Positions 1-64,000 of a stretch of 64,000 bases of DNA are shown here, in pieces. The notes beneath the pieces are model-generated. The model was not told where the DNA came from. It was given only the letters and a program-made list of their open reading frames with translations, and made no database searches. The translations under genes and the position numbers were made by a program. The DNA comes from an uncultured Planctomycetaceae bacterium (GTDB lineage: Bacteria; Planctomycetota; Phycisphaerae; SM23-33): contig CAZLBC010000001.1 in assembly GCA_964557575.1 (NCBI GenBank), positions 2,296 through 66,295 on the forward strand, in the 5' to 3' direction. Each line of letters starts with the position of its first letter. Within the stretch, counting starts at the first letter, position 1.

Positions 1-82
1 GCGGCCATGGTCGGTTTCCTCCAGTTAGTTGTTTCGTTCCCGGTCCGGCAATAAAAATATCACGGAGGATTACGATTTACAA

Positions 83-128
83 GAGTTTTCTCGGGAAGTT
101 TACAAGGTTTTTCTCGGGAAGTTTACCT
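83..128. promoter_or_regulatory. promoter-like direct repeat, two units of UUUUCUCGGGAAGUUUAC
   Basis: Same about 22-bp unit as at 1713, 6363, 16549, 21539, 52766 and, inverted, 55247. Confidence 0.4.
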
Positions 129-656
129 GCCGGAGATTTCCTCGCGACGCCACTGGAAACGGCGGCCAAGCTCAACGAACATCTGGCTGACGCGGGACTC
201 GGTGAGTCCGATTTCGTGTCCGATTTCCTTCATCGTCGCGCCGCTCATCCGCATCTTGACCATGCCGTTCTCGACTCCGGGCAAAACGGTGTCCACCCAG
301 TCCTCGACCGCGACCCGGGAATAGCCGTCGTAGGGGGCCGGGCTGCAAACGCAATCGCGCGACCCGGACGGATTCAGGTCTTCGAGATAGACGTCGTTAT
401 CCTTTTTCCGGCGCGCCGAATCCTCTCGGCCGTGTTCCTTTCGCATATAATCGATCGCGCGCTGTTTGACGCGAACGTTGATGAACGTGTCGATGCTCAA
501 CCCGTCGTCCCTGTAATCTTTAAGTTCCCGCCATACGGACAACAGGACCTCGTTGATCAGGTCGTCCCACTCGTGTCGGGGGAGCTTGTTGGCGCAGAAC
601 ATCCGCGCGCATTTCTCGATGTAAGCGATGTTGGCGTTGAAGAGTTCGTCTTGCAT
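123..656 (-). CDS. RNA polymerase sigma factor (sigma-70/ECF-like)
   Basis: ORF 123..959 trimmed to ATG at residue 102 (GAGGACGAGGAC upstream). Has a C-terminal HTH resembling sigma region 4 (TMKEIGHEIGLTESRVSQM) and a region-2-like helix (LINEVLLSVWREL). Confidence 0.55.
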   Translation of the reverse strand: MQDELFNANIAYIEKCARMFCANKLPRHEWDDLINEVLLSVWRELKDYRDDGLSIDTFINVRVKQRAIDYMRKEHGREDSARRKKDNDVYLEDLNPSGSRDCVCSPAPYDGYSRVAVEDWVDTVLPGVENGMVKMRMSGATMKEIGHEIGLTESRVSQMFVELGRRFQWRREEISGR

Positions 657-862
657 GGGTTTGTCCTCGTCCTCGAATGTTCGCTCGGAGGGCGACGCGT
701 CCAAACGCCGCCCTTGGTTGGTTTTTCGGTCCGACTGAAATAGTATGCGCGGTCCTCGCGGGTTCAAGGAAAAAACTCCAGAGTTCTTTCCTTGTCGGTA
801 AAACCCCCGGGCACCGTGCCCGGGGGCTGTTGCGGGCGGGGACCAGCCGCCCTGCTGGAGGA

Positions 863-1657
863 TCACAGCTTCTCGGCCGTGGCCGCTTCGCGGTTCCAGA
901 TCACGGTATCCCACTCCGATACCCACGGTTCGTGAAGCGAATTGTAGATGTCGATGCAATCGTGCGCGTCGAATCCGCCCGCGACGGCGATCTCACCGAT
1001 CCGGTCGTACTCCATGGCGTCGCGGATCATGCGCCGAAGTTCTTTCTTCGTCCCGTTCCACAGGCCGCAGTCGTCGCCGCAGTGAAAACCGGGGATGACT
1101 TCGCCGTTGATGTTGTAGATCACGACGTTGCGGCCGCGACTGCGAAGAATCGGGAACTCCCGGGAAACGCAGCGTTGCGCGCGGATCGCTCCGTTGTTGT
1201 ACGCGGCGGAGACCTTCTCCTTGATCTCCCGCAGGGTCGGCAGGGAATCGTAAATCTCTCCGCTCGACCACTGGTGACCGTGGCGCAGCACGTTGCGCCC
1301 GAAGTACCGCGAGATCACTTCGCGGGGGCCGTCCTTGCCGGGCACCTTGGTGACCCGGTTGACAACGCCGGAGCGTTCCCGCGCCTTGTGGTCGGACACG
1401 CTGCGGCGGCCGTGCAGGAACGTGTACAGCGCGTCCTCAAACTGGTTGACGTCGCTGAAGTAATGATCCGTGATCCGGTCGCCGGAGTCGGACGCGCTGA
1501 ACGCGTACCGGGTGTCCCGGCCGAAACTCCAAATCTTAGCAACGCGCTGGAACGCGTCGGCTTCCTCGTTCGTCAGGTGAACGGGAACGGTCATCCGACC
1601 GCTCTTGAGTCCCTCGATCACCGCTCGGATTCCTTCGTAGGTTTTTGTCTCGATCAT
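863..1657 (-). CDS. hypothetical protein
   Basis: ORF 863..1822 trimmed to Met56, which is preceded by GGAGGAGACA. The 5' leader is conserved with genes at 16477 and 21463. Confidence 0.5.
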   Translation of the reverse strand: MIETKTYEGIRAVIEGLKSGRMTVPVHLTNEEADAFQRVAKIWSFGRDTRYAFSASDSGDRITDHYFSDVNQFEDALYTFLHGRRSVSDHKARERSGVVNRVTKVPGKDGPREVISRYFGRNVLRHGHQWSSGEIYDSLPTLREIKEKVSAAYNNGAIRAQRCVSREFPILRSRGRNVVIYNINGEVIPGFHCGDDCGLWNGTKKELRRMIRDAMEYDRIGEIAVAGGFDAHDCIDIYNSLHEPWVSEWDTVIWNREAATAEKL

Positions 1658-1712
1658 GGTTGTCTCCTCCAGTGTTGTGGTCTTCGATCCTGTCGTCCGG
1701 AAGTAAATGTAA

Positions 1713-1760
1713 AAGATTTGTCGGGGAGTTTCAAGAAAAATATCGGGGAGTTTTGAAAAT
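1713..1760. promoter_or_regulatory. promoter-like direct repeat (two units) upstream of gene 863..1657
   Basis: GATTTGTCGGGGAGTTTCAAG and AAAAATATCGGGGAGTTTTGAAAA, 60-100 nt upstream of the minus-strand start. Confidence 0.45.
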
Positions 1761-1923
1761 AAATGCTTGGCGGCCCCCGTGAAAACCCTTGTAACGAGAA
1801 GCGGGAGCATGGTAAAGTTCACATGTGACCACCCGCGTACTTGGCATCGAAGGTGAAAGCGCGGGGACCGGATTTGCGCCGTACCGGGGAATCATCTAAA
1901 CTGCGCCAAGGAGGTCAAGAGCG

Positions 1924-2430
1924 ATGCAACGCTACCCGGTCCCGACTGAAGACGACTTCGTCGTCGAACTGAACGCGGACAGAAAGCTTTTATGCGACGC
2001 GGACGTTCACCCCGTGCGCGATCAGGTGCAGTCCGTCATCGACGGCCGCCAGCCTCCGCTCGAATGGCTTACCCTGTACAACAGCGCGGACATCGTCGCG
2101 GCGTACCGACGGCTTCGCGACGCCGTGACGGTCTACCGTGAAACCAAGCGGAAGCTGGCGGGTTCCGGCTGTTGGGTCAGCGTGTCCAACGCGGCGACGG
2201 TGCGCACCACGCCGGTCGAAATCGCGCAACGCGTAACCGAATGCCGGTGGAACCTCGTCGCCGCCGTCGTCGAAGGGTTGTACGGCGACGCGAAGTACCG
2301 CGCCGCGTCGCTTTGGAACCTGCGGAAGACATTGCTGGTTCGCATGGCGCGCCGTCGGAAGATCAAACGGTACTCCCGCATGCGCAAGCACGAACTGGTG
2401 TACGCGCTGGTCGCCGACGGCTTCGGCTAG
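1924..2430 (+). CDS. hypothetical protein (Rho_N-like C-terminal segment)
   Basis: AAGGAGG lies 9 nt upstream of ATG. One of only three plus-strand genes; TAG stop, followed by a hairpin terminator. Confidence 0.6.
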   Translation: MQRYPVPTEDDFVVELNADRKLLCDADVHPVRDQVQSVIDGRQPPLEWLTLYNSADIVAAYRRLRDAVTVYRETKRKLAGSGCWVSVSNAATVRTTPVEIAQRVTECRWNLVAAVVEGLYGDAKYRAASLWNLRKTLLVRMARRRKIKRYSRMRKHELVYALVADGFG

Positions 2431-2460
2431 AAGGCGGACATCGAACGGTTCGAATAAGCG

Positions 2461-2493
2461 AAACCCCCGGTATTACCCGGGGGTTTCTTTTTT
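2461..2493. terminator. bidirectional rho-independent terminator
   Basis: AAACCCCCGG-TATTAC-CCGGGGGTTT followed by TCTTTTTT. Lies between convergent genes. Confidence 0.6.
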
Positions 2494-2526
2494 CCGCGCG
2501 TCACATGTGTCGGGGGGACTGAACGG

Positions 2527-5500
2527 TTAGTTCGCGCGGAGTTCCTGTTCCTCTTGGCAGTTCGGACCGGAGCAGAACAGCGGGTCTTCGCCGTCCGAAC
2601 CAACGTATTCGGACCAGTCAAGCGGACGGATCGCGGCGCGCCGACGGTTGTACTCCTCTTCCGTGATCCCTTCCTGCGGCGACTGCGCGTACACGCCCGC
2701 CGCCGTGTGCGGAAGAAGCGAAACCGATTTCGTAACGGGAGCCAGCGTGGACAACACGTCTTCGATCTGGTCCTCCTCGTGCATCGGGTTGAACCGGTAC
2801 AGTTTCATGCCGGTTGAGTCGCTTGTTATCCGTATGGCGGAATCCGCGTACTCCTCGCTTTCGGACAGCGTCCGCAGGATTCGCGGCGCGTCGTGCGGGT
2901 CGATGATCGGGTCGTGCAACCCGAACAAAAAGCCTTGGAGTTCATCAGAGTTCGGCAACGCTTCCGGCTTCCACGCCTTTGTCAGGACCCACTTCGGTTT
3001 GAAGAAGAGAGTATTTGACACCGCATTATCAGACCACTCCCTTTGCACGAACATGAGGTTCGCGGCCTGCTCCCACAGACTCGCCTCCGTCGCGGGCTTC
3101 GCCGGTCCTTGAAGAACCGGGAACTCGAAGACGAGCGTTTTCGGGTTGACCTTGTCCGGTTCGCAGGGAACCCCGGCGTCCTGCAAGACAGACACGACAG
3201 GGGCCGTCTCGGAGACGCGCACGCGCATCAGCGTGTGGCGGAACGTCGGGTACCCGATCCCGCTGGTCCGGCCAGCCAACTTGGGCGTGGTTCCTCCCGG
3301 TTTCACGGTCGTGACGCGGATGCTTTCCGGGATACCGGCTTCGGCCGCGAGATCGCGGTTGACTTCACGAATCAAGTTGTAACCGTCTCGGAGCCACCGG
3401 GTGACCTTGTTGATCGGATGCGCCGCCTTCCAACCGGTCAGGTCGACGAGACCGACCCCGATGCGCCGGTTCCGCGCGACGACGCGGTTCGTTTCAGGAG
3501 AGTGCGTCGGAAGCAGGTTGACGCTGCTGCAGTAGATCGCGGCGTACCGGCACGCGTTGAGCCAGTCTTCGACGGTATTGCACCGCGTCGGGAGCGTCTC
3601 GGCGATGTTGCACGTTTCGAACGATTCCAAGGGGACCTCGCCGCACTGTTTGGACGAAACCCACACTTCCTTGTCTCGGCCCCCGTCGGTCGTACCCGCG
3701 AAACCTCCGATGAAGAAGCGGTGTGTTTCGTCCACGGTTCCGTTGTACACGTCTTCGTACCCGTCGAACTCCACAGATATAACTTTGTGGTTATACCCGT
3801 CGGCGCGTTTCTCCAAGTCCTTCCACGACTGGAACGGCGAGGACTTCCGGCAGATTTCAGAGGATACCCCGGACGCCCTGCACGCTTCCACCCATTCCAT
3901 CTTCTTCGGTGTCCGCCCCAGTTCAAACGACAAGTCCAAGAAGACTGCGATCTGTTGTTCCCGGACGTTCTCCCGGCGCGCGTCAAACGTCTTCTTCCTC
4001 CCCTCACGGCGTTTCGCGATCAATCCCGGGTCGGAGTTCATCGCGGCCAGCGAGACTTCGTGAGAGGCGTACGCTTGCTCTCTTCGGTTGGACGGTACGA
4101 TAAACGTTTCTCCTGTCGCTTCACAGACCTTCGTGACCATGACGCGCCCGTCAACAATACCCGCTTCCAGCCCGGATTCCAACAGTTCGTGCAACAGCCG
4201 CACGGTACGGGGGTCGCAATCGGAGAAGTCTTCGACTCCCGCCTTCGCGGCGCACCGCTTGGCGAACGCCGTAATCGTTCCAAGTTCAGCCTTCCGGAAT
4301 TTCGAGAACGACGTCGGAAGATCGCGAGTGACGGCGTACTCCTGCCATTCTTGCTTCGAAAACCTGCGACCGAGATGCCCGGCGAGGTTCACCCCGTGTT
4401 CTAAGAGCGCATCGTTAGTCACGCCGCAGTATCGGGAATTGCTCTCTCCGTCCGAGTGCTCAGACAGATGCGGGAACTCCGATCGGATTTCGAGGTTTTC
4501 AGTCCGGTTATCCGTTTTGCGGCCGTTTATGTGATGAACATGAAGTCCCTGCCGGGGTTCGATCCCGAAGTGCGCCTGCGCGATCAGCCTGTGTTCAGCG
4601 CGCGTTTCGCCGCCAATTGAGAACGTATTGTACTGATCGGCTCTCGATTCACTGCGTCCGTCCGGGAAGTACCGGCTCAAAATACGGAGGGAGTCCCCGC
4701 ACGAGAGTTCTTCGACGGCCTTGGTTTCCTGTCCGCCGCGCAGGTACAACTTGTGGTTCCCCGTCAAGCGCAGGATGTCGCCGCTGTCCAGCACGACCTT
4801 GTACACCGCGACTTTCTTGCCCGTCGCCCGGGGACGGCGCATCCAGTGGATGCCCAACGATCCGTCCAACAACTCGGTGAAGACCCGGACGTCCTGTCCG
4901 GATTCCGCGAGTTCCCGTATCGGGACGGCTCCCCGTCCGTCCGCCGTCAAAACCAGCGTATCTCCAGTCATACACGGGTTCAACCCGGTCGCCTTGTCTT
5001 CCCGCACGTTCGACGCTTTTCCGACGCGCAGGCGGCCGCGCTTCACGTTGACCATGTTCAGGTACCCCGGCTCGCCGTTCTTGATCACGCGTTCGGCGAT
5101 CTCTCCGAGCTTGGCGAAGTCCTCGGGGGTTTCGAGAATCACGCTGTTGTTCGACATCCATCCGATTTCGGCGCGATCCGGATGCTTTTCGTAGTCCTTC
5201 AAATCGGCGAACGTCGGATCGCTGACCGGGGCCAACGAAATTTCTGCGCTACGCCGGACATTTCCGGCGACAACGCAGCATCCGATCGCGTTGAAGATGT
5301 CGACCTTCAACCGCATGGAATCGTATTCGTGTTCGGGGTCGAGAATTTCCGATCCGGGGTTGATGTTGTTGCGCCATTCGCGGTATTTGCGGAAGTACGT
5401 TCGGATTCTCTCGTGCAGTTCCTTGAGCGGGCCGGGACCGGAAGCGCGTCCGCCGAATCCCCGGATCGGCGATCCCTCCGGACGGATTTCAGAGTAGTCG

Positions 5501-6159
5501 AACGTCCACTTCGGCTGGTCCGGGCGAAGATACGAGTCAATCAACCGTTGAACGGATTCGCACCAGCCTTCCCGGCTGTCCGGGATCACGTAGGTTTCTT
5601 CGTTTTCCTCGGGAGGTTCGACGACCTCCGTCAAGTCGTTGCGGTACGGGCGGAATCCGACGCCCACGCCGTTCATCAGGGCGTCCATCGTCCAGTACGC
5701 GGCTTTTCCGATGTTTTCCCTCACCTCGACGAAGGCGCAGTTGAACAGGGCCATTCCGCCGCGTTCGTAGATGTAATCGGTGCCCATCGCCCACAAGCCC
5801 CGGCCCGGCGGCATCCATTCCATCTTGAACGCGGAGACCGCCATTTTGTACGCGGTCTCCTGCCATTTGTCTTCGTCCCATCGGATGCGGTTCCGAATGT
5901 AATGGTTCTTCCGGATGGACAGAACGCCTTCGATCACGCGCTTGATCACTTGCCACCAGCGTTCCTGCCCGATCTGGACAGGATCGCCGTTTTCATCGCG
6001 GACCAGCTCTCCGGTATCCCGGTCGCGGTCCCAAACAGCGCGTGAATACGTGCGGTAAAAGACGAACTCGCCGATTTCCCCGAAGTCCGGTTCCATCGTA
6101 CGGAGATTGTAAACGGTCGATTCGGCGAGGGTGAAGCGGTTTTCTTTGGGTACGAACAC
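2527..6159 (-). CDS. nrdJ: class II (adenosylcobalamin-dependent, NrdJ-like) ribonucleotide reductase, intein-containing
   Basis: Has the FVFYRTYSR N-terminal motif. The catalytic-site motif NP-CGEVPLESFETCN is split by a 443-aa insert. GTG start with GGAGG 6 nt upstream (alternative ATG at 6096, or the ORF start at 6231). Confidence 0.8.
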   Translation of the reverse strand: MFVPKENRFTLAESTVYNLRTMEPDFGEIGEFVFYRTYSRAVWDRDRDTGELVRDENGDPVQIGQERWWQVIKRVIEGVLSIRKNHYIRNRIRWDEDKWQETAYKMAVSAFKMEWMPPGRGLWAMGTDYIYERGGMALFNCAFVEVRENIGKAAYWTMDALMNGVGVGFRPYRNDLTEVVEPPEENEETYVIPDSREGWCESVQRLIDSYLRPDQPKWTFDYSEIRPEGSPIRGFGGRASGPGPLKELHERIRTYFRKYREWRNNINPGSEILDPEHEYDSMRLKVDIFNAIGCCVVAGNVRRSAEISLAPVSDPTFADLKDYEKHPDRAEIGWMSNNSVILETPEDFAKLGEIAERVIKNGEPGYLNMVNVKRGRLRVGKASNVREDKATGLNPCMTGDTLVLTADGRGAVPIRELAESGQDVRVFTELLDGSLGIHWMRRPRATGKKVAVYKVVLDSGDILRLTGNHKLYLRGGQETKAVEELSCGDSLRILSRYFPDGRSESRADQYNTFSIGGETRAEHRLIAQAHFGIEPRQGLHVHHINGRKTDNRTENLEIRSEFPHLSEHSDGESNSRYCGVTNDALLEHGVNLAGHLGRRFSKQEWQEYAVTRDLPTSFSKFRKAELGTITAFAKRCAAKAGVEDFSDCDPRTVRLLHELLESGLEAGIVDGRVMVTKVCEATGETFIVPSNRREQAYASHEVSLAAMNSDPGLIAKRREGRKKTFDARRENVREQQIAVFLDLSFELGRTPKKMEWVEACRASGVSSEICRKSSPFQSWKDLEKRADGYNHKVISVEFDGYEDVYNGTVDETHRFFIGGFAGTTDGGRDKEVWVSSKQCGEVPLESFETCNIAETLPTRCNTVEDWLNACRYAAIYCSSVNLLPTHSPETNRVVARNRRIGVGLVDLTGWKAAHPINKVTRWLRDGYNLIREVNRDLAAEAGIPESIRVTTVKPGGTTPKLAGRTSGIGYPTFRHTLMRVRVSETAPVVSVLQDAGVPCEPDKVNPKTLVFEFPVLQGPAKPATEASLWEQAANLMFVQREWSDNAVSNTLFFKPKWVLTKAWKPEALPNSDELQGFLFGLHDPIIDPHDAPRILRTLSESEEYADSAIRITSDSTGMKLYRFNPMHEEDQIEDVLSTLAPVTKSVSLLPHTAAGVYAQSPQEGITEEEYNRRRAAIRPLDWSEYVGSDGEDPLFCSGPNCQEEQELRAN
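3646..4974 (-). mobile_element. intein with HNH homing-endonuclease domain inside nrdJ
   Basis: Begins CMTGDTLVLTADG (block A) with block B RLTGNHKLYL. Has an internal HHINGRKTDNRTENL HNH motif. Block F/G-like EDVYNGTVDETHRFFIGG ends ...SSKQ followed by extein Cys (CGEV), so it appears to end in Gln rather than Asn. Confidence 0.7.
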
Positions 6160-6362
6160 GGGCGGGCCTCCAAACGGTTGATGTTGCGCACAATCCTGTT
6201 TTATACATCGCCCGGATTGCGGTGTCCACACTCAATACATCGGGCAGGGAGGGCTAATCCGAACATAAACTTTTCGGGATTTTACAAAAAACATCACAAG
6301 TCGCTGGTTCCGTCCGGATTTTCAAACGAACTTGGAAACCCGGACGGACCCTGAAAAAATTT

Positions 6363-6414
6363 CAAGTTTTTTCGAGCCGGGACCGACACAAATTTTTCTT
6401 CGGGGAATTACAAA
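6363..6414. promoter_or_regulatory. promoter-like repeat units in nrdJ / peptidase divergent region
   Basis: TTTTTCGAGCCGGGACCGACAC and AATTTTTCTTCGGGGAATTACAAA. Confidence 0.4.
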
Positions 6415-6486
6415 TTTTTTCTTTGATAGTTTAACGAACCGGGGGTAAACTTGGCAAATGGAAGATTTCCAACTGGAGGAACGACC

Positions 6487-7347
6487 ATGGAAGACATCCG
6501 AAATACGCTGCGAAACCTAGCCGAGGCCGCTGATCGCGGGGATTTCATCCGATCCCTTCTGACGGAACGCGGCGTGCCTTTCCGCGACCAGCGGTTCCCC
6601 TGTCACGGGAAAACGAACATCCTCGTCGACTTCGGCCATCCCCCCGAATCGTGGCGGCACGTGTACGGCGCGCACTACGACGCGGTGTCCGGCTCTCCGG
6701 GAGCCAACGACAACGGCGCGGCGTGCTTGTCCTTGGTGCATCTCGCGGCGCGCGTTCACTCAGCGGGAGAAACGCCGCCCCTGTGCATCGTGTTCTTCGA
6801 CGGCGAAGAGCCGGAGAACCGGTACGACGACACCGGCGCGTACTGTCCCGGGTCGTACTTGTTCGCCGACGAGCTGATGATTTGCGCCGGGCAGCCGGAA
6901 CTCGCCGTCGTACTGGACGTGACCGGCTTCGGCGACACGCTGCTCTGGGACGGCGCGGGCGGCGAAGAAACGCCGATGACCGAGGCGGTGCGCCGCGTGG
7001 TCCCGGACGTCATCGGCGAATGGACTCCAACGTCGGACGAGCGGTTGATGGCGAACGCCGGAATGTACGCGATCCTGTTGACGGTGATCCCGTCCGAGGA
7101 AATCGCCGGAACCCGGACGACGTGGGAAACGCTGCACTCCATGGAAGACAACGCGGACACCGTGGACCCGGATAACATCCCGTGGGTATCGGAAATCCTG
7201 TGGTGCCTTTCCCGTCCGCTGTCAGGGCTTCCCGCTCCGCTGGCGGAGTCCAAGGCCCCTTCCAACGTAAACGCGCGTGAGAACGCGCTGGACGCGCTCT
7301 ACGCCGGTGCCCCTGACTTTGACGACGTTGAATCCTCCGAGGACTGA
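6487..7347 (+). CDS. M28-family zinc peptidase-like protein
   Basis: GGAGGA lies 6 nt upstream of ATG. HYDAV and GANDNGAA motifs are typical of M28 metallopeptidases. Confidence 0.45.
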   Translation: MEDIRNTLRNLAEAADRGDFIRSLLTERGVPFRDQRFPCHGKTNILVDFGHPPESWRHVYGAHYDAVSGSPGANDNGAACLSLVHLAARVHSAGETPPLCIVFFDGEEPENRYDDTGAYCPGSYLFADELMICAGQPELAVVLDVTGFGDTLLWDGAGGEETPMTEAVRRVVPDVIGEWTPTSDERLMANAGMYAILLTVIPSEEIAGTRTTWETLHSMEDNADTVDPDNIPWVSEILWCLSRPLSGLPAPLAESKAPSNVNARENALDALYAGAPDFDDVESSED

Positions 7348-7836
7348 TCAGTCCTCGGTTTTTCGATATACCTTTTCCTCGTGGACGTGACCGCCGCTGA
7401 ACGGTTCGGCGGACGGGTCATCCACGGGAAGCGGCGGAAGCATCGACCACCCGTTCGCTTCGTCCATCAGCCACTGGATGTCCCGGGAACACGCGTCACA
7501 CGCGCTGTCGGGGCATATCTTGTACAGGGTGTGAACGACAAACACGTTCGTGTCCGGCTCCCACTGGATGAAGCTCGGCTTCATGACGTAACTGTCGAGG
7601 GGAACCGCGATGTCCATGCGCGGGATGAACGGCATCTGAATCGTTTTTGAAAATCGGAATTGTTCTTCGATCGGGCGCGACGCGCCCTTCAAAATCTCCA
7701 TGTTCTCCCGGTACGTATCCTCGTCGAGATCGCCTGTTTCCCGGAGCTGTTCGAGTTGCGCCTTGTTCGACGCTTGCAACACCGGGTGCATTCCCCCGGT
7801 GTTGATAACGTGAAGCATGATTTGAACCGTGTGCAT
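7348..7836 (-). CDS. hypothetical Cys-rich protein
   Basis: ORF 7348..8208 trimmed to Met125 behind TAGGAGG. The conserved CCGATAAC..GGGTAGGAGG motif lies upstream. Its stop and the stop of the plus gene form the palindrome GAGGACTGATCAGTCCTC. Confidence 0.5.
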   Translation of the reverse strand: MHTVQIMLHVINTGGMHPVLQASNKAQLEQLRETGDLDEDTYRENMEILKGASRPIEEQFRFSKTIQMPFIPRMDIAVPLDSYVMKPSFIQWEPDTNVFVVHTLYKICPDSACDACSRDIQWLMDEANGWSMLPPLPVDDPSAEPFSGGHVHEEKVYRKTED

Positions 7837-7842
7837 GTCGTT

Positions 7843-7863
7843 ACCTCCTACCCGGTTATCGGC
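7843..7863 (-). promoter_or_regulatory. conserved motif CCGATAA(C/T)..CGGGT(A/G)GGAGG fused to RBS
   Basis: Five occurrences (7843, 16864, 18699, 22995, 47350), each ending in the SD 6-9 nt before a minus-strand start. Confidence 0.4.
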
Positions 7864-7892
7864 TAGCGAGGAAATTATCAGAAGTGATTTTG

Positions 7893-8348
7893 TCAAGAAT
7901 CTTCGAAATCGTCGTCGTGTCGTCCTTCGTGACGCGGTGATTCCGCGCCGAACCACCGGGGGGTCCCGTCGCGCGTCTTGGTGTGCATGAACCCCCATCC
8001 GCCGTCGTTCACGGCGTCGACGATCTGACGAAACGAAACCCACCCGTTTCCGTTCAGCGGCGGAACTTCGCCGTTCAGGATCATGTTCCGGATTTCCGGA
8101 TCGTCCGCGTGGTACGACGCCTCGGGCGTCAAAAGAAACAGGCTTTTCCCGATGTTGGACAAGGTGGGGCGTCCCTGCGCCTTGCGCTGGCGACGGACCT
8201 TGTGCCATATCCCGTTCACTAGAACAGCTTTACCAATATTGTACAGCTTCAAGTGGTGGACCGTAAGCATGTCGTCCGGGTCCCGGTCGTACGGTGTGCC
8301 AGACATTAATTCCAGAATTAAATTTCGTTTAGGTTCCCGTGTTGTCAT
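7893..8348 (-). CDS. hypothetical protein
   Basis: Long ORF, but no clear RBS at any of three candidate ATGs. Confidence 0.35.
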   Translation of the reverse strand: MTTREPKRNLILELMSGTPYDRDPDDMLTVHHLKLYNIGKAVLVNGIWHKVRRQRKAQGRPTLSNIGKSLFLLTPEASYHADDPEIRNMILNGEVPPLNGNGWVSFRQIVDAVNDGGWGFMHTKTRDGTPRWFGAESPRHEGRHDDDFEDS

Positions 8349-8418
8349 TGGAATTGAGCACCGATCCTCGTAAACTGTGAGCAGGGGAATTGATTATTCT
8401 AACTCAAAGGAGCGTGCG

Positions 8419-8559
8419 ATGCGCAGCGAAACCGCCAACCACGACAACATCAATTTTCTGAAATCCGCCCGAGCATTCACAATCACGATGTGGACGATAT
8501 CCATCGCGTCCGTCGTTTTGGGGATCGCCGCGCTCGTTCTCCGGGCGTTCGTCGACTAG
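8419..8559 (+). CDS. small membrane protein (46 aa)
   Basis: AAGGAG lies 6 nt upstream of ATG. Hydrophobic segment WTISIASVVLGIAALVL. Confidence 0.4.
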   Translation: MRSETANHDNINFLKSARAFTITMWTISIASVVLGIAALVLRAFVD

Positions 8560-9929
8560 CTGAAGAACATCCGGCGTATCTGCGTCCGGCGCGATTCCGT
8601 CAACGTCTCTTCGATTTCTTCGTCGTCTTCGTCTTCGTCTTCGTCTTCGTCTTCCGCGTCCACGTCGTCCGGCGGAACGTAGGCGTACGCCCGCTCCGCC
8701 TTCGCCCCGAACTGCGCCAAGAAATCCTCGAAGTCCTTCGAGAATTGTTCCCAGTCGACTTTCGGCTCCATGACGGCCGCCGTCTCGGGTTCCTCGAAAA
8801 GAATCGACTCTGAAACATTCGCGTATTCGCACTCGTCGGAATGCGCTTTGTCGTAGACTTCCCAATCAGCATCCTTGTCTAACCAGTCGTCATCATCGTG
8901 TTCCGTTTCTTTTTCTTCGAAGTCCAAAATCATACTGTCGTTCGAAATGCTTTGAATACCGAACTCAGCCGCGAGTTTGTCTGCCCACCCTTTATAAATC
9001 CTGCTCTTCCGGGGATTGTCGCCAATTCCAAACAGTTTCCATTTAAAACCATCCTCAAGAAGTGCTGGGATAATTTCGTCGTGAACGATCCTGTACACAG
9101 TGTGGAATATCCGGAGTGTTGCGAGTCCAGAGGCTTCTTCATCTGCGTCCCCGAACACGAAATCTTCGGGACCAAAATGAATTTCGTAGTCAAGTGGGCT
9201 TGTTGCGTACCAGCCGTCTCGCTTAACAATAAGTTTGAACTCGCCAACCGGGGTTGAAAACAGGTAATCTGGAAAAACTAATAGACCGTATTGGTTCTTT
9301 GTAACCTCACCCGTTGGTTTCCATGGATAAGGTTTGTCCCCGATCCGTTCAGCAATGCTGTAGTCTTCAAACAACGCGCGAAGAACGAGTTTCCGAGACT
9401 CCTCGACCTTGCCGGGTTTCGGCCGCCCCGCCACGGTGATATGAAATTCAAGCTCCATCCCGTTGTCGGCCGTCGGAAGCGGAGTCAGCCCCAACGACAT
9501 GCGCCTGCGTTGCAATTCCGGGGATTCGATACGGATGAACCAGACGCGGTCCATGGCGTCCCATCCGATCGGGTCGACATCGACCATGTCTTTCAGCCAA
9601 AATTCAAACTGGTCGCCGCCGGTGAGGATCGCGTCTTTCCACCCGTCCCTCCCGTAAACCTTCTGAAGCTCTTCAACCTCGGAAGCGCGGACGACGGTAA
9701 CATGCGGGTTGTCGTAGCGGGGTTCGCACGGAACGCCGTTATACTGCAGAGCTTGAAAAGCGGACGACGGGATTCCCTTGTCGACCTGCAGGAAAGCCCA
9801 TGGTCCGTTGTCGCCTTCCTCGGCCTTCAACGTTCCCGTGAATGTCACGGTTTGCGCCCGGAGTTCCGGCTCCCCGACGTAGGCTTCAACCAGCGAACGG
9901 ACATGCGCGCTCTGGTTTATTCGCATCAT
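8556..9929 (-). CDS. 2H phosphoesterase (LigT/CPDase-like) fused to a C-terminal domain with poly-acidic tail
   Basis: Two H-x-T/S-x motifs (PHVTVV and FHITVAG) about 80 aa apart in the N-terminal 180 aa. The C-terminal DEDEDEDEDEDDEE tail is encoded by a (GTCTTC)n repeat. Confidence 0.6.
   Translation of the reverse strand: MMRINQSAHVRSLVEAYVGEPELRAQTVTFTGTLKAEEGDNGPWAFLQVDKGIPSSAFQALQYNGVPCEPRYDNPHVTVVRASEVEELQKVYGRDGWKDAILTGGDQFEFWLKDMVDVDPIGWDAMDRVWFIRIESPELQRRRMSLGLTPLPTADNGMELEFHITVAGRPKPGKVEESRKLVLRALFEDYSIAERIGDKPYPWKPTGEVTKNQYGLLVFPDYLFSTPVGEFKLIVKRDGWYATSPLDYEIHFGPEDFVFGDADEEASGLATLRIFHTVYRIVHDEIIPALLEDGFKWKLFGIGDNPRKSRIYKGWADKLAAEFGIQSISNDSMILDFEEKETEHDDDDWLDKDADWEVYDKAHSDECEYANVSESILFEEPETAAVMEPKVDWEQFSKDFEDFLAQFGAKAERAYAYVPPDDVDAEDEDEDEDEDDEEIEETLTESRRTQIRRMFFS
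8621..8657. repeat. (GTCTTC)n hexanucleotide repeat
   Basis: Encodes the DE-repeat tail of the 2H phosphoesterase protein. Confidence 0.7.
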
Positions 9930-9939
9930 CGGCCCCCTG

Positions 9940-12282
9940 TTACCTGATCGTTGTGACGTCGTCCCCGTAATTCTCGACCTTCGGTTCGATCAGCGGCATG
10001 CCCGATTCGATCGCGGCTTCGATCCGAGTAAGTTCGTTCATGAACCGGTCCCTGCGCCAGCCCTGCACGTTGTAGACGTTGGTGTCGGGGCGCGTGGAAT
10101 AATACCGGGGTTCGTCTTCGTCGACGAAAACCAGTCGCTTGACGTCGTTCGGTTGTCCCGGGAGACGCGATGCGTAGTCGTCGATATTCCACACCGCATC
10201 GGCCGCGCCGTGCGTAATGAACTCAAGGAACCGCGTCCAGTCCGTTTCCCACCATGTTTTCTTTTGTGTCAGGACGACGCGCGCCGGAGGCTTCGTATCG
10301 TCACGTGTTTGCTGCTGTTGCTCGGCTTCCGGCTCCGGAAGTTGTTCGCCTTCCGGCTCCGTCGCGGCCTGCGGCATTCCAGCAGTCGGAGGCCCGTAGT
10401 CGAACGCGACTTCCGGGGCTTCCCGGCGCGGATCGTCCATGACTGACTGCTCAACGAGCGCGCGGAGCGACGGGTCCATACAAAGCGACGCGCCGAGTTG
10501 AGACGCGGAACGCTTGGTGTAAAAGTACACCGCGCGGCCGTTGAATGGTTTGACCCGGTACACCGCGTATTTTCCTTCGTCCGGCATCTTGTCGACGGAC
10601 TGCACGCCGCTTTGCCGCATCTTGTCGATCAGTTTCTCTTTCCCGACCGACCACGCCATTCCCTTGCCGCCAGCGTATCCGGCCATCTTGTAGAACGGGG
10701 AGTGCGCGTACATCTGCTGAAGGAAGTTCTCCGGGTTGTTCATCTGACTGTCAAGCCAGTTCGGCGGCGATCCGGTTGCCCGGTATCCCTGTCCCGGAGC
10801 CTGTTGCTGCCCTCGCGCTTGCGGTTGTCCCGGAACTTGCTGCTGTCCCGGGGCCGGGACGAATACGTTTCGCGAACCCGGAGCGGCTTGCTGTTGCGCT
10901 CCCCTCGCGGCTGGTGCGGCCTGTTGTTGCCGGGGAGCTGCCTGTTGTTGCCGGGGAGCTGCCTGTTGTTGCCGGGGAGCTGCCTGTTGTTGCTGCGCGG
11001 CGGCCGTTTGCTCACCGCGTTGCTGCTGTCGAAGCATTCGGAGTTCGTGCTTTTGCTGGTCTCGCGCGGCGACGCGTTGCTGCCGTTCCGGACTGGTGTA
11101 ATGCTGCCACCCGGCTTTTCCGACGGCTCCCGCCGCCCGGCCCAAAGCTCCCAGCGTTTTCCCGGCGACTCCGGCTGCGCCGCGCACGGCTTGTCCCGCA
11201 ACCTGCGCACCCTTTTGAAGAACCTGACCGGATACACGGGGGTCGCCGCTTTTGGAAACGGTTCCCGTTCCGGACCACCCGCCTTCGTAATTTGTATGAA
11301 GCTCGTATCTTTCCCCGTCCGGCATCATGACACGAAGCCACGAATTGTCGCCGGACAACGCGGTCTGCAAGCTCGGCCCGGTCGCGCGGACTTCGAACAA
11401 AAGACGTTCGCACTCCGAGAAAAGAGTTTCAATGACAAGCGGAACGCGTCCGCCCAACGCTTCCGCGAGCGATTCCTTCCACTCCCCGGCCTTCTTCAGA
11501 AATGCTTTGTAACTCCGATCGATTTCCTGCATGTTCTGCTGTTGCATCTCCGGAGTCATATTTCGGGATTGCAGCAACTTGTTGAGCATATCGACAAGTT
11601 TCTGTCCGTATTGCTTCGCTTCGGGACTCGCTTGCTGCAGCAACTGCTGCACGTGGTCCCGCGCCTGCGTGGCGTTCTGAACCAAGTCGGGGCGAAGCTG
11701 TTGGCCGCTTTGTTCCTGCCCGGCCGATTGCGCTCCTGAACCTTCCGGCGCGCCTTGCGCCCAATTTCGAGCCGCTTGTCCGGCGGATTTAACTCCCTGA
11801 TCAATTCGCTGCTGACCGCGCCCGACGGCTTGGTCCGCTCGCTGAAGCATCTCGCCGCCTTTCTCGACGGCTTGCCTTCCTTTCGCGGCGACCTGTTTCC
11901 CCTTTTCCACGGCTCCCTTGGCTGCGCGCGTGACGTCTCCCTGCTCCGGGTACAGAGCGGCGACTTCCGCCGCGAACGTCTTCGGGTCGACCGGCTGGCC
12001 GTTCTTCAGAACTTGGTCCGAGAACTTCAACGTGTCGGCCGCGAACTTCTCGGCGTGTCCGAGGTAGGTTCGGGCCATCGGCACGTTTCGCCACGCCGCT
12101 CCCTGTTCAGCTCCCGGCGTCGTTGGCAACGCCGCGCCCGCTCCGCCTTCCGGCTGCCCGGGCTGCGGTTGAACAGCTTGCGGATCACCTTGAACCGCTT
12201 GCGCCTGCGCCGCTGCGGCTTCTTCCTGCTCACGCAGGATTCGACGAACTTCCGGCGGGATACTCAGTTCTTCGTTTTTCAT
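9940..12282 (-). CDS. large Gln/Ala-rich repeat protein (possible virion-internal/ejected protein)
   Basis: 780-aa ORF. ATG overlaps the end of the downstream gene. Contains QQQAAPR x4 from a 21-bp tandem DNA repeat. The C-terminal 200 aa are non-repetitive. Confidence 0.55.
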   Translation of the reverse strand: MKNEELSIPPEVRRILREQEEAAAAQAQAVQGDPQAVQPQPGQPEGGAGAALPTTPGAEQGAAWRNVPMARTYLGHAEKFAADTLKFSDQVLKNGQPVDPKTFAAEVAALYPEQGDVTRAAKGAVEKGKQVAAKGRQAVEKGGEMLQRADQAVGRGQQRIDQGVKSAGQAARNWAQGAPEGSGAQSAGQEQSGQQLRPDLVQNATQARDHVQQLLQQASPEAKQYGQKLVDMLNKLLQSRNMTPEMQQQNMQEIDRSYKAFLKKAGEWKESLAEALGGRVPLVIETLFSECERLLFEVRATGPSLQTALSGDNSWLRVMMPDGERYELHTNYEGGWSGTGTVSKSGDPRVSGQVLQKGAQVAGQAVRGAAGVAGKTLGALGRAAGAVGKAGWQHYTSPERQQRVAARDQQKHELRMLRQQQRGEQTAAAQQQQAAPRQQQAAPRQQQAAPRQQQAAPAARGAQQQAAPGSRNVFVPAPGQQQVPGQPQARGQQQAPGQGYRATGSPPNWLDSQMNNPENFLQQMYAHSPFYKMAGYAGGKGMAWSVGKEKLIDKMRQSGVQSVDKMPDEGKYAVYRVKPFNGRAVYFYTKRSASQLGASLCMDPSLRALVEQSVMDDPRREAPEVAFDYGPPTAGMPQAATEPEGEQLPEPEAEQQQQTRDDTKPPARVVLTQKKTWWETDWTRFLEFITHGAADAVWNIDDYASRLPGQPNDVKRLVFVDEDEPRYYSTRPDTNVYNVQGWRRDRFMNELTRIEAAIESGMPLIEPKVENYGDDVTTIR
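10917..10998. repeat. 21-bp tandem repeat x4 (CTGCCTGTTGTTGCCGGGGAG)
   Basis: Read directly. Encodes QQQAAPR repeats. Confidence 0.7.
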
Positions 12283-12288
12283 GTCGAA

Positions 12289-13287
12289 TCAGCCCTTGCG
12301 GTTGCGGTTCTTTCGCGGACCTCTGCGTCCGATCGGTCCGCGCGGTTGACGCTTGCGACGTTTCTTCGCCTTTTCGTCGTCGAAATCGGGACCGTCGTCG
12401 ACCGGCATCGGGCAGCGGCCCGCGCCGCGACCGGTCCGAGGGCCTTCGCCTTCCGGTCCGGTGCCGTCGAGATTCCGTTCGCACAGCATGCGCCCGATGA
12501 CGCCGCGCATCGAATCGTGAACCGACCCGACTTTCGACCCGGTGTACTCGTCGCCGGTTTCGCTGTCCTTGTCGGACCTCTGGTACATGGAATTTCCGAC
12601 CGTCATGCCGGAAGTTCGCGGCAAGTCGGCGGTCTGAACGCCGGGTTTCTGGTTCCCGGCGGCGGGCGGAATGTCCGCCGGGTCGTCGCCTGATCCGCCT
12701 TCGCTGGCGGGGAAATCCTTGTGGCCGATGGAAGTGATCGCGCTTCCCGACGTAGGGATGGTCGTCGTGGCATGCGCTTTTTGACTGGCGAGGTTGTCCG
12801 GGTCGATGTCGCGGCGGTTGTCCGCGCGGTCGCGTTTCTTGGCCGGACCGTGCCCTTTGACGCCGAAATCTCCGGGAAGCGTGTGCGCCGGGTTCATCTC
12901 CGCTTCGGTCACCCGGTTGGTCAAATCGAGGTCGTCGAGCATGCCGAGTTGAATAACGATGTCTTGAACCGCCTCGTTCATGTAATCGATCAGACCCGTG
13001 TCCACAACACGCTGTAGGAAGTCGAGCATCTCGGAGTCGGAACCGTTGCCCCGTTGTCCGGACGTCAGCCTGTCCAGCGACTCGGCGACATACTCGACCG
13101 GGTCGATGTCCGGCGCGTCCATCGGAACGCCCATCCCGCCGCCGGGCGACGGCATCGGACCCCAGTCGGCCGACGCTTTCGGCCCCTCGATCGAAATGTC
13201 TTCCACGATTTCCCGCGCGCCCTCGCAGCCGATCTGCGTGTGGGACGGCATCAGGTTCTCTCGAATGATCCGGCGAATGTCGCTCAT
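12289..13287 (-). CDS. hypothetical protein with polybasic C-terminus
   Basis: Trimmed to Met19 behind TGGAGGA. The out-of-frame 414-aa Arg-rich ORF covering this region was rejected. Confidence 0.5.
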   Translation of the reverse strand: MSDIRRIIRENLMPSHTQIGCEGAREIVEDISIEGPKASADWGPMPSPGGGMGVPMDAPDIDPVEYVAESLDRLTSGQRGNGSDSEMLDFLQRVVDTGLIDYMNEAVQDIVIQLGMLDDLDLTNRVTEAEMNPAHTLPGDFGVKGHGPAKKRDRADNRRDIDPDNLASQKAHATTTIPTSGSAITSIGHKDFPASEGGSGDDPADIPPAAGNQKPGVQTADLPRTSGMTVGNSMYQRSDKDSETGDEYTGSKVGSVHDSMRGVIGRMLCERNLDGTGPEGEGPRTGRGAGRCPMPVDDGPDFDDEKAKKRRKRQPRGPIGRRGPRKNRNRKG

Positions 13288-13337
13288 GGGATAATCCTCC
13301 ATTCCGCAGGACATCATACGCCGGGGCGCGAAATAGA

Positions 13338-13526
13338 TCAAACGTCGTCTTCGACGGTTTCACATCCTCGGGGACATGTCCGGGTTCCCGATCCGCCGGT
13401 CCCCTCGCACAGCGGACACTCGACGGGACCGACTCCGGGTTCGTCCCATCCGCCCCTGCCAGCGCAGCCGTCACATGGAATCTCGACCATCTTCTCGCCG
13501 CACACAGGGCATTTAACGAGCTTCTC
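13338..13526 (-). CDS. zinc-ribbon protein (four CxxC, DnaJ-type CxxCxGxG)
   Basis: TTG start 7 nt after AAGGAG. Contains CPVC, CDGCAGRG, CPLCEGTG and CPRGC. Confidence 0.4.
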   Translation of the reverse strand, partial: EKLVKCPVCGEKMVEIPCDGCAGRGGWDEPGVGPVECPLCEGTGGSGTRTCPRGCETVEDDV

Positions 13527-13560
13527 CAAGGCTTTTCTCCTTATCCGGGTGCTGAAGCAC

Positions 13561-13590
13561 AAACGCAAAAAGGGCGTCCGTGGACGCCCT
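13561..13590 (-). terminator. rho-independent terminator after SNF2 gene
   Basis: AGGGCGTCC-ACG-GACGCCCT followed by TTTTGCGTTT on the minus strand. Confidence 0.55.
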
Positions 13591-13615
13591 GTATTCTATC
13601 CTGAAGGCCGTACCC

Positions 13616-16477
13616 CTAAAATGGGGCGACCGCAAGTTCCGATTCCGGCAGACGGGACAGGTCGTAAATGTTTGCCTTTTCCGCTTTCTTCGGCTTCGCG
13701 TCGGCGTGATCGCCGAGGTCGACCGGAGCTTCCGCCTTCCGGGAGTTCAACGCGGCGTCGATGTTGCGCGCCTTCTTCGCGATCGTCTCGGCGATGTACG
13801 CGTCCAGCGATTCGTCGACAACGATGTAGTAGCTGTTGACGCATTGCGTTTGCCCGATCCGATTGGCGCGGTCCTCGGCCTGATCGACATCGCCCGGCCG
13901 CCACGGCAGTTCGGCGAAAACGACCGACGTCGCTTCGGTCAGCGTGATTCCTTCCCGGCAGGCTTGGATCGATCCGACGAAGACGCGGATGCCGTCGTCG
14001 TTCTGGAAGCGGTCGATCGACTCCTGCTTGGCCGCGTCGTCCATGCCGCCCTGCACCTGCACGACGCCGTATTCGGAAAGCGCGGCGGCGACTTGGTCCT
14101 GCACGTCGCGGTGATGCGCGAAAACGATTACTTTCTTGTTGCCGGACAGGACCTGATCGGCGAACTCGGCCGCGTGCTTGATCTTCAGCGATCCGATTTC
14201 CGCGCGAAGTTTGCTCATTTCTTCGAACAGGGCCGGGCTTCCCCGCAATTCGGAGATCGCTTCTTCGGCGTTGCCTTCGTTGATGTCTTCGAGCGAAATC
14301 CCGGCGTCCGACAACAGCTTGCGCTGCCGGGCTAGAATCCGCGACGCGCCCTTGACGTCCGACGGGTCCAACCGGACGACAGTGCGAATCTTGCCGGGGA
14401 GTTCCGTCAGGACTTCGGACTTCATCCGGCGCAGCATGAACTTCGAACGCATGATGCGCTGCAATTCATCGAGATTCGTCGCGCCGTCGTCCACCCAGCC
14501 CCAGCGGCCTTGATGCGCGCCGCAGTAACGGCGGGTGTACTTCTTGTAACCGCGACCAAGGCCCTTGGGATCGAGGTGGCGCAGCATCGCGTACAATTCC
14601 TTCGGACGGTTCGGGCAGGGGGTTCCGGTCAGGAAGTAGTTGCGGTTCGCCCGGTGCGCGACGCCTTCGACCTCGCGCCTCTTGCCGGAATCCCAGTAGC
14701 CGAACGCGATTTTCGCGCGGGTGGCCGTCCGGGTGTTCTTTCCGTAGTGGGCTTCGTCCCACACGGCGACGTCCCACGAGTAGTTCATCAGCCCGGGGCG
14801 GACGTTCTTCTGCGACAGGTTCGACCATCCGCAGATAACGAAATTCGCACGGGGGTCAATCGTCTTGTTGCCGTTGACGACTTGGATGGTCCAATCGCCG
14901 ACGAGCCACTTCTCGGCTTCCCGCTTCCAGTTCAGCCGCACGCTGGGCGGACAAACGACCAGCACTTTGCGGACGGACTTGTCGGCGTTGACCGCGCCGA
15001 GGACCTGAATGGTGTTGTGTGTCAGGATCGCGTGTTCCGTAACGTACAATCGGTCGGCGGCGTCAACGGAAATACAAACGCTTTCCACGTCGCGGACGTA
15101 CTCGACAGACTTAACCGTGCGGACGGGGTGCGCGTGTTTTCCGGGGTTGTACTTAGAAACCTTGCGACGGATAGTAAAGGGAGCTATCGTTTTTGGCAGG
15201 CGAATACGCACGGGGTACTCCGTGGGTTTCCCCTCGGAAGATCGATCGTATTCGTGTACAGACGCGATGCCGCCCAAACACTCCACCAGTTCTTGAACAT
15301 CGCAGGCGAGCGACCGGCTCGTCGTGTGATACGTCAGCCGGTTCCGTTCGGCACTGCAGCCGCCATCGCAGTCCATGAGTCCCTGCAACAGAGCGATACG
15401 CTGCGCCGGGGAGGATTCAAGGTACTGACGTGGTATGCGTTTGTCCTTGCTTCCGACGTCCAACCCGAGTTCCCTGATGCTTCTGATCGTTTCAAGAATA
15501 ACCGTGCGCGACGCGTTATCATACGTTTGGATCGCCCCGATTTCCGCCCCTGCCTTGACGATGTTTTCAACTATCTCGTCCAAGTCGGCGGCGTTCACCG
15601 TCGCCACTGCGCTGCTGCCCCTGAGACCCCCGTTCGCTATCAGTACGCCGAGCACGTACGCGGGCACGGGCAGTTCGGCGGCAGCACCAAACCGGGCAGG
15701 TCCAGATAGCATAGGCAACTGCAGCTTCACACCTTCCAAGTTCAGCTTCGTCGCTCTACCCTTCTCGTGCGATAACTCGATAGTCGGCCGATCCAGAAGC
15801 TGCTGGGTAGTTAGCGTCAGGTCGCTCAAGGTTCGCCCCCCGCGCCAGTATTTGACAGTCCACAGGTGCTCTGGACCGGACTCTACGCGGGACTCGTCAC
15901 TGAAGGTAACACGGTAACTTGGCTTCACACCCTGCGGGAACACGCCGACGACGTTCACGGGATGTCCGTCGCTGCCAATGACACGATCGCCCACACGCAG
16001 TGAGCCTATCGTCGTCCACCCGGTCGGTGTCAGCACGTGTGTGTCCACAGGTTGCTGCTTTCCGAGGCCCATGTCGTCGGCCAACAGGACGTCGCTGCTG
16101 TTGACGAGGTACTCAATGCCCGCCTTCTGAAACGGCATGTAAGCGAGTCCCTCGGGGGCCGGGGCGTCGAAGTCGCCGGTCGTGGCGCGGGAGCCGTTGA
16201 TGCGGTCGAGGATCGGCTGCACGAGAGCTTTGACGGCGTCGTCGCAGTAGTCGATCAGCGGCACGCACTTGTCCGCTTGTTTCGCCCGGCAGAACCACGT
16301 GCAAGGGGTGCCGGTTTCAGAGCCGGACTTGTCGAACGCGAACCCGACGCCGCCGCGCTTCCTTGAAAGGGCCGAGACGTCGTTCCAGTACGCGTCGCGT
16401 TCGGCCGGGCTTCCCCGGAAGGCTCCGGACAGTTCCGCGACGATCAGGTTCTTGTCTTTGCTCAGGGTCAGTTTCAT
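13616..16477 (-). CDS. SNF2-family helicase, intein-containing
   Basis: GGAGGACACC RBS. The P-loop LLADDMGLGK-[349 aa]-TIQVLGAV reconstitutes DEMGLGKT. C-terminal helicase motifs are present (DEAHYGKN, LTGTPCPN). Confidence 0.8.
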   Translation of the reverse strand: MKLTLSKDKNLIVAELSGAFRGSPAERDAYWNDVSALSRKRGGVGFAFDKSGSETGTPCTWFCRAKQADKCVPLIDYCDDAVKALVQPILDRINGSRATTGDFDAPAPEGLAYMPFQKAGIEYLVNSSDVLLADDMGLGKQQPVDTHVLTPTGWTTIGSLRVGDRVIGSDGHPVNVVGVFPQGVKPSYRVTFSDESRVESGPEHLWTVKYWRGGRTLSDLTLTTQQLLDRPTIELSHEKGRATKLNLEGVKLQLPMLSGPARFGAAAELPVPAYVLGVLIANGGLRGSSAVATVNAADLDEIVENIVKAGAEIGAIQTYDNASRTVILETIRSIRELGLDVGSKDKRIPRQYLESSPAQRIALLQGLMDCDGGCSAERNRLTYHTTSRSLACDVQELVECLGGIASVHEYDRSSEGKPTEYPVRIRLPKTIAPFTIRRKVSKYNPGKHAHPVRTVKSVEYVRDVESVCISVDAADRLYVTEHAILTHNTIQVLGAVNADKSVRKVLVVCPPSVRLNWKREAEKWLVGDWTIQVVNGNKTIDPRANFVICGWSNLSQKNVRPGLMNYSWDVAVWDEAHYGKNTRTATRAKIAFGYWDSGKRREVEGVAHRANRNYFLTGTPCPNRPKELYAMLRHLDPKGLGRGYKKYTRRYCGAHQGRWGWVDDGATNLDELQRIMRSKFMLRRMKSEVLTELPGKIRTVVRLDPSDVKGASRILARQRKLLSDAGISLEDINEGNAEEAISELRGSPALFEEMSKLRAEIGSLKIKHAAEFADQVLSGNKKVIVFAHHRDVQDQVAAALSEYGVVQVQGGMDDAAKQESIDRFQNDDGIRVFVGSIQACREGITLTEATSVVFAELPWRPGDVDQAEDRANRIGQTQCVNSYYIVVDESLDAYIAETIAKKARNIDAALNSRKAEAPVDLGDHADAKPKKAEKANIYDLSRLPESELAVAPF
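15011..16057 (-). mobile_element. class-3-type intein with LAGLIDADG homing endonuclease in SNF2 P-loop
   Basis: Starts QQPVDTHVLTPTG (Gln at position 1, block A DT). Trp in block B (EHLW), Cys in block F (ESVCISVD) and Thr in block G (ILTHN|T) give the WCT signature. LAGLIDADG motifs YVLGVLIANGG and LLQGLMDCDGG. Confidence 0.7.
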
Positions 16478-16548
16478 GGTGTCCTCCAGTGTTGTGGTCT
16501 TCGGTCCTCGACTCCACCGGAAATCTTATCGTGACCCGGGTTCATGTT

Positions 16549-16596
16549 CAAGAAAAATATCGGGGAGTTTACAAATTTTTTCTCGGAGAAATACAA
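16549..16596. promoter_or_regulatory. promoter-like direct repeat (two units) upstream of SNF2 gene
   Basis: GAAAAATATCGGGGAGTTTACAAA and TTTTTTCTCGGAGAAATACAAA. Confidence 0.45.
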
Positions 16597-16619
16597 ACCC
16601 CGGGGATTCACGCCCCGGG
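16597..16619 (-). terminator. hairpin CCCCGGGG-ATTCACG-CCCCGGGG
   Basis: Followed by only UUUGUAUUU on the minus strand, so it is a weak terminator candidate. Confidence 0.3.
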
Positions 16620-16710
16620 GTCCACTCCTGCCCCGTATACAGTTTTGCTTCTCGGAAGGAAAGCGGACGTTAAGTAGGCGCGTGTGGTCTCCCGAACCGG
16701 GGCGTTATAT

Positions 16711-16848
16711 TTCTTATGTTGAAAGAAAAGGAGTGCTTTCGAAGCGTCCGGGGGCGCGCGGTTTCGGGTCTCCTCGGAAACGCGCGCGCGCCGACAGCGT
16801 CAACGCCATCGCCGCGATCGTCAGTATCGTGAGGAAACCAAGAAACAT
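16711..16848 (-). CDS. small hydrophobic protein (45 aa, MFLGFLTILTIAAMALTL...)
   Basis: Below the ORF-track threshold. GGGAGA lies 6 nt upstream. The conserved CCGATAATACGGGTGG motif lies immediately upstream. Confidence 0.3.
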
Positions 16849-16863
16849 CCATGTTCTCCCGTC

Positions 16864-16882
16864 TGCGTGTCCACCCGTATTA
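16864..16882 (-). promoter_or_regulatory. conserved motif CCGATAATACGGGTGG upstream of small ORF 16711..16848
   Basis: See 7843. Confidence 0.4.
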
Positions 16883-16904
16883 TCGGATGAATCGCCGGGC
16901 GACT

Positions 16905-17414
16905 TTAGAATAAATCAGGGTTTTCGTTCAATACGTCCTTGTCGAGGTAATCGTCGCCGCGCCAGATTATTTTCTCCGCGTCGTAACTCTCCGGAGAAAG
17001 ATTCGGGTAACCGACGACCTTGTCGGCGCGGGGGTCGAACACGACGCCGGAAACAGCCAGCCAGTAATGTCCGCCGTTTCCGCGATACATCTCAACGGGA
17101 AGCCCGGCACCCTGAAAAACGGGCATCCACTGCGCGCAGGAATCGTACGCGTTGCACCAGTCGCACCGCTGCGACATCTCCGGGTACGCCTGCACGATGA
17201 CCTGTCTCGTGTTCTGGTCGGCGCGGGGATCGATCCAGATTCCGTCCAGCTTTTCCGCCGGATCGAGGTCGATGATTTCCATGGCCGCCGGGTCGACGTC
17301 GAACGCTTCCTCGTCCTCGTCCTCGTCCTCGTCCTTGGTTTCTTCCTCGACGAGGTTCTGTATTTTCTCGGCTTCCAGCAAGAGACGGGCGAGCGCGCTT
17401 TCAGGAATCTTCAT
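16905..17414 (-). CDS. hypothetical acidic protein
   Basis: ORF 16905..17549 trimmed to Met46. Contains a DEDEDEDEE run. Confidence 0.45.
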   Translation of the reverse strand: MKIPESALARLLLEAEKIQNLVEEETKDEDEDEDEEAFDVDPAAMEIIDLDPAEKLDGIWIDPRADQNTRQVIVQAYPEMSQRCDWCNAYDSCAQWMPVFQGAGLPVEMYRGNGGHYWLAVSGVVFDPRADKVVGYPNLSPESYDAEKIIWRGDDYLDKDVLNENPDLF

Positions 17415-17590
17415 TGGTGTGCCTCGCGGATTTTCTGCATGCTCGCCTCCGATTTCCAGTATAGGCAGGGAACCGGACTCCGACAACTGTTTGTCGCCGG
17501 AGTCCGATCCTGCGGGGGCGGGATCAGGGGGAGGGCTGCGGGCGGGCACCCGTAGTATCGGCGCGTCGCCCCCCGGCCCTTTAACCCGAT

Positions 17591-18187
17591 TTACGAATTT
17601 TCCTCCGAAAACGTCGTGCCGTACAAAAGCCGGTACATGTTGTCCGCGTTCGCCTTCGCGCGAGACGGCGTCGCGGCGGCGACGGCCTCGTCCACGGTAT
17701 CGGAAAGCGTCTGCAAACGTTCCATCACTTCCCGGTGATGCAGTGCATTGCCCATGATGTTCGGGTACAAGCGCAAACTGTCGACTGCCACGGCGGACAG
17801 GGCCTCCACGAGGCTCAACGCCGCGACGCGGACAGAATCCGATTCACGGAGTCTCCGCTTGGCCGCCATCTGTCCGGCCGTCGAGGCGGCGCGGACGACG
17901 GCGTCGCGCTCACCCAAGCCCACGCCGTCGTGAAGCCATTCCTGCAAAACGCGCGGGTCCCCGTACCGGGCGCAGGTGTTAAACAACTCCGAAACCCCGC
18001 GTTGAGGTTCCATAACCCCGTCGACGATCATCAACGCCGTGTCAAAAAACCGTCGAAGCCCCTCGGTATACGTTGATTTTCCGATAAACATTTTTGTTGT
18101 TTTCGTTTCGTTTATTCGCCCGGAGGCGCGGCTTTCCCACCGGCGCATCAGCGTCTCCCACATGGGCGTGTGTTCGGTATCGTTCAC
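17591..18187 (-). CDS. hypothetical protein
   Basis: GTG start with AGGAG 9 nt upstream. Confidence 0.45.
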   Translation of the reverse strand: MNDTEHTPMWETLMRRWESRASGRINETKTTKMFIGKSTYTEGLRRFFDTALMIVDGVMEPQRGVSELFNTCARYGDPRVLQEWLHDGVGLGERDAVVRAASTAGQMAAKRRLRESDSVRVAALSLVEALSAVAVDSLRLYPNIMGNALHHREVMERLQTLSDTVDEAVAAATPSRAKANADNMYRLLYGTTFSEENS

Positions 18188-18212
18188 GAATACTCACTCC
18201 TGACCGCGATGG

Positions 18213-18695
18213 TCATTTCGTAGCGGGCTGAAGCGTGTTCGCTTTCACCCATTCGATCCAGATTTCCAGCGTATCCGGATTCGACAGGTCGTATACGGGG
18301 ACTTCGACGGCGTGCGCCGCGCGAATCGCCCAGTATTGCGGCCCGGACCGATACGGGTCCAGCCAAACGACCAGTTCCTCCACGGGATCGTCGCCCTCGA
18401 TGCCGAGCACGGCGGACACGCAGGCTGCGGCGCGCCGCTTGAACCGTTTGGGCATCGCGTCAATCGACGCGTCAAGCTGCAACATCCGCTCGTCCGCCCA
18501 CTTCTTGGCGTACTTGCCCTTGTAGATTTCGAACGTTCCGCCGACACGTCGCGCTCCGTCCTCGAACGGACCGTCTCCGACGCCGTCGCTGATTCGCAGC
18601 TTCTTGGCGACTCCGAAAACGCGCCCGATCCCGCGCATTACGTTCTGAACAACGACAGGGGCCATCGGCCCCGACAATCCGGCGTAGCTTTTCAT
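18213..18695 (-). CDS. hypothetical protein
   Basis: TAGGAGG RBS preceded by the conserved CCGATAATACGGGTAGGAGG motif. Confidence 0.6.
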   Translation of the reverse strand: MKSYAGLSGPMAPVVVQNVMRGIGRVFGVAKKLRISDGVGDGPFEDGARRVGGTFEIYKGKYAKKWADERMLQLDASIDAMPKRFKRRAAACVSAVLGIEGDDPVEELVVWLDPYRSGPQYWAIRAAHAVEVPVYDLSNPDTLEIWIEWVKANTLQPATK

Positions 18696-18698
18696 GCT

Positions 18699-18718
18699 CG
18701 TCCTCCTACCCGTATTAT
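18699..18718 (-). promoter_or_regulatory. conserved motif CCGATAATACGGGTAGGAGG
   Basis: See 7843. Confidence 0.45.
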
Positions 18719-18925
18719 CGGCACGAGGACTGAAATTTGATAAGGCTTTCCGTTATTTTCCACCAAGAAACATTCCGAGAACCTGCCGAATTATCGGTCC
18801 GGTGATCATCCCGCCGTGTTTTTTGATCATGTCCATGGCGTGTTTTCGCTTCTCGGGGGCGGCGTTGCGCAGTTTTCCCCACAACCACCGAGACCATGCG
18901 CGCTGCCGGTTTTGGCCGTCTTCGT

Positions 18926-19323
18926 TTATTTCGACGGCTGCCTGCGCCGCCCTCCCCGAAAAGGGCGCGGCGTCGACTCCAGAACGGATTTGACGATATC
19001 TTCCGAAACGCGCACCGTTTCGAACCGGGTGGCGTTTCGCGGATCGACGTCTTCCCAGTCGTCGGGATCGTGACTCGGTTCGTCGCGTTGGACCATGACG
19101 GTCGGCTTGTCGCGCTTGCGTCTCCGCTTTTTGCGTCGCATGTCGCGAACCCGGTCTCCGACGTCGGACGAACGTTTCGTTCCGGGAACGATGGTCGCGT
19201 CGATGTCGTCGTACTCTTCGGTCATGGTCTTGTGGACGCCGCGACCGCCTCCGGCGTATTCGGCCGCGCGCGCCGCTTCGGTCAACTGCATCGCCACCTT
19301 GTAGCGGGGATCGACGTTTCGCA
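18926..19323 (-). CDS. hypothetical protein with polybasic segment
   Basis: ORF 18926..19942 trimmed to internal Met (AGGAG 8 nt upstream). The Arg-rich N-terminal extension was rejected. ATGATCATG overlaps the upstream stop. Confidence 0.4.
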
Positions 19324-19326
19324 TGA

Positions 19327-19875
19327 TCATGGCTCCTGTTCGTTCACTTTCCTCACATTGTAAATCGAGTGCACCTCGGCGTTGTTTCCGGGCAAGTCCG
19401 CACGCCATATTACATTCGTCGCGGGGAGGGTCAACACGGTTCCGTTCGCGACGTCGCGAACCGTGAACTCCGTCGTGTGTTCCGAGTCCGGACCGGTGAA
19501 ACCCGTCAGTATTCCGCGCCGCTTCGACCGGCCGTCCGGGTGAACGTTGTACCAGACCTCGTCTCCGACGGAATACACGCGCTGCCCGCTTTGCAACTTC
19601 CAGTCGGTGCGCATCCAAATCTTCGCGGAGCCGTCCTGCCACAGGGCTTTCACGGCGTTGTTCCAAACGTTCAGAATGATCGCGTACGAATCTTTCCTCG
19701 GATACCCGAGACCCTGCAAAATATATTTGACGTGCTGTCCGATCTGAACGGGAAGGCCGACAAGCGAGGAGGACTGGTAGTCCTCGGACCGGTACACGAT
19801 TCCGTCGTTGAACCGCTCTCCGAGGTTCAATATGTTTTCGCTGCTTTCGTTTATCGGCCAACCGCTTTTTCGCAT
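19327..19875 (-). CDS. hypothetical protein
   Basis: GGAGGAC RBS. Confidence 0.6.
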   Translation of the reverse strand: MRKSGWPINESSENILNLGERFNDGIVYRSEDYQSSSLVGLPVQIGQHVKYILQGLGYPRKDSYAIILNVWNNAVKALWQDGSAKIWMRTDWKLQSGQRVYSVGDEVWYNVHPDGRSKRRGILTGFTGPDSEHTTEFTVRDVANGTVLTLPATNVIWRADLPGNNAEVHSIYNVRKVNEQEP

Positions 19876-19926
19876 TTGAAAGTCCTCCGCGCATAATCAT
19901 ACACGCACGGAGAGCTTCGACGCAAG

Positions 19927-20451
19927 TCAACGCATCCGGCATTCGCGCCAGATGTTGAACGCCTGTCGCGCCGCTTCAACGGTTTTGTTGATTGTGGACT
20001 GCGGATCGGTCGTCGCGACCAGCTCCTCGTCGCCGAGGATCACGTCGGCCGCGTACGTTCCGTCCGAGTTCGCGCGGAACACGAACTTCCCGACGACGAC
20101 AGCCGGTTCCGGGTTCACGTTCCGGTTGGCCTCCGCCGCGACGGCGGTTTCCCGCCGGTACCGCCAATGCCGCTTCGCCTCGACGGCGTCCGAATCTTTC
20201 AACTCCCCGGCGTCGCCGACGATCGCCCAACGTCGCACGGTGTGTTTCGGATTTCGGTTGTCCTTCTGTCCGTACCGGACGACGTCCCCGGGCTGCGCGT
20301 CGATCTCGACAACGCCGCCGTCGTCGTTCCCGAGGTACGACCCCCATTCAACCTCGGGCTGTTCGCCCGTCTTCCAGTCGATCACTTTGAAAACCCACGG
20401 CTTGCTGCAGCGGCGCGGATTGTAGGAGCCGAACTCGACGCTCACGTACAT
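19927..20451 (-). CDS. hypothetical protein
   Basis: AAGGAGG RBS. Start abuts the upstream stop. Confidence 0.6.
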   Translation of the reverse strand: MYVSVEFGSYNPRRCSKPWVFKVIDWKTGEQPEVEWGSYLGNDDGGVVEIDAQPGDVVRYGQKDNRNPKHTVRRWAIVGDAGELKDSDAVEAKRHWRYRRETAVAAEANRNVNPEPAVVVGKFVFRANSDGTYAADVILGDEELVATTDPQSTINKTVEAARQAFNIWRECRMR

Positions 20452-20452
20452 G

Positions 20453-20743
20453 TCATCCTCCTTGGTCGGCGCGTCGCGCCTTGTCCCGCGCGTCCTCTAT
20501 CAGGTCGTCGTATAACTCCTGCCCGCGATCCGCGTCGATCAGACGGCGTTCAAAGCTGTCCGGGTCCTCGAACCCCGCGTCGCCTTCGACGCTTGTGACG
20601 CGCTCCACGCGCCACTCCGGGTATTCCGCAGGAGCCGTCCTCGAAGCAGGAGCGTACCGACCGCTCACCGTGACAACGGCGCGAACTTCGTATTCCGCGC
20701 CGTCGTCTTCGATCACCGTCACCGCTTGAAAACTCCCGCCCAT
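20453..20743 (-). CDS. hypothetical protein
   Basis: AAGGGAGA RBS. Confidence 0.55.
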   Translation of the reverse strand: MGGSFQAVTVIEDDGAEYEVRAVVTVSGRYAPASRTAPAEYPEWRVERVTSVEGDAGFEDPDSFERRLIDADRGQELYDDLIEDARDKARRADQGG

Positions 20744-20758
20744 CGGTTTCTCCCTTTG

Positions 20759-21463
20759 TCATACCCGTCGAGCACACTCCGGGCCGATTCCCCGCTGCAC
20801 GCTTTCGGGATCGGTCAAGTCCCGGCCGCACCGCAGGCAACGCCCGAGGTGGAACACCCTGTAGCCGTCCGGCAGTTCGCCGTCATGCGCCTGCATGCGG
20901 TCGATCGCCCACAACAGAACCTGAATGCTCTTCGGAACGTCCGGGGCGTCCGCGTCTTTTTTCATGTGGCAGACCGTGTTCCAGTCCAGCCAATTAACCC
21001 ACTGTCCGTGCCACTTGCCCTTGACACGGATTGACTTTCGGGTGCTGCGGAGACCGTTGTTCTCCCACAGGCCGAGACTGGCGTAGGCGTACCGGTTGTC
21101 CGCGTTGCCGCCATGCCCTTCCTTCAACACGCCGACGAATACCGGCAGGTCGACTTCGTCCGGAGAGGTGAGGTCGGCGGTGTCTTCGTGCGAACGCAAA
21201 CCGACTTCGATACCGTACGCGCACGCGTCGGACCACAGTTCCCGCGCGTCCAGCGTTCGAGGGGCCGTCTTGGTTTTCTCGCGAATTATTTCGAGGTCCG
21301 CGTCCCGCTTCGCTTCGTCCTTGTACAGGATTTTAACGAATCGCGGCGACGCAATACGGTAGGTGAAATGCTCGCCCGTCTTGCTCTGAACGGTGAAGAT
21401 CGCCTGTCCGGCGAAAAGCAAACGGGGGTCGGTGATGGTTCCGGTTTGTTCGGTCATGGTCAT
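20759..21463 (-). CDS. hypothetical protein (C-terminal CxxC cluster)
   Basis: Trimmed to Met25 behind GGAGGA. Conserved leader and promoter-like repeats lie upstream. Confidence 0.5.
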   Translation of the reverse strand: MTMTEQTGTITDPRLLFAGQAIFTVQSKTGEHFTYRIASPRFVKILYKDEAKRDADLEIIREKTKTAPRTLDARELWSDACAYGIEVGLRSHEDTADLTSPDEVDLPVFVGVLKEGHGGNADNRYAYASLGLWENNGLRSTRKSIRVKGKWHGQWVNWLDWNTVCHMKKDADAPDVPKSIQVLLWAIDRMQAHDGELPDGYRVFHLGRCLRCGRDLTDPESVQRGIGPECARRV

Positions 21464-21538
21464 TGCTTGTCCTCCAGTTCCGGTTTGTTCGGTCCTCGAC
21501 TCCACCGGACAGTCTACAGGAGAGGCAAACGGCATGCA

Positions 21539-21585
21539 AGAAAAACATCGGGAAGTTTACAAATTTTTTATCGGGGAGTTACCCG
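21539..21585. promoter_or_regulatory. promoter-like direct repeat (two units) upstream of gene 20759..21463
   Basis: AAAAACATCGGGAAGTTTACAAA and TTTTTTATCGGGGAGTTACCC. Confidence 0.45.
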
Positions 21586-21971
21586 CGCCACGGACGGGCT
21601 TCCAAGGGCGGCTTGTCGTCGGCCTTCCCGCGCTCCGAGTGCCACTGCTCGCGTTCCCGGGCCTCGGACTGTTCGTCTTCCGACGGGGATTCGAGTTCCG
21701 TCACCGGGGAGTTCTGAATCGCGGGAACCGTCACGTTCATGATTCGCGCCTTGTCCTCCGCCACGGCAAACGCGACAAACGCCAGTTCAATGCACCGCTG
21801 CCGAAGGTCTCCCTCGCCGGTCGTCAGCGTTTTGATAACCGCCTCGGACTTGGAAACGAGGTGATCCCCCTTTTGAAGCGGCGGGATTTGCTTCCAATAA
21901 TTCCACGCGTGCGCCGCGCTGGCGTCGCACTGTTCGAAAAAACGCCGGAGCTTTTCGTGCATTTCGTTCAT
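21579..21971 (-). CDS. hypothetical protein
   Basis: ATGA overlap with the upstream gene. Confidence 0.5.
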   Translation of the reverse strand: MNEMHEKLRRFFEQCDASAAHAWNYWKQIPPLQKGDHLVSKSEAVIKTLTTGEGDLRQRCIELAFVAFAVAEDKARIMNVTVPAIQNSPVTELESPSEDEQSEAREREQWHSERGKADDKPPLEARPWRG

Positions 21972-22387
21972 TCAGGAGGGTCTCCAGACAACGGGATGTC
22001 GCGATCGAGGTACGCCGTAGCGGTTTGCCAGTATTTCCAGAACCGCTTTCGCCCGGCCGTGTCGGTCACGTGGTCCCCCGTCGAGAACTTCGCGTAGTAC
22101 ACTCCGCCGAGCGTCTCTTGGAAAACCGTCAGGTTGTCGTCGCGCACGTACGGCTTACTCGCGTACCCGAGAGTATGGTGCCACTGAACCCAGTGGTCCG
22201 GAAGCACTAAACCCATCGTTCGCATGTATGTTTTCGGTTTGTTTTCAACGTCCGCGATCGCGGCGTCCAACGCTTCAAGCTGGTTAAGAACGGCCGCGTC
22301 GGCCGTATCGCGCAAGAGGCGTACGAGCGAATCGTACGCCTCTCGAACACGCGGAAGTCTTGTCTTGAAATCAGTCATCGCTTTCAT
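21968..22387 (-). CDS. hypothetical protein
   Basis: Start ambiguous (Met58, Met62 or Met65). All lie inside the 3' end of the upstream gene. Confidence 0.4.
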   Translation of the reverse strand: MKAMTDFKTRLPRVREAYDSLVRLLRDTADAAVLNQLEALDAAIADVENKPKTYMRTMGLVLPDHWVQWHHTLGYASKPYVRDDNLTVFQETLGGVYYAKFSTGDHVTDTAGRKRFWKYWQTATAYLDRDIPLSGDPPE

Positions 22388-22964
22388 CCGGTTCGGCATC
22401 CGGTTCGCACACGTAGTCTTCCTCGTAATACTCCGCGTCATCGTACGTTTCGGTTTCGGCGCAGTGACGGAAAAGTGCGATCGCTTCCCGGATGTGTTCA
22501 ACGTGCTCTTCGAGCGTGGCGTGCGGTTCGACCGGCTTGCCGAAGATGAACTCCGACTGGCGAACGACATCGAACCGACGCGCGTAATCGGGATCGCAGC
22601 CGACCACGACCGCCGCGAACGGGGGCGTCAGACCGTTGTCGATGGACGATTTGAGCATTCCCATGGCGAAGCCCAACTCGTAGAGGCAGATCGGCCCGAC
22701 GGTGTCGTCGGTCATCCACATCGTGAACATGTCCGCCGTGTTCCAGAGGTTTTCGGCTTCCCACCGGATTTGCTCGACGCCCGCGTTCTTGTCGCCGACA
22801 TCGAACTCGGCGCGGCGCGGGTTCACCAGCGTGCATTCCTCGTTTTCCAAGGATTCACGGACTTTCGACTGCCAGTCCTCGCTGCCGGTGATCGTTCCGG
22901 CCATGAAAATGATCGGTCGCGGCGCGTCGGCGGGAACGGTGTTCGGGGATTCGACGTACAGCAT
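22371..22964 (-). CDS. nucleoside 2-deoxyribosyltransferase-like (DNPH1/Rcl-like) protein
   Basis: AGGAGG RBS. N-terminal PIIFMAGTITGSEDW is typical of the deoxyribosyltransferase-like fold. Confidence 0.5.
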   Translation of the reverse strand: MLYVESPNTVPADAPRPIIFMAGTITGSEDWQSKVRESLENEECTLVNPRRAEFDVGDKNAGVEQIRWEAENLWNTADMFTMWMTDDTVGPICLYELGFAMGMLKSSIDNGLTPPFAAVVVGCDPDYARRFDVVRQSEFIFGKPVEPHATLEEHVEHIREAIALFRHCAETETYDDAEYYEEDYVCEPDAEPDESDD

Positions 22965-22994
22965 GATTTCGGTCCTCCTGTTCGAGTGTAAAAT

Positions 22995-23015
22995 CCAAGT
23001 CCACCCCCTTTTTAT
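22995..23015 (-). promoter_or_regulatory. variant motif CCGATAAAAAGGGGGTGG
   Basis: See 7843. Confidence 0.3.
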
Positions 23016-23053
23016 CGGATACAAACCGGAACAACATGAGGAAAAATCCGAAA

Positions 23054-23557
23054 TTATCTCGGTTTTCGAAGCTGCGCGAAGGCGTCTTGCGCCCCGGGCG
23101 CAGCCGGAGCCTGACCCGGGCGGATGATCCGACCCTGTCTTTCCGGCGTGACGATTTGGTCGCTTTCCGGCGTGTACTGCTTTTTGATCACGTCCTTGAG
23201 TTGCTGCTCTCCGGGGGACGTGATGTCCAACCAGACGAACGGTCCGCCCATCAGGGCGCGGCAGAAGAACTTGACCGGCCGCCGGTTCTCGGGCTTGTTC
23301 AAGTCCTCGCTCCCGAGGAAAATCCCCATCTGCATGCGCGCTTCGCTGAACGTGCACATGACCTGCCCGTTCGGACTCGGCGATATCTGCATGTACACCG
23401 CGCGGTCGACGGTCAACACGCTGTCCGGGCCGACGGTCGGCTCCTCGTCGCCGTTCTCCACAGGTTCCCCGTCGATGTGCGTGACTTCCAAAAGGGTCGG
23501 ACGGCCCATGTTCATGGCGTGCAGCCACCAGCGGATTTCTTTTGTTTCTTCAGACAT
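23054..23557 (-). CDS. hypothetical protein
   Basis: GGGAG RBS. Trimmed to Met6. Confidence 0.5.
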   Translation of the reverse strand: MSEETKEIRWWLHAMNMGRPTLLEVTHIDGEPVENGDEEPTVGPDSVLTVDRAVYMQISPSPNGQVMCTFSEARMQMGIFLGSEDLNKPENRRPVKFFCRALMGGPFVWLDITSPGEQQLKDVIKKQYTPESDQIVTPERQGRIIRPGQAPAAPGAQDAFAQLRKPR

Positions 23558-23629
23558 CTTCGCTCCCTTCAAAAGAGGGTTGGGCCGGTTCGCTCTTGCG
23601 GCGACAATGGCCTGTTGATCGTATGCGGC

Positions 23630-24238
23630 TTATTCCGTTTCGCCGCCTGTTTTGGTCCAGTATTCCCGCACCCACGCAGTTCCGCGTTTCAGCAGCTTGT
23701 CCGCGCCGCCGGTAAGCATCGATTCCACGGTGGGCTTCCCCGGGAACGGCGACACCTGATTGGCCGCCCATTCGATGATCTGCGTGATTTTGGTCTCGCC
23801 GAGTTCTTCGACAATGTCGATGTCTTCGCGACCGAAGTGCGCCTGCGCGTCGGCCTTGATGCGGTCGGCCAGACCAGTCAGTTTGTCTTTGACCGCCACG
23901 CCGACCTGTGTAGCGTCGTCGCCCTTTTCCAGCCGGTCCACCGTGTACTCGGCGATCTCGAAGAAGTCGCGCTCGACGAAGCCGGACGCGCGCATCAGCG
24001 CGAACCGTTTGAAACGTTCCTCCAATCGTTCGGCGCGCGTCAGGTTTTCGTTTTCAAGCCTGACTTCCGAATTTTTGATCTGCGCCTTCAGCATTTTCTG
24101 GAGGTACCATCCGACGACCGGGATCACGAACACCATGACCAGCGTCAACAGCATGTTCGCCCACCACGGCGCGCCGGGGATTTCAATCGGTTGGACTTGA
24201 TCGACGGATTGCGCCAACGGAAGAAGGATCGGAAGCAT
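23630..24238 (-). CDS. membrane-anchored protein
   Basis: AGGAGGG RBS. N-terminal TM segment MLLTLVMVFVIPVVGWYL. Confidence 0.55.
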   Translation of the reverse strand: MLPILLPLAQSVDQVQPIEIPGAPWWANMLLTLVMVFVIPVVGWYLQKMLKAQIKNSEVRLENENLTRAERLEERFKRFALMRASGFVERDFFEIAEYTVDRLEKGDDATQVGVAVKDKLTGLADRIKADAQAHFGREDIDIVEELGETKITQIIEWAANQVSPFPGKPTVESMLTGGADKLLKRGTAWVREYWTKTGGETE

Positions 24239-24249
24239 GGAACGCCCTC

Positions 24250-24594
24250 CTACTGCAGCAGGACGCGCTTGACGACGTCCCGGCTTTCATGAATGGACTC
24301 CTTGATCGAAATCGTCCACGGCGACACGACGCGGTCGTCCTTGCGCGCCTTGTCGTTCGGTTTCAAACAGAACCCGGGGTGGCCCGACAAGATTTCGGCG
24401 ATCTGTCGGATGGCCCACTCCGACCCGTCGGCGAGCAGCACGATGTTTTTCCCGTCTTTCTCGAACTCCACTTCCGCTCCGTTGCCCGCGCGGAACACGG
24501 CGTTGCCGTCCTTCTCGGAGAGCAACACGTAGCCGTACGCCATCAGCGCGGCGTGGAGCTTGCGGACCCAATCGATCTTCGGCGTTGTGATCAT
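24250..24594 (-). CDS. hypothetical protein
   Basis: Sits in the coupled operon. Confidence 0.5.
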   Translation of the reverse strand: MITTPKIDWVRKLHAALMAYGYVLLSEKDGNAVFRAGNGAEVEFEKDGKNIVLLADGSEWAIRQIAEILSGHPGFCLKPNDKARKDDRVVSPWTISIKESIHESRDVVKRVLLQ

Positions 24595-25232
24595 GGTTCG
24601 AATCCTTCGTCACGGGCGAAATCGAATCCCTGCGCCCTGATGTCCCTTGTGAAATCGCTTCGGTAAAACGGCATCACCTTGAGAATGATGTCAAGGTGCT
24701 TGCAGATCACGCCCTTCATCTGCGGATTTCGCACGTCCGGGCGTATGTTTTGCGCGTAGACGGCGGCGTCCAACCCGTTCATGATATACCAGTATCCCCA
24801 ATATTTGAACGACGGGCACGTGCAATGCAACGCGATGTCGCCGGACATCATCATGAGATACACGCGATCGGCCATCGTCTCGCCGGGGCTGTTCATCGCG
24901 TCTTTGAAGTCGAGAAACGAGACCGTCTGGTACCACGCGTCGGTCCCGAACCGTTGCGGGTATCCGCGCTCGATCGATCGGGGCGACATCGGCGTCTTGT
25001 ACAACGCGAAAAACACCGGGTCGTTGTCCGGGATCGGGACTTCCGTGGCGGCGGTCATGTACCCGACGTGCGACGAGTTCTGCGGGCTGGAAGGGTTGTA
25101 CGGGACGTAGCGGACTCCACGTCGTTCGGTCTCCCGCCGGTACTCGCCGTGGTGAATGAAGTTCGGGTCGACGGCCTGCCGGATGTCCTGATACGTGAAC
25201 TCGTGGAGGAAACGGGTTCGAGGCGTTATCAT
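24591..25232 (-). CDS. SWIM-type zinc-finger protein
   Basis: GGAGA RBS. CTCPSF...CKH matches the CxCxnCxH SWIM pattern. Confidence 0.45.
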   Translation of the reverse strand: MITPRTRFLHEFTYQDIRQAVDPNFIHHGEYRRETERRGVRYVPYNPSSPQNSSHVGYMTAATEVPIPDNDPVFFALYKTPMSPRSIERGYPQRFGTDAWYQTVSFLDFKDAMNSPGETMADRVYLMMMSGDIALHCTCPSFKYWGYWYIMNGLDAAVYAQNIRPDVRNPQMKGVICKHLDIILKVMPFYRSDFTRDIRAQGFDFARDEGFEP

Positions 25233-25849
25233 TTCTTTCTCCGCTTCGCTCGCCTGCGACGGCGTTGCGCGCGCCGCTTGTTGGTCCGGTATTCCGGATT
25301 CGGTTTTCCGCTGGCGTACTTCGGAAACGCCCGACGACGGTACTGAACGGTCGTCTCGCCGCTCTTGTTCCGGAACTTCTGGAGGTAGCCTTTGCGAAAC
25401 AACGTCCACGTCAGGTAGTTGTACATGAACGGCGCGACCGGCTTCAGGCTTTTGATGTACCCCTTTGGAAGGCCGGACTTGCCCGGCTGCCCGTCTTCGG
25501 TCAGCCAACCCGCGAGATACGCTTCAAGCTCTTCCTGCAGGATCACGTCCCCGCTGGCGAGGACCGGTTCCATATCCAACTCGCGAATCGCGTATTCCTT
25601 GCCGCCGGTCGAGTTGGCTTCGGGAGAATGCCATACAACATGAATCAGTCCGTCGCCGGGAACGTCGGTCACCTTGTAAAACCCGGGTTCCACGTCGACC
25701 CCGATGTCGGCATCGGTCAGCGCGCCGTCGGAGACCACCTCGAAAGCATCCCCCGGCTCCAAGCCTTCGACGACGGGTATTCCCATGGATATGGCAAGCC
25801 GCTCTTCGTCGGTCAACGTCGGATGATACAGTATGTCTCTGTCAAGCAT
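25229..25849 (-). CDS. hypothetical protein with polybasic C-terminus
   Basis: GGAGGT RBS. C-terminal RRAQRRRRRAKRRKK. Confidence 0.55.
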   Translation of the reverse strand: MLDRDILYHPTLTDEERLAISMGIPVVEGLEPGDAFEVVSDGALTDADIGVDVEPGFYKVTDVPGDGLIHVVWHSPEANSTGGKEYAIRELDMEPVLASGDVILQEELEAYLAGWLTEDGQPGKSGLPKGYIKSLKPVAPFMYNYLTWTLFRKGYLQKFRNKSGETTVQYRRRAFPKYASGKPNPEYRTNKRRAQRRRRRAKRRKK

Positions 25850-25960
25850 CGCAACCTCCGCCGATTATTATGCGGCTTTCACACGTCCAACGCAAACCAT
25901 GGAGTTGATCGTCGAATATTCGTATTCGACCGTAAAGGATACTTAGGGGCGACCTGATCG

Positions 25961-26563
25961 TCAACCTGCATCCTCGACCAGCTCGATGGTCACCCGGGTT
26001 CCGCGCTCTTTTCCCGCGTCGAGGTCCTTCTTCAAGACTTGCTCCTGTCCCATGTAAAGATCGCACCACTCCGGCGTGTCGTCGCGGACCCACCCGAGTC
26101 GAACAAGCACGTCAAGAAGCCCCTTCGCGGAACCGCCGAACAGGCTTTGCCTGTCGATCTTGCGCTGCCGCAGGGAAAATATGGTAACGCGCACCTTCTT
26201 TTCCGCGCGCCGGACCTTGCCGATCCCGGCGGCTTCCAGCGCACGGTACGCCGCGCCCTTGTCTCGCACGCGCAGGTGCGGCGACATGTGGTATTCATTG
26301 ATGCTTCGACAGTGGAAATCAAGCGTCCACTCCTGCGGGAACTTCGGCTTCGGACAGTCGTCATTCGCCGGGTACCGCTCCTCGGCGGTCAGCATGCGCT
26401 TTCGTTTTTTCTTTTTCTTCTTTTTGGCCTTCGGCAAAATCCGCTTGTCCGAGTCCGGGGAACAGTACGGACACGGGGCCTTGTGCGGCGGACAAGTATC
26501 CAAGTCGTGCATAAACGACTGGCCGCAGGAAGTGCAAACGAGCTTTACCGTTCTGACCAGCAT
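25961..26563 (-). CDS. zinc-ribbon / RusA-like Holliday-junction resolvase fusion
   Basis: N-terminal CTSCGQ...CPYCSP, a poly-Lys linker and a C-terminal DRQSLFGGSAKGLLDVLVRLGWVRDD matching the RusA family core. Confidence 0.5.
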   Translation of the reverse strand: MLVRTVKLVCTSCGQSFMHDLDTCPPHKAPCPYCSPDSDKRILPKAKKKKKKKRKRMLTAEERYPANDDCPKPKFPQEWTLDFHCRSINEYHMSPHLRVRDKGAAYRALEAAGIGKVRRAEKKVRVTIFSLRQRKIDRQSLFGGSAKGLLDVLVRLGWVRDDTPEWCDLYMGQEQVLKKDLDAGKERGTRVTIELVEDAG

Positions 26564-26567
26564 GCGC

Positions 26568-27293
26568 TCACGCTCCGTATCCGAGCTTATTGTTAACACC
26601 GTCGAATCCGTGCGCGCGGTACGCGGCTTCGACAGAGTCGCTCCAGTAGTCTTGGAACCTTGAAGGCGAACCTCCGGAGTATGTAAGCGTTTCAGCCCCG
26701 ATCGCGTCCCGGAGGCTTTCCAGCGAAACGCCGTCCGCGCCCACCGCCTCCACAATCGAAACTAATGCCGTGCGCTGCGCGTCCTCGCCGTTCAACCCGG
26801 ACACGTCGGCGAACGCGACTTCGCGCGCGTCCGACCGACCGACCCAGTCAAGCAGCGGACGGATTCCGTCGTGAAGGTTTCCGTGAAACCGATCAATGAA
26901 AACCCGAAGGTTCTCACTCGGCGTTTTTCCCGGGGAACGCCACCCCCACCGACCGCTCCGTTCACACCACCGCATGAACGACACAAGCGTATCTCGAATG
27001 TCCCGGTGAACGAACAGAACAACACCGTCGAAATCTCCGACGGTTTCCGGACCAATGTGACCCACGACGAACTCGCCGGGATTCAGAGAAGCGCACACTT
27101 CGGGCGCGCGGATTCCACAAGCGTATTTTTCTGGATTCTCTCGCGCGTTGCGGATGTCCGGGTTCGCCCCGTAATTGCTGACGAACCCCGTGGACAGGTG
27201 AAGTCCGCGATTGGCAAGTCCGATACGCTTCAAGACTTCGGCAACAAGATACGTTCCGGACTTCGGTATGCTGCAGACGACTGTTTGTTTCAT
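26568..27293 (-). CDS. sulfotransferase
   Basis: 5'-PSB motif CSIPKSGTY and 3'-PB motif RDIRDTLVS of PAPS-dependent sulfotransferases. Confidence 0.65.
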   Translation of the reverse strand: MKQTVVCSIPKSGTYLVAEVLKRIGLANRGLHLSTGFVSNYGANPDIRNARENPEKYACGIRAPEVCASLNPGEFVVGHIGPETVGDFDGVVLFVHRDIRDTLVSFMRWCERSGRWGWRSPGKTPSENLRVFIDRFHGNLHDGIRPLLDWVGRSDAREVAFADVSGLNGEDAQRTALVSIVEAVGADGVSLESLRDAIGAETLTYSGGSPSRFQDYWSDSVEAAYRAHGFDGVNNKLGYGA

Positions 27294-27946
27294 TCCTTGG
27301 CGTTTCCGTCCTCGATCTTCGGCAACCAATGCTTGCGACAACTCTCGTAAAAGTCCAGAAACTCTCCATGTTTTTCTTTGACGACTTCCAAAACAGCGTT
27401 CCGGTCGAACTCCTCGTTCCACGTTGTGAAGTTGTGCAAGGGGGAAGCGTCCACTTTCTCAAAGCCCGTGATCGCGGACAATTTGTCGAAGCTCGCCTGC
27501 ATGTGTTCCGCGAATCCGCAGAACAGGAACATTTCCGGACAAGGGTTCTTCGGAAGGTACTCCATAAGCCGTACCGGAAACCGTTCTGCGAAGTCCAGAA
27601 CGCCTTTGGGTTCCCCTTCGAAGTATTTCCCGTGTATCAGCATAGTGTCGCCTTTGACCAGCCAATTCTTTATCCAGTAAAAATAGAACGACGCCATGAT
27701 GGACACCGGGTCTCGAAGCCACGTGATCATTTGCCCCGGTTCAAACGTTTCGATCGCGCGCCCCTGCAACCGGTCGAAGTGCGTAAACACGAGCCGGTGT
27801 TTTTCACGATCGAACGCTTCTTCCTTCGAACACCACCAACTCTGGTCCTGCGTGAACCACTTCTTCCGAAGAAATATTCTGACGGCCGTCCCGGCGGTCT
27901 TCGGAACGTGCACAAAATAAAGTATTTTTTCCGGGGCGTACCGCAT
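27290..27946 (-). CDS. sulfotransferase-like protein (second paralog)
   Basis: HVPKTAGT PAPS-loop-like motif. ATGA-coupled to neighbours. Confidence 0.5.
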   Translation of the reverse strand: MRYAPEKILYFVHVPKTAGTAVRIFLRKKWFTQDQSWWCSKEEAFDREKHRLVFTHFDRLQGRAIETFEPGQMITWLRDPVSIMASFYFYWIKNWLVKGDTMLIHGKYFEGEPKGVLDFAERFPVRLMEYLPKNPCPEMFLFCGFAEHMQASFDKLSAITGFEKVDASPLHNFTTWNEEFDRNAVLEVVKEKHGEFLDFYESCRKHWLPKIEDGNAKE

Positions 27947-27971
27947 GTTCGCGCCTCGCTGCAAGCCCGCG

Positions 27972-28625
27972 TCACTTCTTCTCGAACCAAACCGCTCCGT
28001 TGCCCCCGTCGACGGTGTTCAGCAAAACCTCGCCGAAATACTCGGCGACCGCCTTGCGACAACCCGCGAGGTTGTAATCGTCTATGATCACTATACCTCC
28101 CGAACTGACAAACGGGTACAGGTGTTCGAGGCAGACAAGCGTCGAAGAGTACAAATCGCCGTCCAGCCGCAGCAACGCAATCGGATCGCCGTCCCACAAC
28201 GGAACGGTGTGCTGAAACCATCCCTTGTGATACTGAAGAATTTCCTCCGGCACGCCCCACCGATCCATGAGGCGTTGAACGCCTTCCAACGAACAAACGG
28301 AGTGCCCCGAGGACACGAGTCTTCCGGCCGCGTCGGGAGCCTTCGGTCCGATTCCCGGCTGCTGGTCGTCTTCGGGACCGGCTTCGGGGATTCCCTCGAA
28401 CGAGTCGAACAGGTGAAACTTTCGCGGAGGACCGTCAGGGTCCAGTCCCATCTTCGCCAACGCCATGATCGCAACCTGCGCGCCGCGATAAACCCCGCAC
28501 TCCACAAAGTCTCCCGGAACGCCGTTCTTCAGAACACGCTCGGTCATTTCATGCGTGTGGCGGTACACCGGAGGAGGCGTCAACGCGTTGTTCATGACCA
28601 AGTCTACGATATCTTGCTTCTTCAT
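27972..28625 (-). CDS. TylF/MycF-family SAM-dependent O-methyltransferase
   Basis: GDFVECGVYRG, LFDSFEG, LRLDGDLY and GGIVIIDDY motifs. AAGGAAG RBS. Confidence 0.7.
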   Translation of the reverse strand: MKKQDIVDLVMNNALTPPPVYRHTHEMTERVLKNGVPGDFVECGVYRGAQVAIMALAKMGLDPDGPPRKFHLFDSFEGIPEAGPEDDQQPGIGPKAPDAAGRLVSSGHSVCSLEGVQRLMDRWGVPEEILQYHKGWFQHTVPLWDGDPIALLRLDGDLYSSTLVCLEHLYPFVSSGGIVIIDDYNLAGCRKAVAEYFGEVLLNTVDGGNGAVWFEKK

Positions 28626-29200
28626 TCTGCGGTCTTCCTTGCTATCAAAACCGGAGGATTCTGATGTTCGTGTTCCGGAAATTCAAACCACCGGGAAAGT
28701 TTATCCCGCCACCACGCCATGGGGTGAACGGTCAAATGCAGGTTCTCCACGCCTTCCGGCGCGGGCGTCGAAGCGTAATGGGTCGCGATCGTCATGAACA
28801 GCATGCCGCCCGGTTTCAACTTGTCGCTCCACGTTTCGAACGTCGGTTCGACGTCGAACTCCCGAAGATGCTCCAGCATGTCGAACGATGTGATGGCGTC
28901 AACGCGCCCGGGTACCGCGTCCAGATTCCACGCGCCTCCGTGCAAAAACGTTATTCCCGCAGGAACCGGATCGTGCCGATGTACGTCGACTCCGTACAAC
29001 CGAACAACATTCGCGTCGAACATCTTGAGAAAGTTGAACCGTCCGCAACCGCAGTCGATCATCGAAGGATTGTCGCGGTCCGACAGAAACCGGGATACGG
29101 ACGGCTGCAGTTCGCCGCCGTGATTCGTCGTTCCGTACTGTGGGTTTTCAGCATACACCTCGTCATACACGCGCCGGTAAAACGCTTCGTTCGCGCTCAC
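28622..29200 (-). CDS. class I SAM-dependent methyltransferase
   Basis: GTG start after GGAGGA. Motif I IDCGCGRFNFL; also DAITSFDMLEHL and LKPGGMLFM. Confidence 0.6.
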   Translation of the reverse strand: MSANEAFYRRVYDEVYAENPQYGTTNHGGELQPSVSRFLSDRDNPSMIDCGCGRFNFLKMFDANVVRLYGVDVHRHDPVPAGITFLHGGAWNLDAVPGRVDAITSFDMLEHLREFDVEPTFETWSDKLKPGGMLFMTIATHYASTPAPEGVENLHLTVHPMAWWRDKLSRWFEFPEHEHQNPPVLIARKTAE

Positions 29201-29946
29201 AAGTATTTCCTCCAGTCAACGGAAGGAAATACCTTCAGTCGCCCTCCCGTGCCGTTAAGTATCGTCATTTGAGGATTGGCGTCAGCCAACTTGGCCCAGT
29301 GTTTTAATGAAACTTCCAACGCGAGGTCGGTTGTCAATTTCTCGCCGTTCTCCTCTTTCTCGTACTGACGCGCCCGCGCTTCCATCCAAGGAAGAAGCCA
29401 CGCGTCTTCAGGCTGTCCGGGAAATTCGTAGAAGTATTTCTTTCCGTCCTCTACTTGACAGTCGTTTCCAAGAAGGATTATCGGACTGCACCCGAGAATG
29501 GCGGCGAAATGAACCGCGCACTGAATGGAAGAGTGCCCGTATATGAGATTCTTCGCGGAGGGGTCCATCAGCAGGGTTTCGTGAGTGCTGTCCGCGAACG
29601 CGTACAGCAAGTACCTGTACTGTGGTCGGTAAACTCCTCCCCACCAGTCAACGCACTGAATGTTTTGCGTCGCCATGACAATATCACAGTTCGCCCACCG
29701 AACCGTTTGCCAATGCTTTCGCCAGATTACCCGCCAGTCGCTTGAAAAGAAAAAAGGCGCGCTCGGAAACTTTACGATCGCGCTGTTCACGGCGATGACC
29801 GGTTTTCCCTTAAACGCATCTTGCGGAATGCTTCGAAGGCTCGGACCCGACGCCGCGACAAAACCGGGTTGGCCCTTGTACTGTCCGCGCACCGCGTGGA
29901 ACGGGTCGTTTTTATTATAAAAATCCGCTATCGAAAAAGGTTTCAT
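29197..29946 (-). CDS. DUF115/MptE-like (Maf-type) glycan-modification protein
   Basis: PVIAVNSAI...GHSSIQCAVHFAAILGCSPIILLGNDCQ resembles the 6-hydroxymethylpterin-diphosphokinase-like fold found in motility-accessory-factor glycosylation proteins. Confidence 0.45.
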   Translation of the reverse strand: MKPFSIADFYNKNDPFHAVRGQYKGQPGFVAASGPSLRSIPQDAFKGKPVIAVNSAIVKFPSAPFFFSSDWRVIWRKHWQTVRWANCDIVMATQNIQCVDWWGGVYRPQYRYLLYAFADSTHETLLMDPSAKNLIYGHSSIQCAVHFAAILGCSPIILLGNDCQVEDGKKYFYEFPGQPEDAWLLPWMEARARQYEKEENGEKLTTDLALEVSLKHWAKLADANPQMTILNGTGGRLKVFPSVDWRKYL

Positions 29947-30641
29947 TCCGGAACTTGCCCCATCCCTTGGTTTACGAAAAGAACGTGATCGGCGACTTCG
30001 GAATCCGGCGACGCGTAGACCATTTTAGACTTGTCGCTGTCTATCCAGTGCACGCCCATTCGCGCAGTTACAACGCTCATCGCGGTCTGATCATGCCGAT
30101 GGCCAAGCACGCGCGGATCGCTCGAACAAGAACCGTCGTTGTTGTTCCACGGACCCGGGAAGATGTTGCCATCATTCCCCATCTCGATCATCGTGTCAAG
30201 AAACGCGTTCGCCTTGTCGTTTCGAAAGTCAAGACCGACGATGCACCCCATCAAGTCCGTCATTTCCATGGCTTCGTCCCGGGTCAAACCAAGACGCTCC
30301 AACGCGGCGTCGTGGCACCACTGGCCGACTTTCCACCCGTTGTACTGAAAATACCATCCGGTCTTATCGATGTATTCCAGTATCGGGTCGATCGGCTTCA
30401 TGACGGCGATCGCCGAGTCGAGCCAAAGCACGACGTCGTGCCCGTTCTCCTTTGCAATGCGGATTGCGTGGAACTTGAACGCGTACGGCGACGCTTCATG
30501 CGTCGGACTCCCCGGAGGAAACTCGTTGGTCCATTTAAGGAGCGGAACTTCGGGAGAGTGACGATTGAGCGTTCGTTCGAGTCTTCGCTGCCCTCTCGGG
30601 TACCAGCCCCCGACCGCGACGTTGACAACAACGGGATTCAC
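29943..30641 (-). CDS. putative glycosyltransferase
   Basis: GTG start after AGGAGA. Only weak similarity to nucleotide-sugar transferases. Confidence 0.4.
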   Translation of the reverse strand: MNPVVVNVAVGGWYPRGQRRLERTLNRHSPEVPLLKWTNEFPPGSPTHEASPYAFKFHAIRIAKENGHDVVLWLDSAIAVMKPIDPILEYIDKTGWYFQYNGWKVGQWCHDAALERLGLTRDEAMEMTDLMGCIVGLDFRNDKANAFLDTMIEMGNDGNIFPGPWNNNDGSCSSDPRVLGHRHDQTAMSVVTARMGVHWIDSDKSKMVYASPDSEVADHVLFVNQGMGQVPE

Positions 30642-30651
30642 GCTTGTTCTC

Positions 30652-32910
30652 CTATTCGTGTCTGCGCGTCCGTCTGGACGACTTGCGATCGTGCGGGTCC
30701 TCCCGTTCGGCCTTCACGCCTTCCGTGCGAAAAGACGACCGATGGTGCGACGGCGGACCGTCCTCGTTTTTCTCGGCGGTTTCCCGCGCCTGCTGTTCCC
30801 GGATTTGCTGGCCGAAGACGGACGCCGCTCCTTCCGGCGTCGGCCGGTAAACGTACAACGGAACGGGGATGAACCGTTCGGTCTTGATCATTCCCGATTT
30901 CGCCATGCGCTCCGAATAATCGGCGTCCTCGCCGAAACTGGCGTTAATGAAGGGGAACTTGATCGCGATCGACCGGCGAACGGCGTTCCAGTGGTTCGGC
31001 GGCCGGAAGTACATGTGATCGTTCTCGAAATAATGGTCGTACATCAGGCTGTGAATGAACGGCTTGGGCGGGTCGGACATCATCATTCCGCCGAACGTGA
31101 CCGCGTCCACGTCTCCGGCGGCCAACGCGCCGAGGATCGTCTCCATGTACTTGTCAGAGACGTCGTCGTCATCGTCGAGGAACATGATGTATTCCCCGCG
31201 AGCGCGTTGAATCAAATTCGTTCGCTTCTCGCCGATCGTCCGCTGTCCGGAGTCCTCGTCGATCAGAATTTCAACGCTCCGTTCCATCCGGATCGCGCGA
31301 ATCTGGTCCGCGATCTTCCCGCACAACGCCGTGCGCATGTCGCGCCGCTTTACCATCGTCGGCATCAGGATCGATAAGAGCATGCGCGGCTGTACGCCGC
31401 CGAAATCCTCGGATTTTCGCCGAAGGTAGACCGGTTGGTCGATGTGGTAAAACTTGGAATCCCGGGAGTACAACTCGTCGGTAATCTCCGCGCCGTGCGT
31501 GGACGGGTGGACGTGGTGAACAACCGACCAGTCAATGTACGCCTGCCGGGCGAGGAGACCGCCGACGTCCGTGAACTCGTTGTCGCACCACATCCCCTGA
31601 TACGCGGGATTGTACGCGTACCCGAAGCGGTCGTAATACTTCTTTCCGACGATGACCTGCGTGTTCAACCGCTTGCCGACGCCGCCGTCGTGAAACCAAA
31701 GGCTCCCGTCGGTATCCGGGAAATACTTCTCCATGGCCATGAGGATCGCGTCGTCCCACCCGGCGAACTGGGGAATGACGTCGTCTTGCGCGAGCATCAT
31801 GACGTCCCACGGTTCCGTAACGTCGTTGATCCCCCGATTGAACGCGTCGATCTTGTTCCTCGACGAACCGCCGACGATCGTGATCTCGCATCCGTACGCT
31901 TCACACGCGGCGACGCGCTGCAGGATTTCCTCGGTCATGGTTTCATCGTCATCGTCGTACACGACGAGAAAGTGAACCTCGTTGCGCCGCGAAAGCTGCC
32001 TGCAGTATTTTTTCTCGAACACGTCGAGGAACTTCTCCGGACGTGAACGCGTCGGAAACTTGACCAAGAGCCGGTGCATCCGGCGAACGCCGCCGCCGAG
32101 TTGCAAGAAGTTGGACGCCGGACGTTCCGGCGCGTTGCCTCGTCCGACCATGTTCTCGATGTTGTGGCGCGCGAAATCGTTCCGGTTCGGTTCGTGCGCT
32201 TTGTCGTACAAGAGACTGTCGAGGTAATCCGCCGGGTTTTCCTCGGACTTCAGTTTCGATATCGGCACGACCGTCTTTCCGAACGACACGGCCTTGGACA
32301 CGGGACGTTCCGTTTCCCGCGCCGGATCGTAGAACACGACACGGGAACACATGATTGCCTTGTCAATGTCGTCCGGCATGCAGACCGAATAGTTCACCGG
32401 GAACTGCGACAGCGTGTCCACGACATCCTTGGTCACCGGGGGGAGGATCGTGAACTGCTGCCGGTTCTTCAAAAAAGCCTGAATCAACTTCAGCCATCCG
32501 GGGTCGTCCACCGGAAGGCCGTACACGCACACTTCGGATGACGGAACATTGAAAGACACCGGTGCCCACGCGCTGTTTCCGACCACGCTGCGAAGCGTGT
32601 CGACGTCGCTTTTCACGGCCGTGATGATCCCGGCGAACCGGCCTTCCTTGGCAGCCGTCATGGAACGGATCAGGAGTTTCCGATCGACGGACGCGACCAG
32701 TCCGAACACGCGCCCCGGAAACTGTTTGCACAAGTACCGGGTGCCAAACGCGTCCGGGTCGTCGGCGACGAAAAACCAGTCGTACCGGGACAGGCTGAGG
32801 TGCATCGCCCGGTCGATCGGGTAGAAATCGAACCCCTGCGCGACGGCGAGGGCCTCGGCATACGCGTAAGCGGCTTTCGTCTTTGTCGACGCGATTACAC
32901 AGGCTTTCAT
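30652..32910 (-). CDS. multidomain glycosyltransferase (two GT-A/GT2-like DxD domains)
   Basis: LSILMPTMVKRRD...IMFLDDDDDVSDKY and VHFLVVYDDDDETMTEEIL show GT2 DxD signatures. 752 aa. Confidence 0.7.
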   Translation of the reverse strand: MKACVIASTKTKAAYAYAEALAVAQGFDFYPIDRAMHLSLSRYDWFFVADDPDAFGTRYLCKQFPGRVFGLVASVDRKLLIRSMTAAKEGRFAGIITAVKSDVDTLRSVVGNSAWAPVSFNVPSSEVCVYGLPVDDPGWLKLIQAFLKNRQQFTILPPVTKDVVDTLSQFPVNYSVCMPDDIDKAIMCSRVVFYDPARETERPVSKAVSFGKTVVPISKLKSEENPADYLDSLLYDKAHEPNRNDFARHNIENMVGRGNAPERPASNFLQLGGGVRRMHRLLVKFPTRSRPEKFLDVFEKKYCRQLSRRNEVHFLVVYDDDDETMTEEILQRVAACEAYGCEITIVGGSSRNKIDAFNRGINDVTEPWDVMMLAQDDVIPQFAGWDDAILMAMEKYFPDTDGSLWFHDGGVGKRLNTQVIVGKKYYDRFGYAYNPAYQGMWCDNEFTDVGGLLARQAYIDWSVVHHVHPSTHGAEITDELYSRDSKFYHIDQPVYLRRKSEDFGGVQPRMLLSILMPTMVKRRDMRTALCGKIADQIRAIRMERSVEILIDEDSGQRTIGEKRTNLIQRARGEYIMFLDDDDDVSDKYMETILGALAAGDVDAVTFGGMMMSDPPKPFIHSLMYDHYFENDHMYFRPPNHWNAVRRSIAIKFPFINASFGEDADYSERMAKSGMIKTERFIPVPLYVYRPTPEGAASVFGQQIREQQARETAEKNEDGPPSHHRSSFRTEGVKAEREDPHDRKSSRRTRRHE

Positions 32911-33668
32911 CAGAAGAACCCTTTCAGCTTCTCGGGAATTTCCCCGTTTCGCAATTGTTCCATAGCTTCATCGGGGTTCACCCCGAGGTTGCGTATAAGA
33001 AACTCCAATGATTTTTCATCGTTTGGATTGATTCCGATCGCGTACAAACGCTGTCGAATCTTTTCGGCCATCTCCGGCGGAAGCTGCGCGAGCAGACCGG
33101 ACAACGTACGCTGCGCCGGGGTCTTGATCGGGTTGGCCCCTTCCTGTCCGCGCGCTTCGGCGATCCGCTGTTCTTCCGTCATGGCGATTCGCGCCGAGAA
33201 CGCTTCTCCGAGGCCGCTCATCACAACGCCCATCAACGGTTCGATGTATTCAATGCCGACCTGTCGGTCGGATACGTCCTCCAGCACGCCTTCCATGTTA
33301 AGTACGACCCGATCGACGATTTCGTGTATTTTGCGGCGCGTAAGCGCGACCTTGCTCATGTTGCGCGCGTCGTTCAACAGCTTGGAACTGGAAGTGCGGA
33401 CGGCGGCGAACAAGTCTTGGCGGGGGATCAACCGCATGCAGTAGTTGCTGCAATAGACTTTTATCATCGGTTTGAATCGCCGAAGACGCGCGGCGACAAG
33501 CGCGGTTTGCGGGCTTTCCGTGAACACCGACTTGGGGGCTTCCGGTTCGGTTTCCCGCTTCGGCTTGGCCTTGTCGGCGGCGTCGAACGCGGTAATGAAA
33601 TCACGCGCCTTGGACGCGCGTCCGCCCCACAGCTTTTTCTTTCTCGGTCTCGACGTGTCGTCGGTCAT
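32910..33668 (-). CDS. hypothetical protein
   Basis: Lies between the portal gene and the glycosyltransferase. ATGA overlap. Confidence 0.5.
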   Translation of the reverse strand: MTDDTSRPRKKKLWGGRASKARDFITAFDAADKAKPKRETEPEAPKSVFTESPQTALVAARLRRFKPMIKVYCSNYCMRLIPRQDLFAAVRTSSSKLLNDARNMSKVALTRRKIHEIVDRVVLNMEGVLEDVSDRQVGIEYIEPLMGVVMSGLGEAFSARIAMTEEQRIAEARGQEGANPIKTPAQRTLSGLLAQLPPEMAEKIRQRLYAIGINPNDEKSLEFLIRNLGVNPDEAMEQLRNGEIPEKLKGFF

Positions 33669-33712
33669 GGCCGCGCTCCACTCCGTAGGTGGTCAGGCCG
33701 CGCATCAAACGT

Positions 33713-35455
33713 TTATTCGGCGGTCTGCTCCGAGGTCTTGTCGGTCTTGTCGGACTTCTCTTTCTCTTTCTCCGCACGTTTGCGCTCTTCTTCGAGGGCG
33801 TCAAGCCGTTCGGCGAACTCCGCGCGGAACTTCACGCGTTCGTCGCCCTGCCGCAGGTCCGATTCAACCATTTTCATCAGGTCTCGCGGGAGCTGCAGTC
33901 CGACATTCCGAGACTCGACGCGCCATTCGACATTCCGTTGCTGACCCTCTTGGATCGCCTGCGCGACTTTCGGGTGCGTCATCACGTTTTCGGTCGCTTC
34001 CTCGGGAGACGCCCCGGTATTCCGAAGGTCGTGTAGCGCGTCGATGACGGTCTCGGTAAACGACTTCGTGAATATCGGAAACTCCGTAAGAACGACTTCC
34101 AACCACGCGGATTCATCGACCCCGAGCGTCGAACCGATCCGCGCGAGCGTCTCCATGGACCGCAGCCGCGCCTCGAACGTTTCCAGCCGGTATAGCTCTT
34201 CCAACGCGCTGGGCGGAACCATGCACAGGGTAAACGAATTTTCCTCGATGAGCGGATCGACGCCTCTGTACTTCAAATCCATCATCGCCAAACGGGCGAC
34301 CTCTGCAAGAAAAATCCTCTGGAGATTCGCGGCTTGCCGCGCGAACCTCGAATCCTGCTGAGACGGGCTTCGTTCGAAATTCGCTTGCCCCTCGTACCCG
34401 AAGTACCCCTTCGGCGCGCGCAACGCGCCGAACATGCGGTCGAGGAACATTTCGAGGTCCCGCATGTCGTCGACGCCCTTGGTTCCGGGAAGCACTTCAA
34501 CGTCCGTTTGATCCGCTTCGCGGAACCAGATGAAGAAATCCTCGTTTTCAGCCAGCAACGTGTACACGCTGGCGAAGTCGACGTTCGTCGGGTCGAAGTT
34601 ATAATCGCGCTTGACGTTCCGACGGTACTTCTCGATTTTCATTTCGGCGTCCACCGCGCCGAGACCGGTCACATCGATCTTGTGCTTGTAACGGTCGGGG
34701 TTTCGAAGCAACCGCATCAACGCGACCTTGTCCTCCATCATCTGAACCTGACGCCAGATGCGGCGGGCACCGAACAGCGTGGACGTTCCGTAAATTCGCC
34801 GCACGCTTCGCCCCAGTTTCCGGAAATGCAGGAAATCCCACGGCTTGGACAGAAGCTGAATGTTCTTCTGCTTGCTGACTTGCATGCCGTAGTTGTAGGT
34901 TTCCTCCGACTGGTACGGCGTGAAACCGCGAAGACGTCCGTACTCGTCGTGTACGCGGGAAATCGTCGCCGGGTGGTAGTTTATCAGCCGCTGAACGCCT
35001 GACTTCGGCTCCGCCAGAATGAACTCGAACTCGTCGCCGTACTTGGCCAACTGCCGCATGATCGGCTGCGCCAATTCGTCGGAAAGTCCGGTTTCGGCCA
35101 ACATGCTGTTGACCATGGACTCGACGTCCTTGTTGTGGCTCTCGCACCATACGATGACTCCGCGCCGGGCGTCGCGCTGCGTGGCGTCTTCGGTCAATTG
35201 TTCGAGGAACGCGAAGATCGTCGGGTCCAATTCCATCTCATCGTACAGGGCGTAGAGCAACGCCCGCTCCTCCTCGAACTGGAGGAGTTGGTTGTACATC
35301 ATCGACATCGGGTTCGGCACGACTCCGGTCGGCGTCTCGACGCCCATCGCGCCGGGGAACGGGAGCCGAACCGGTTGACGCGAAAGCGGCTTGTCGTAGC
35401 CGTAAAGCTGCAGAAGCGACGGTTCCGGAGAAAGAGAATATCTTTTGACAACCAC
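33713..35455 (-). CDS. portal protein (putative)
   Basis: 580-aa gene starting 3 nt after the terminase stop. GTG start after AGGGAGG. Call rests on size and position. Confidence 0.5.
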   Translation of the reverse strand: MVVKRYSLSPEPSLLQLYGYDKPLSRQPVRLPFPGAMGVETPTGVVPNPMSMMYNQLLQFEEERALLYALYDEMELDPTIFAFLEQLTEDATQRDARRGVIVWCESHNKDVESMVNSMLAETGLSDELAQPIMRQLAKYGDEFEFILAEPKSGVQRLINYHPATISRVHDEYGRLRGFTPYQSEETYNYGMQVSKQKNIQLLSKPWDFLHFRKLGRSVRRIYGTSTLFGARRIWRQVQMMEDKVALMRLLRNPDRYKHKIDVTGLGAVDAEMKIEKYRRNVKRDYNFDPTNVDFASVYTLLAENEDFFIWFREADQTDVEVLPGTKGVDDMRDLEMFLDRMFGALRAPKGYFGYEGQANFERSPSQQDSRFARQAANLQRIFLAEVARLAMMDLKYRGVDPLIEENSFTLCMVPPSALEELYRLETFEARLRSMETLARIGSTLGVDESAWLEVVLTEFPIFTKSFTETVIDALHDLRNTGASPEEATENVMTHPKVAQAIQEGQQRNVEWRVESRNVGLQLPRDLMKMVESDLRQGDERVKFRAEFAERLDALEEERKRAEKEKEKSDKTDKTSEQTAE

Positions 35456-35458
35456 GGC

Positions 35459-38400
35459 TTACGCCTCCCTGTTCTGAATCATTTCCCGGACCTTTTTAAG
35501 CGTCGACTCCTGATAGGTCATCGCGCCGTCGACGGTCGGAGTCAACAGTGTACCGACCTGCTCGTCCTGCATGCAATTCCAAACCGCGCCGCACACGGAG
35601 TCTGAAACATCCTTGCTGTTGTGCACAAAAACCCCGACCGAAAGAGCGAAATTATTCCACTCGTCGACTTCAAGGTCGTAGACGGGAACCGGCTCGTCCA
35701 GAGTAACCGGAATAACGTACCGGACTCGATGGTTGTCGCCGGTTTCATCAGCCAAGTACCGGTCCCGGCTTTCGTACCCGCCATTACGTGGAAACTGACG
35801 AGTTATCGGCATCAACCGGTCCCGCACGGGTACGAGGTCTTTGGCGCGCTTATACGAACCGTCTCGGAGCATCCATAGGTGTTCCGGAGTGCACCGAGCA
35901 ACCGCGCCGTTGTCGAGTATCACGTCAATCAGGTTCTTCGTGGTCTTCGTTTTACGCCCGCGCGCCCAACCGGCGACGATACTCCCGTCAGGCCGTGCGG
36001 AATAGACCCATCCTTCCCAACCGTCCAATTCCGAAATCCGGCGACACGTCCCGTCAAGCAGCGGGATTCGGGTGTCACCCGTAAAACAACCGCCCGGAGG
36101 GTGATCAATCTTGTCTTCGTCAGTCAACTCCAACGCGAGCAACTCGTCCTCAAGAACCTCGTGTTTCGGCCATGTAATCCGGTTCTCGTTCAGGATTGTT
36201 TTGAAAACATAATACTGTTCCGGACGCCTGTCGAGCGTCAGATACCCGGCTTCGATCCGGGACTTCTTCAGGTATTGAATTTCCCCCTGACCGGCCGGAG
36301 AGTCGTACGTTACTTTTCGGAGGACGAAGTTTTTCTCTTTCAGCCACAGGATGAAATCGCGGATTTTCTCCCAGTCCACTTCGTCCGTGTCAGGCGTGAT
36401 CTGAAGCGCGAAGTCGACCTCTATCGTCAACTCCGTACGCCGGTCGTAGTGTCCGGTGTCGGTACGGACCTGCCGCGAAACGGCTTTCGTCGGGTGGACC
36501 ATCGCGACGCCGACGGCGTCGCCGTTTCGCGAAATGTCAACATGGATGTACCGGGGGGAGTGCGGCATGCGTTTCGGGACGTCGCGGGAAGATCGAACCG
36601 TAAGGAACTCTTCGCGGAGAACGTAGTCCTGAATGCGGTCCGGGCGTTGAAGGTCGATCTTCATCGGACAGTCCCAGCGCGCTCCCATCCCGGCAACGAA
36701 CGGGTGCGGAAGAACGGCCTCCCCGTCGTTCTCCCACTCGACGGAAGCCTCTATAATCGGCTGGCCGCGAGGGAAGAACGGATTGATCGCTTCCGACGGT
36801 ATCCCGGCGATGTCGCGCAGGGAACCGATCGGGTCTTCGTTGAACGCGCGGAAATCCTCCACCGGGACGTCAATAGTGCGAACGCCGCGCGGAGGATTTC
36901 CTCCCTTCTTGATGCGAAACTGTCCGAATCCAAGGTTTTCCACGCCGTCGAGACAATGCGGCTTCACGAATTTGTTGCCGACAACAAATCGAAACGTCAA
37001 CCCCGATTCCCGCCGTCCGGATTTCGGCTGAAATTCCCACTGCGGGCCGCCGACGACGTGCACGTTCCGGTTGTTGGCAACCTCGCGCTTCCGAATTTCC
37101 AAGTACGAGTTTGACGCCTTCGTGGACGAAATGTGAATGATCATGCCGGACGTCGCGAACCGCGATTCCATGCGCCGGGAAGTTTGCTGGACGAGGCTGT
37201 GGACCTTCCCCTTCTCTTCCAACGTCTTGGCCTTCTTCTGCTTCTTCGTCTGCATGTGGAAGTTCATTTCGTCGATGGCCAGACAAAACAGGTTGTGTCC
37301 AAGAACGTGAAAAGCAGCGGAACCGATCATAAACTTAATATTCTTGGGGAAATGCAGTTCGCTGTACTGCTCCTTGTACCAGAACTTCTCCTTGAAATAC
37401 GGCGACTGGTCCAGAAGACCGAGAAGCGTCGACATTCCGACATCCGTCAATCTCAACGTCGCGTTGTAAATACCGAAGACGATCGGAGACCCCTTGGACA
37501 ACCCGTGGTATCCGGCGGGATCGCGCAGGCAGGACAACTGATAAAGTTTGAAGATCATCATGACCATGGAATTGAACGTGTTGTGACTCATGAATCCGTC
37601 GGAAACGTAACTCGGGTCGTCCTCCACCGACAAGTCGTAGCAGTGCGCGTGATCGTCGTCCACGGTTTCGACCGTATCAAATAGCAGGTGTCCTCTGGCG
37701 ATAGCGCACAGAACGTCAGGAAGCGTTCCCGCCGCATCCAAGACCTCGTTCAAGAGCCGTCTGGTTGCACGTTGTTTAACGAGGCGTCTCAGGAGCCGGG
37801 ACGGTCCCTTGCGCTTTTCGTACCCGTCTGGAGCCTCTCCGCGTTTGTGCCGGGGCTGCATCTTTCGAAGTTCAGCGACGCATGTCTCAGGAATCCTGAA
37901 CGAAAACGAGTGATCACAGTTTCGGTTCCACCGGGAAGCCCGTTCGATCAAAGCCGCTTGTTTCCGGTCGTGGTAGTGACCAATCTGCGCGGCGAACTTT
38001 GCTTGAGAGTCCGTACCGACAACCCGAACGGTATACGCCCGCCCTGTAACGTAACGAGTGCCTGCGTCAGTATACGCGGCTTCCTTTGACGTAACCGAAC
38101 AGTACATTCCGAGCGACGTCAAAAGAACCCGAACCTGACGCGCTAATTGCTCAGACGTTGTCGTGAGGGAACAGTCCGAATCGCCGCTGTACCCGTCGCC
38201 CGAGAACAAACCCCTGAGATACGCGCAAACTCCCGCTCGGCTGCTTCTGAAAACAACTGGAGGAATCGTGCGGGTCCCGCTTTTTTGACCTTCGCCTTCT
38301 CGAAGAACCGAATCCGGTCTTGGTTTAATCGTGAACTCTTTTGAAAACTCAGACCGTGCATCTCGGCTTCGTTCGTGAACCCACTCGATTCCAAGTTCTT

Positions 38401-39172
38401 CCCGAACGAAATCAAAAAGGTTCAAAACATAATCGTATTCCTCTTCGTGTACGCTTACTCGTGCATACCTGACGTCTGGTGTCCAACAACCTTCAGCCGT
38501 TTCCCAACCGAGGGCTTCCATCGCTCCTTCCGAAAAACCTGAATTTGTCGGGAAAGCGTACGGGTATTCCAGAACACAATCGCCTTCGACCAAGTCTTCC
38601 AACGCCACCCATTCGACGTCAAGCCCTCGAAGAACACGAATACGGTGGTTCGGTCGGCCTTCAAATACGTGTCCGTGTTTTGTAGTCACTTTCTTAGTTG
38701 AAGTCAGTCCTTCGTTGTGATACTCGGAAATCGGACAGTACCCTGACTCAGTCAGAACCTCGACGTTCATCCTGTTATCGACAATATCTTCGATTGGAAT
38801 CATCCCGCGAGACGTCGAGATCAGCGTACCTCTTCGGCTACACTTCCCGATTCCAATTCCGCCATCGATGATCACTTCGTTGATCTGATTCCTCGGGTCG
38901 AACGTCGTCAACAATTCCTTTTGCCATCGCGGCCAGATGTCCACGCCGCCGAGGTAGTACGGATTCGTGATAAACTCGTCGATTCCGACCGGAGGCTCGT
39001 CGTAGTCCATCTGCGTAATAAAATCCCGGGACAGCGACTTGCCGCTGTTCCGCAGCGATTCTTCAATTCCGCGAATCGCCCACGTCTTTTCACTGTCCGA
39101 CAACGAATCGAAAAACCGAAGGACTTCCGAGTCGAGCTTCGCCAGCGCAGCGCGAATTTGGTCGACGTTCAT
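35459..39172 (-). CDS. terL: terminase large subunit containing two inteins
   Basis: Walker A GGIGIGK-[intein]-TFNSM reconstitutes GIGKT. ATPase and nuclease regions are present. Position is upstream of the portal gene. Confidence 0.8.
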   Translation of the reverse strand: MNVDQIRAALAKLDSEVLRFFDSLSDSEKTWAIRGIEESLRNSGKSLSRDFITQMDYDEPPVGIDEFITNPYYLGGVDIWPRWQKELLTTFDPRNQINEVIIDGGIGIGKCSRRGTLISTSRGMIPIEDIVDNRMNVEVLTESGYCPISEYHNEGLTSTKKVTTKHGHVFEGRPNHRIRVLRGLDVEWVALEDLVEGDCVLEYPYAFPTNSGFSEGAMEALGWETAEGCWTPDVRYARVSVHEEEYDYVLNLFDFVREELGIEWVHERSRDARSEFSKEFTIKPRPDSVLREGEGQKSGTRTIPPVVFRSSRAGVCAYLRGLFSGDGYSGDSDCSLTTTSEQLARQVRVLLTSLGMYCSVTSKEAAYTDAGTRYVTGRAYTVRVVGTDSQAKFAAQIGHYHDRKQAALIERASRWNRNCDHSFSFRIPETCVAELRKMQPRHKRGEAPDGYEKRKGPSRLLRRLVKQRATRRLLNEVLDAAGTLPDVLCAIARGHLLFDTVETVDDDHAHCYDLSVEDDPSYVSDGFMSHNTFNSMVMMIFKLYQLSCLRDPAGYHGLSKGSPIVFGIYNATLRLTDVGMSTLLGLLDQSPYFKEKFWYKEQYSELHFPKNIKFMIGSAAFHVLGHNLFCLAIDEMNFHMQTKKQKKAKTLEEKGKVHSLVQQTSRRMESRFATSGMIIHISSTKASNSYLEIRKREVANNRNVHVVGGPQWEFQPKSGRRESGLTFRFVVGNKFVKPHCLDGVENLGFGQFRIKKGGNPPRGVRTIDVPVEDFRAFNEDPIGSLRDIAGIPSEAINPFFPRGQPIIEASVEWENDGEAVLPHPFVAGMGARWDCPMKIDLQRPDRIQDYVLREEFLTVRSSRDVPKRMPHSPRYIHVDISRNGDAVGVAMVHPTKAVSRQVRTDTGHYDRRTELTIEVDFALQITPDTDEVDWEKIRDFILWLKEKNFVLRKVTYDSPAGQGEIQYLKKSRIEAGYLTLDRRPEQYYVFKTILNENRITWPKHEVLEDELLALELTDEDKIDHPPGGCFTGDTRIPLLDGTCRRISELDGWEGWVYSARPDGSIVAGWARGRKTKTTKNLIDVILDNGAVARCTPEHLWMLRDGSYKRAKDLVPVRDRLMPITRQFPRNGGYESRDRYLADETGDNHRVRYVIPVTLDEPVPVYDLEVDEWNNFALSVGVFVHNSKDVSDSVCGAVWNCMQDEQVGTLLTPTVDGAMTYQESTLKKVREMIQNREA
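35618..36088 (-). mobile_element. intein 2 (mini-intein) in terminase C-terminal domain
   Basis: CFTGDTRIPLLDG start, block B CTPEHLWM, ends VGVFVHN|S. 157 aa with no endonuclease domain. Confidence 0.7.
37580..38842 (-). mobile_element. intein 1 (LAGLIDADG-type) in terminase P-loop
   Basis: CSRRGTLIST start, block B TKHGHVF, LAGLIDADG-like AMEALGWETAEG and AYLRGLFSGDGY, ends SHN|T. Confidence 0.7.
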
Positions 39173-39173
39173 G

Positions 39174-40241
39174 TCACTCCCCCAGTTGCTTCCTGCGGAT
39201 AATCTTCTTGAGGTGGCGCGGAACCGGCCATTCGAGAAGCATCGAAACGACTTCGTTTATTTCTTGCCAAGTCGCGTCGGGGAACCGCCGCTTCAACCAC
39301 TTCGTATCCGCGCCCAGCGCAGCGAAAGCCCACACCTTGTCCAACCTCGGAACACCTGTCGGAGAACCGACGACGTCCAAAAGCGTGGCGGGGGTGTGCG
39401 ACCGGCAAACGGCGTTCATCCGAAGACTGTGGTGGATCACGTTCGACACCAAGTTGTTCCGTGTCCTCCATTTCTGGACGCGCTGACATCCGCAACCCAT
39501 GACTCGCGCGATTTCGCCGTCCGACCATCCGTCAGCCCACATCTTACGGAAAAACTTTTCGTCCATCCCGAATTTACGCTGCTTCCCGGTCGGAACGCCT
39601 AATTTTCGAAGCCACCGCTTCAACGTGGACTTCGCGACTCCGACGCGTTCCGCGAGTTCCGCGTCGGACATCATCATTCCGCGATCCAAAACCAGTTTCC
39701 TTACCTGCTGCCCCACGGAAACGAACAAAAAGTCCCGGGCCTGCTGCGGGTCGCGGTTCATCCCGAGTTCGGACCGGAGTTTGACAACCGTCGTCTTGGC
39801 GCGTCCCACGGCTTCCGCCAGTTCCCTGTTGCTCAAATGCGGGTTTTCCGTCAGCACCCGTTGTATCTTGTTCCGCAGACGGGTTCGTGCGGCTTTCGAC
39901 CGTTTCGTCGCGACGCCGAGCTTGCGCCGTATGTACGACATCATATCACGCGACACGCCGAGAACCTCGGCTGCTGTTTTACATTTTGCTTTCGGGTTGT
40001 CCGCCATAAACCGCTTGTACCGCTCGCACAATTCGTCCATCTGCGCCGCCGTTCGTTTCGCCGGGCGTCCGACGCGAATGCGAATGACGGATACGTCGGA
40101 CTGGCTGATCATCAAGGCTTCGGCTATTTCAGGGTTCGGGGCGTCCGGGTGTTCATCCAAATAGTCAACCACCGCCTGCCGAAGTCGTTTCGTTTCCGCT
40201 TTCGTGCGACGTTTCTTCTTCTTCTTCTTCTTGCGCGCCAT
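39174..40241 (-). CDS. DNA-binding protein with five tandem HTH repeats (putative terminase small subunit)
   Basis: AGGAGG RBS. N-terminal poly-Lys from a (AAG)n run. Repeated HTH-like units ending ...RKLG or ...ELG. Located directly upstream of terL. Confidence 0.45.
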   Translation of the reverse strand: MARKKKKKKKRRTKAETKRLRQAVVDYLDEHPDAPNPEIAEALMISQSDVSVIRIRVGRPAKRTAAQMDELCERYKRFMADNPKAKCKTAAEVLGVSRDMMSYIRRKLGVATKRSKAARTRLRNKIQRVLTENPHLSNRELAEAVGRAKTTVVKLRSELGMNRDPQQARDFLFVSVGQQVRKLVLDRGMMMSDAELAERVGVAKSTLKRWLRKLGVPTGKQRKFGMDEKFFRKMWADGWSDGEIARVMGCGCQRVQKWRTRNNLVSNVIHHSLRMNAVCRSHTPATLLDVVGSPTGVPRLDKVWAFAALGADTKWLKRRFPDATWQEINEVVSMLLEWPVPRHLKKIIRRKQLGE

Positions 40242-40959
40242 CTTCCGGGGCCTCCTGCACTGGAACGTCAATGACGGGTCCGTCCGGCCCGGCGGAAACC
40301 AAATCGGACCTACCGGCTCCTTCCAAAGCCTTCCAGAACTCGCGCAACCGGTCCCGGGATCGCGGGGATTCCGGAGGTTCGGGCGCGTCGGGATCGTGTT
40401 CGAATATGTTGATAACCGTGTTTGTCTGGTTGAAAAGCTCGTCGACTCCCTTGTTCCGGTCGACGGACATTTTCTTGACGTAGTCCAACGCTTCGCTCAT
40501 CGACTTTTCCATGATCTGGTAGACCTTGGCGAGATTACTGTCGGACATGTCGGCCAAGCGTGCGGGGTCGAGGAGGAGTTCGCGGATGTCTTCCAGTTGT
40601 TCGTACAGCGTGCCGACGGTTTGGATGCGTCGAACGGCAAACAGGTTCAGCGCGACCCGAAATCGCGCGTCGTGGTCCTTCAACAGGTTGTGAATGACCT
40701 GCTGCGCGATGTTGTCGATCTGGTCGTCGGACAGAATATTGCGAACGACGGTGTCCGTAATGGCGGGCATCGAGTCAGGATCGGACAAGTCAAGGAGATT
40801 CAGGTCTTCGCTCGGCGACACCGCACCGTACTTTTCCTGAAACTCCTCCATCGACATCCCGTGCTTCTGCCGGAGATGCGTGTTCGTGATCCGCTTCATC
40901 GACTGCCCGCATATCGGACACTCAATCAGCCTTCGCGCTTTCTTCTTCTTCTTTGCCAT
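40165..40959 (-). CDS. zinc-finger protein (CPICGQ...HLRQKH)
   Basis: Overlaps both neighbours. Both the 3' end and the start are uncertain. Confidence 0.35.
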   Translation of the reverse strand: MAKKKKKARRLIECPICGQSMKRITNTHLRQKHGMSMEEFQEKYGAVSPSEDLNLLDLSDPDSMPAITDTVVRNILSDDQIDNIAQQVIHNLLKDHDARFRVALNLFAVRRIQTVGTLYEQLEDIRELLLDPARLADMSDSNLAKVYQIMEKSMSEALDYVKKMSVDRNKGVDELFNQTNTVINIFEHDPDAPEPPESPRSRDRLREFWKALEGAGRSDLVSAGPDGPVIDVPVQEAPEDGAQEEEEEETSHESGNETTSAGGG

Positions 40960-41476
40960 GTTTCCAACCGAAATTCATCGACTTTTCAAGGTGCGCCACC
41001 CGCCGCCGGATTTCCCGGTCGTCGACTCCGCTCCGCTCGGCGAGAACGCCGACGGGAACTCCCCTATGGTATTCCTTCAGAATGTCGACATTCCGGATCG
41101 CGGCTTTCACCGCACCGATAGTCGGAAACTTGACGGAAAGTCCGCCGAAAATTTCAATGATCCGAAGGAATTTCTCAGGGCCGATGATTTGGAGGATTTC
41201 CGGACAAAGATCGAACGGATCAATTCCGACAAGGGCCAATGACAAAGACTCGCCGTCGATAGTCGGCGAGTCTTTGTCTTGGTTCCCGGAACGGAACACG
41301 GCTTCCGCGACTTGTGTCAGCTTCACCGCTCGCGATCCGTCGATTTCATGTACGTGCGCCATGTTCGCGGAATCCGGCTTCGACCCGGATTCCAAGTGCG
41401 CCATCGCTTCGTTCAATGCTTCACGAAACTGGCCGCCATGGCGTATTTCGAGGGTTTCACGCGATTTTTCCACCAT
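40922..41476 (-). CDS. Mor-like transcriptional activator
   Basis: ILQIIGPEKFLRIIEIFGGLSVKFP matches the Mor-family core; a C-terminal HTH follows. Start uncertain. Confidence 0.45.
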   Translation of the reverse strand: MVEKSRETLEIRHGGQFREALNEAMAHLESGSKPDSANMAHVHEIDGSRAVKLTQVAEAVFRSGNQDKDSPTIDGESLSLALVGIDPFDLCPEILQIIGPEKFLRIIEIFGGLSVKFPTIGAVKAAIRNVDILKEYHRGVPVGVLAERSGVDDREIRRRVAHLEKSMNFGWKHGKEEEESAKAD

Positions 41477-41564
41477 ATCGTACGCCCGCCCACAAGGGAA
41501 ACAACGGGTCGATGATACAGGCGCAGGGTGGTCCTATGCAAGTAAATTTCAGAACCGCGCGGCA

Positions 41565-44033
41565 TCAGACCGTTTCGTACGAAGTGATCCCGTCTTCCTT
41601 CACGGCTTTTAGGACGGTGTGAGGGCCGATGATCGCCACGTCTCCCCGGTGCGTGATCAAGATTTTCGTACTGACCGACACATCGCGCAGGAGAAGCTGC
41701 ACAACGCGACTCGCAGCCTCTCCGTCGAGGTTTGACAGGATTTCATCGTAGGCTTCCACGTTGGGCTGCACCGTGCTGGCAGACCGGTTGAGGTCCCGGA
41801 AGGCCAAAAACAGCGCGACGTCGACTTTTCTCCGCTCTCCGCCGCTGGACGCGTCGTAGGAGCCTCCGGCCGTTGAAACGTACAGCGTGATCTTGTCGAT
41901 CAGGTTCTTGTCCTTTTTCTGCCGCACCGGGGACAGCGAAATCTGCGTATGCACGTCGAAAAGGTACGCACAGTGAGCTTTCAACCGCTCGTTCAGGTAT
42001 TGCAACACCGAATCCATCATGAACGACCGGATTCCGGCCAATCCGAAGGACTTCACCACGTATTCGAGGACGTACGCTCGGTCCGTGGCCTCTTTCACCT
42101 TCTCACGGCGGACCGCCACCAGCGAATCGATCTGCTTTATCTGGTTTTCGATCGATTTCACCGTCACGTACGGGTCGGACTCCCGGAGCGTCTTCAACGC
42201 ACCCTCCGTGCGAACGATTTCCGTCGCCAAGTCGCCGGAAACCCGGCGTTTATCCGCCAAAACGGCATCGATGTCGTTCCGATACTTGTCCCGGATTTTG
42301 TACACCTCGCGCAACGACGTTTCAGCGGCGTCCACCTGCGCCTTCGCTTCGGAAACGCTCGTCGCCGACCGGGATTCGAACTCCTCGACCTCCTGATCAT
42401 GGACCGCTTGGACGCGCGCCCGTTCCGCGTCCGCCGCGCCTTGCTCATACGACCGCTTCTGCTGCAAATGGCCTATGCGCCGGTCGATCTCGTCAAGTCC
42501 TTCCGGCTGGCTGTCGGACAAGCGCGCGAGTTCTTCGTTGGCGGCCGCCGTTTCCTGGTCGCGCGCCGCTGTCAACGCGTTGATCGCGTCCACGACGGAA
42601 TTGCGCTCTTCGTGCAGCTTCGCTCGCTCGTCGTTGTGCGCCGCGACGAGCTTTTCGTCTTCGGCGATGGCGGTCTTCGCGGCCTCGATCCTGTTCACGA
42701 TCTCGCAACGCGCCTCGTCCGGGTTCAGCATCTCCGAAATATGCTGACGCATGGACTGAGCCGAAACGACGCCGCCGCACGTCGGACACTTGGAACCCGG
42801 TTCCAGCGTCATCTCCTCGATACGACGATCAAGCGTCGCCAGATCGCTTTCAGCGGCTTGTAAACGGCCTCTGACGGTCATATCGGGTTGGCGCGGGGTC
42901 CAAGCCCGGAGTTGAGCGTCCAACGCGCTGATCCGTTCGTTGTGCGGAGCGACGGATTCGGTTAAATCCGTGTTCGCCTTCGCTATCCGCGCCCGGATTT
43001 CCTCCGCCTTTTGATTGTGCGCCGAGATCGCGGCGTTCCGCATTGCGTTGTCGTTCGCGATCTCGGCGTCAATCGCGGAAACCTTCGACTGAAGCGTGGA
43101 AACGGCCTCGGTCATGTGTCGCCGCTGGTTTTCCATGAGCGCGTTTCGTTGCGCGTTCACCTGATCCTCGACCGTTTGCAAATTTTGCTTCAAGCCTTGG
43201 ATATGCGTGTTCCACCCGTCGATCTGACTATCGTACTGACCGATGTTCGCCGCCTTCTGCTTCTCGGTTTCGGCGATTTCCCTCGACAAGGCGTCGAAGC
43301 CGGTCTGGCGCGTTTGCAGCAACTCGGAAAGACGCGCGATTTCCGTGTCGATCGACGTTTTCTTGAAGTCCGCGTCGACATTTTCCGCTGAAAGCGTGAT
43401 GTTCAACTCCGCCTTCTGATCCTCCAAAGCGACAATGGCGGATTCTTCCTGCGCTACAGCGGCTTTTACGGCGTTCAACCGGTGCTTGGCCTCGTCGTGA
43501 GCTTCCGCGAAGACGTTCGCTCCGATAAGCCCCTCGATGAACTCCTTCAGTTCCCGATCCGACATGTCCGTGTACCGGAATTGGAATCCCTGCCCGATCA
43601 AAACGAGCCGGGCGAACGCGTCGGCGTCCATTCCGAGTTCCCGCGTCACGACGTTCTGCGTAACGCGCGGGTCGGTTCCGGAAATGTCGGTCCCGTCCAG
43701 CACGGCGATGAACGCATGCTTGTGCTCCTTGTGCTTGCGATACCGGTCCACGACGAGTTCGCCGTTGGCGACCTGCACGACAACGCGGACGTGGCAGTTC
43801 TTCTTGGTCTTCTTGTTGACGACGTTGTCGACGTACCGAACTCCGCGCAGCGTCTTTCCGTAAAGACACCAATACAACGCCTCAATCATGGCGGACTTGC
43901 CGGAACCGTTGGACTCCGCGCTCGGATCGTCCCGATTCTCGCCGGTCACGACAAGCAGTCCCCGGTTTTCGACGTCGAGGTCCATCGACCCGATGGACAT
44001 GAAATTTTCAGCTTGGATTCTTTTGAATTTCAT
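41565..44033 (-). CDS. sbcC: SbcC/Rad50-like recombination ATPase
   Basis: N-terminal Walker A NGSGKSAMIEAL, a long coiled coil, zinc hook CPTCGG, and C-terminal SGGERRKV with Walker B ILITH. Confidence 0.75.
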   Translation of the reverse strand: MKFKRIQAENFMSIGSMDLDVENRGLLVVTGENRDDPSAESNGSGKSAMIEALYWCLYGKTLRGVRYVDNVVNKKTKKNCHVRVVVQVANGELVVDRYRKHKEHKHAFIAVLDGTDISGTDPRVTQNVVTRELGMDADAFARLVLIGQGFQFRYTDMSDRELKEFIEGLIGANVFAEAHDEAKHRLNAVKAAVAQEESAIVALEDQKAELNITLSAENVDADFKKTSIDTEIARLSELLQTRQTGFDALSREIAETEKQKAANIGQYDSQIDGWNTHIQGLKQNLQTVEDQVNAQRNALMENQRRHMTEAVSTLQSKVSAIDAEIANDNAMRNAAISAHNQKAEEIRARIAKANTDLTESVAPHNERISALDAQLRAWTPRQPDMTVRGRLQAAESDLATLDRRIEEMTLEPGSKCPTCGGVVSAQSMRQHISEMLNPDEARCEIVNRIEAAKTAIAEDEKLVAAHNDERAKLHEERNSVVDAINALTAARDQETAAANEELARLSDSQPEGLDEIDRRIGHLQQKRSYEQGAADAERARVQAVHDQEVEEFESRSATSVSEAKAQVDAAETSLREVYKIRDKYRNDIDAVLADKRRVSGDLATEIVRTEGALKTLRESDPYVTVKSIENQIKQIDSLVAVRREKVKEATDRAYVLEYVVKSFGLAGIRSFMMDSVLQYLNERLKAHCAYLFDVHTQISLSPVRQKKDKNLIDKITLYVSTAGGSYDASSGGERRKVDVALFLAFRDLNRSASTVQPNVEAYDEILSNLDGEAASRVVQLLLRDVSVSTKILITHRGDVAIIGPHTVLKAVKEDGITSYETV

Positions 44034-44410
44034 TCGGTATCGTCTTCCGTGTAATCGAAAACAACGCTTTTGTGTTCAAACCACCGCTTCACGAAATCGC
44101 GGATCGCCGCGTCTCTGTCGGGGTCCCTGAAACAGTCCAAAATCCCCTCGCGGAACCGCTGGTTCGGAAGCTCGGCCAAGAACATGTGAAACAGCGGAAG
44201 CGCGATCCGACCGTGCATCGCCTCGGCCATGGCGCGCTCGACCTTTACTTGTTCCTGTATCCCGGAAACGATCGATCGCGCCTGCGGACTTTCCGGGTCG
44301 CCGACGGCCTTGCGAAGAAACCGAACGATGTTCGGACACTTCGCTTCGACGTCGCGGACCTGCTCCGGCGTGATCGGATCGGGTACATCGGGATGCTTCT
44401 CATTCACCAT
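44030..44410 (-). CDS. hypothetical protein
   Basis: GAGGAAGG RBS. ATGA coupled. Confidence 0.5.
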   Translation of the reverse strand: MVNEKHPDVPDPITPEQVRDVEAKCPNIVRFLRKAVGDPESPQARSIVSGIQEQVKVERAMAEAMHGRIALPLFHMFLAELPNQRFREGILDCFRDPDRDAAIRDFVKRWFEHKSVVFDYTEDDTE

Positions 44411-45482
44411 GCGGACGCACCTTCCTCAAAATGTCCAACCCTTCCGCCTCGACGGCTTTCGCCAGCCGGACCGGAGGGACCTGCCGCGTGTACTCCCGGA
44501 ACGCGTCCTCGGGAGACGTGTGCGCGTTGATGTCGCTCCGGTTGACGACGTCGGGCGGATCGTCCGGAACCACGGTGACCTTCATGCCCTTCGGAACGCG
44601 ACGTCCGTCCAGCTTGTCGCCTTCCGCCGACGGAAGATACGTCCGCACGTTCCACCGGTCGACCGGGATGTCGCAAACGTCCCGGAGCCGCTTCATTTCG
44701 TCCTCGGCTTGCACGTGCGTGTCAGCCTGTATGGTGTGGACCGGGCGCGCCGCCGGGTTGGAAATCCATTTGAAATCCTGCAGGACGGGCAGCCGGGGTT
44801 CGGGCAGGTCGAGGAGCACCGCTCCGCGCGGGCAATCGACGATGTGGTCCTTGTACGTGTGGTACAAGCACGAACCGACGACCAAGCTGTGCCCGACGAC
44901 CTGCGGATGATGGTAGTGACCGCCGACGTAATAGATCGCGTCCTCGTTCCCGATTCCGGGGCCGAACGTGTTGTCGACGCCGCGCTCCTCGATCAGACCG
45001 CCGGGTTCATACATCGCTCCGGAGACCTCAAGGTGTCCCACCATGAAGCTCGCGTCCGGGTCGGAAGTGTACCCGACTTCGTTGAACGGGATCACGCGAA
45101 TCTTCACGCCGCCGATTTCCACCGTCGTTTCCTTGTTGATGACGCGCATCTTGTCGTTGGGAAACACGTCGGAAATCACTTCGACGGAAGTCCACAGACC
45201 GCCCTTCTTGAACATGTCGTGGTTTCCGGGGATGGCGTACACCGGAGCGTCGGACGTCGTGACCAAATGCCGGAATCCGGACTTGACCGCGTGAATGCTC
45301 GGCGTGTCGACCGACTTCTGGAAGTGGAACACGTCGCCGAGAAAGAACACGGCGTCAACGTTTTCGGCATTCGCGCGATCCGCGACAAACTCGAACGTTC
45401 CCTTGATCTGATCCAGAAAGCTCATGCCGAAAAGGCCGTGCTTGATGGTCGCGTGCAAGTCGGTGAAGAACAGTATTTTCAT
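44400..45482 (-). CDS. sbcD: SbcD/Mre11-like nuclease
   Basis: Calcineurin-like phosphoesterase motifs: ILFFTDLH, FLGDVFH, GNHD, GHYHH. Confidence 0.75.
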   Translation of the reverse strand: MKILFFTDLHATIKHGLFGMSFLDQIKGTFEFVADRANAENVDAVFFLGDVFHFQKSVDTPSIHAVKSGFRHLVTTSDAPVYAIPGNHDMFKKGGLWTSVEVISDVFPNDKMRVINKETTVEIGGVKIRVIPFNEVGYTSDPDASFMVGHLEVSGAMYEPGGLIEERGVDNTFGPGIGNEDAIYYVGGHYHHPQVVGHSLVVGSCLYHTYKDHIVDCPRGAVLLDLPEPRLPVLQDFKWISNPAARPVHTIQADTHVQAEDEMKRLRDVCDIPVDRWNVRTYLPSAEGDKLDGRRVPKGMKVTVVPDDPPDVVNRSDINAHTSPEDAFREYTRQVPPVRLAKAVEAEGLDILRKVRPHGE

Positions 45483-45703
45483 TCGGAGTCTTCCTTTTCA
45501 GTTTCATTCCGCAGTTCGGCGCAGCGTGAACACACAAGGTTTCCGTTCGCGTCTTCCTCGGCGCACGCGTCGCAAATCGTCGCGCCGCATTCGCACTCCG
45601 TGATGTCGCCTTTGTACACGACTGCGCCGCAACCGACACACTCGGCGTCATCCGGCCCGATGTCATGCGGGTTCGGTTCGATGTAATCATCAGGATACGT
45701 CAT
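45479..45703 (-). CDS. Cys-rich small protein
   Basis: Trimmed to ATG 7 nt after GGAGG. Eight Cys in 74 aa. Confidence 0.5.
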   Translation of the reverse strand: MTYPDDYIEPNPHDIGPDDAECVGCGAVVYKGDITECECGATICDACAEEDANGNLVCSRCAELRNETEKEDSE

Positions 45704-46424
45704 CTTCACGCCTCCACTCAAAATGATGAAACATTCCGCCGTCCTGCTTGTGCTGGCGGAGCTTCGCCGCGACTTGCCTGCCCAAACCCGTCAGCTTGAA
45801 CACCGGGTTGACCCCGGTTCCATCCCATATCAAGAGACCTTCGGCCTCGGCGTCCTTGCAACAGGACCAGTCGTCGTGACCGTACAAATCGATCGACGAC
45901 GCGCCGCCTTGTCCCTCGAGACGCGTCGGATGCTCTTTGTCCCCGCAACGCGCCGTCGGGATTCCGGCCCCGTGGCAGGTGTTCCGCATGTGCTGCGGAT
46001 TGGCGACGCCCCCGTAATCGACGACCCGGGTCTCGATGTACGCGAATGTCGACCAGTGGTCTTTTCCCCACATCTCGACCGGAATCTGCGTGAATCCGCT
46101 GGCGAGGCGTCGAAAGCGGCCGTCGACACCGTACCCGTAACCGACGGGAACCTTGATGTAATCCCGGTGGTCCACGCGGTCGACAAAAACAACCGGCGCG
46201 CCACAGGACGGACACGGCTTCCCGCTCGCGAAACGCGAATACGCTCCGCGCGTCGGCGCGTCGGCGGACCGAGTGAGCTTCCGGCCGCAAAGCGTGCATT
46301 TATAGTGCGCCATCTCCGCGCGGCCGTAAAGCCGGATGCGCTTCATCTTCGGCTTGGGAAGCCGCCAGTTGGCCGGTTCCGCCGTTTTCAACTGAAACGT
46401 CCCGGTTTCGCTCTTGTCGCGCAT
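45690..46424 (-). CDS. hypothetical protein with zinc-ribbon motifs
   Basis: GGAGGA RBS; ATG one codon after GTG. Contains CTLCGRK...CPSCG. Confidence 0.5.
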   Translation of the reverse strand: MRDKSETGTFQLKTAEPANWRLPKPKMKRIRLYGRAEMAHYKCTLCGRKLTRSADAPTRGAYSRFASGKPCPSCGAPVVFVDRVDHRDYIKVPVGYGYGVDGRFRRLASGFTQIPVEMWGKDHWSTFAYIETRVVDYGGVANPQHMRNTCHGAGIPTARCGDKEHPTRLEGQGGASSIDLYGHDDWSCCKDAEAEGLLIWDGTGVNPVFKLTGLGRQVAAKLRQHKQDGGMFHHFEWRREDDVS

Positions 46425-46702
46425 CACGTGTCCTCCGGTCCCATCGGGGTTCCAACGGGAGGGAACCCCAATTCCTCTTGTACGTCAACGACATTCTTCG
46501 CAATCCGCTGAAGAAGGGTTTGCCCGCACGCCGAACAGTACACTTCATACTGTTCAACATCTTTTCCCTTGATCCGCCCCACGCTCTTGACCTTGAGCCG
46601 GTGTTCCCGGATCGCGCAACCGCACACGCCGCAGGCTTTTCGCATCTGCGCGGTTACCGGCTCGACGCTGGCCAAAAATCCTTTCGGGAACTCAAGCGAC
46701 AT
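46424..46702 (-). CDS. zinc-ribbon protein
   Basis: CGVCGC...CSACG. GGAG RBS. Confidence 0.5.
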   Translation of the reverse strand: MSLEFPKGFLASVEPVTAQMRKACGVCGCAIREHRLKVKSVGRIKGKDVEQYEVYCSACGQTLLQRIAKNVVDVQEELGFPPVGTPMGPEDT

Positions 46703-46703
46703 G

Positions 46704-47336
46704 TCAACTCCACAAAAGCTCTTTCATCGTGTGCCACTTCTTCTCGATCGCTTCCAATTCTTCGACGCGCGCCTTCAACTGATCGGCTTCCGCGAGTTTC
46801 CGCTGTTGGGCCGCCGTTGCGCCCTTGACGAACTCCTGCGCCTCGGCGAGCGCGGCCTTCGACTGGTCCAACTCTTCCCGCAACTCAGCGTTTTCCGCGT
46901 AAAGCGTGTTCAAAGACGACATCAAGTGGTCGATCACGGAAAGTTCCGCCGCGTTGTCGACGCCCTTATCGGATTCCGCGCTTTCAAGGAACCGGTTCGC
47001 CTTGTTCATCGCCCTGTTCATCGCGCGGTACTGGCGAAGGTCCCGCGTGTCCCGGAGATTGAATTTACGTGCGACGTAATTCAACGTCCCGAGCGTGTCC
47101 ATGCGCGGATCGCACACGATGGAATCGTCGCCGTTGTCTTTGGCCCCGGGGCCATGGTCGCTCACGCGGATCGAAAACAACAGGGTTCCGTTGTCCGTGT
47201 ACGCATGAAGATATATCGATCCGCGTTCGGAACGATGCTCCGTGCATTCCATCTTCCACACGTACTTAATGTACTCGCGGCACTTGTCCGCCGCTGCTTC
47301 AACTTGCTCTTGGGTCGGCTTGTCGTGTACGCTCAT
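46704..47336 (-). CDS. hypothetical coiled-coil protein
   Basis: Trimmed to Met6 behind GGAGGAC. Motif 2 lies upstream. Confidence 0.55.
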   Translation of the reverse strand: MSVHDKPTQEQVEAAADKCREYIKYVWKMECTEHRSERGSIYLHAYTDNGTLLFSIRVSDHGPGAKDNGDDSIVCDPRMDTLGTLNYVARKFNLRDTRDLRQYRAMNRAMNKANRFLESAESDKGVDNAAELSVIDHLMSSLNTLYAENAELREELDQSKAALAEAQEFVKGATAAQQRKLAEADQLKARVEELEAIEKKWHTMKELLWS

Positions 47337-47349
47337 AAAAATGTCCTCC

Positions 47350-47372
47350 ACCCGGTATATCGGGTAGAGGAC
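47350..47372 (-). promoter_or_regulatory. variant motif CCGATATACCGGGTGGAGGAC
   Basis: See 7843. Confidence 0.35.
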
Positions 47373-47403
47373 GGCGATTCATGAGGATAATTTTGAATTT
47401 TAT

Positions 47404-47491
47404 GGCGGAATGCGGAGGACACGATCCTCAGTCGCCCTGCGACCCAACGGGTTAGCAACCCGCGCCAGCACGCCTGTCTGATTCGCATTCC
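47404..47491 (-). tRNA. tRNA-Ser (anticodon GCU), class II
   Basis: Acceptor GGAATGC/GCATTCC, G73 and encoded CCA. Anticodon loop UUGCUAA, long variable arm GTCGC-AGG-GCGAC. T-loop is unusual (AUCGUGU). Confidence 0.6.
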
Positions 47492-47493
47492 GA

Positions 47494-47582
47494 TGGCGGA
47501 GAGCGGAGGACACGATCCTCACACCGTATCGGTGCAAACGACTTTCGAGGCCGCTCCGGCGCGCCTGTCCGGTTCACTCTCC
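47494..47582 (-). tRNA. tRNA-Ser (anticodon CGA), class II
   Basis: Acceptor GGAGAGU/GCUCUCC. Loop CUCGAAA; long variable arm CACCG-AUA-CGGUG. Same unusual T-arm. Confidence 0.6.
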
Positions 47583-47729
47583 GCTGTTTCGCCGATCGAT
47601 CTCTTCGTTTACAACCCGCAAACGTTCCGCGTACTTCGGCCCCCACTGCTCGTACATCTTGCGATGAATCTTCAGCTTCGTCACGCAGAAGCTCTTGATC
47701 CTGCGCGCGTAATGTTCCAAGTCTTCCAT
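47574..47729 (-). CDS. small hypothetical protein
   Basis: GAGGA RBS; coupled to the upstream gene. The last codons and TGA lie within the 5' end of tRNA-Ser(CGA). Confidence 0.35.
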   Translation of the reverse strand: MEDLEHYARRIKSFCVTKLKIHRKMYEQWGPKYAERLRVVNEEIDRRNSGE

Positions 47730-47730
47730 G

Positions 47731-47985
47731 TCAATCCTCGACGACGTACTTGTCCGACGCGACCGTGACATAGTCGTAGTTCGTCGACAAATCCGATCCG
47801 AAATGAAGCTCGTCCATGGTGAACGGGCCGCCTTCCGCGTGCCTGCGCTTCACGCGCTTGACTCTTTCAACGTGGTCGACTTCCACGACGGAATCCTTGG
47901 CGAACTTCTCGTCGGTTGCCGTGTGCATAAAACACCCGCCAAAGCGTCTTTCGAGTTGCAAGTCTTCGACGAATCTAACCAGCAT
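47731..47985 (-). CDS. hypothetical protein
   Basis: Trimmed to the Met just downstream of tRNA-Ser(GGA). AGGGGAATAGGA upstream. Confidence 0.45.
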   Translation of the reverse strand: MLVRFVEDLQLERRFGGCFMHTATDEKFAKDSVVEVDHVERVKRVKRRHAEGGPFTMDELHFGSDLSTNYDYVTVASDKYVVED

Positions 47986-48003
47986 TCCTATTCCCCTGTA
48001 AAA

Positions 48004-48095
48004 TGGCGGAGAGCGGAGGACACGATCCTCAGGCGGTTTCTTCCGACCCGTCCGGATTCCAACCGGAGCCAGCGCGCCTGTCTGGTTCACTCCCC
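48004..48095 (-). tRNA. tRNA-Ser (anticodon GGA), class II
   Basis: Stem UCCGG/CCGGA with loop UUGGAAU. Shares its T-arm and acceptor 3' end with the other two Ser genes. Confidence 0.55.
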
Positions 48096-48226
48096 GGGAG
48101 TGCGAAATCGAGTTTGATCTTTTCAATCGGTCGCGCCGGAACGACGGTGACCTTGGTCACCTCGGTGATGTTCCCGAATCGGTCTCCGTAGAGAACAACA
48201 TCGGTTGCCACACTGTGAATGTTCAT
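48029..48226 (-). CDS. small hypothetical protein
   Basis: ATGA coupled to the upstream gene. The ORF runs 22 codons into tRNA-Ser(GGA); its true end is uncertain. Confidence 0.3.
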   Translation of the reverse strand: MNIHSVATDVVLYGDRFGNITEVTKVTVVPARPIEKIKLDFALPGSEPDRRAGSGWNPDGSEETA

Positions 48227-48504
48227 GTCGCGTCCGCCGCCTTCCCGTCCTCGACGTTCTGAAGAACATGCAACGCCGCGTCTTCCCAGTATGAGTCCCA
48301 AAACGGACAATGACTGTCGATGTCGGTTCGAACGCGGTGCAACGACGATTCCGGGTTCTTGCAGAAAAACTCGGCGGTCGCCGGAAGGTTTTCACGACCT
48401 TCGCTTCCGCGATACCAATGCCTGCACGTCCGGCATTTTTCCATCCAATCGGCGTGGACGCGGACCGCGAAACCCCACGGGTCTTCCTTCACGTGATACG
48501 CCAT
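48223..48504 (-). CDS. Cys/His-rich protein
   Basis: CRTCRH...HCPFW. Confidence 0.5.
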   Translation of the reverse strand: MAYHVKEDPWGFAVRVHADWMEKCRTCRHWYRGSEGRENLPATAEFFCKNPESSLHRVRTDIDSHCPFWDSYWEDAALHVLQNVEDGKAADAT

Positions 48505-48543
48505 TTCGCCCGACCTTTCATTTCAACCTGCTCCCGTAAAATG

Positions 48544-48633
48544 GCGGAAGGAGGGGGAGTCGAACCCCCAAGGCTTTTACGCTCGACCGGGTTCAGGCCG
48601 GTTGCCGTCTCCTGTTTCGGATTGCCCTTCCGC
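48544..48633 (-). tRNA. tRNA-Ser (anticodon UGA), class II
   Basis: T-arm GGGGGUUCGACUCCCCC. Acceptor GGAAGGG/UCCUUCC-G-CCA. Loop CCUGAAC (C33 is unusual). Confidence 0.5.
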
Positions 48634-48915
48634 GTCCCACGATATTCTACTTTTGAAAATTTCTGAAAGAGCCGGGTCAACACCCTTGAACTTTTCGTAC
48701 AGTTCTCGGTACGTCATCGAATACGCGCCTTCCGGGACTTCCTCCACCCATATAGGCGTGAACGGCGGTTCGAACGTTTTGCCAAAATGTTCTATCGTTA
48801 CCGGACCTTTTTCCCGGAGTACCCCGGTTACAGGTTCCAGCGCAGCGCGCGGTCCCAAGTATTTACGAAAAACCGGTTGAAGCGCGCCAAACGATTCCCT
48901 GTTACCGCCGCTCAT
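48577..48915 (-). CDS. hypothetical protein
   Basis: GGAAGGA RBS at Met29. The 3' end overlaps tRNA-Ser(UGA). Confidence 0.4.
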   Translation of the reverse strand: MSGGNRESFGALQPVFRKYLGPRAALEPVTGVLREKGPVTIEHFGKTFEPPFTPIWVEEVPEGAYSMTYRELYEKFKGVDPALSEIFKSRISWDAEGQSETGDGNRPEPGRA

Positions 48916-49058
48916 CGGCTTGTCCTTCCGCGACACGATCGGGCTTTCGACCCTTCGTTGCTTCAACGATCCGGTTGCTCGCGTCAATGATCGCGGCAAC
49001 CAGATCGTCCTTTTCCTTTTGCGTAGAACGCTTTTCTTGCTCGTTCATACCGATCCAC

Positions 49059-49634
49059 CTATGTCTTGACGAACGGCTGCCACGCGGGACGGGTCGCCGC
49101 CAGTTCAGCCAGTCGACGGTACGCCATCCACGAAGGCTTCTTCGGATCGACCCGAAGCCGCATTCCGGCTTGCTTCGGAGTCCGGTCAGCCTTGGTTTCG
49201 TTGCACTTCCGGCAGGACGCCACGCAGTTTTCCCACGTGGTCCTGCCTCGCTGGGACCGGGGAACGACGTGATCGATCGTCAACTCCTTCTTTTCGAACT
49301 GCTCGCCGCAGTAGGCGCAGCAGTTGTGCTCCCGCTTGAAGACCGCCGACTTGGAGTAGTTCACGGTGCGCTGCGGAACCTTGTCGTACTCCGCGAGAAC
49401 GATCACTTCCGGACATTCGAACTTGAAATCGCGCGCGCCGGGAACAAACGGCCGATCGGGCCGCACGCCGCGCTCGGCCCAGTCGTCCCACGTGTACGTT
49501 ATGAACGTCTCGTGGTCGACGACCGTCGCGCCGCCGGTGTATAGGTGGCCGATCGCGTCAGCGACCGTCGACACCGCGATCGGCATCCAGTTCCGGTTCA
49601 GAACCAGAACCGACATCTGAAGCACGTCCTGCAT
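49059..49634 (-). CDS. HNH homing endonuclease (free-standing)
   Basis: AAGGAGGG RBS. CAYCGEQF...LTIDHVVPRSQRG...WENCVASCRKCNETK HNH core. Confidence 0.7.
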   Translation of the reverse strand: MQDVLQMSVLVLNRNWMPIAVSTVADAIGHLYTGGATVVDHETFITYTWDDWAERGVRPDRPFVPGARDFKFECPEVIVLAEYDKVPQRTVNYSKSAVFKREHNCCAYCGEQFEKKELTIDHVVPRSQRGRTTWENCVASCRKCNETKADRTPKQAGMRLRVDPKKPSWMAYRRLAELAATRPAWQPFVKT

Positions 49635-49935
49635 CGCTGACGCCCTCCTTTGAAACAGGGACCCTTGAAAATTTTTCCCGAAGGAAATCGATATCACACC
49701 AGATGATTTTCCCTTCGAGCGTCAACAGGACGCCCGGATGATTCGGCGTTCGAACTGGGAGTCGAATGTGAACGGGGAAATCGCCGCCGGGCGGGACAGC
49801 CCGGACCTTGGCTTTCTTTCCATCCGCTCGATTGTACCAGACCCCCTCCCATTCGCTTCGGTGGTCCCGGGACGCCTTCTTTGGATTTCGCCGCTTCTGC
49901 GGACGCTTCTTGCGATTCTTTTTTTGTTTCGGCAT
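49558..49935 (-). CDS. hypothetical protein with polybasic N-terminus
   Basis: GAGGG RBS. The 3' end overlaps the HNH gene by about 77 nt. Confidence 0.4.
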   Translation of the reverse strand: MPKQKKNRKKRPQKRRNPKKASRDHRSEWEGVWYNRADGKKAKVRAVPPGGDFPVHIRLPVRTPNHPGVLLTLEGKIIWCDIDFLREKFSRVPVSKEGVSDAGRASDVGSGSEPELDADRGVDGR

Positions 49936-49956
49936 TCCGCCCTCGATCGTTAAAAA

Positions 49957-50030
49957 TGCCCCCGGTGAGGGTCGAACTCACACTGCCCGAGGCTTAAACT
50001 CGGTCCCTCTGCCAATTGGGGTACGGGGGC
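49957..50030 (-). tRNA. tRNA with Leu anticodon UAA, class I architecture
   Basis: Acceptor GCCCCCG/CGGGGGC, A73. D-arm CCCC-AAUUGGCAGA-GGGA. Anticodon stem CCGAG/CUCGG with loop UUUAAGC. 5-nt variable loop. Confidence 0.5.
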
Positions 50031-50036
50031 GTCGGT

Positions 50037-50324
50037 TTAGTCGTTGAAATCGAACCGCTCCCGGCGTTCCTCGTCTTCAATCCGCACCGACTCGGCTTCC
50101 GCCTGAACCGCCGGGTTTTCCATGTATGTCCGAAGCGCGCGGTAAACCGGAAAACGCTGCCCGTCGTACACCGACGGCGGATCATCTTCCATTTCGCCGA
50201 CGAGCCAGTCCAGATATAAAATGTCTTCGTCGGCGATGTCGCCGATCGTGGAACCCTTGTACTTGCCGAACGGAACGACGGTGTCTTCGGCTTGGCTGAA
50301 CGGCATTTCGTTTTGATCGGTCAT
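50037..50324 (-). CDS. DUF3820-like protein (PFGKYKG motif)
   Basis: GGGAGG RBS. VPFGKYKGSTIGDI...LDWL. Confidence 0.5.
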   Translation of the reverse strand: MTDQNEMPFSQAEDTVVPFGKYKGSTIGDIADEDILYLDWLVGEMEDDPPSVYDGQRFPVYRALRTYMENPAVQAEAESVRIEDEERRERFDFND

Positions 50325-50407
50325 CTAAAGCACCTCCCTCAACCGTAATATCGGATCAAAGGCGCGAAACGTTAAGTGCTTTTTCAAATTACAGGGGAAA
50401 TTTATAG

Positions 50408-50481
50408 TCCTCCGGGCGGGATTCGAACCTGCAACCGTCCCGTTATGAGCGGGGAACTCTAACCGTTGAGTTTACCGGAGG
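50408..50481 (-). tRNA. tRNA-Met (anticodon CAU; elongator or Ile-lysidine type)
   Basis: Acceptor CCUCCGG/CCGGAGG, A73. Loop CUCAUAA. Confidence 0.6.
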
Positions 50482-50484
50482 AGA

Positions 50485-50520
50485 TGGCGCGCCCGCGAGG
50501 ACTCGAACCCCGAATCTTCC
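50485..50520 (-). other. tRNA 3'-half-like fragment (T-arm + acceptor 3' strand + CCA)
   Basis: CGGGG-UUCGAGU-CCUCG-CGGGCGC-G-CCA with no 5' acceptor partner. Followed upstream by a 16-bp hairpin. Confidence 0.4.
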
Positions 50521-50554
50521 TGCGCCTTTCGTCTTTTCGACCAGTACCTCCTGC

Positions 50555-50591
50555 TTCTAAACAGTAGAAGCAGAGGGTACGAATGCCAAGA
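50555..50591. repeat. 16-bp near-perfect hairpin
   Basis: GTACCTCCTGCTTCTA-AACAG-TAGAAGCAGAGGGTAC between tRNA-like elements. Confidence 0.5.
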
Positions 50592-50597
50592 TAAAAG

Positions 50598-50678
50598 CAG
50601 CGGCGACGGGAGTCGAACCCGCATGTGTCCAGTTACCCTTTCTCCAGTTTAGAAGACTGAGGGGATACACCGCTGATC
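50598..50678 (-). tRNA. tRNA-like gene, anticodon undetermined
   Basis: Good acceptor (AGCGGUG/CGCCGCU) and T-arm (GCGGG-UUCGACU-CCCGU), but the central cloverleaf could not be resolved by eye. Confidence 0.35.
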
Positions 50679-50865
50679 CGTTGTGCTATGAGCGCGTTTA
50701 GTTTTGGCCTGCCGTCGGGTTACGATCCCGACTCCCCAGTCTCGCCTCCAGCTTCAGGATGGCCATCCGTCTGCTATCGGCCCACGTGGAAGGGGCGCGG
50801 TCCAACGATCATCGACAGGTTTTGAAAAACGCGAGTTTTCCGTGCCCGGAAAACGGGAAATTCAA

Positions 50866-50943
50866 TGGTGCCCCCGGTCGGATTCGAACCGACACCTTGA
50901 CCGCTTTTGAAGCGGCTCCCTCTGCCAATTGGGGTACGGGGGC
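50866..50943 (-). tRNA. tRNA with Leu anticodon CAA, class I architecture
   Basis: Same 5' half as 49957..50030. Loop UUCAAAA. A73 and CCA encoded. Confidence 0.5.
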
Positions 50944-51101
50944 GACCTCGGACGCCTTGCGCTCCCTCTTCGACGAAGGACACCTTGGCAGGTCTGCGCC
51001 TTGCCGGTGCCGGGATCGCCGGGGTATTTAGGCCACCGGCCCGTCAGAGTCCCCGACGCAACCCGCGTCGCGAAGTACGAGCCTGTCGTACAGGACCCTG
51101 A

Positions 51102-51126
51102 CGGGCCGAACGGGATTCGAACCCGC
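51102..51126 (-). other. tRNA 3'-half-like fragment
   Basis: GCGGG-UUCGAAU-CCCGU-UCGGCCC-G with no 5' partner. The next tRNA starts 27 nt away. Confidence 0.35.
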
Positions 51127-51152
51127 ATCTTCCGAGCTTCTCTAAAATCAAA

Positions 51153-51227
51153 TGGGACGGGTGGGATTCGAACCCACGGTTTCCTGATTAAAAGTCAGGT
51201 GCATTAGGCCAACTATGCTACCGACCC
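51153..51227 (-). tRNA. tRNA-Lys (anticodon UUU)
   Basis: Stem CCUGA/UCAGG with loop CUUUUAA. D-stem GCAU/AUGC. Confidence 0.6.
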
Positions 51228-51426
51228 GTGTACTTTTTCCACCGAACAACCTCCGTCCACTTGTTTTTCGCCGATGGAGGCTCGACTTCCATAATCTGTT
51301 TCGCACTGCATTCCACACAGTATCGAAATTCAGCCCATCGCTGCCATTTATGAAATCCAATCGAGCAACGAAGAGGACGTTTCAAAAATCCCAGCATCGC
51401 CAAACGCCTCGAAAAAACAGTAAGAG

Positions 51427-51499
51427 CTGCTCCGGCAGGGTTCGAACCTGCAATCTTCTGATTCAGAGTCAGACGCGTTTCCATTTACGCCACGGAGCA
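51427..51499 (-). tRNA. tRNA-Gln (anticodon CUG)
   Basis: U1:A72 as in tRNA-Gln. Stem UCUGA/UCAGA with loop CUCUGAA. Confidence 0.65.
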
Positions 51500-51501
51500 G
51501 A

Positions 51502-51577
51502 TGGTCCTGCCGGAAGGAATCGAACCTTCTAATACCACCTTATCAGAGTGGCCTCTGTACCATTCGAGTTCGACAGG
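51502..51577 (-). tRNA. tRNA-Ile (anticodon GAU)
   Basis: Loop CUGAUAA. CCA encoded. Confidence 0.6.
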
Positions 51578-51582
51578 AAAAA

Positions 51583-51656
51583 TACGTCCGGCGGGATTCG
51601 AACCCGCGACCTTCGGTTTAGGAAACCGATGCTCTATCCGATTGAGCCACGGACGC
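51583..51656 (-). tRNA. tRNA-Arg (anticodon CCU)
   Basis: D-arm GCUC-AAUCGGAUA-GAGC. Loop UUCCUAA. Confidence 0.65.
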
Positions 51657-51657
51657 G

Positions 51658-51891
51658 TCACGATCCGCCGTAGACGGGATTGTACGGCGACGTCGCAGAA
51701 GCATTCATTTCATACACGCTCACGCCGGTCGCGTCCGTCACGACGGTCTCTTCGGTGACGATGGACACGTCGGCGTAATACTGCGAAAGCAGAGAAGTCA
51801 TCTCGGCGGCGACGCCGGTCAAGACGACTTTCTTCTCGGCTCCGGGAAGCGTTGAATCCGGGATGGTAACGACGATTTTGAATCCGGCCAT
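51658..51891 (-). CDS. hypothetical protein
   Basis: GGAGGAG RBS. Abuts tRNA-Arg(CCU). Confidence 0.5.
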   Translation of the reverse strand: MAGFKIVVTIPDSTLPGAEKKVVLTGVAAEMTSLLSQYYADVSIVTEETVVTDATGVSVYEMNASATSPYNPVYGGS

Positions 51892-51924
51892 GACGGTCTC
51901 CTCCGTTGTTTCAACCGAGGCGGA

Positions 51925-52749
51925 TTATAACACGAGCCGGAAACCGTCGCCAACAGACAGGGTGGACACGTACGACATGGCCTTCTCGCGCGCTTCCAAC
52001 AGGCGGACGAACTCTTTTTGAGAGCCGCCCTTGTCGGGGTGCGCGACCTTGGCTTTCTCGCGGAAGTTGCGCATGACGACGCGCTTCGCCGCTTCCATGT
52101 CGTCCGGGAGTTCCACGCGGCTGACGTCGAGGACGTCCCACCACCATTCCGACGGAGGCTTGACAGGTTCCGGTTCCCTCGCGGGATCAGGTTCCGACCG
52201 AGCCGATCCGAGTTTCGGAATGAAGTGGATTACGCTCAACGACTTGTCGGAGTCCGGGTAGCCGAACATGGTCAACGTCGTCTTGAACGTCAACCCGTGG
52301 TGCGCCGCGACGACAAGCGGTTCAATCGCCTGTTCGCGGACTCCGGGATTCGTCCGAAGCTGGACGTACTCCCTGACCTCGGCGAGCGTCGGCTTGTCCG
52401 CCTTCGACTTCAAAAAGACGTCCGCCGCGTGGTAAATCTCCCACGGGGTGGACAGCCAGCTTCCGACTGTTTCCTCCCCGTCACCATCCGGTCTTTGCGG
52501 GAACTCGCCCTGCGGAAAATGCACGTACTCGGCGGTGTACCAAGGTTCGCGTTCGTACACGCCCATTCGGCTCAATTTCATCTCCGGCTTCACGTTATAC
52601 GCGACGACGGGCATCCCCGTGGCGGTGCGTCCCTTAAACACGGTTCGAGTTCCCATGAAGTCCGTCTTCTCGTACGTGTAAACGTAGACGGGGCGCGGTC
52701 TAGGCGGTTCTCGCGTGTAGTCGGTGAACAGGATAAGAAGCTCGTTCAT
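51925..52749 (-). CDS. J-domain (DnaJ-like) protein
   Basis: C-terminal ...KVAHPDKGGSQKEFVRLLEAREKA with an HPD motif. A promoter-like motif lies upstream. Confidence 0.55.
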   Translation of the reverse strand: MNELLILFTDYTREPPRPRPVYVYTYEKTDFMGTRTVFKGRTATGMPVVAYNVKPEMKLSRMGVYEREPWYTAEYVHFPQGEFPQRPDGDGEETVGSWLSTPWEIYHAADVFLKSKADKPTLAEVREYVQLRTNPGVREQAIEPLVVAAHHGLTFKTTLTMFGYPDSDKSLSVIHFIPKLGSARSEPDPAREPEPVKPPSEWWWDVLDVSRVELPDDMEAAKRVVMRNFREKAKVAHPDKGGSQKEFVRLLEAREKAMSYVSTLSVGDGFRLVL

Positions 52750-52765
52750 GGATCAAGAAATAACT

Positions 52766-52785
52766 CGGGAAGTTTCGTGCGTCAA
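52766..52785. promoter_or_regulatory. single promoter-like unit upstream of J-domain gene
   Basis: AACTCGGGAAGTTTCGTGC. Confidence 0.3.
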
Positions 52786-52797
52786 ATGAAAAATAGA

Positions 52798-52872
52798 TGG
52801 TACTCCCGGCAGGAGTCGAACCTGCATCTCGACATTCGGAGTGTCGCGCCTTGTCCGTTGGGCCACGGGAGT
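52798..52872 (-). tRNA. tRNA-Arg (anticodon CCG)
   Basis: Stem CGACA/UGUCG with loop CUCCGAA. CCA encoded. Confidence 0.6.
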
Positions 52873-52877
52873 AAAAA

Positions 52878-52954
52878 TGGCATCCGGCGAGGGACTCGAA
52901 CCCCCAATCGCGACATTCGTAGTGTCGTGCCTTATCCAGTTAGGCCAGCCGGAT
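52878..52954 (-). tRNA. tRNA-Arg (anticodon ACG)
   Basis: D-arm GCCU-AACUGGAUA-AGGC. Loop CUACGAA. Confidence 0.6.
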
Positions 52955-52995
52955 GCATTCGCGGAACGTTATCGGTTGTCAAAGAGCATTCAAAA

Positions 52996-53068
52996 TTACC
53001 CCGGCAGGGTTCGAACCTGCAACCTTCTGATTCAAAGTCAGAAACGCTTCCAGTTGCGCCACGGGGTA
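52996..53068 (-). tRNA. tRNA-Gln (anticodon UUG)
   Basis: U1:A72. Stem UCUGA/UCAGA with loop CUUUGAA. Confidence 0.65.
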
Positions 53069-53076
53069 CCGAATAT

Positions 53077-53152
53077 TGGAGGCCCCAGCCGGAGTCGAAC
53101 CGAGCGATAAACGATTTTGCAAACCGTCCCCTTGCCGCTTGGGTATGGAGCC
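53077..53152 (-). tRNA. tRNA-Cys (anticodon GCA)
   Basis: Loop UUGCAAA. U73 discriminator and CCA. Confidence 0.6.
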
Positions 53153-53158
53153 ATGGAG

Positions 53159-53232
53159 GGTGACCGACGAGGTTCGAACTCGTACTCTTCTGACTCACAA
53201 TCAGGTATGTTGCCAATTACACTACGGTCACC
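53159..53232 (-). tRNA. tRNA-His (anticodon GUG)
   Basis: Extra G-1 pairing with C73. Loop UUGUGAG. Confidence 0.65.
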
Positions 53233-53243
53233 GTCGAATGCTA

Positions 53244-53333
53244 TGGTGCGGGATGAAGGAATTGAACCTTGTCGGCAGCCACCACGATGTTTTGCGCCAG
53301 AGACTTTACAGGCCCCCTCGTGGAACATCCCGC
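53244..53333 (-). tRNA. tRNA-Tyr-like (anticodon GUA), atypical 90-nt structure
   Basis: Perfect acceptor GCGGGAU/AUCCCGC-A-CCA and a T-loop UUCAAUU. Loop CUGUAAA in a GGGGC/GUCUC stem, but no room for a normal D-arm. CCACGA/UCGUGG pairing encloses the anticodon arm. Confidence 0.35.
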
Positions 53334-53349
53334 ACTTGGTTTTCAAAGA

Positions 53350-54291
53350 TCAAGCCTGCGACAGTTTCAGCCAGATCGCGACCATGATTTCGTCGACGAC
53401 TTCGTCAACGGTGCGATCCTTGGTTTCAACAACGCAGTCGGCTTCCGCCGGTTCTTCGTACGGATCGTCGATCCCGGTGAATCCCTTGATCTCACCGGCG
53501 CGGGCTTTCGCGTACAAGCCCTTGACGTCCCGCGCTTCGCACTCTTCGAGACTGGTGGCGACGTGGACCATGAAGAACCGCTTGTCGCCGATCAGGTCTC
53601 TCGCGGACTGCCGGGCTTCCGCATACGGCGAGATCGCCGCCGTGATCGCGATTCCTCCGACGTCGGCGACCGACTTCGCCACGAAGGAAAGCCTTCGAAT
53701 GTTTTCGTCCCGGTCCTCTTTCGAGAATCCGAGTCCCCGGTTCAAGTTCGTCCGGACCTCGTCGCCGTCCAGAACCTTCACCCGGTGTCCGAGTTCGTTC
53801 AACCGGCTTTCAAGAGCCACAGCGATAGTGCTCTTGCCAGAACCTGACAGCCCGGTAAACCAGATGACAAGGCCATTGCCTGCGTCACCACCGGTTGCGA
53901 GGACTTCCGCCGTCGCCATTGGAACCTTTTCCCGCCACGACTCGTCGCCTTCCGCCATGAGCGTTCGGACTTGGGTCGCCGAGATTCCGCCGATCTCCGG
54001 CGGCACGACGTCCTGTAAGTCACGAACTTCATAGCCGACCTTTCGTCCGACGACCACCGCCGCGATGTCCGGGATGGCCATGACGCGAACACAACCGGTT
54101 TTGATTTCGTCGGAGTACACGGCGCGGATCATCGCGATCCGCTCTCCCAGCGTGTACGGGTCTCCGTCGTTGACCGGCGTGTCCCGCACGGCGATCAAGA
54201 CGTTCTCGTCGCGATCCAGAGCTTGCTGGATCAGCCATTTGTGGCCATTGTGGAACGGCTGCCACCGGCCGATGTAAAGCGCGTACTTCAT
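53350..54291 (-). CDS. cysC: bifunctional HxGH-nucleotidyltransferase-like / adenylylsulfate (APS) kinase
   Basis: N-terminal [12 protein letters not shown] ((H/T)xGH nucleotidyltransferase). C-terminal [13 protein letters not shown]...LDGDEVR...AISPY matches the APS kinase core. GAAGGGAG RBS. Confidence 0.75.
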
Positions 54292-54356
54292 TCGTAAACT
54301 CCCTTCAAAAAAATTTGCGCTGAAGAGAGGATAGCAACGCCGCGCTTTTCATTCAA

Positions 54357-54433
54357 TGGTGCTCCGGGTGAGAGTCGAACTCACACTGTACAGTGTCTGA
54401 AACTGCTCCCTCTGCCAATTGGGGTACCGGAGC
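54357..54433 (-). tRNA. tRNA with Leu anticodon CAG, class I architecture
   Basis: Same D-arm and T-arm family as 49957..50030. Stem GCAGU/ACUGU with loop UUCAGAC. A73 and CCA. Confidence 0.5.
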
Positions 54434-54438
54434 GTAGA

Positions 54439-54512
54439 TGTCCACGGTGAGAGTCGAACTCACACTTTCATGATCCTTAGTCATGTCCCTCTGCCAATTG
54501 GGGTACGTGGAC
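54439..54512 (-). tRNA. tRNA with Leu anticodon AAG, class I architecture
   Basis: Stem CAUGA/UCAUG with loop CUAAGGA. A73. Confidence 0.5.
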
Positions 54513-54518
54513 GAATTT

Positions 54519-54594
54519 TGGCTCTCCGGGGTGGACTCGAACCACCAACCTACTGCTTAACAGGCAGTCGCTGCTACCATTGAGCTACCGGAGA
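54519..54594 (-). tRNA. tRNA-Asn (anticodon GUU)
   Basis: Stem ACUGC/GCAGU with loop CUGUUAA. CCA encoded. Confidence 0.6.
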
Positions 54595-54601
54595 ACGTAA
54601 A

Positions 54602-54674
54602 TGGACCGGAGGGGAATCGAACCCCTGACCTTCTACTTGCAAAACAGATGCTCTACCGATTGAGCTACCAGCCC
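54602..54674 (-). tRNA. tRNA-Ala (anticodon UGC)
   Basis: G3:U70 wobble pair. Loop UUUGCAA. Confidence 0.65.
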
Positions 54675-54766
54675 GTGAACGCCGTCGGAAAAGGTTGCCG
54701 GGCGTTATTTGATTGTGCATCATTCACATTGATGTGCGTTTACCAGTTACGCCAACCCGCCGTCAA

Positions 54767-54793
54767 GGTGGCGGGTGAAGGATTCGAACCTCC
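54767..54793 (-). other. tRNA 3'-half-like element in a hairpin
   Basis: GGAGG-UUCGAAU-CCUUC-ACCCGCC-A-CC. The acceptor-like strand pairs with a downstream GGCGGGU instead of a 5' tRNA half. Confidence 0.3.
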
Positions 54794-54838
54794 ATTACTG
54801 AAACGTCTGGACAGGTTCCGACGGCGAATATTGCGTCA

Positions 54839-54910
54839 ACGAGTGCCGGATTCGAACCCAAAACCAACCACCCTCGTACACGCGGGTTCGTCGCGCTAGG
54901 ACTCGTTGAC
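54839..54910 (-). pseudogene. degenerate tRNA-like sequence
   Basis: Perfect 7-bp acceptor AACGAGU/ACUCGUU and UUCGAAU loop, but a poor T-stem and no D-arm. Confidence 0.3.
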
Positions 54911-54936
54911 TTGATTTTCAAAGATCGAAAAATTTA

Positions 54937-55011
54937 TGGTGGCTCCCCGCCGAGTCGAACGGCGACTTCCGCGTTTTCAGCGCGGCGTACACTCCAGTAT
55001 ACGAGAGAGCC
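54937..55011 (-). tRNA. tRNA-Phe (anticodon GAA)
   Basis: Stem CCGCG/CGCGG with loop CUGAAAA. CCA encoded. Confidence 0.6.
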
Positions 55012-55013
55012 AA

Positions 55014-55050
55014 TTAAAAAACCCCTGTCCGGAGGGCCGAACAGGGGTTT
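55014..55050. terminator. rho-independent terminator (strong on minus strand)
   Basis: CCCCTGT-CCGGAGGGCCGA-ACAGGGG flanked by an A-run and a T-run. Precedes tRNA-Phe on the minus strand. Confidence 0.55.
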
Positions 55051-55246
55051 CGTGTGTGCAACCGGTGTTCAGCCCTACGTGGTGCCCTCCAAATTGAAGG
55101 CATAAATCGCCGCGCACGACAGGAGGTTTCTGTCGTTGTGGCGATGTATCTGTTGGCTGAATCGTTTGGTGAACATCATCATGTTTCCGTTCGCGCCTTT
55201 CGGCGTTCCGTTCGTATCACGATGGAAATGTACAAGGGTCGACGCG

Positions 55247-55272
55247 CGGCGTCAAGAAACTTCCCAATATTT
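55247..55272. promoter_or_regulatory. same unit in inverted orientation within palindrome CAAGAAA...TTTCTTG
   Basis: CAAGAAACTTCCCAATATTTTTCTTG. Confidence 0.3.
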
Positions 55273-55281
55273 TTCTTGTTT

Positions 55282-55527
55282 TTATTCCGACGTCTTCCAC
55301 GTCCACGTTACCGCTTCCTCCGGCTCTTCCGGACCGCGATCCGGAATAATCACGATCCGGCTCGTCAACGAAACATCGCAAACCGCGTCGGATTCCGCGA
55401 TTTCCCGGATCAACTCCCGAATCGCGGTCATGTGCTTCGTGATCTTCGATCGGTACTCCGCGAGTTCCGGACGGATGTCGTTCACGAGTTCTTCCTTCGG
55501 AACAAGCACGTTTTTAACGGTTTTCAT
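55282..55527 (-). CDS. hypothetical protein
   Basis: GAGGTGA RBS. Confidence 0.5.
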   Translation of the reverse strand: MKTVKNVLVPKEELVNDIRPELAEYRSKITKHMTAIRELIREIAESDAVCDVSLTSRIVIIPDRGPEEPEEAVTWTWKTSE

Positions 55528-55530
55528 GCG

Positions 55531-56136
55531 TCACCTCGCGTTATGGTTCGATTGCACCTGCCGGATTCCAAACCCGTCGCTGTGCATAACGATTTGCGAT
55601 GCGGGATTGTTCGTCTCGGAACCTGCGTCAAGCCGAACGCGGTACGCTTCGCCGAAAGACTCGTCCAGCCGTTCGACGATAACGCCCGGCGTGCGCGCGC
55701 TGAAAACATCGGTGATCACCCCGTCGCCGACCCGGTAGTCCACGCCAATGTCTCGCAAGTTGAAAACGGCCTGCAAACCGCCGAGCGAAGACATGCTGTC
55801 CAGTACGCGCGGGTCGTCCGGGTTCCTGTCCACATCGAACGACCGCTCTTCGCCGTCGCCGTAAAACGCGGACACCTTGCGGCCGACGACGTCAACCACC
55901 GCGCCGAACAGCGCGCCGATAACGTGATCGCTGGCGATCCACAACACGGGGTCGCCTACGCGGAAATCCTTCGTGAGAAGCGTTGGGGGCGCGACAGGAC
56001 GTCGAACGCGCTGCAGTACGGCATCTGCGGACGGGGGAAGGTTAAACGCCGCCAGAGAAGCGTACAAACGGCTTCCGCGCGGAACGCCGTTGTCCACGAC
56101 CTTCCCGCGAACGTGAAACTTCATGTTGGATTCCAC
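55531..56136 (-). CDS. hypothetical protein
   Basis: GTG start after GAGGAG. Confidence 0.5.
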   Translation of the reverse strand: MESNMKFHVRGKVVDNGVPRGSRLYASLAAFNLPPSADAVLQRVRRPVAPPTLLTKDFRVGDPVLWIASDHVIGALFGAVVDVVGRKVSAFYGDGEERSFDVDRNPDDPRVLDSMSSLGGLQAVFNLRDIGVDYRVGDGVITDVFSARTPGVIVERLDESFGEAYRVRLDAGSETNNPASQIVMHSDGFGIRQVQSNHNAR

Positions 56137-56600
56137 TGCACGATCTCCTCGACGTCAACATCCTCGAAATCCGTCAAGGGGATCGCGCGGCCCTCCTTGC
56201 GAAGTCCGAGTACCGTCTGGTCTAACAACTGAAGTATCGGCGGACTGACAAACACGAGGCACTTCCGGAACTCGTCTTCCGCGACGTCGGCGATCTTCCT
56301 AAGCGGGGTTAAACGGATCGCCTGCCGGAACATGTGAAGGGAGGCGCGCATGTAGACTTCCGTGTCGAGGCTGTCGCCCAACCGGTAACCTTCAACGCGG
56401 CGATGCGGCGCGCCGCGCTCCACGGGACCCGCGTTCTTGGCTAAGTCGCGCTCAACCCGCAAGCGGCGCGACACGAACTCCAGCGAATCATAGACAACGA
56501 TCCCGATCGGAAACGCGTCGGGGTTGATGACAACCGGGGCGATCACCGTGTTTCCCTCGGCGACGTACGCGTAAACCCATTTTCCCTCAAATCGGGGCGT
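56121..56600 (-). CDS. C-terminal portion of a protein that may be joined to the upstream ORF by a +1 frameshift
   Basis: The protein-like frame begins with no start codon at ...FEGKWVYAYVAEG. It is reached from ORF 56587..56901 by a +1 shift at AUU UGA G. Confidence 0.3.
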   Translation of the reverse strand, partial: TPRFEGKWVYAYVAEGNTVIAPVVINPDAFPIGIVVYDSLEFVSRRLRVERDLAKNAGPVERGAPHRRVEGYRLGDSLDTEVYMRASLHMFRQAIRLTPLRKIADVAEDEFRKCLVFVSPPILQLLDQTVLGLRKEGRAIPLTDFEDVDVEEIVQWNPT

Positions 56601-56901
56601 CAGCACAACTGGATTCCTCTCCGAACCGTCCCTTGCGAAGCACGCGAAGAAGCGGGTACACTTTCGGGTTCTCTTCCGCAAGCGCGGCGAAGAAACGACA
56701 CCGCTTGACAATGAAGTCGGTGCGCCCCACACCGCCGACCACGCAAGCGACACGCGGCGACGGTTCGTCTTCCATGTAAACGCGCGCGACCTCGGCTTCC
56801 GGGATGATCTTCGAAAGCATCACGAAGGCTTCGTTGAACTCCCGGCGGAGGCCGTTCTCGTTAACCCAGTTCAGGACTTCCGGTTCCACGTTCTTTTTCA
56901 T
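56587..56901 (-). CDS. hypothetical protein (N-terminal part of possible frameshifted gene)
   Basis: GGAGAG RBS. Ends at a TGA that overlaps the continuing frame. Confidence 0.45.
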   Translation of the reverse strand: MKKNVEPEVLNWVNENGLRREFNEAFVMLSKIIPEAEVARVYMEDEPSPRVACVVGGVGRTDFIVKRCRFFAALAEENPKVYPLLRVLRKGRFGEESSCADAPI

Positions 56902-57094
56902 TATCGCTCTCCGTGCCGCGTTCCGCGTCGAGAGCAGTATCCGAGATCAGTTTCGAATAGTCAAATTCGTCCCCGGTCGGGCTTTCAACCGTTGAAAGCA
57001 TGACCGACGCAAGCTGATGTCCGATGCTCGATCTCCAAAGCCATGTGGACCTTTTCCGGGGAAAACCCCCGAATTTCATTGAACGAAATCATCC
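56861..57094 (-). CDS. small protein whose two halves lie in different frames (possible +1 frameshift)
   Basis: ATG at 57094 sits 7 nt after AAGGAG and gives MISFNEIRGFSPEKVHMALEIEHRTSACVGHAFNG, then TGA. The +1 frame continues ESPTGDEFDYSKLISD... to 56861. Confidence 0.3.
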
Positions 57095-57171
57095 GGTTTC
57101 TCCTTGTAAAAGAAGCCCGCGAGGGGAACGCGGGCTGCTGACGGGGTGATCGACGGATTTTGGGGATACCG

Positions 57172-57486
57172 TCAATCGTTGGGTTTCGGGTGGATTCGGG
57201 CCAGAATGTCGACTTGAGAAATCAGCATGTAATCCTCGTCGTCGACTTTGATTTCGGTTCCCCCGTACATCGCGATGATGACGCGGTCTCCGCTTTTGAG
57301 GGGGCACTCCCCGTCCCCGTCCTCGACGGGAACATTGATCACGGTCGCCTTGTTCGTGGCCTGCTGCGCCGTGTGCGGCAGTATAATGCCGCCTTTCGAG
57401 ACGTCTTCCGGCTTGTCTTTTTGAACGAGAATACGATCGTTCAACGGTTCAAGTCGGCACGTCTTCTTTTTCGCTTCGGACGTCAT
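57172..57486 (-). CDS. groES: co-chaperonin GroES
   Basis: GGAAGGAG RBS. LEPLNDRILVQK...GGIILPHTAQ...GDRVIIAMYGGTEIKVDDEDYMLISQVDILA matches the Cpn10 family. Confidence 0.8.
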   Translation of the reverse strand: MTSEAKKKTCRLEPLNDRILVQKDKPEDVSKGGIILPHTAQQATNKATVINVPVEDGDGECPLKSGDRVIIAMYGGTEIKVDDEDYMLISQVDILARIHPKPND

Positions 57487-57533
57487 TCCGGACTCCTTCC
57501 TGAAAAAATGGTGGATCGTGCTAAAAAATTTTT

Positions 57534-57640
57534 GACCCTGACAGGATTCGAACCTGCACTGCATTAGTTTCTTGCACCACTTCACAGCCCGGCTCTTGGT
57601 GCAACACACCGGGGCGTCTGCCATTTCCGCCACAGGATCA
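57534..57640 (-). other. tRNA-like element (about 107 nt) with unresolved fold
   Basis: 3' end GCAGG-UUCGAAU-CCUGU-CAGGGUC-A pairs with GAUCCUG 107 nt upstream. D-loop AAAUGGCAGA resembles the Leu-type family. Confidence 0.25.
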
Positions 57641-57648
57641 AATTCTAA

Positions 57649-57670
57649 ACACACACACACACACACACAC
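57649..57670. repeat. (AC)11 dinucleotide microsatellite
   Basis: ACACACACACACACACACACAC in the non-coding region between the tRNA-like element and the tmRNA. Confidence 0.8.
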
Positions 57671-57852
57671 GACTTTGGCGAACCGCAGCGTAACGCATCC
57701 GCACCGACCGCCATTGACCCTACTCCGGTAACGCGGCTCAGTCCTGACCAAGCCCCTTCGGGTCCGCGCCGACCTGATGGATGCCGAACTATAGCGTCAC
57801 GTGCCGGACTTACAACATCACGTACTCGACGATCTCAAAGCCGTGAATATTT

Positions 57853-58315
57853 TGGTGGAGGCGAGGGGAATCGAACCCCTGTGCTGAATCTCTTCCGTAT
57901 CAGCGTCCCCATGTTCACCCTAGTCCTGCCTCACTCCAAGGGTACGGTGAGGGGCTTGTTGTGACACGTTTCCAGTGCCGCACACGGGTCGTGCGCAAAT
58001 GAGGAGTGCGTCTTTCCGCGTCGTCCCTCGTATGTACCTCGAACGCCGGGACTTACTTGTCAGCCGTCTCTCCGCACAGGGTTGTCCCCGTGGCCCCCAT
58101 GTTTCGCTCGCCGCTACTTAGGGTGCGCTGTCCGTTCTTGTAGGTGTCCCCATGACGTTACCAGAACAATCTCACGTCATGGAGTGCGGCTAGGCCGCGT
58201 TTGCTAAAGCAGGTTCAGCAATTAGTTGTTGAGCGCAGTTTTTAACGTGGACTGACGTTCATACCACGACATGCAGCCGATACTTCCAACGACCAGTCGA
58301 AACCAAGTCGCCCCC
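57853..58315 (-). ncRNA. ssrA: tmRNA (SsrA-like)
   Basis: 5' end GGGGGCGACUUGGUUUCGACUGG pairs with 3' end AGGGG-UUCGAUU-CCCCU-CGCCUCC-A-CCA. The UUCGAC 5' motif matches bacterial tmRNAs. Internal candidate tag reading frame ...AEPALANAA-UAG. No protein-coding ORF over 800 nt. Confidence 0.55.
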
Positions 58316-58352
58316 GATTTTCAAAGATCACGCTGAAACGGGTAATTCCGTT

Positions 58353-58850
58353 TCAGCGGCGCAAAATACTGTCGAAAATCCCGGAGAATCCGCTGACGAA
58401 AACCGGGCAATTACAAAATTCGATCCCGGCGGCTTCGATCCGCTGCTCGATCTCAGCCTGCAACACGAGCCAAGCGATCGTCCCGATCTTGTCCGCCGTA
58501 GAACGCCCGACGGGCTTCTCCGAAAATGTTCCGTCATCGTCGGGAACCATCACCGAGACGCGGAATCCGGACGGTTTGACTGGTACCGTGACCGCGTCTT
58601 CGGAATACTTGGCCGCGCTTTCGTCAGCCGAGTAGGTCTCCGTGACGTAGATTTCGCGTACTCCCTTGAATTTGACCTTGATCAGTTCGTCCCCCGCGTC
58701 CTCGTGCGAGACGGCCTCTTGATCCGGCATGTCGACCTCTGCGGCCGTAAACATGTCGGAAACCAAATCGACGAGTTCAAACAAACGCTTGACGCGCTCT
58801 TCCTCGGTCCGCTCGACACGGAGCTTCGCTTCAACCTGAATCTTCGGCAT
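58353..58850 (-). CDS. hypothetical protein
   Basis: GAGGAGG RBS. Lies downstream of the tmRNA. Confidence 0.55.
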   Translation of the reverse strand: MPKIQVEAKLRVERTEEERVKRLFELVDLVSDMFTAAEVDMPDQEAVSHEDAGDELIKVKFKGVREIYVTETYSADESAAKYSEDAVTVPVKPSGFRVSVMVPDDDGTFSEKPVGRSTADKIGTIAWLVLQAEIEQRIEAAGIEFCNCPVFVSGFSGIFDSILRR

Positions 58851-58918
58851 CTTTTTTTTCCTCCTCGATTACCGATTCCTCTACACCCGTATATATCGGC
58901 AAACGAGGGCAAAAAACA

Positions 58919-59386
58919 TTAGTCTTTCTTCGACTTTTTCTTCTTTTTTCGTTTCTTGCGGTTCAGCGGCGACGGCTCGTCCTGCGGAAGGTACCCGCTT
59001 CCGGGTTGTCCCATCGCAGCGGAGGTCTGCGAGAATCCGCCGACATTCCCCGACGTCATCGCTTCGCCGACGGTGCCCTTGTCGGCATTGTCCCGGACTG
59101 TCCGCGCGGCTTTCAGCAGTCCGGCCTTGACCTCGTCGAACGGGATCACCGTGGAGTAGTAATACGGGTCCTCCGTCAGGTGATCCAGCGTGATTTCCAA
59201 CGCCTCTCCGGCGTCGTCGGTGTGTTCCATTTCAACAGCAATGCCCGCGACAATCTGGCAGTAGCAAAAATCTCTGACACGTGCGTCGTCCCCGACGCCG
59301 CCTTCGACCTCATTACCCGCCATGCTCGGGTCGTCATCGGATTCCCGGAGCATCCGGTGCATCACGTCTCGACTTGTACGCTTCAT
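58919..59386 (-). CDS. hypothetical protein with poly-Lys C-terminus
   Basis: ACGGAGGG RBS at Met19. Confidence 0.5.
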   Translation of the reverse strand: MKRTSRDVMHRMLRESDDDPSMAGNEVEGGVGDDARVRDFCYCQIVAGIAVEMEHTDDAGEALEITLDHLTEDPYYYSTVIPFDEVKAGLLKAARTVRDNADKGTVGEAMTSGNVGGFSQTSAAMGQPGSGYLPQDEPSPLNRKKRKKKKKSKKD

Positions 59387-59444
59387 AAAAAAGCCCTCCG
59401 TTTCGCAACCAAGTATGCGACGGAGGGCCTCACGTGTCAAATAA

Positions 59445-59515
59445 TGCGTCGGACGGGGATCGAACCCGTTACCACGTTTTTAGAGAACGCCGCCTATCCA
59501 TTCGGCTTCCGACGC
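59445..59515 (-). tRNA. tRNA with anticodon CUA (amber-suppressor-like)
   Basis: Acceptor GCGUCGG/CCGACGC, A73. Anticodon stem GCGUU/AACGU with loop CUCUAAA (U33, anticodon CUA, purine 37). T-arm ACGGG-UUCGAUC-CCCGU. Confidence 0.5.
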
Positions 59516-59523
59516 AATTCGAC

Positions 59524-60216
59524 TTAAACGTCCGAGATGCGGCCGGTCTTGGGATCGACGTCGACGACAAACGGGGAAACGGAAGGTCCGTACCGGTTCA
59601 CCGGGACCGACACCTCGGCTCGATTGTGCATCCGAAGGTCTTCCGGACGGTGAATCTCGATCACCGCTGTCGCCATCGCCGCCGTCGCCCACGGGGCTTC
59701 CCCGGGACCTTCCCTCGAAGACTCCTTTGACGATCCGCTGTCGAAATCCCCGTTGCGTCGCAACTGGGTACTGGTGAACACCGGACACCCCAGCGCGGCC
59801 CCGACGCGCTGCAGCGCGCAAAAAGCCAAAGACGTGCTGATACGCGGAATCGGGTCCACGATCAGCATGTCGGTCTGGAAAGCCGCACGCGAGACCACGC
59901 CCAACACGTCGAAGAAAACCAAATCGGGCGACAACGTCCGGTACGTGTCGGAAAACAACGATCCGTCAACCTCGTTCGGGAGAAAGTCGCTGTACTTGAG
60001 CATGACCTCGCTCGGCGACAATTCGAAGTCGGAGGTCATGTGGATCACGTTGAACCCGTTCAACGCGGCGTGCGCTCCGATGGAGCAAAGCATCGAAGTC
60101 TTCCCGTCCTTCGGGCGCGCCGCGACCACGACCACGTCACCCGCGTGAAACCCTTTGTCCGGGTGACTCGCGCGAACGGCGTTGTTGATTTTTGAAAAGG
60201 GAGTTTCAATCGACAT
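59524..60216 (-). CDS. DnaB-like / RecA-fold ATPase domain protein
   Basis: VVVAARPKDGKTS Walker A and LIVDPIP Walker B-like. Only the C-terminal helicase domain is present. Confidence 0.5.
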   Translation of the reverse strand: MSIETPFSKINNAVRASHPDKGFHAGDVVVVAARPKDGKTSMLCSIGAHAALNGFNVIHMTSDFELSPSEVMLKYSDFLPNEVDGSLFSDTYRTLSPDLVFFDVLGVVSRAAFQTDMLIVDPIPRISTSLAFCALQRVGAALGCPVFTSTQLRRNGDFDSGSSKESSREGPGEAPWATAAMATAVIEIHRPEDLRMHNRAEVSVPVNRYGPSVSPFVVDVDPKTGRISDV

Positions 60217-60286
60217 GATTCGGTCCTCGATTAGAAAAAGGTGAAAAGAAAAGCCGAACCCTGTCCAAAGGTTCGGCCGGTTTCAG

Positions 60287-60652
60287 TCATTCGCGTTCGG
60301 AGCAATACTGCATGGTCGTCATCGCGAACTGCTGCGACCAACCCCATTCGTCCATGACGAACTGGTTGAACTCCTCGGTCGTCAGTTCGACTTCGTCGCC
60401 GACTTGAAGCTCGAACATCCGAATGAACTTGTTGTACTCCTTCTCGAACGTCCGTGGTGCCTGTTTGGCGAACGGGACGAGAGGGTCTCCGTTGCTGACG
60501 CGTTCGATCTGCTCCTGCAGGTGCTTGACGACCTGCTTCTGGTAGATTTCCTGCGCCTCTTCGGCGTTCTTGATGTGCGTCTCCCGATTCTTCCGGAGAA
60601 TCTCCAGAATCTCGGCCTTGGGAAAACGACGTACCGTCGCGTTGCGGTTCAT
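60287..60652 (-). CDS. hypothetical protein
   Basis: ORF 60287..61042 trimmed to Met131 behind GAGGAGG. Confidence 0.5.
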   Translation of the reverse strand: MNRNATVRRFPKAEILEILRKNRETHIKNAEEAQEIYQKQVVKHLQEQIERVSNGDPLVPFAKQAPRTFEKEYNKFIRMFELQVGDEVELTTEEFNQFVMDEWGWSQQFAMTTMQYCSERE

Positions 60653-60675
60653 GTCGTGTACCTCCTCAAAGTGGT

Positions 60676-60713
60676 AAAAAAAAAACGAACCGGTCAGACG
60701 TTCTGACCGGTTT
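60676..60713 (-). terminator. rho-independent terminator
   Basis: 11-bp stem AACCGGTCAGA/TCTGACCGGTT followed by U10 on the minus strand. Confidence 0.6.
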
Positions 60714-60879
60714 CCTGTTCCTGTTGTACCGCCCGGATCACCGCGATGTGCTGGATAAACGCTTCTTTCGCGAATTTCTCGACTTCGTGTTTTTGCGCGA
60801 CCGCGTCTTTCGAACCGTAGTGTTTCGCGATTGACTCGCGAACGGCGCGTTCGACATCGATTGTGACCTTGACCTTCAT
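60694..60879 (-). CDS. small hypothetical protein
   Basis: CGGAGGA RBS at Met22. The stop lies inside the terminator stem. Confidence 0.45.
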   Translation of the reverse strand: MKVKVTIDVERAVRESIAKHYGSKDAVAQKHEVEKFAKEAFIQHIAVIRAVQQEQETGQNV

Positions 60880-61011
60880 CGGTTCCTCCGAGAATAAAAC
60901 CGCGCCGGTCGCCTCCCCCGGTGTCAGATACCGCAGTGCCAAAGAACCGGGTTATCGTCCTGCGGTCTGTGAGGCGGCAATCGCTCCACCATGACCGGCG
61001 CGGAATTTTAA

Positions 61012-61084
61012 TCGTCGCGGAGGGATTCGAACCCCCAACCAACTGGGTGTAAACCAGTCACTCTAACCGTTGAGTTACGCGACG
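61012..61084 (-). tRNA. tRNA-Val (anticodon UAC)
   Basis: D-arm ACUC-AACGGUUA-GAGU. Stem ACUGG/CCAGU with loop UUUACAC. Confidence 0.6.
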
Positions 61085-61092
61085 GATGCCCG

Positions 61093-61410
61093 CTACATTT
61101 CCAACGTGATGGTTCCCTGTTTTCCTCCGGAACTTCCGACAATTTCGCCATGGAGGATGTAGCAGTTCTCCATGGAACGAACCGCGTCGCGCTTCAAAAT
61201 GAAATCGTCGGGGTCGCCGTCGGATTCCTTCACGACAACGAAAACATCCCGGGGCGTCATCGTCAGCTTTTTCGGGATGTCCGGGACATCGCCCGCTTGC
61301 GTTTCGAACACCTTGACGGCGCATCCCGCGTCCGCAAGAGAATGCCGAATTGCTTCGGCGACTGTCGTCTTTCCCGCGCCGACCGGGCCTTCAATCGTAA
61401 TCTTCAACAT
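61093..61410 (-). CDS. P-loop NTPase (small kinase-like)
   Basis: GAGGTGGA RBS at Met18. GPVGAGKTT Walker A. Confidence 0.5.
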   Translation of the reverse strand: MLKITIEGPVGAGKTTVAEAIRHSLADAGCAVKVFETQAGDVPDIPKKLTMTPRDVFVVVKESDGDPDDFILKRDAVRSMENCYILHGEIVGSSGGKQGTITLEM

Positions 61411-61463
61411 TAGTGTCCACCTCGTGTTCAAACTATAAAATGAACTGAGCTGCCGCACCAACT

Positions 61464-62564
61464 TTATTGCGCGCCTTTTCTACGATTACAATCCGCGCAA
61501 AGCATACGTCCATTATTCGTATCCGTCTTGCCGCCTTGAGACCATGGAGTAATATGGTCGGCGTGCATTTCCGCCAGATCGCATTCTTTATCACATTGCG
61601 CGCATTGGCCGCTTTGTTTCTCATACATCGTGCGTCGTTGCTTCTTATCGAAAGCTCGAATGTTGAGATGTTTTACTTCTCCCGTGAGAACATACGCATA
61701 AATCCCGCGTTTATTCGTCACGTCTTCATCAGCCATCAACACGGAAATCCGATCTTCCAACTCTTCAGCATCAAGCGTGTCATTTTTGTGAGCTTCGTAC
61801 ATTTCATTCCACGGCAAGCCCTTCATCTCTTTGCGGTATTCCGTAAATACCGTTTGGACCCAGCGTATCACTTTTTTGAAGTAGTTCCATAGAGAATTTG
61901 CATTTTGCCGGTGCTGATGGGTCGCCATGTAAGATCGAATGTGCATGTCGTTCGGCTGATTCTCTTTCGTCGCCCACTTGATGGCCAATTCAAGCAATTC
62001 TTGCCGAATCGGACTGCCTTTGACGTAGGCCCCTCCAAGTTGATAAGCCGCACAGCTTCTCCGAGAAAACCGTCTCTTCGCGTCGGACAACCATGGACCA
62101 GTATATACAGCGTTGCGTAGTTCTTGTTCAGTTAATGGTTCTCCGGCAATGTTAACGGTCTTGAACCATTCCAATAACTCGGTATGACTTCCCGAGCACT
62201 GATAAATCATGAGTTCGTAGTCAAGAATGCGGGACTGGGTCTCTTCACCCAAGTTGGCAAAGTTCATTGCATTGACTTGGAACATGCCGGAAACGTATTG
62301 GCAGATTGAAATAGTGCGTTGCTGTCCGTCGAGGATTTCGAAAGTGTCATCATCATGTTTGGCCCAGTACATGATATTAAGGGGCAAGCCTTTGAGCACG
62401 GAGTCAATAACCGCATTACGTTGGGCGGCGTCATAAACGAACTCTCGTTGATATGGCGGTCGGATGTCTAACAGGCCGTTGTAGCCTTTGACTCCTTCTT
62501 CCGCGTTATCTTCGTACCCGGCCACAACTTCGCGAATCGGGATATTGTGCAGTTCAACTCTCAT
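61464..62564 (-). CDS. DUF262 + HNH (GmrSD-like type IV restriction endonuclease-like)
   Basis: N-terminal ILDGQQRT (DGQQR, DUF262/ParB-like NTPase). C-terminal HADHITPWSQGG...N...CADCNRRKG (HNH/DUF1524). Low GC compared with its surroundings. Confidence 0.7.
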   Translation of the reverse strand: MRVELHNIPIREVVAGYEDNAEEGVKGYNGLLDIRPPYQREFVYDAAQRNAVIDSVLKGLPLNIMYWAKHDDDTFEILDGQQRTISICQYVSGMFQVNAMNFANLGEETQSRILDYELMIYQCSGSHTELLEWFKTVNIAGEPLTEQELRNAVYTGPWLSDAKRRFSRRSCAAYQLGGAYVKGSPIRQELLELAIKWATKENQPNDMHIRSYMATHQHRQNANSLWNYFKKVIRWVQTVFTEYRKEMKGLPWNEMYEAHKNDTLDAEELEDRISVLMADEDVTNKRGIYAYVLTGEVKHLNIRAFDKKQRRTMYEKQSGQCAQCDKECDLAEMHADHITPWSQGGKTDTNNGRMLCADCNRRKGAQ

Positions 62565-62628
62565 GAGGTTATTCCTTTGTTGTCATTTGTTTCTGTACAG
62601 TTCTGTCATGTATGCGTAGGAATAATGA

Positions 62629-62826
62629 TTATACATCTTCCTCTGTAATATCGCCTATCTTGATTAAGACGTATTGGTAAAACCTACTGTCATTACTAGG
62701 ACTTAAAGAAATACGTCCTATTGGCACCTTAAAACAGGGGTCATTTTCTGTGGTTTTGATCTCTATCGTATTACCTGTTTGCCTACAAAAGTAAGTATTA
62801 ATACGGGTTCTTTTCTTGTCTTTCAT
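62629..62826 (-). CDS. small hypothetical protein (island)
   Basis: AT-rich 65-aa ORF between the MTase and the GmrSD-like gene. Confidence 0.4.
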   Translation of the reverse strand: MKDKKRTRINTYFCRQTGNTIEIKTTENDPCFKVPIGRISLSPSNDSRFYQYVLIKIGDITEEDV

Positions 62827-62836
62827 GTCTTGTTTC

Positions 62837-63820
62837 CTATTCCTCTGTTGTTATTGGATGAAGGTTGCGAATGAGTACCCTGACATACTTAGTCTTCCCA
62901 TTAACTGATCCTTCTTTATCTTTGATTAGTCCATGAGGTTTGCTCGGTATTGCTCGTGACTTTTTGAGGTCATTGCAATTTAGTATCTCAAATTGTCTTG
63001 GGCAATATTTATCAAGGAACGTAATTGGCACGCCCATCACTCCGGGATAGTCCTCGGGAATATCTTTTACGCTATCGACGTTAATGGCGTCGTAGTTATC
63101 ATAGGCGAGATGTTTGTCGGGGTCGTAAAGCGCGATCAGGTCAATTGGTTGGTTGCGTTTCTTGTGGTTCATGTTGGTAAACCAACATGTATTGCCTAAT
63201 TTGACAAACTTCTGTCCCCCATCCTCATAACATCCACGTTTTCCTATTGGAGTATTATCGGGTACTCGATAAGAGCGACTTCCGCCTACTACCCCCATCC
63301 ATACCTTGTTCTCCCTGATAAGCGGAAACATCTCCTTATATGTAAGCGCATTCATATTGCCGATGATCAAGAACTTCTTTTTATACTGGACAAGTTGTGC
63401 GACGTATTCACGAAACAGGGAGAATGGCGGGTTGGTACAAACTATGTCGGCTTCCTTTAGCAACTCCACGCACTCCGGGCTGCGAAAATCCCCGTCACCC
63501 GCCAAAGGGGTAATCTCGATTTCATCTATATCAGGAACGCCGTTGCCGTTTTGGTCGCCTTCATATACGAACTTCATGGCGCGACCTGTTAGTCCGCCGA
63601 TGTATGAAGTCGCGATAAGCTTCTTTAGCTTCAGATGCTCGAACTGCTTGGCGAAGTAATCCCAGAACTTTGATTCCAACGGGTCGTCGCAATTCAGGTA
63701 GACGACTTTGTTCTTGAAATGTCGCCAGTAATGGTATGCCTCGGCTTCGATATCCTCAAGGCGGGTATAGAACTCGTCGTTCTTCGTCGTCTTCGCTTTA
63801 TGCAGATTGCGATTTGCCAT
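62837..63820 (-). CDS. DNA methyltransferase (N6-adenine/N4-cytosine, NPPF motif)
   Basis: AAGGAG RBS. CTNPPFS motif IV and an FxGxG-like IATSYIGG. AT-rich relative to the rest of the window. Confidence 0.7.
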   Translation of the reverse strand: MANRNLHKAKTTKNDEFYTRLEDIEAEAYHYWRHFKNKVVYLNCDDPLESKFWDYFAKQFEHLKLKKLIATSYIGGLTGRAMKFVYEGDQNGNGVPDIDEIEITPLAGDGDFRSPECVELLKEADIVCTNPPFSLFREYVAQLVQYKKKFLIIGNMNALTYKEMFPLIRENKVWMGVVGGSRSYRVPDNTPIGKRGCYEDGGQKFVKLGNTCWFTNMNHKKRNQPIDLIALYDPDKHLAYDNYDAINVDSVKDIPEDYPGVMGVPITFLDKYCPRQFEILNCNDLKKSRAIPSKPHGLIKDKEGSVNGKTKYVRVLIRNLHPITTEE

Positions 63821-63841
63821 TCATCTTCTCCTTCCGGCTAT

Positions 63842-63905
63842 CAAATAAAGACCGCCGACCTGATGGTTATGAGCCACCCGAGCTACCTGACTGCTCCATC
63901 CCGCG
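63842..63905 (-). pseudogene. 3'-truncated initiator tRNA-fMet-like gene
   Basis: CGCGGGAUGGAGCAGUCAGGUAGCUCGGGUGGCUCAUAACCAUCAGGUCGGCGGU closely matches the bacterial initiator tRNA 5' two-thirds (anticodon CAU). It breaks after the 5' T-stem, where the RBS of the AT-rich MTase gene begins. Confidence 0.5.
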
Positions 63906-63919
63906 ATCGATTTTCAAAA

Positions 63920-63991
63920 AGCCGAGAGCCGGATTCGAACCGGCGACCTGCGGTTTACAAAACCGCTGCACTGCCTCTGTGCTATCCCGGC
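63920..63991 (-). tRNA. tRNA-Thr (anticodon UGU)
   Basis: Stem GCGGU/ACCGC with loop UUUGUAA. T-arm GCCGG-UUCGAAU-CCGGC. Confidence 0.6.
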
Positions 63992-64000
63992 GTAGTGTCG

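Follow-up and report, generated by a model that had tools for sequence, protein, structure and literature searches.

Arrays that combine tRNAs with a tmRNA, HNH genes and 'Pyl' (CUA) tRNAs have been described in cluster C mycobacteriophages (PMC5966550), and the array analysed here, located in a 64,000-nucleotide stretch of DNA (the window), therefore belongs to a known kind. The resemblance to Bixzunavirus (Bxz1, Cali, ET08; 'G4' tRNA array units, Morgado & Vicente 2018, PMC5966550) covers large phages with tens of co-oriented tRNAs and one tmRNA, few interleaved protein genes including HNH endonucleases, tRNAs labelled 'Pyl' (CUA), and tRNA-Leu genes of 74-76 nt without a long variable arm, the cluster C Leu being 83% identical to Leu(UAA) of the window. 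However, detectable DNA similarity to cluster C is limited to single tRNAs, the T4-like portal of the window is unrelated to cluster C, and the window array is looser (1.45 tRNAs per kb across its whole span) and also contains groES, a tRNA-Tyr gene of unusual shape (X-type, see below) and a conserved hairpin RNA. Among isolated phages, blastn gave no match to either the tmRNA or the CUA tRNA of the window.

Prokaryotic tRNA array units (Tran et al. 2015, PMC4758250) are similar in that 20 or more tRNA genes form a dense cluster, cover most isotypes and evolve via insertion, deletion and duplication. They are defined by a density of 2 tRNA genes per kb or more, and no suppressor tRNAs were found in them, whereas the array in the window has 1.45 tRNAs per kb over its whole span and carries a CUA tRNA. 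Huge phages possess up to 67 tRNAs and also tmRNAs (Al-Shayeb et al. 2020, PMC7162821); the window shares with their translation gene sets a large number of tRNAs that differ from the host ones, a tmRNA and a phage size of ~200 kb, but no tRNA synthetases, release factors or SmpB gene (the tmRNA partner protein) were seen in the window. The region probably represents 16.6 kb at the downstream end of a module for translation support, carried by a large, uncultured tailed phage.

Extent and composition of the tRNA array

On the minus strand of the window, 24 tRNA genes, all in the same orientation, and a single tmRNA lie at 47403-63991 (ARAGORN and Rfam). The tRNA genes and an adjoining hairpin are as follows.

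47343-47372 (-), intrinsic-terminator-like hairpin and T run: 12 pairs, 8 of them G-C, then ATTTTT; the strongest site of the scan
47403-47491 (-), tRNA-Ser(GCU), class II, CCA encoded; ARAGORN at -ps90 only
47494-47582 (-), tRNA-Ser(CGA), CCA encoded, odd T loop AUCGUGU; ARAGORN default
48004-48095 (-), tRNA-Ser(GGA), CCA encoded, odd T loop; ARAGORN default
48542-48631 (-), tRNA-Ser(UGA), CCA encoded; ARAGORN default
49957-50030 (-), tRNA-Leu(UAA), 74 nt, A73; ARAGORN, Rfam 48.7 bits, alignment A8
50407-50481 (-), tRNA with anticodon CAU (Met; Ile2 if modified); ARAGORN, Rfam 51 bits
50866-50943 (-), tRNA-Leu(CAA), class I shape, CCA encoded; ARAGORN, Rfam 52.7 bits
51153-51227 (-), tRNA-Lys(UUU); ARAGORN, Rfam 70.9 bits
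51426-51499 (-), tRNA-Gln(CUG); ARAGORN, Rfam
51502-51577 (-), tRNA-Ile(GAU), CCA encoded; ARAGORN, Rfam
51583-51656 (-), tRNA-Arg(CCU), the L023 ortholog being UCU; ARAGORN, Rfam
52798-52872 (-), tRNA-Arg(CCG), CCA encoded; ARAGORN, Rfam
52878-52954 (-), tRNA-Arg(ACG), CCA encoded; ARAGORN, Rfam
52996-53068 (-), tRNA-Gln(UUG); ARAGORN, Rfam
53077-53152 (-), tRNA-Cys(GCA), CCA encoded; ARAGORN, Rfam
53158-53231 (-), tRNA-His(GUG), G-1 encoded; ARAGORN, Rfam
54357-54433 (-), tRNA-Leu(CAG), class I shape, CCA encoded; ARAGORN, Rfam, alignment A8
54439-54512 (-), tRNA-Leu(AAG), class I shape; ARAGORN, Rfam, alignment A8
54519-54594 (-), tRNA-Asn(GUU), CCA encoded; ARAGORN, Rfam
54602-54674 (-), tRNA-Ala(UGC); ARAGORN, Rfam
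54937-55011 (-), tRNA-Phe(GAA), CCA encoded; ARAGORN, Rfam 47.7 bits
59445-59515 (-), amber suppressor tRNA, anticodon CUA, G1-C72, A73; ARAGORN label 'Pyl', Rfam 52.8 bits
61012-61084 (-), tRNA-Val(UAC); ARAGORN, Rfam
63920-63991 (-), tRNA-Thr(UGU), the array going on past the window; ARAGORN, Rfam

With default settings, ARAGORN found 23 tRNAs, on the minus strand only, at 47494-63991 (Ser cga/gga/tga, Leu taa/caa/cag/aag, Met, Lys, Gln x2, Ile, Arg x3, Cys, His, Asn, Ala, Phe, CUA, Val, Thr), and Ser(GCU) was added at the relaxed setting; 20 of the 24 were recovered independently of ARAGORN by the Rfam tRNA model at 47-73 bits. The first-pass annotation, made from the sequence alone, had described a very large minus-strand tRNA array with a tmRNA and interleaved protein genes, which ARAGORN, Rfam and Pfam confirm, and all 24 tRNAs that it listed are present, with no shortfall and no differing anticodon. 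Its figure of ten genes with encoded CCA has to be corrected to 12 tRNA genes, to which the Tyr-like element and the tmRNA are added. The strong terminator that it placed at the start of the array is real as a hairpin, but lies at the transcriptional 3' end: it is situated 31 nt downstream of the last tRNA and closes the array in the direction of transcription. The frequency of promoter-like and terminator-like sites was not above that of shuffled sequence.

In the remaining 47 kb of the window, default ARAGORN detected no tRNA, and therefore the clustering is not due to chance. The array is truncated by the window end, with at least four further tRNAs past it: in L022, an identical contig, Val-GAC, Thr-GGU, Gly-UCC and Thr-CGU lie upstream of Thr(UGU). 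The phage total is thus at least 28 tRNAs (24 in the window and four past its end), and the 17 amino acids covered in the window are joined by Gly. A syntenic array in the same order, with 40 tRNAs and a tmRNA, was found in the relative L023, and blocks of the same order in L028 and L024.

Ser(GCU) has a complete class II cloverleaf with G73 and CCA, and its T arm, GAGGAUCGUGUCCUC, is common to the neighbouring Ser(CGA) and Ser(GGA) genes and to the Ser(GGA) ortholog in L023. The Rfam tRNA model gave no match to these three genes because their T loop is AUCGUGU. Ser(UGA), which is 82% identical to a tRNA-Ser of Synechococcus phage S-CREM1, had a weak Rfam match via the Sec model (27.3 bits). 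The four genes with Leu anticodons, also listed previously, are genuine Leu-type tRNAs, with the correction that all of them are devoid of the long variable arm (the variable loop of Leu(UAA) is 5 nt, a class I shape); the same form is known in isolated phages. Ala(UGC) shows 94.7% identity to a tRNA-Ala of Rhodococcus phage Dorin.

Tyrosine slot, tRNA-like elements, tmRNA and protein genes

Additional tRNA-like elements exist, as the first reading had it, but about seven were substantiated rather than roughly eight: four full-length ones, which open the list below, and T-arm remnants at three sites (near 51126, 50512 and 54850). Several remnants of tRNAs show that parts of the array are in decay.

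50598-50675 (-), tRNA-like element, loop CUUCUAA (UCU, Arg), without a D arm; Rfam tRNA 30.5 bits, Sec 32.2 bits
53244-53333 (-), non-canonical tRNA-Tyr(GUA)-like gene without a D arm; slot and covariation
54767-54872 (-), degenerate tRNA-like remnant with two T-arm motifs
57533-57639 (-), tRNA-like element, 107 nt; Rfam tRNA 31.9 bits
57655-57848 (-), conserved non-coding element of ~190 nt, long hairpin; three-sequence alignment, RNAalifold
57853-58315 (-), one-piece tmRNA, CCA encoded; Rfam RF00023, 88.9 bits (gathering score 47), full model covered

The Tyr-like element consists of a 7-bp acceptor stem, a helix X (CCACGA/UCGUGG) stacked on a 6-bp anticodon stem, the anticodon loop CUGUAAA, a 12-nt bulge, an 11-nt GG-containing linker, a T arm, A73 and CCA, and its slot is occupied in L024 by a canonical tRNA-Tyr. 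Among four sequences from two lineages, compensatory changes were observed in 15 of 23 pairs, including four of the six pairs of helix X. A descriptor scan for the X-type Tyr over 1.28 Mb returned those four elements only, and none in the control. Judging from this covariation, the tyrosine slot holds a conserved tRNA with an unusual, rewired shape, which has helix X and lacks the normal D arm. Since every helix is kept via compensatory changes and the order and sequences of the array are conserved, purifying selection appears to act on the folded RNAs. D-arm-lacking tRNAs are reviewed for mitochondria, with no bacterial or phage case among those given (PMC7609411); the Tyr-like element likewise has no D stem-loop and retains the acceptor stem, anticodon arm and T arm, but it differs in the new 6-bp helix, which joins the post-acceptor strand with the strand downstream of the anticodon arm, and in its setting, a phage/bacterial array instead of an organelle.

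The element at 50598-50675 is probably a degenerate tRNA-Arg; the corresponding slot of L024 holds a canonical Arg(UCU), and the element itself has no counterpart in the relatives. The 54767-54872 remnant is absent from L023, where Phe adjoins Ala. The 107-nt element has A73, a 16-nt anticodon loop, a long extra arm and a D arm of the class II tRNA-Leu type, which matches long Leu tRNAs (alignment A8); it is kept in L028 (3 differences, 33.4 bits) and absent from L023.

The tmRNA had already been proposed, and the match to the Rfam model bears this out, although default ARAGORN did not detect it in the window. Its acceptor has G3.U70, and the tag frame GCU GAA CCU GCU UUA GCA AAC GCG GCC UAG encodes AEPALANAA*. 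The tag given by ARAGORN is the same in L028 and AEPALAPAA in L023 (alignment A4). Directly after the tmRNA lies the hairpin element, with 70 predicted pairs (RNAalifold) and a mean column identity of 87% among the window, L028 and L023, while the flanking proteins are ~37-56% identical to L023; it has no conserved ORF and no Rfam family.

The following protein genes are interleaved with the RNAs.

49059-49697 (-), HNH homing-type endonuclease; Pfam HNH, 3.9e-16
50037-50324 (-), small protein with ExoX-like C-terminal motif; Pfam PF20600, 8.7e-9
51218-51397 (-), Cys-rich protein, 59 aa, between tRNA-Gln and tRNA-Lys; 78% aa identity to L023
51925-52749 (-), 274-aa protein; weak PHROG match only
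53350-54291 (-), cytidylyltransferase-like/APS-kinase fusion (nucleotidyltransferase); Pfam APS_kinase 4.1e-65, CTP_transf_like 2e-7
57172-57486 (-), GroES (Cpn10) co-chaperonin; phrog_3188, 6.4e-19
58919-59386 (-), DUF5661 protein, between the CUA tRNA and the tmRNA
61464-62564 (-), GmrSD_N + HNH nuclease; Pfam 9.1e-19 and 3.2e-13
62837-63820 (-), EcoRI-like adenine methyltransferase; Pfam 5.4e-125

Homologs of the HNH gene occur within the L023 and L024 arrays, and the ExoX-like small protein has tblastn matches in both. The Cys-rich protein differs from that of L023 by substitutions at third codon positions; for the 274-aa protein, the protein database gave no homolog except itself. At the GroES locus, a gene with a Cpn10 match is called in L022. 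The methyltransferase gene lies in a low-GC (46%) stretch of the GC profile. The module as a whole comprises tRNAs, the one-piece tmRNA, groES, homing-type HNH nucleases and small genes.

Proposed role of the array

The analysis shows that the genes exist, that they are conserved and syntenic, that the standard code is used and that the context is that of a phage; expression, processing, charging and a selective advantage of the array are inferred. The minus strand would be transcribed as multi-gene precursors ending at the hairpin 47372-47343, from which host RNase P and 3'-end enzymes would excise the tRNAs, and the host CCA-adding enzyme would supply CCA to the 12 tRNAs without an encoded one. 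The tmRNA, presumably charged with alanine via G3.U70, would rescue ribosomes stalled on broken or stop-less messages and tag their products with AEPALANAA for degradation.

Do the tRNAs serve solely those codons which the phage uses often and the host seldom? The anticodons UAA, UUU, UGA, UGC, UAC and UGU, which read A/U-ending codons that would be rare in a high-GC host, agree with such pure codon compensation, but the set covers major and minor codons both: it also reads the codons most used by the phage (CUG, CAG, AAC, AUC, UUC, CAC, UCG, CGG) and some that it hardly uses (e.g., UUA 2%, GCA 5%), and one relative, in which 19 amino acids have a tRNA and the Tyr-like element is also present, seems to carry a complete replacement set, so that we regard this explanation as improbable. 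Because common and rare phage codons are served alike, phage protein synthesis would instead be largely independent of the host tRNA pool, which may be lost through host shut-off or cutting by tRNA-targeting defence nucleases. Phage tRNAs are known to counter tRNA-degrading defences (PMC10264068, PMC11555353).

The array could also be a selfish or neutral accumulation, i.e., a dump of tRNAs, many of them pseudogenes, spread through recombination and homing endonucleases and of little use to the phage. The HNH and GmrSD-HNH genes inside the array, the T-arm remnants and hybrid elements, the low-GC insert with the methylase and the variable gene content among relatives fit this possibility; however, both the order and the sequences of the array have been kept in phages that share only ~40-55% protein identity, and the non-canonical Tyr gene retains every helix by compensatory changes, which makes it quite improbable.

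CUA tRNA, genetic code and phage origin

The CUA tRNA is found at the equivalent position in L028 (93% identical) and L023 (73%). Reassignment of TAG to an amino acid in part of the phage genome, with this tRNA as decoder as in TAG-recoded gut phages, would account for its conserved position across three relatives, for the additional UUA tRNA of L023 and for TAG being the least used stop codon of the window. TAG-recoded phages with suppressor tRNAs indeed share the CUA anticodon, but the genes of the window are read properly in the standard code, being intact, long and closely packed; over 64 kb, uninterrupted genes reach 1237 aa and include the portal. Moreover, TAG terminates six genes in the window immediately before the next gene, and the in-frame extensions are short (5-53 codons); besides a 5-codon extension, coding-like GC3 was seen only in the 53-codon one, which is better explained by a plus-strand ORF. 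Recoding is thus very improbable. The genome uses the standard code with TAG as a real stop, and therefore the conserved CUA tRNA is a suppressor rather than a sign of recoding; it would read TAG stops in an otherwise standard-code genome.

On sequence grounds, the window (~58% GC) is assigned to an uncultured large tailed phage with a source contig of 198 kb. It carries a T4-like portal (2e-39), at most 28% identical to any isolate, and an intein-bearing ribonucleotide reductase and SNF2 helicase. That the window is instead a 'tRNA array unit' of a bacterial chromosome or plasmid is extremely unlikely: the X-type Tyr and the same short tRNA-Leu are also present in arrays of alphaproteobacterial MAGs, on large contigs, but the T4-like portal and a tail-like protein lie on the same strand of the same contig, together with genes for Mre11/Rad50-like proteins, ribonucleotide reductase and SNF2, all packed tightly in the manner of a phage, and the nearest relatives are IMG/VR viral contigs. 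The portals of these IMG/VR relatives are 58-61% identical, and a protein identical to a window protein is present on a 198,081-bp contig.

tRNA genes of the array and their phage carrier

ARAGORN with default settings found 23 tRNA genes in the 64-kb window, all on the minus strand between positions 47494 and 63991, while the remaining 47 kb gave none. Ser(GCU) at 47403-47491, the 24th gene, surfaced only at a relaxed threshold; it folds into a full class II cloverleaf that has G73 and CCA, and its T arm (GAGGAUCGUGUCCUC) is common to the adjoining Ser(CGA) and Ser(GGA) genes. With this gene included, ARAGORN folded all 24 tRNAs, which match exactly, anticodons included, the set that a first-pass annotation had listed from the sequence alone; the ARAGORN run that it had proposed as a check yielded neither far fewer tRNAs nor different anticodons. 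At relaxed settings the program gave 57 matches in the whole window at ps90 and 232 at ps80, mostly spurious 'intron' models, and such matches were used only when backed by Rfam, synteny or hand folding.

A member of the Rfam family RF00005 has an acceptor stem of 7 bp, an anticodon loop of 7 nt, D, anticodon and T arms, and a score above threshold. The listed genes belong here, 20 of the 24 tRNAs scoring 47-73 bits with the covariance model (gathering score 29). Ser(UGA) gave only a weak match, and the CGA, GGA and GCU genes were not recognised by the model because of their odd T loop (AUCGUGU, compared with UUCGAAU). Since the odd T arm is also kept in a distant relative, these three are read as genuine, though unusual, genes. 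An encoded CCA was counted in 12 tRNAs, where ten genes had been reported earlier, and additionally in a Tyr-like element and in the tmRNA. The strong terminator reported at the start of the array does exist as a hairpin, but at the other end: it is the strongest terminator-like site (47372..47343 on the minus strand), comes after the last tRNA and would therefore terminate the array in the direction of transcription.

Judged by its genes, the window is phage DNA. The strand of the array encodes a T4-type portal (PF07230, 2e-39), Rad50/Mre11-like genes, a tail-like protein and, both with inteins, a class II ribonucleotide reductase and an SNF2 helicase. The identity of the portal to those of isolated phages reaches 28% at most, and no DNA match to isolated phages was found beyond single tRNAs; portals 58-61% identical to it, in a shared gene order, are present on IMG/VR contigs. 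One array protein is 100% identical on a 198,081-bp NCBI contig and on Logan contig L022, which overlaps the window. L022 continues for 3.5 kb beyond the end of the window, where four more tRNAs follow (Val-GAC, Thr-GGU, Gly-UCC and Thr-CGU); therefore, the window cuts the array short, and the phage has at least 28 tRNAs, 24 of them in the window.

Among the related contigs, L028 encodes proteins ~82% identical to those of the window, L023, with proteins ~40-56% identical, has 40 tRNAs and a tmRNA in a syntenic array, and L024 has blocks of tRNA order in common with the window. Searches with a 274-aa array protein revealed no relatives, and the Mre11-like protein revealed one distant locus only. 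A metagenome scan based on DUF5661 returned 80 loci with arrays in just 3 of them, and this domain was rejected as an array marker. One pair of Arg tRNA orthologs, ~95% identical, reads CCU in the window (51583-51656) and UCU in L023 (17444-17517), an anticodon switch within the array.

Non-canonical tRNAs and a tyrosine element without a D arm

Instead of the roughly eight further tRNA-like elements announced by the first-pass annotation, four full-length elements and three T-arm remnants are supported. They include the following.

53244-53333, minus strand: Tyr(GUA)-like element without a D arm, anticodon loop CUGUAAA, A73, CCA
50598-50675: tRNA-like element without a D arm, anticodon loop CUUCUAA (UCU)
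57533-57639: tRNA-like element of 107 nt, class II tRNA-Leu D arm, A73, 16-nt anticodon loop
54767-54872: remnant
near 51126 and near 50512: T-arm fragments

The Tyr-like element is located directly upstream of tRNA-His, in a slot occupied by a canonical tRNA-Tyr in L024. The same odd element fills the Tyr slot of L023, whose 40 tRNAs cover all amino acids but Tyr. In canonical bacterial tRNA-Tyr, the D stem-loop contains G18G19 and the variable arm is long. The window's element shares with this tRNA the anticodon GUA, A73, CCA and the syntenic position, but departs from it in that the D hairpin is replaced by another helix, here called helix X. This helix of 6 bp (CCACGA/UCGUGG) joins the strand after the acceptor to the strand downstream of the anticodon arm and, in the folded model, stacks directly on the 6-bp anticodon stem. 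A 12-nt bulge lies at the expected exit of the class II variable arm, and an 11-nt linker that starts with UGG runs into the T arm.

Between the window and L023 all pairs are preserved, six of them with changes on both sides. A covariance model built from these two sequences recovered the same architecture, with helix X as CCUGCC/GGCAGG, in two contigs of alphaproteobacterial metagenome-assembled genomes, L047 (47.7 bits) and L030 (39.7 bits). Over the four sequences, which represent two lineages and were aligned by fitting to the model, 97.8% of cells pair, compared with 41-51% in slid controls, and compensatory changes affect 15 of the 23 pairs, including four of the six in helix X. A structural descriptor scan of 1.28 Mb (the window and all loci, both strands) returned only these four elements, all GUA, and its reversed-sequence controls yielded zero elements of this type. 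The sister arrays L032 and L038, like L024, have a normal class II tRNA-Tyr in the slot. The Tyr-like element had no blastn match in isolated phages or plasmids, and exact-pattern scans of viral sequences gave none either. The conserved non-canonical components of the array, the Tyr-like element above all, are not decaying.

We tentatively put forward, as a possibility rather than as our expectation, that these elements, which we refer to as X-type, form an undescribed structural class of functional tRNA. In such a tRNA, helix X stacked on the anticodon stem would replace the D stem-loop, and the GG-containing linker would stand in for the D loop at the elbow. The class would occur in this phage clade and in alphaproteobacterial arrays, always with GUA, and might allow the tRNA-Tyr of the element to escape host nucleases that destroy cellular tRNA-Tyr. 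We found no earlier description of a tyrosine tRNA without a D arm, and in a review of non-canonical tRNAs from 2020 (PMC7609411) the loss of the D arm is given solely for mitochondria, with no mention of phages. A conserved Tyr tRNA of this kind would widen the structural range of tRNAs outside mitochondria, and it would offer a test case for the evasion of defences that cleave tRNA-Tyr, such as retron Eco7 PtuAB.

In L047 (3494-3581) and L030 (44-133), the D-arm-less Tyr(GUA) lies in chromosomal arrays that also contain the same short tRNA-Leu as the phage. This suggests that arrays of phages and of cells have exchanged tRNA genes.

The other full-length elements differ in their conservation. 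The slot of 50598-50675 holds a canonical Arg(UCU) in L024, and since no relative was found to carry the element itself, this gene may be decaying. The 107-nt element is kept in L028 and absent in L023.

Another departure from the canonical form concerns the four genes with Leu anticodons, which are 74-78 nt long and have a variable loop of 5-6 nt, a 3-bp D stem, the D loop CAAUUGGCAGA and A73. They combine the Leu-type D arm (3-bp stem, loop AAUUGGCAG) with the A73 discriminator, but none of the four has the long variable arm, of at least 10 nt, of bacterial class II tRNA-Leu. In an alignment with long Leu tRNAs taken from a viral contig on which both forms occur, they match from end to end except for the variable arm. 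The exact 21-mer of the Leu D arm was found in 15 IMG/VR contigs and 19 genome contigs; every occurrence was in a short Leu tRNA, and most were within arrays. In addition, 83%-identical genes are annotated as tRNA-Leu in 74 records of cluster C mycobacteriophages. Short Leu tRNAs are widespread in phage and mobile arrays, where they are annotated without comment. E. coli LeuRS recognises its tRNA by A73 and tertiary features of the core and relies on neither the variable arm nor the anticodon, which makes leucine charging of the short Leu tRNAs plausible.

tmRNA, its neighbouring element and the CUA tRNA

The tmRNA noticed in the first pass was recovered at 57853-58315 as a one-piece, full-length match to Rfam RF00023 (88.9 bits; gathering score 47). 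It has the features that define this family, namely a tRNA-Ala-like domain with G3.U70 and a T arm, and an internal tag frame closed by a stop codon. Its acceptor (GGGGGCG/CGCCUCC) contains the G3.U70 pair, the determinant of alanine charging, and is followed by ACCA. The family alignment places the resume codon at GCU, giving the tag AEPALANAA-stop; ARAGORN read the identical tag in L028 and AEPALAPAA in L023. The tag frame is conserved, and the pseudoknot region varies by 50-120 nt; because this region is enlarged, the tmRNA of the window was undetected by ARAGORN with default settings. An intron in this long tmRNA was rejected, as the length differences sit in the variable pseudoknot region. 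A tmRNA works together with a partner protein, SmpB; no SmpB match was found among the scanned window proteins, a subset of the ORFs, and SmpB may be supplied by the host.

Directly 3' of the tmRNA lies a non-coding element of ~190 nt (window 57655-57848, minus strand; L028 4083-4276; L023 11807-12003). In the alignment of these three sequences its mean column identity is 87%, while the flanking proteins are only ~37-56% identical to those of L023. The element is predicted to form a single long hairpin with many G.U pairs, and hence to act as an RNA on the gene strand. No ORF is conserved in this element, for which reason a protein-coding role was rejected, and it belongs to no Rfam family. 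Its folding energy is ordinary for its composition (z = -0.31), so that the evidence for the structure consists of conservation and a few compensatory pairs. Exact-pattern scans of viral and metagenome sequences for the hairpin RNA gave no match. In L023, the element is followed by a terminator. Between this hairpin and the tRNA-like element of 107 nt, the window has a (GT)10 microsatellite (57645-57664), which is absent from L028 and L023.

The tRNA with the anticodon CUA (59445-59515) is a standard tRNA of 71 nt that scores 52.8 bits with the general Rfam tRNA model and has G1-C72 and A73. The 'Pyl' label assigned by ARAGORN reflects the anticodon alone: the hallmarks of tRNA-Pyl are a 6-bp anticodon stem, a 3-nt variable loop, a very small D loop and the pylS/pylBCD genes, whereas hand parsing gave an anticodon stem of 5 bp, a variable loop of 4 nt and a D loop of 9 nt, and no Pyl genes occur among the scanned neighbours. 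With none of the hallmarks present, its identification as tRNA-Pyl was rejected.

Recoding of TAG was likewise rejected. In the standard code the window genes are long, intact and tightly packed, without the in-frame TAG codons inside conserved genes that characterise recoded phages. TGA is the commonest stop codon, and TAG terminates six genes directly before the next gene, with short in-frame extensions beyond it. The sole extension with coding-like GC3, after 8556-9929, coincides with an ORF on the plus strand (8377-8559). Therefore, TAG is a stop codon here. In L028 (93% identical) and L023 (73%), the CUA tRNA occupies the same position, and it is thus a conserved suppressor in a standard-code phage. 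The L023 copy most resembles Arg tRNAs (77%); for the window copy no clear parent emerged. L023 also carries a UUA (ochre) suppressor tRNA (4117-4191) besides the CUA (amber) one; the part of the window's phage that corresponds to this locus falls past the window end. The plus-strand ORF, located just past the TAG of the 2H-phosphoesterase-like gene 8556-9929, encodes 60 aa with a hydrophobic C-terminus on an otherwise almost gene-free strand.

Function, known systems and protein genes of the array

From the genes, their conservation and their context, which are directly evidenced, we infer the steps of transcription and processing. The co-oriented block would be transcribed as long precursors, which host RNase P and 3'-end enzymes would process, and the host CCA-adding enzyme would complete the half without an encoded CCA. 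Two drivers of phage tRNAs have been described, host tRNA loss in infection and host nucleases that cut specific tRNAs, and phage tRNAs restore infection, including tRNA-Tyr against retron Eco7 (PMC10264068, PMC11555353). The array could compensate selectively for codon usage or replace the host set as a whole; its anticodons read the most used codons of the phage and rarely used ones alike, which is more in line with a replacement set. The role of the tmRNA would be to free ribosomes stuck on broken or stop-less messages. This RNA is 1.1 kb away from the suppressor tRNA, and from this proximity one may speculate that read-through products are linked with tmRNA rescue; the occurrence of both in a standard-code phage suggests that read-through and ribosome rescue may be connected. 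That the block also includes groES is in keeping with a module for protein production.

Of the systems described so far, the tRNA arrays of cluster C mycobacteriophages come closest: they contain tens of tRNAs, some of them labelled 'Pyl' or 'Sec', and a single tmRNA, and the genes scattered among these include HNH endonucleases (PMC5966550). The window likewise combines a phage genome, a co-oriented tRNA cluster, one tmRNA and interspersed HNH genes. Huge phages carry up to 67 tRNAs and also tmRNAs (PMC7162821). A 'tRNA array unit' comprises at least 20 tRNA genes at no fewer than 2 per kb (Tran et al. 2015, PMC4758250). The 24 genes of the window reach the required number, but their density over 16,589 bp is 1.45 per kb, and the denser core (49957-55011), at 3.4 per kb, contains 17 genes, i.e., fewer than 20. 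The array is therefore a looser, gene-interleaved version of the strict units that would work alike. It is an addition, from a very divergent phage lineage, to the known viral tRNA/tmRNA arrays: one more such lineage has an almost complete decoding set and a ribosome-rescue RNA, which supports the view that large phages insulate their own translation from the host. Of particular note are its conserved non-canonical parts, chiefly the D-arm-less Tyr and also the uncharacterised ~190-nt RNA.

Several protein genes interrupt the array. A GmrSD-HNH nuclease and an EcoRI-like adenine methyltransferase (61464-63820) sit in a stretch with a GC content of 46-53%, compared with ~58% elsewhere, and are absent at the corresponding place in L023; this low-GC stretch suggests a recent insertion into the array. 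A cytidylyltransferase-like domain fused to APS kinase (4.1e-65) is encoded between tRNA blocks (53350-54291, minus strand) and is missing from the same slot in L023. Just past the window end (L022 1-2667), a VWA/CoxE-like protein of 549 aa and an ARPP-1/ARPP-2 protein interrupt the array, and this pair is present in L023 too. The adjacent genes 55531-56136 and 56121-56753 (minus strand) both match one two-gene block in L024 and L023 and resemble paralogs that have been kept within the array. Between tRNA-Gln and tRNA-Lys lies a conserved spacer of 198 nt, which was rejected as an RNA because its third-position substitutions show that it is a small protein gene. Outside the array, three large minus-strand genes (2527-6231, 13616-16477 and 35459-39172) contain inteins with homing-endonuclease domains; two of them encode the class II ribonucleotide reductase and the SNF2 helicase, and the third a protein of 1237 aa in which two regions are of intein type.

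Follow-up and report, generated by a model that had tools for sequence, protein, structure and literature searches.

Short-armed tRNALeu in described systems

Canonical bacterial tRNALeu is a type II molecule, in which a variable stem-loop of 10–17 nt accompanies a 3-bp D stem, a non-Watson-Crick 13:22 pair, the 9-nt D loop AAUUGGYAG, A73 and A15:U48. In E. coli, leucine identity requires neither the long arm nor the anticodon, and the positions that LeuRS is reported to use are A73, U8:A14, A15:U48, G18G19, A20a and the D/T elbow (PMC9976931).

A bacterial tRNALeu of type I shape has been described from S. coelicolor, which has a single chromosomal type I isoacceptor, tRNALeu(CAA), with the 5-nt variable loop ACAGC, alongside four type II tRNALeu species and class II tRNASer. 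It is leucylated in vitro by its own LeuRS with a kcat/Km of 6.25 s-1 uM-1 (Fan et al. 2019, NAR 47:6369, PMC6614811) and needs a variable loop of 5 nt or more that contains nucleotide 48. In this tRNA, the only type I member tested biochemically, A73 is not the key determinant (PMC6614811). Human mitochondrial LeuRS also charges it; in the reverse pairing, the human mitochondrial tRNA is not a substrate of S. coelicolor LeuRS (PMC6614811). E. coli LeuRS failed to charge the S. coelicolor tRNA (PMC6614811), and thus not all bacterial LeuRS enzymes accept the short shape. Animal mitochondrial tRNALeu is likewise type I, with A73 and A14 as its identity elements (PMC9976931).

Short tRNA-Leu genes are also present in cultured phages, namely Vibrio phage KVP40 (Leu-1 and Leu-2), Mycobacterium phage Cali and other Bxz1-like phages (three genes), and Erwinia phage phiEa104 and other Felix-O1-like phages. 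They are annotated plainly as tRNA-Leu, with one as 'Undet', and our literature search found discussion neither of short-armed tRNALeu in phages nor of the shape of these particular genes, the type as such being treated in a single paper among the literature searched. Like the genes described below, they are 74–78 nt long, lie in tRNA arrays and carry the D loop AAUUGGCAG, C13.A22 and A73, and the phiEa104 set also includes an AAG anticodon. They differ in belonging to other phage lineages and hosts and in their unrelated acceptor stems, many of which have G1.U72.

Four tRNALeu genes in a phage tRNA array

The window (the whole 64-kb stretch of DNA analysed) contains four tRNA-Leu genes identified by ARAGORN, all on the minus strand, and their positions and anticodons (UAA, CAA, CAG and AAG) agree with the original prediction. 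All four exceed the gathering score of the Rfam tRNA model RF00005 (29 bits), the UAA gene being recovered by this model only when a short stretch was searched. With R1, a covariance model of the short-armed family built from 56 members with the window genes excluded, they score 86.0–87.9 bits, as compared to 62.8 bits for the best other tRNA in the window. The features are as follows.

47403..63991, minus strand: one-strand tRNA array with at least 24 tRNA genes, a tmRNA, interspersed small ORFs and HNH endonucleases
49957..50030, minus strand: type I tRNALeu(UAA), 74 nt, CCA not encoded, G37 (ARAGORN; RF00005 48.7 bits; R1 87.4 bits)
50866..50943, minus strand: type I tRNALeu(CAA), 75 nt plus encoded CCA, A37 (ARAGORN; RF00005 52.7 bits; R1 86.0 bits)
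54357..54433, minus strand: type I tRNALeu(CAG), 74 nt plus encoded CCA, A37 (ARAGORN; RF00005 52.1 bits; R1 87.9 bits)
54439..54512, minus strand: type I tRNALeu(AAG), 74 nt, CCA not encoded, G37 (ARAGORN; RF00005 56.0 bits; R1 86.7 bits)

We consider it probable (roughly 85%) that these genes, part of a tRNA array in a large phage whose portal is T4-like, encode functional type I tRNALeu species. The AAG gene lies 5 nt upstream of the CAG gene, and a terminator-like hairpin (50854-50835) is located 12 nt 3' of the CAA gene. The four tRNASer genes of the array retain their long arms, and no intact type II tRNALeu was found within the 64 kb. The arrangement thus differs from that of S. coelicolor, with four type I genes on a phage rather than one on a chromosome; the S. 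coelicolor gene was likened to them by its published description, and the alignments were made with other actinomycetotal relatives. A 2H phosphoesterase-like protein is also encoded in the window, and no TAG recoding signal could be tied to the CUA suppressor tRNA.

The positional parse of the UAA gene reads GCCCCCG UA CCCC AAUUGGCAG AGGG A CCGAG UUUAAGC CUCGG GCAGU GUGAG UUCGACC CUCAC CGGGGGC A. The D arm, CCCC AAUUGGCAG AGGG, is common to all four genes and has a 3-bp stem, a C13.A22 mismatch and the 9-nt D loop AAUUGGCAG; the 18-mer CCCCAATTGGCAGAGGGA has precisely four copies across the window, one in each gene, where shuffled sequences give an expectation of 0.01. Without CCA, all four genes are 74–75 nt long, and a long variable arm is impossible because of this length. 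None has the variable stem-loop of at least 10 nt that a type II tRNA requires, and the long tRNALeu genes in related loci measure 81–89 nt. The idea that the gene finder had overlooked a long arm is rejected on the length together with the covariance-model alignments.

A 5-nt variable loop had been predicted for all four. This holds for the UAA, CAG and AAG genes, while the loop of the CAA gene can be read as 6 nt, or as 5 nt if a U bulges out of the anticodon stem; in all four the loop ends in U48. The loop sequences in the window are GCAGU (UAA gene), ACAGU (CAG gene) and AAAGU, where S. coelicolor has ACAGC. A73, as predicted, U8:A14, A15:U48, G18G19, A20a and the T loop UUCGA (U54 U55 C56 .. 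A58) are present in every gene. The elbows are fully canonical, unlike the degenerate D and T loops of the floppy mitochondrial tRNAs, which share with the window genes the missing arm. The window genes share their anticodons with type II tRNALeu, but have C10-G25 where the latter usually has G10-C25.

The four genes had also been described as sharing the acceptor/D-arm region and the T arm and as differing only in the anticodon stem-loop, and one rival reading is recent shuffling within the phage, or artificial construction, with four anticodon arms swapped into one scaffold. The 18-nt D arm is indeed the same in all four, and two of the genes match over their first 27 nt. The acceptor stems differ: their 5' strands are GCCCCCG in the UAA and CAA genes, GCUCCGG in the CAG gene and GUCCACG in the AAG gene, with a compensating change in the 3' strand in each case (GCUCCGG/CCGGAGC and GUCCACG/CGUGGAC). 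The T stem of the CAA gene is also distinct (GUCGG/CCGAC), and with the anticodon arm left aside the genes share just 78–89% identity. The body of the UAA gene is closer to an actinomycetotal chromosomal tRNALeu(CAA) (95% identity) than to its neighbours in the window. Furthermore, 23 viral contigs that are unrelated contain the exact 18-mer, and a form degenerate at two positions is present in some 75 tRNALeu genes of bacteria, whose acceptor stems are quite different. Since it is shared by unrelated phages and bacteria, the identity of the D arm reflects constraint on the family rather than recency, and shuffling or construction is a very improbable origin for the genes.

The wider family of type I tRNALeu genes

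Judged by their sequences, the window genes belong to a known but little-discussed family of type I tRNALeu and are not an oddity of this window. We collected 143 unique short tRNALeu sequences from 129 loci in viral contigs, bacterial genomes and cultured phages. Their anticodons are TAA (36), CAA (34), TAG (31), GAG (20), CAG (15-16) and AAG (6), and none is a non-Leu anticodon. C13.A22 (130/135) and U48 (136/143) are highly conserved, and A37 is the usual state. A73, proposed in the original prediction as the main leucine identity element, is conserved in 139 of the 143, but in the sole biochemically tested member it is not the key determinant.

The stems of the family covary strongly. Paired cells reach 98.9%, as compared to 61.3% after shuffling, and double changes were found at all 20 pairs in all four stems; the covariation score is 0.98, against 0.21 for shuffled and 0.12–0.16 for slid alignments. 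The same loci keep long arms in tRNASer (38 of 39) and tRNATyr (15 of 15), whereas 161 of the 179 tRNALeu genes surveyed are short-armed, the loci having been chosen for containing such a gene. When the D-arm layout was compared among isotypes with a full cloverleaf parse, short and long tRNALeu alike mainly combined a non-Watson-Crick 13:22 pair, a D loop of 9 nt and GG at offset 4, a layout that was rare in other isotypes.

The original prediction took the long arm to be universal among bacterial tRNALeu, which is incorrect. Type I genes are present on the chromosomes of Actinomycetota and other bacteria, in many Actinomycetota as a single gene, and in many phages, several of whose arrays have whole Leu sets of type I only. 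No short tRNALeu was found when 5,426 E. coli genomes were searched. The nearest sequences to the window genes are the actinomycetotal chromosomal copies, with 88–95% identity outside the anticodon arm. Apart from nucleotide 34, the anticodon arm of the AAG gene equals that of a UAG-anticodon type I tRNALeu present both in a MAG of Armatimonadota and in a contig from a metagenome.

Searches aimed at the phage itself gave little. Orthologous arrays from close phage relatives were sought and not found, and tblastx against array contigs from Planctomycetota and other MAGs matched little besides HNH endonuclease. The relatives of an APS-kinase fusion ORF were all from low-GC phages with no tRNALeu nearby, and an exact look-up of the APS-kinase protein returned a 4.3-kb contig only. 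For a 274-aa ORF within the array, viral and metagenome contigs yielded no relatives, and a metagenome scan with the D and anticodon arms of the AAG gene yielded two unrelated contigs only. As to the host, the sequences suggest only that the tRNA bodies are most like those of Actinomycetota.

For the window alone, the finding is of an ordinary kind: a phage tRNA array with four Leu tRNAs of a described but obscure type. Its wider interest is that textbooks treat the long arm as a fixed trait of bacterial tRNALeu, while short-armed genes occur in such familiar phages as KVP40 and the Bxz1-like and Felix-O1-like groups and on many actinomycetotal chromosomes. The family is a natural test set for how LeuRS recognizes tRNA shape, and for why E. 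coli LeuRS rejects the tested member when phages of the related Enterobacterales Erwinia and Salmonella carry such genes. It could equally serve to ask whether loss of the arm shields phage tRNAs from host factors.

Probable leucylation, loss of the arm and predicted decoding

The four tRNAs are most likely charged by the host LeuRS. The array transcript would be processed and CCA added to the UAA and AAG tRNAs, and the host LeuRS, which would read neither the anticodon nor a long arm, would charge all four with leucine. No LeuRS was found in the 64-kb window by Pfam scans of 50 ORFs. Among the class II isotypes, leucine alone has a synthetase that makes no use of the extra arm, which would explain why in these arrays the arm is lost in tRNALeu and not in tRNASer or tRNATyr. 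The earlier suggestion that these are leucine tRNAs of class I shape is well supported by their membership of the family, its Leu-only anticodons, their D arm and tertiary identity positions of Leu type, and the in vitro leucylation of the S. coelicolor tRNA.

Charging with another amino acid, and hence recoding of Leu codons, is scarcely credible. Most other synthetases read the anticodon, and anticodon-reading enzymes could not take six Leu anticodons on one scaffold. The genes also lack G3:U70, the alanine identity element, as well as a long arm for SerRS, and no evidence in support of such charging was found.

The genes could alternatively be relics without function, or decoys resembling tRNAs, that the host does not aminoacylate. 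The same array has several tRNA-like pieces that are broken or aberrant, CCA is not encoded in two of the four genes, and one type I tRNALeu is rejected by E. coli LeuRS (PMC6614811). Against this, no stem is disrupted and the genes differ from one another by compensatory changes, the conserved tertiary positions are all present, the family-model scores are 86–88 bits, and the four anticodons are non-redundant and fit the codon use of the phage. We therefore regard decay or mimicry as improbable.

The short arm may itself have been selected, in that it would hide phage tRNALeu from host toxins or nucleases, or from a phage factor destroying host tRNAs, that grip the long arm, so that the phage would be able to supply tRNALeu in place of a vulnerable host pool. 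This proposal would add a selective reason to functional tRNALeu genes rather than replace that reading, and we hold it to be unlikely. In its favour, short tRNALeu genes occur in phages of E. coli-like bacteria whose own tRNALeu is type II (KVP40 in Vibrio, phiEa104 in Erwinia), and their absence from the E. coli genomes, the type-I-only phage sets and the 2H phosphoesterase-like protein point the same way. It counts against the proposal that, to our knowledge, neither a defence system nor a nuclease attacks tRNALeu by way of the arm. The toxin MenT3 does pick tRNAs via the long variable loop, but it favours tRNASer and spares tRNALeu (PMC11541572). Moreover, evasion is not needed for the single chromosomal gene of many Actinomycetota, and inheritance or capture from such a host suffices for the window genes, given their 88–95% body identity to those copies. 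A broader version, which we find similarly doubtful, is that the short form is favoured by mobile elements and spreads among phages of diverse hosts, including those with long-armed tRNALeu only, being kept since LeuRS charges it and arm-gripping factors miss it; the swap would be complete here, with one gene relying on A-to-I editing outside Bacilli.

As functional tRNALeu species, the four would decode as follows: the UAA tRNA would read UUA and UUG, the CAA tRNA UUG and the CAG tRNA CUG. The anticodon loop of the AAG gene is CUAAGGA, with A34; after deamination to I34 by a TadA-type enzyme, this tRNA would read CUU, CUC and CUA, whereas unedited A34 would read CUU, and CUC and CUA poorly. 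TadA is known to deaminate a bacterial tRNALeu(AAG), a tRNA reported among bacteria almost only from Bacilli (PMC13249217). In Lactobacillales, tRNALeu(AAG) shares A34 with the window gene and, read as IAG, decodes CUU, CUC and CUA (PMC13249217). That tRNA is chromosomal and from low-GC Bacilli, phages being unmentioned in PMC13249217, while the window gene belongs to a phage. The Pfam scans of the 50 ORFs found no TadA-like deaminase domain in the window.

Nucleotide 37 also sets the genes apart from type II tRNALeu, in which the CUN readers usually have G37, as against mostly A37 in the type I family; the G37 of the UAA gene and the A37 of the CAG gene reverse the canonical bacterial pattern. 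If A34 is converted to I34, the four tRNAs together would form a self-sufficient set for the six Leu codons, weighted to the four most used. Over 25 ORFs of the window, Leu codon use is CTG 0.28, TTG 0.26, CTC 0.22, CTT 0.19, TTA 0.03 and CTA 0.03.

Structure of the four short-armed tRNALeu genes

ARAGORN located all four genes and agrees with the original prediction on their coordinates and Leu anticodons; the strand is to be given as minus.

49957-50030, minus strand, tRNA-Leu, anticodon UAA
50866-50943, minus strand, tRNA-Leu, anticodon CAA
54357-54433, minus strand, tRNA-Leu, anticodon CAG
54439-54512, minus strand, tRNA-Leu, anticodon AAG

The Rfam tRNA model scored the four genes at 48.7–56.0 bits (gathering score, 29). 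A positional parse of the minus strand revealed in each a 7-bp acceptor stem followed by U8 and A9, and a D arm of the form CCCC-AAUUGGCAG-AGGG followed by A26. The anticodon stem has 5 bp with a 7-nt loop and is followed by a short variable loop, while the T stem has 5 bp with a UUCGA-type loop and the discriminator is A73. An extra arm was ruled out, as a length of 74–75 nt leaves no space for it. All four genes contain A73, A15:U48, G18G19, A20a and the elbow pairs, which form the Leu identity set of E. coli (Giege and Eriani 2023, PMC9976931), and two of the four encode CCA.

The genes had been described as sharing an acceptor/D arm, a T arm and a 5-nt variable loop. The D arm is indeed common to all, its 18-mer occurring in four copies in the window versus 0.01 expected, but the acceptor stem exists in three different versions, each compensated on the 3' side. 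The T arm is likewise not identical throughout, with the CAA gene bearing its own T stem. The variable loop is short in every gene, although that of the CAA gene can be read either as 6 nt or as 5 nt with a bulged U. Using a family covariance model built on 56 non-redundant sequences, with the window genes left out, we obtained 86.0–87.9 bits for the four genes, as compared to 62.8 bits for the best other tRNA of the window.

Distribution and conservation of the family

A scan of viral contigs with the exact 18-mer D-arm motif yielded 23 loci, and in 21 of these the motif lies inside a tRNA of 74–79 nt whose anticodon is of the Leu type and whose acceptor stem is unrelated. Whole Leu sets of the short-armed type are present in several viral arrays, as at locus L005 (UAA, UAG, CAA and GAG); the array of locus L012 contains GAG, UAA, CAA and CAG, and other viral arrays carry short and long tRNALeu together. 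The cellular scan, in which a slightly degenerate motif was applied to one genome per bacterial or archaeal species, gave 105 loci, about 75 of which bear a short tRNALeu. One group consists of single chromosomal genes in Armatimonadota, Paracoccus and Actinomycetota (Klenkia, Frankiaceae, Geodermatophilaceae, Kribbella, Nocardia, Pseudonocardia, Demequina, Acidimicrobiales, Coriobacteriia and Streptacidiphilus). The other resides in arrays of 12–26 tRNA genes on MAG contigs of Planctomycetota, Alphaproteobacteria and others. No short tRNALeu was found across 5,426 complete E. coli genomes.

In cultured phages, the short genes are annotated as tRNA-Leu. They occur in KVP40 (two genes), in Mycobacterium phage Cali along with about 90 further mycobacteriophages, in Erwinia phage phiEa104 as well as other Felix-O1-like phages (one gene having the AAG anticodon), and in phages of Streptomyces, Gordonia, Microbacterium, Sinorhizobium, Myxococcus, Synechococcus, Enterococcus and Lactobacillus. 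A phiEa104 gene annotated 'tRNA-Undet' (3278-3354 of locus L164, NC_015292.1 25064-25140) combines the complete type I Leu scaffold (CCCC AAUUGGCAG AGGG, A73, CCA) with a UAA anticodon, and is probably the third short-armed tRNALeu of that phage.

From 129 loci and the window we collected 179 tRNALeu, 161 short and 18 long, counts that over-represent the D-arm motif by which the loci were picked and are not a census. In the same loci, long arms are retained by 38 of 39 tRNASer and all 15 tRNATyr. The 143 unique short sequences bear the anticodons TAA (36), CAA (34), TAG (31), GAG (20), CAG (15–16) and AAG (6), and none has a non-Leu anticodon. A73 is present in 139/143 and U48 in 136/143, the variable loop has 5 nt in 122 and 6 nt in 21, and C13.A22 is found in 130/135. 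The D-arm layout (a non-Watson-Crick 13:22, a 9-nt loop and GG at offset 4) is common to short- and long-armed tRNALeu and rare in other isotypes.

Covariation was assessed on an alignment of the 56 non-redundant sequences, again excluding the window genes. Standard pairs fill 98.9% of the cells, as compared to 61.3% in shuffles, both-sided changes occur at 20 of 20 pairs, and the covariation score is 0.98, versus 0.21 for shuffles and 0.12–0.16 for slid controls. The cloverleaf parser chooses the loop lengths that give most pairing; its output agrees with a MAFFT alignment made independently and with the results from Infernal.

Several other, unusual features recur among the 143 sequences. 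C10-G25 replaces the near-universal G10 in 92, and G1.U72 is present in 45, mostly phage copies. Most CUN-reading members have A37 rather than G37 (UAG 20/31, GAG 18/20, CAG 13/15).

Function, decoding and origin

Judging from their sequences, the four window genes are best read as working leucine tRNAs and are almost certainly functional. LeuRS belongs to the small number of synthetases that ignore the anticodon, and any Leu anticodon is therefore possible on one scaffold. To our knowledge, the other synthetases of class II tRNAs all need the extra arm and LeuRS does not, which fits the loss of the arm in Leu alone in these arrays. Leu identity in E. coli requires neither the anticodon nor the long arm (Giege and Eriani 2023, PMC9976931).

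The four genes are a real feature of an already known kind. The type I tRNALeu(CAA) of S. coelicolor, with the variable loop ACAGC, is leucylated by its own LeuRS and by human mitochondrial LeuRS, but not by E. coli LeuRS, and its acceptance hinges on the enzyme's leucine-specific domain (Fan et al. 2019, PMC6614811). In that system the variable loop needs at least 5 nt, including nt 48, and A73 is not critical. In M. tuberculosis, long loops are present only in tRNALeu-2, -3 and -5 (MenT3 paper, PMC11541572), which suggests that the remaining Leu tRNAs have short loops. Fan et al. describe bacterial tRNALeu as almost all type II and do not mention phages, and we found no paper discussing short-armed tRNALeu in phages. 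What seems under-described is their frequency among phages, some of which infect hosts whose own tRNALeu are long-armed.

The four anticodons have non-overlapping roles. The UAA tRNA would read UUA/UUG, the CAA tRNA UUG and the CAG tRNA CUG, while the AAG tRNA would read CUU, plus CUC and CUA if A34 were deaminated to inosine; in Streptococcus tRNALeu(AAG), TadA performs this conversion and extends reading to CUC and CUA (PMC13249217). Across 25 ORFs of the window, Leu is encoded by TTG (26%), CTG (28%), CTC (22%), CTT (19%), TTA (3%) and CTA (3%), and the four-tRNA set thus matches demand. We infer that the four tRNAs would undergo processing and charging, with CCA addition to the two that do not encode it and A34 editing in the AAG tRNA. 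Neither a LeuRS nor a nucleoside deaminase was found among the 50 window ORFs scanned.

With the anticodon arm left out, the four genes are 78–89% identical to each other, whereas their identity to chromosomal type I tRNALeu of Actinomycetota reaches 95% (loci L097 and L031; 88% for L042). This closer identity speaks against recent swapping of anticodon arms into one scaffold within the phage. As far as sequence similarity can indicate, the host may be an actinobacterium or a similar organism, or the genes may have been captured from one. In the anticodon arm, the AAG gene and a UAG-anticodon relative differ at nt 34 only, so that one U34-to-A34 change could have made the AAG gene.

The phage and its tRNA array

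The window, with a GC content of about 58%, is derived from a large phage, and no relatives of it were found. It encodes a T4-type portal, SbcCD-like proteins, GroES, an EcoRI-type methylase, and a ribonucleotide reductase and an SNF2 helicase that are both split by inteins or homing endonucleases. ARAGORN detected 23 tRNA genes, which lie at 47.5–64 kb, every one on the minus strand. Besides the Leu genes, the array carries four long-armed tRNASer, one tmRNA and one CUA suppressor tRNA. Stop-free runs are lengthened no more than expected if TAG is taken as sense, and 5 of 25 window ORFs end in TAG; hence there is no sign of TAG recoding in the window.

Further elements of the array, all on the minus strand, are as follows.

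47403-47491, fourth long-armed tRNASer (GCU), CCA encoded, seen only with relaxed ARAGORN and missed by default
50482-50597, 3'-half-like tRNA piece with a CCA end
50598-50675, 77-nt tRNA-like element, 30.5 bits with the Rfam tRNA model and 32.2 with the Sec model
50950-51152, long hairpin of very high stability, separating the CAA tRNA gene from the Lys tRNA gene (203 nt, about -93 kcal/mol)
~51110-51131, lone T arm, inside 51100-51152
53243-53334, 92-nt tRNA-like element with CCA, scoring well below threshold
54675-54936, tRNA pieces (see below)
57533-57639, tRNA-like element (see below)
57853-58315, tmRNA (Rfam RF00023, 88.9 bits, full length)
59444-59516, CUA-anticodon (amber suppressor) tRNA, 'Pyl' in ARAGORN, 52.8 bits with the Rfam tRNA model

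The tag frame of the tmRNA, as read off the alignment, is GCU GAA CCU GCU UUA GCA AAC GCG GCC UAG (AEPALANAA); relaxed ARAGORN reads the tmRNA as permuted, with another tag.

Selfish elements are abundant (2527-6231, 13616-16477, 35459-39172, 49059-49697 and 61464-62564, minus strand). Intein and HNH or LAGLIDADG insertions interrupt the ribonucleotide reductase, the SNF2 helicase and a 1237-aa protein, and free-standing HNH endonuclease ORFs lie within the array. The HNH ORF at 49059-49697 (minus strand) shares about 45% identity with HNH ORFs from tRNA arrays on Planctomycetota MAG contigs.

In the 54675-54936 region, two pieces that each consist of a T arm and a 3' acceptor part (one of them ends in ACCCGCCACC) precede a matching 5' half, GGCGGGU UG GCGU AACUGGUAAACGC ..., an order resembling that of a permuted or split tRNA gene. 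Weak Leu-model matches occur at 54696-54761 and 54777-54797. The element at 57533-57639, directly upstream of the GroES coding region, has a type II Leu-style D arm (GCGG AAAUGGCAG ACGC), A73, G3.U70, an anticodon loop of ~14 nt and a variable region of ~31 nt. It scores 31.9 bits with the Rfam tRNA model and 22.9 bits with the type I Leu model, and may be a long-armed tRNALeu that has decayed, or an element of another kind.
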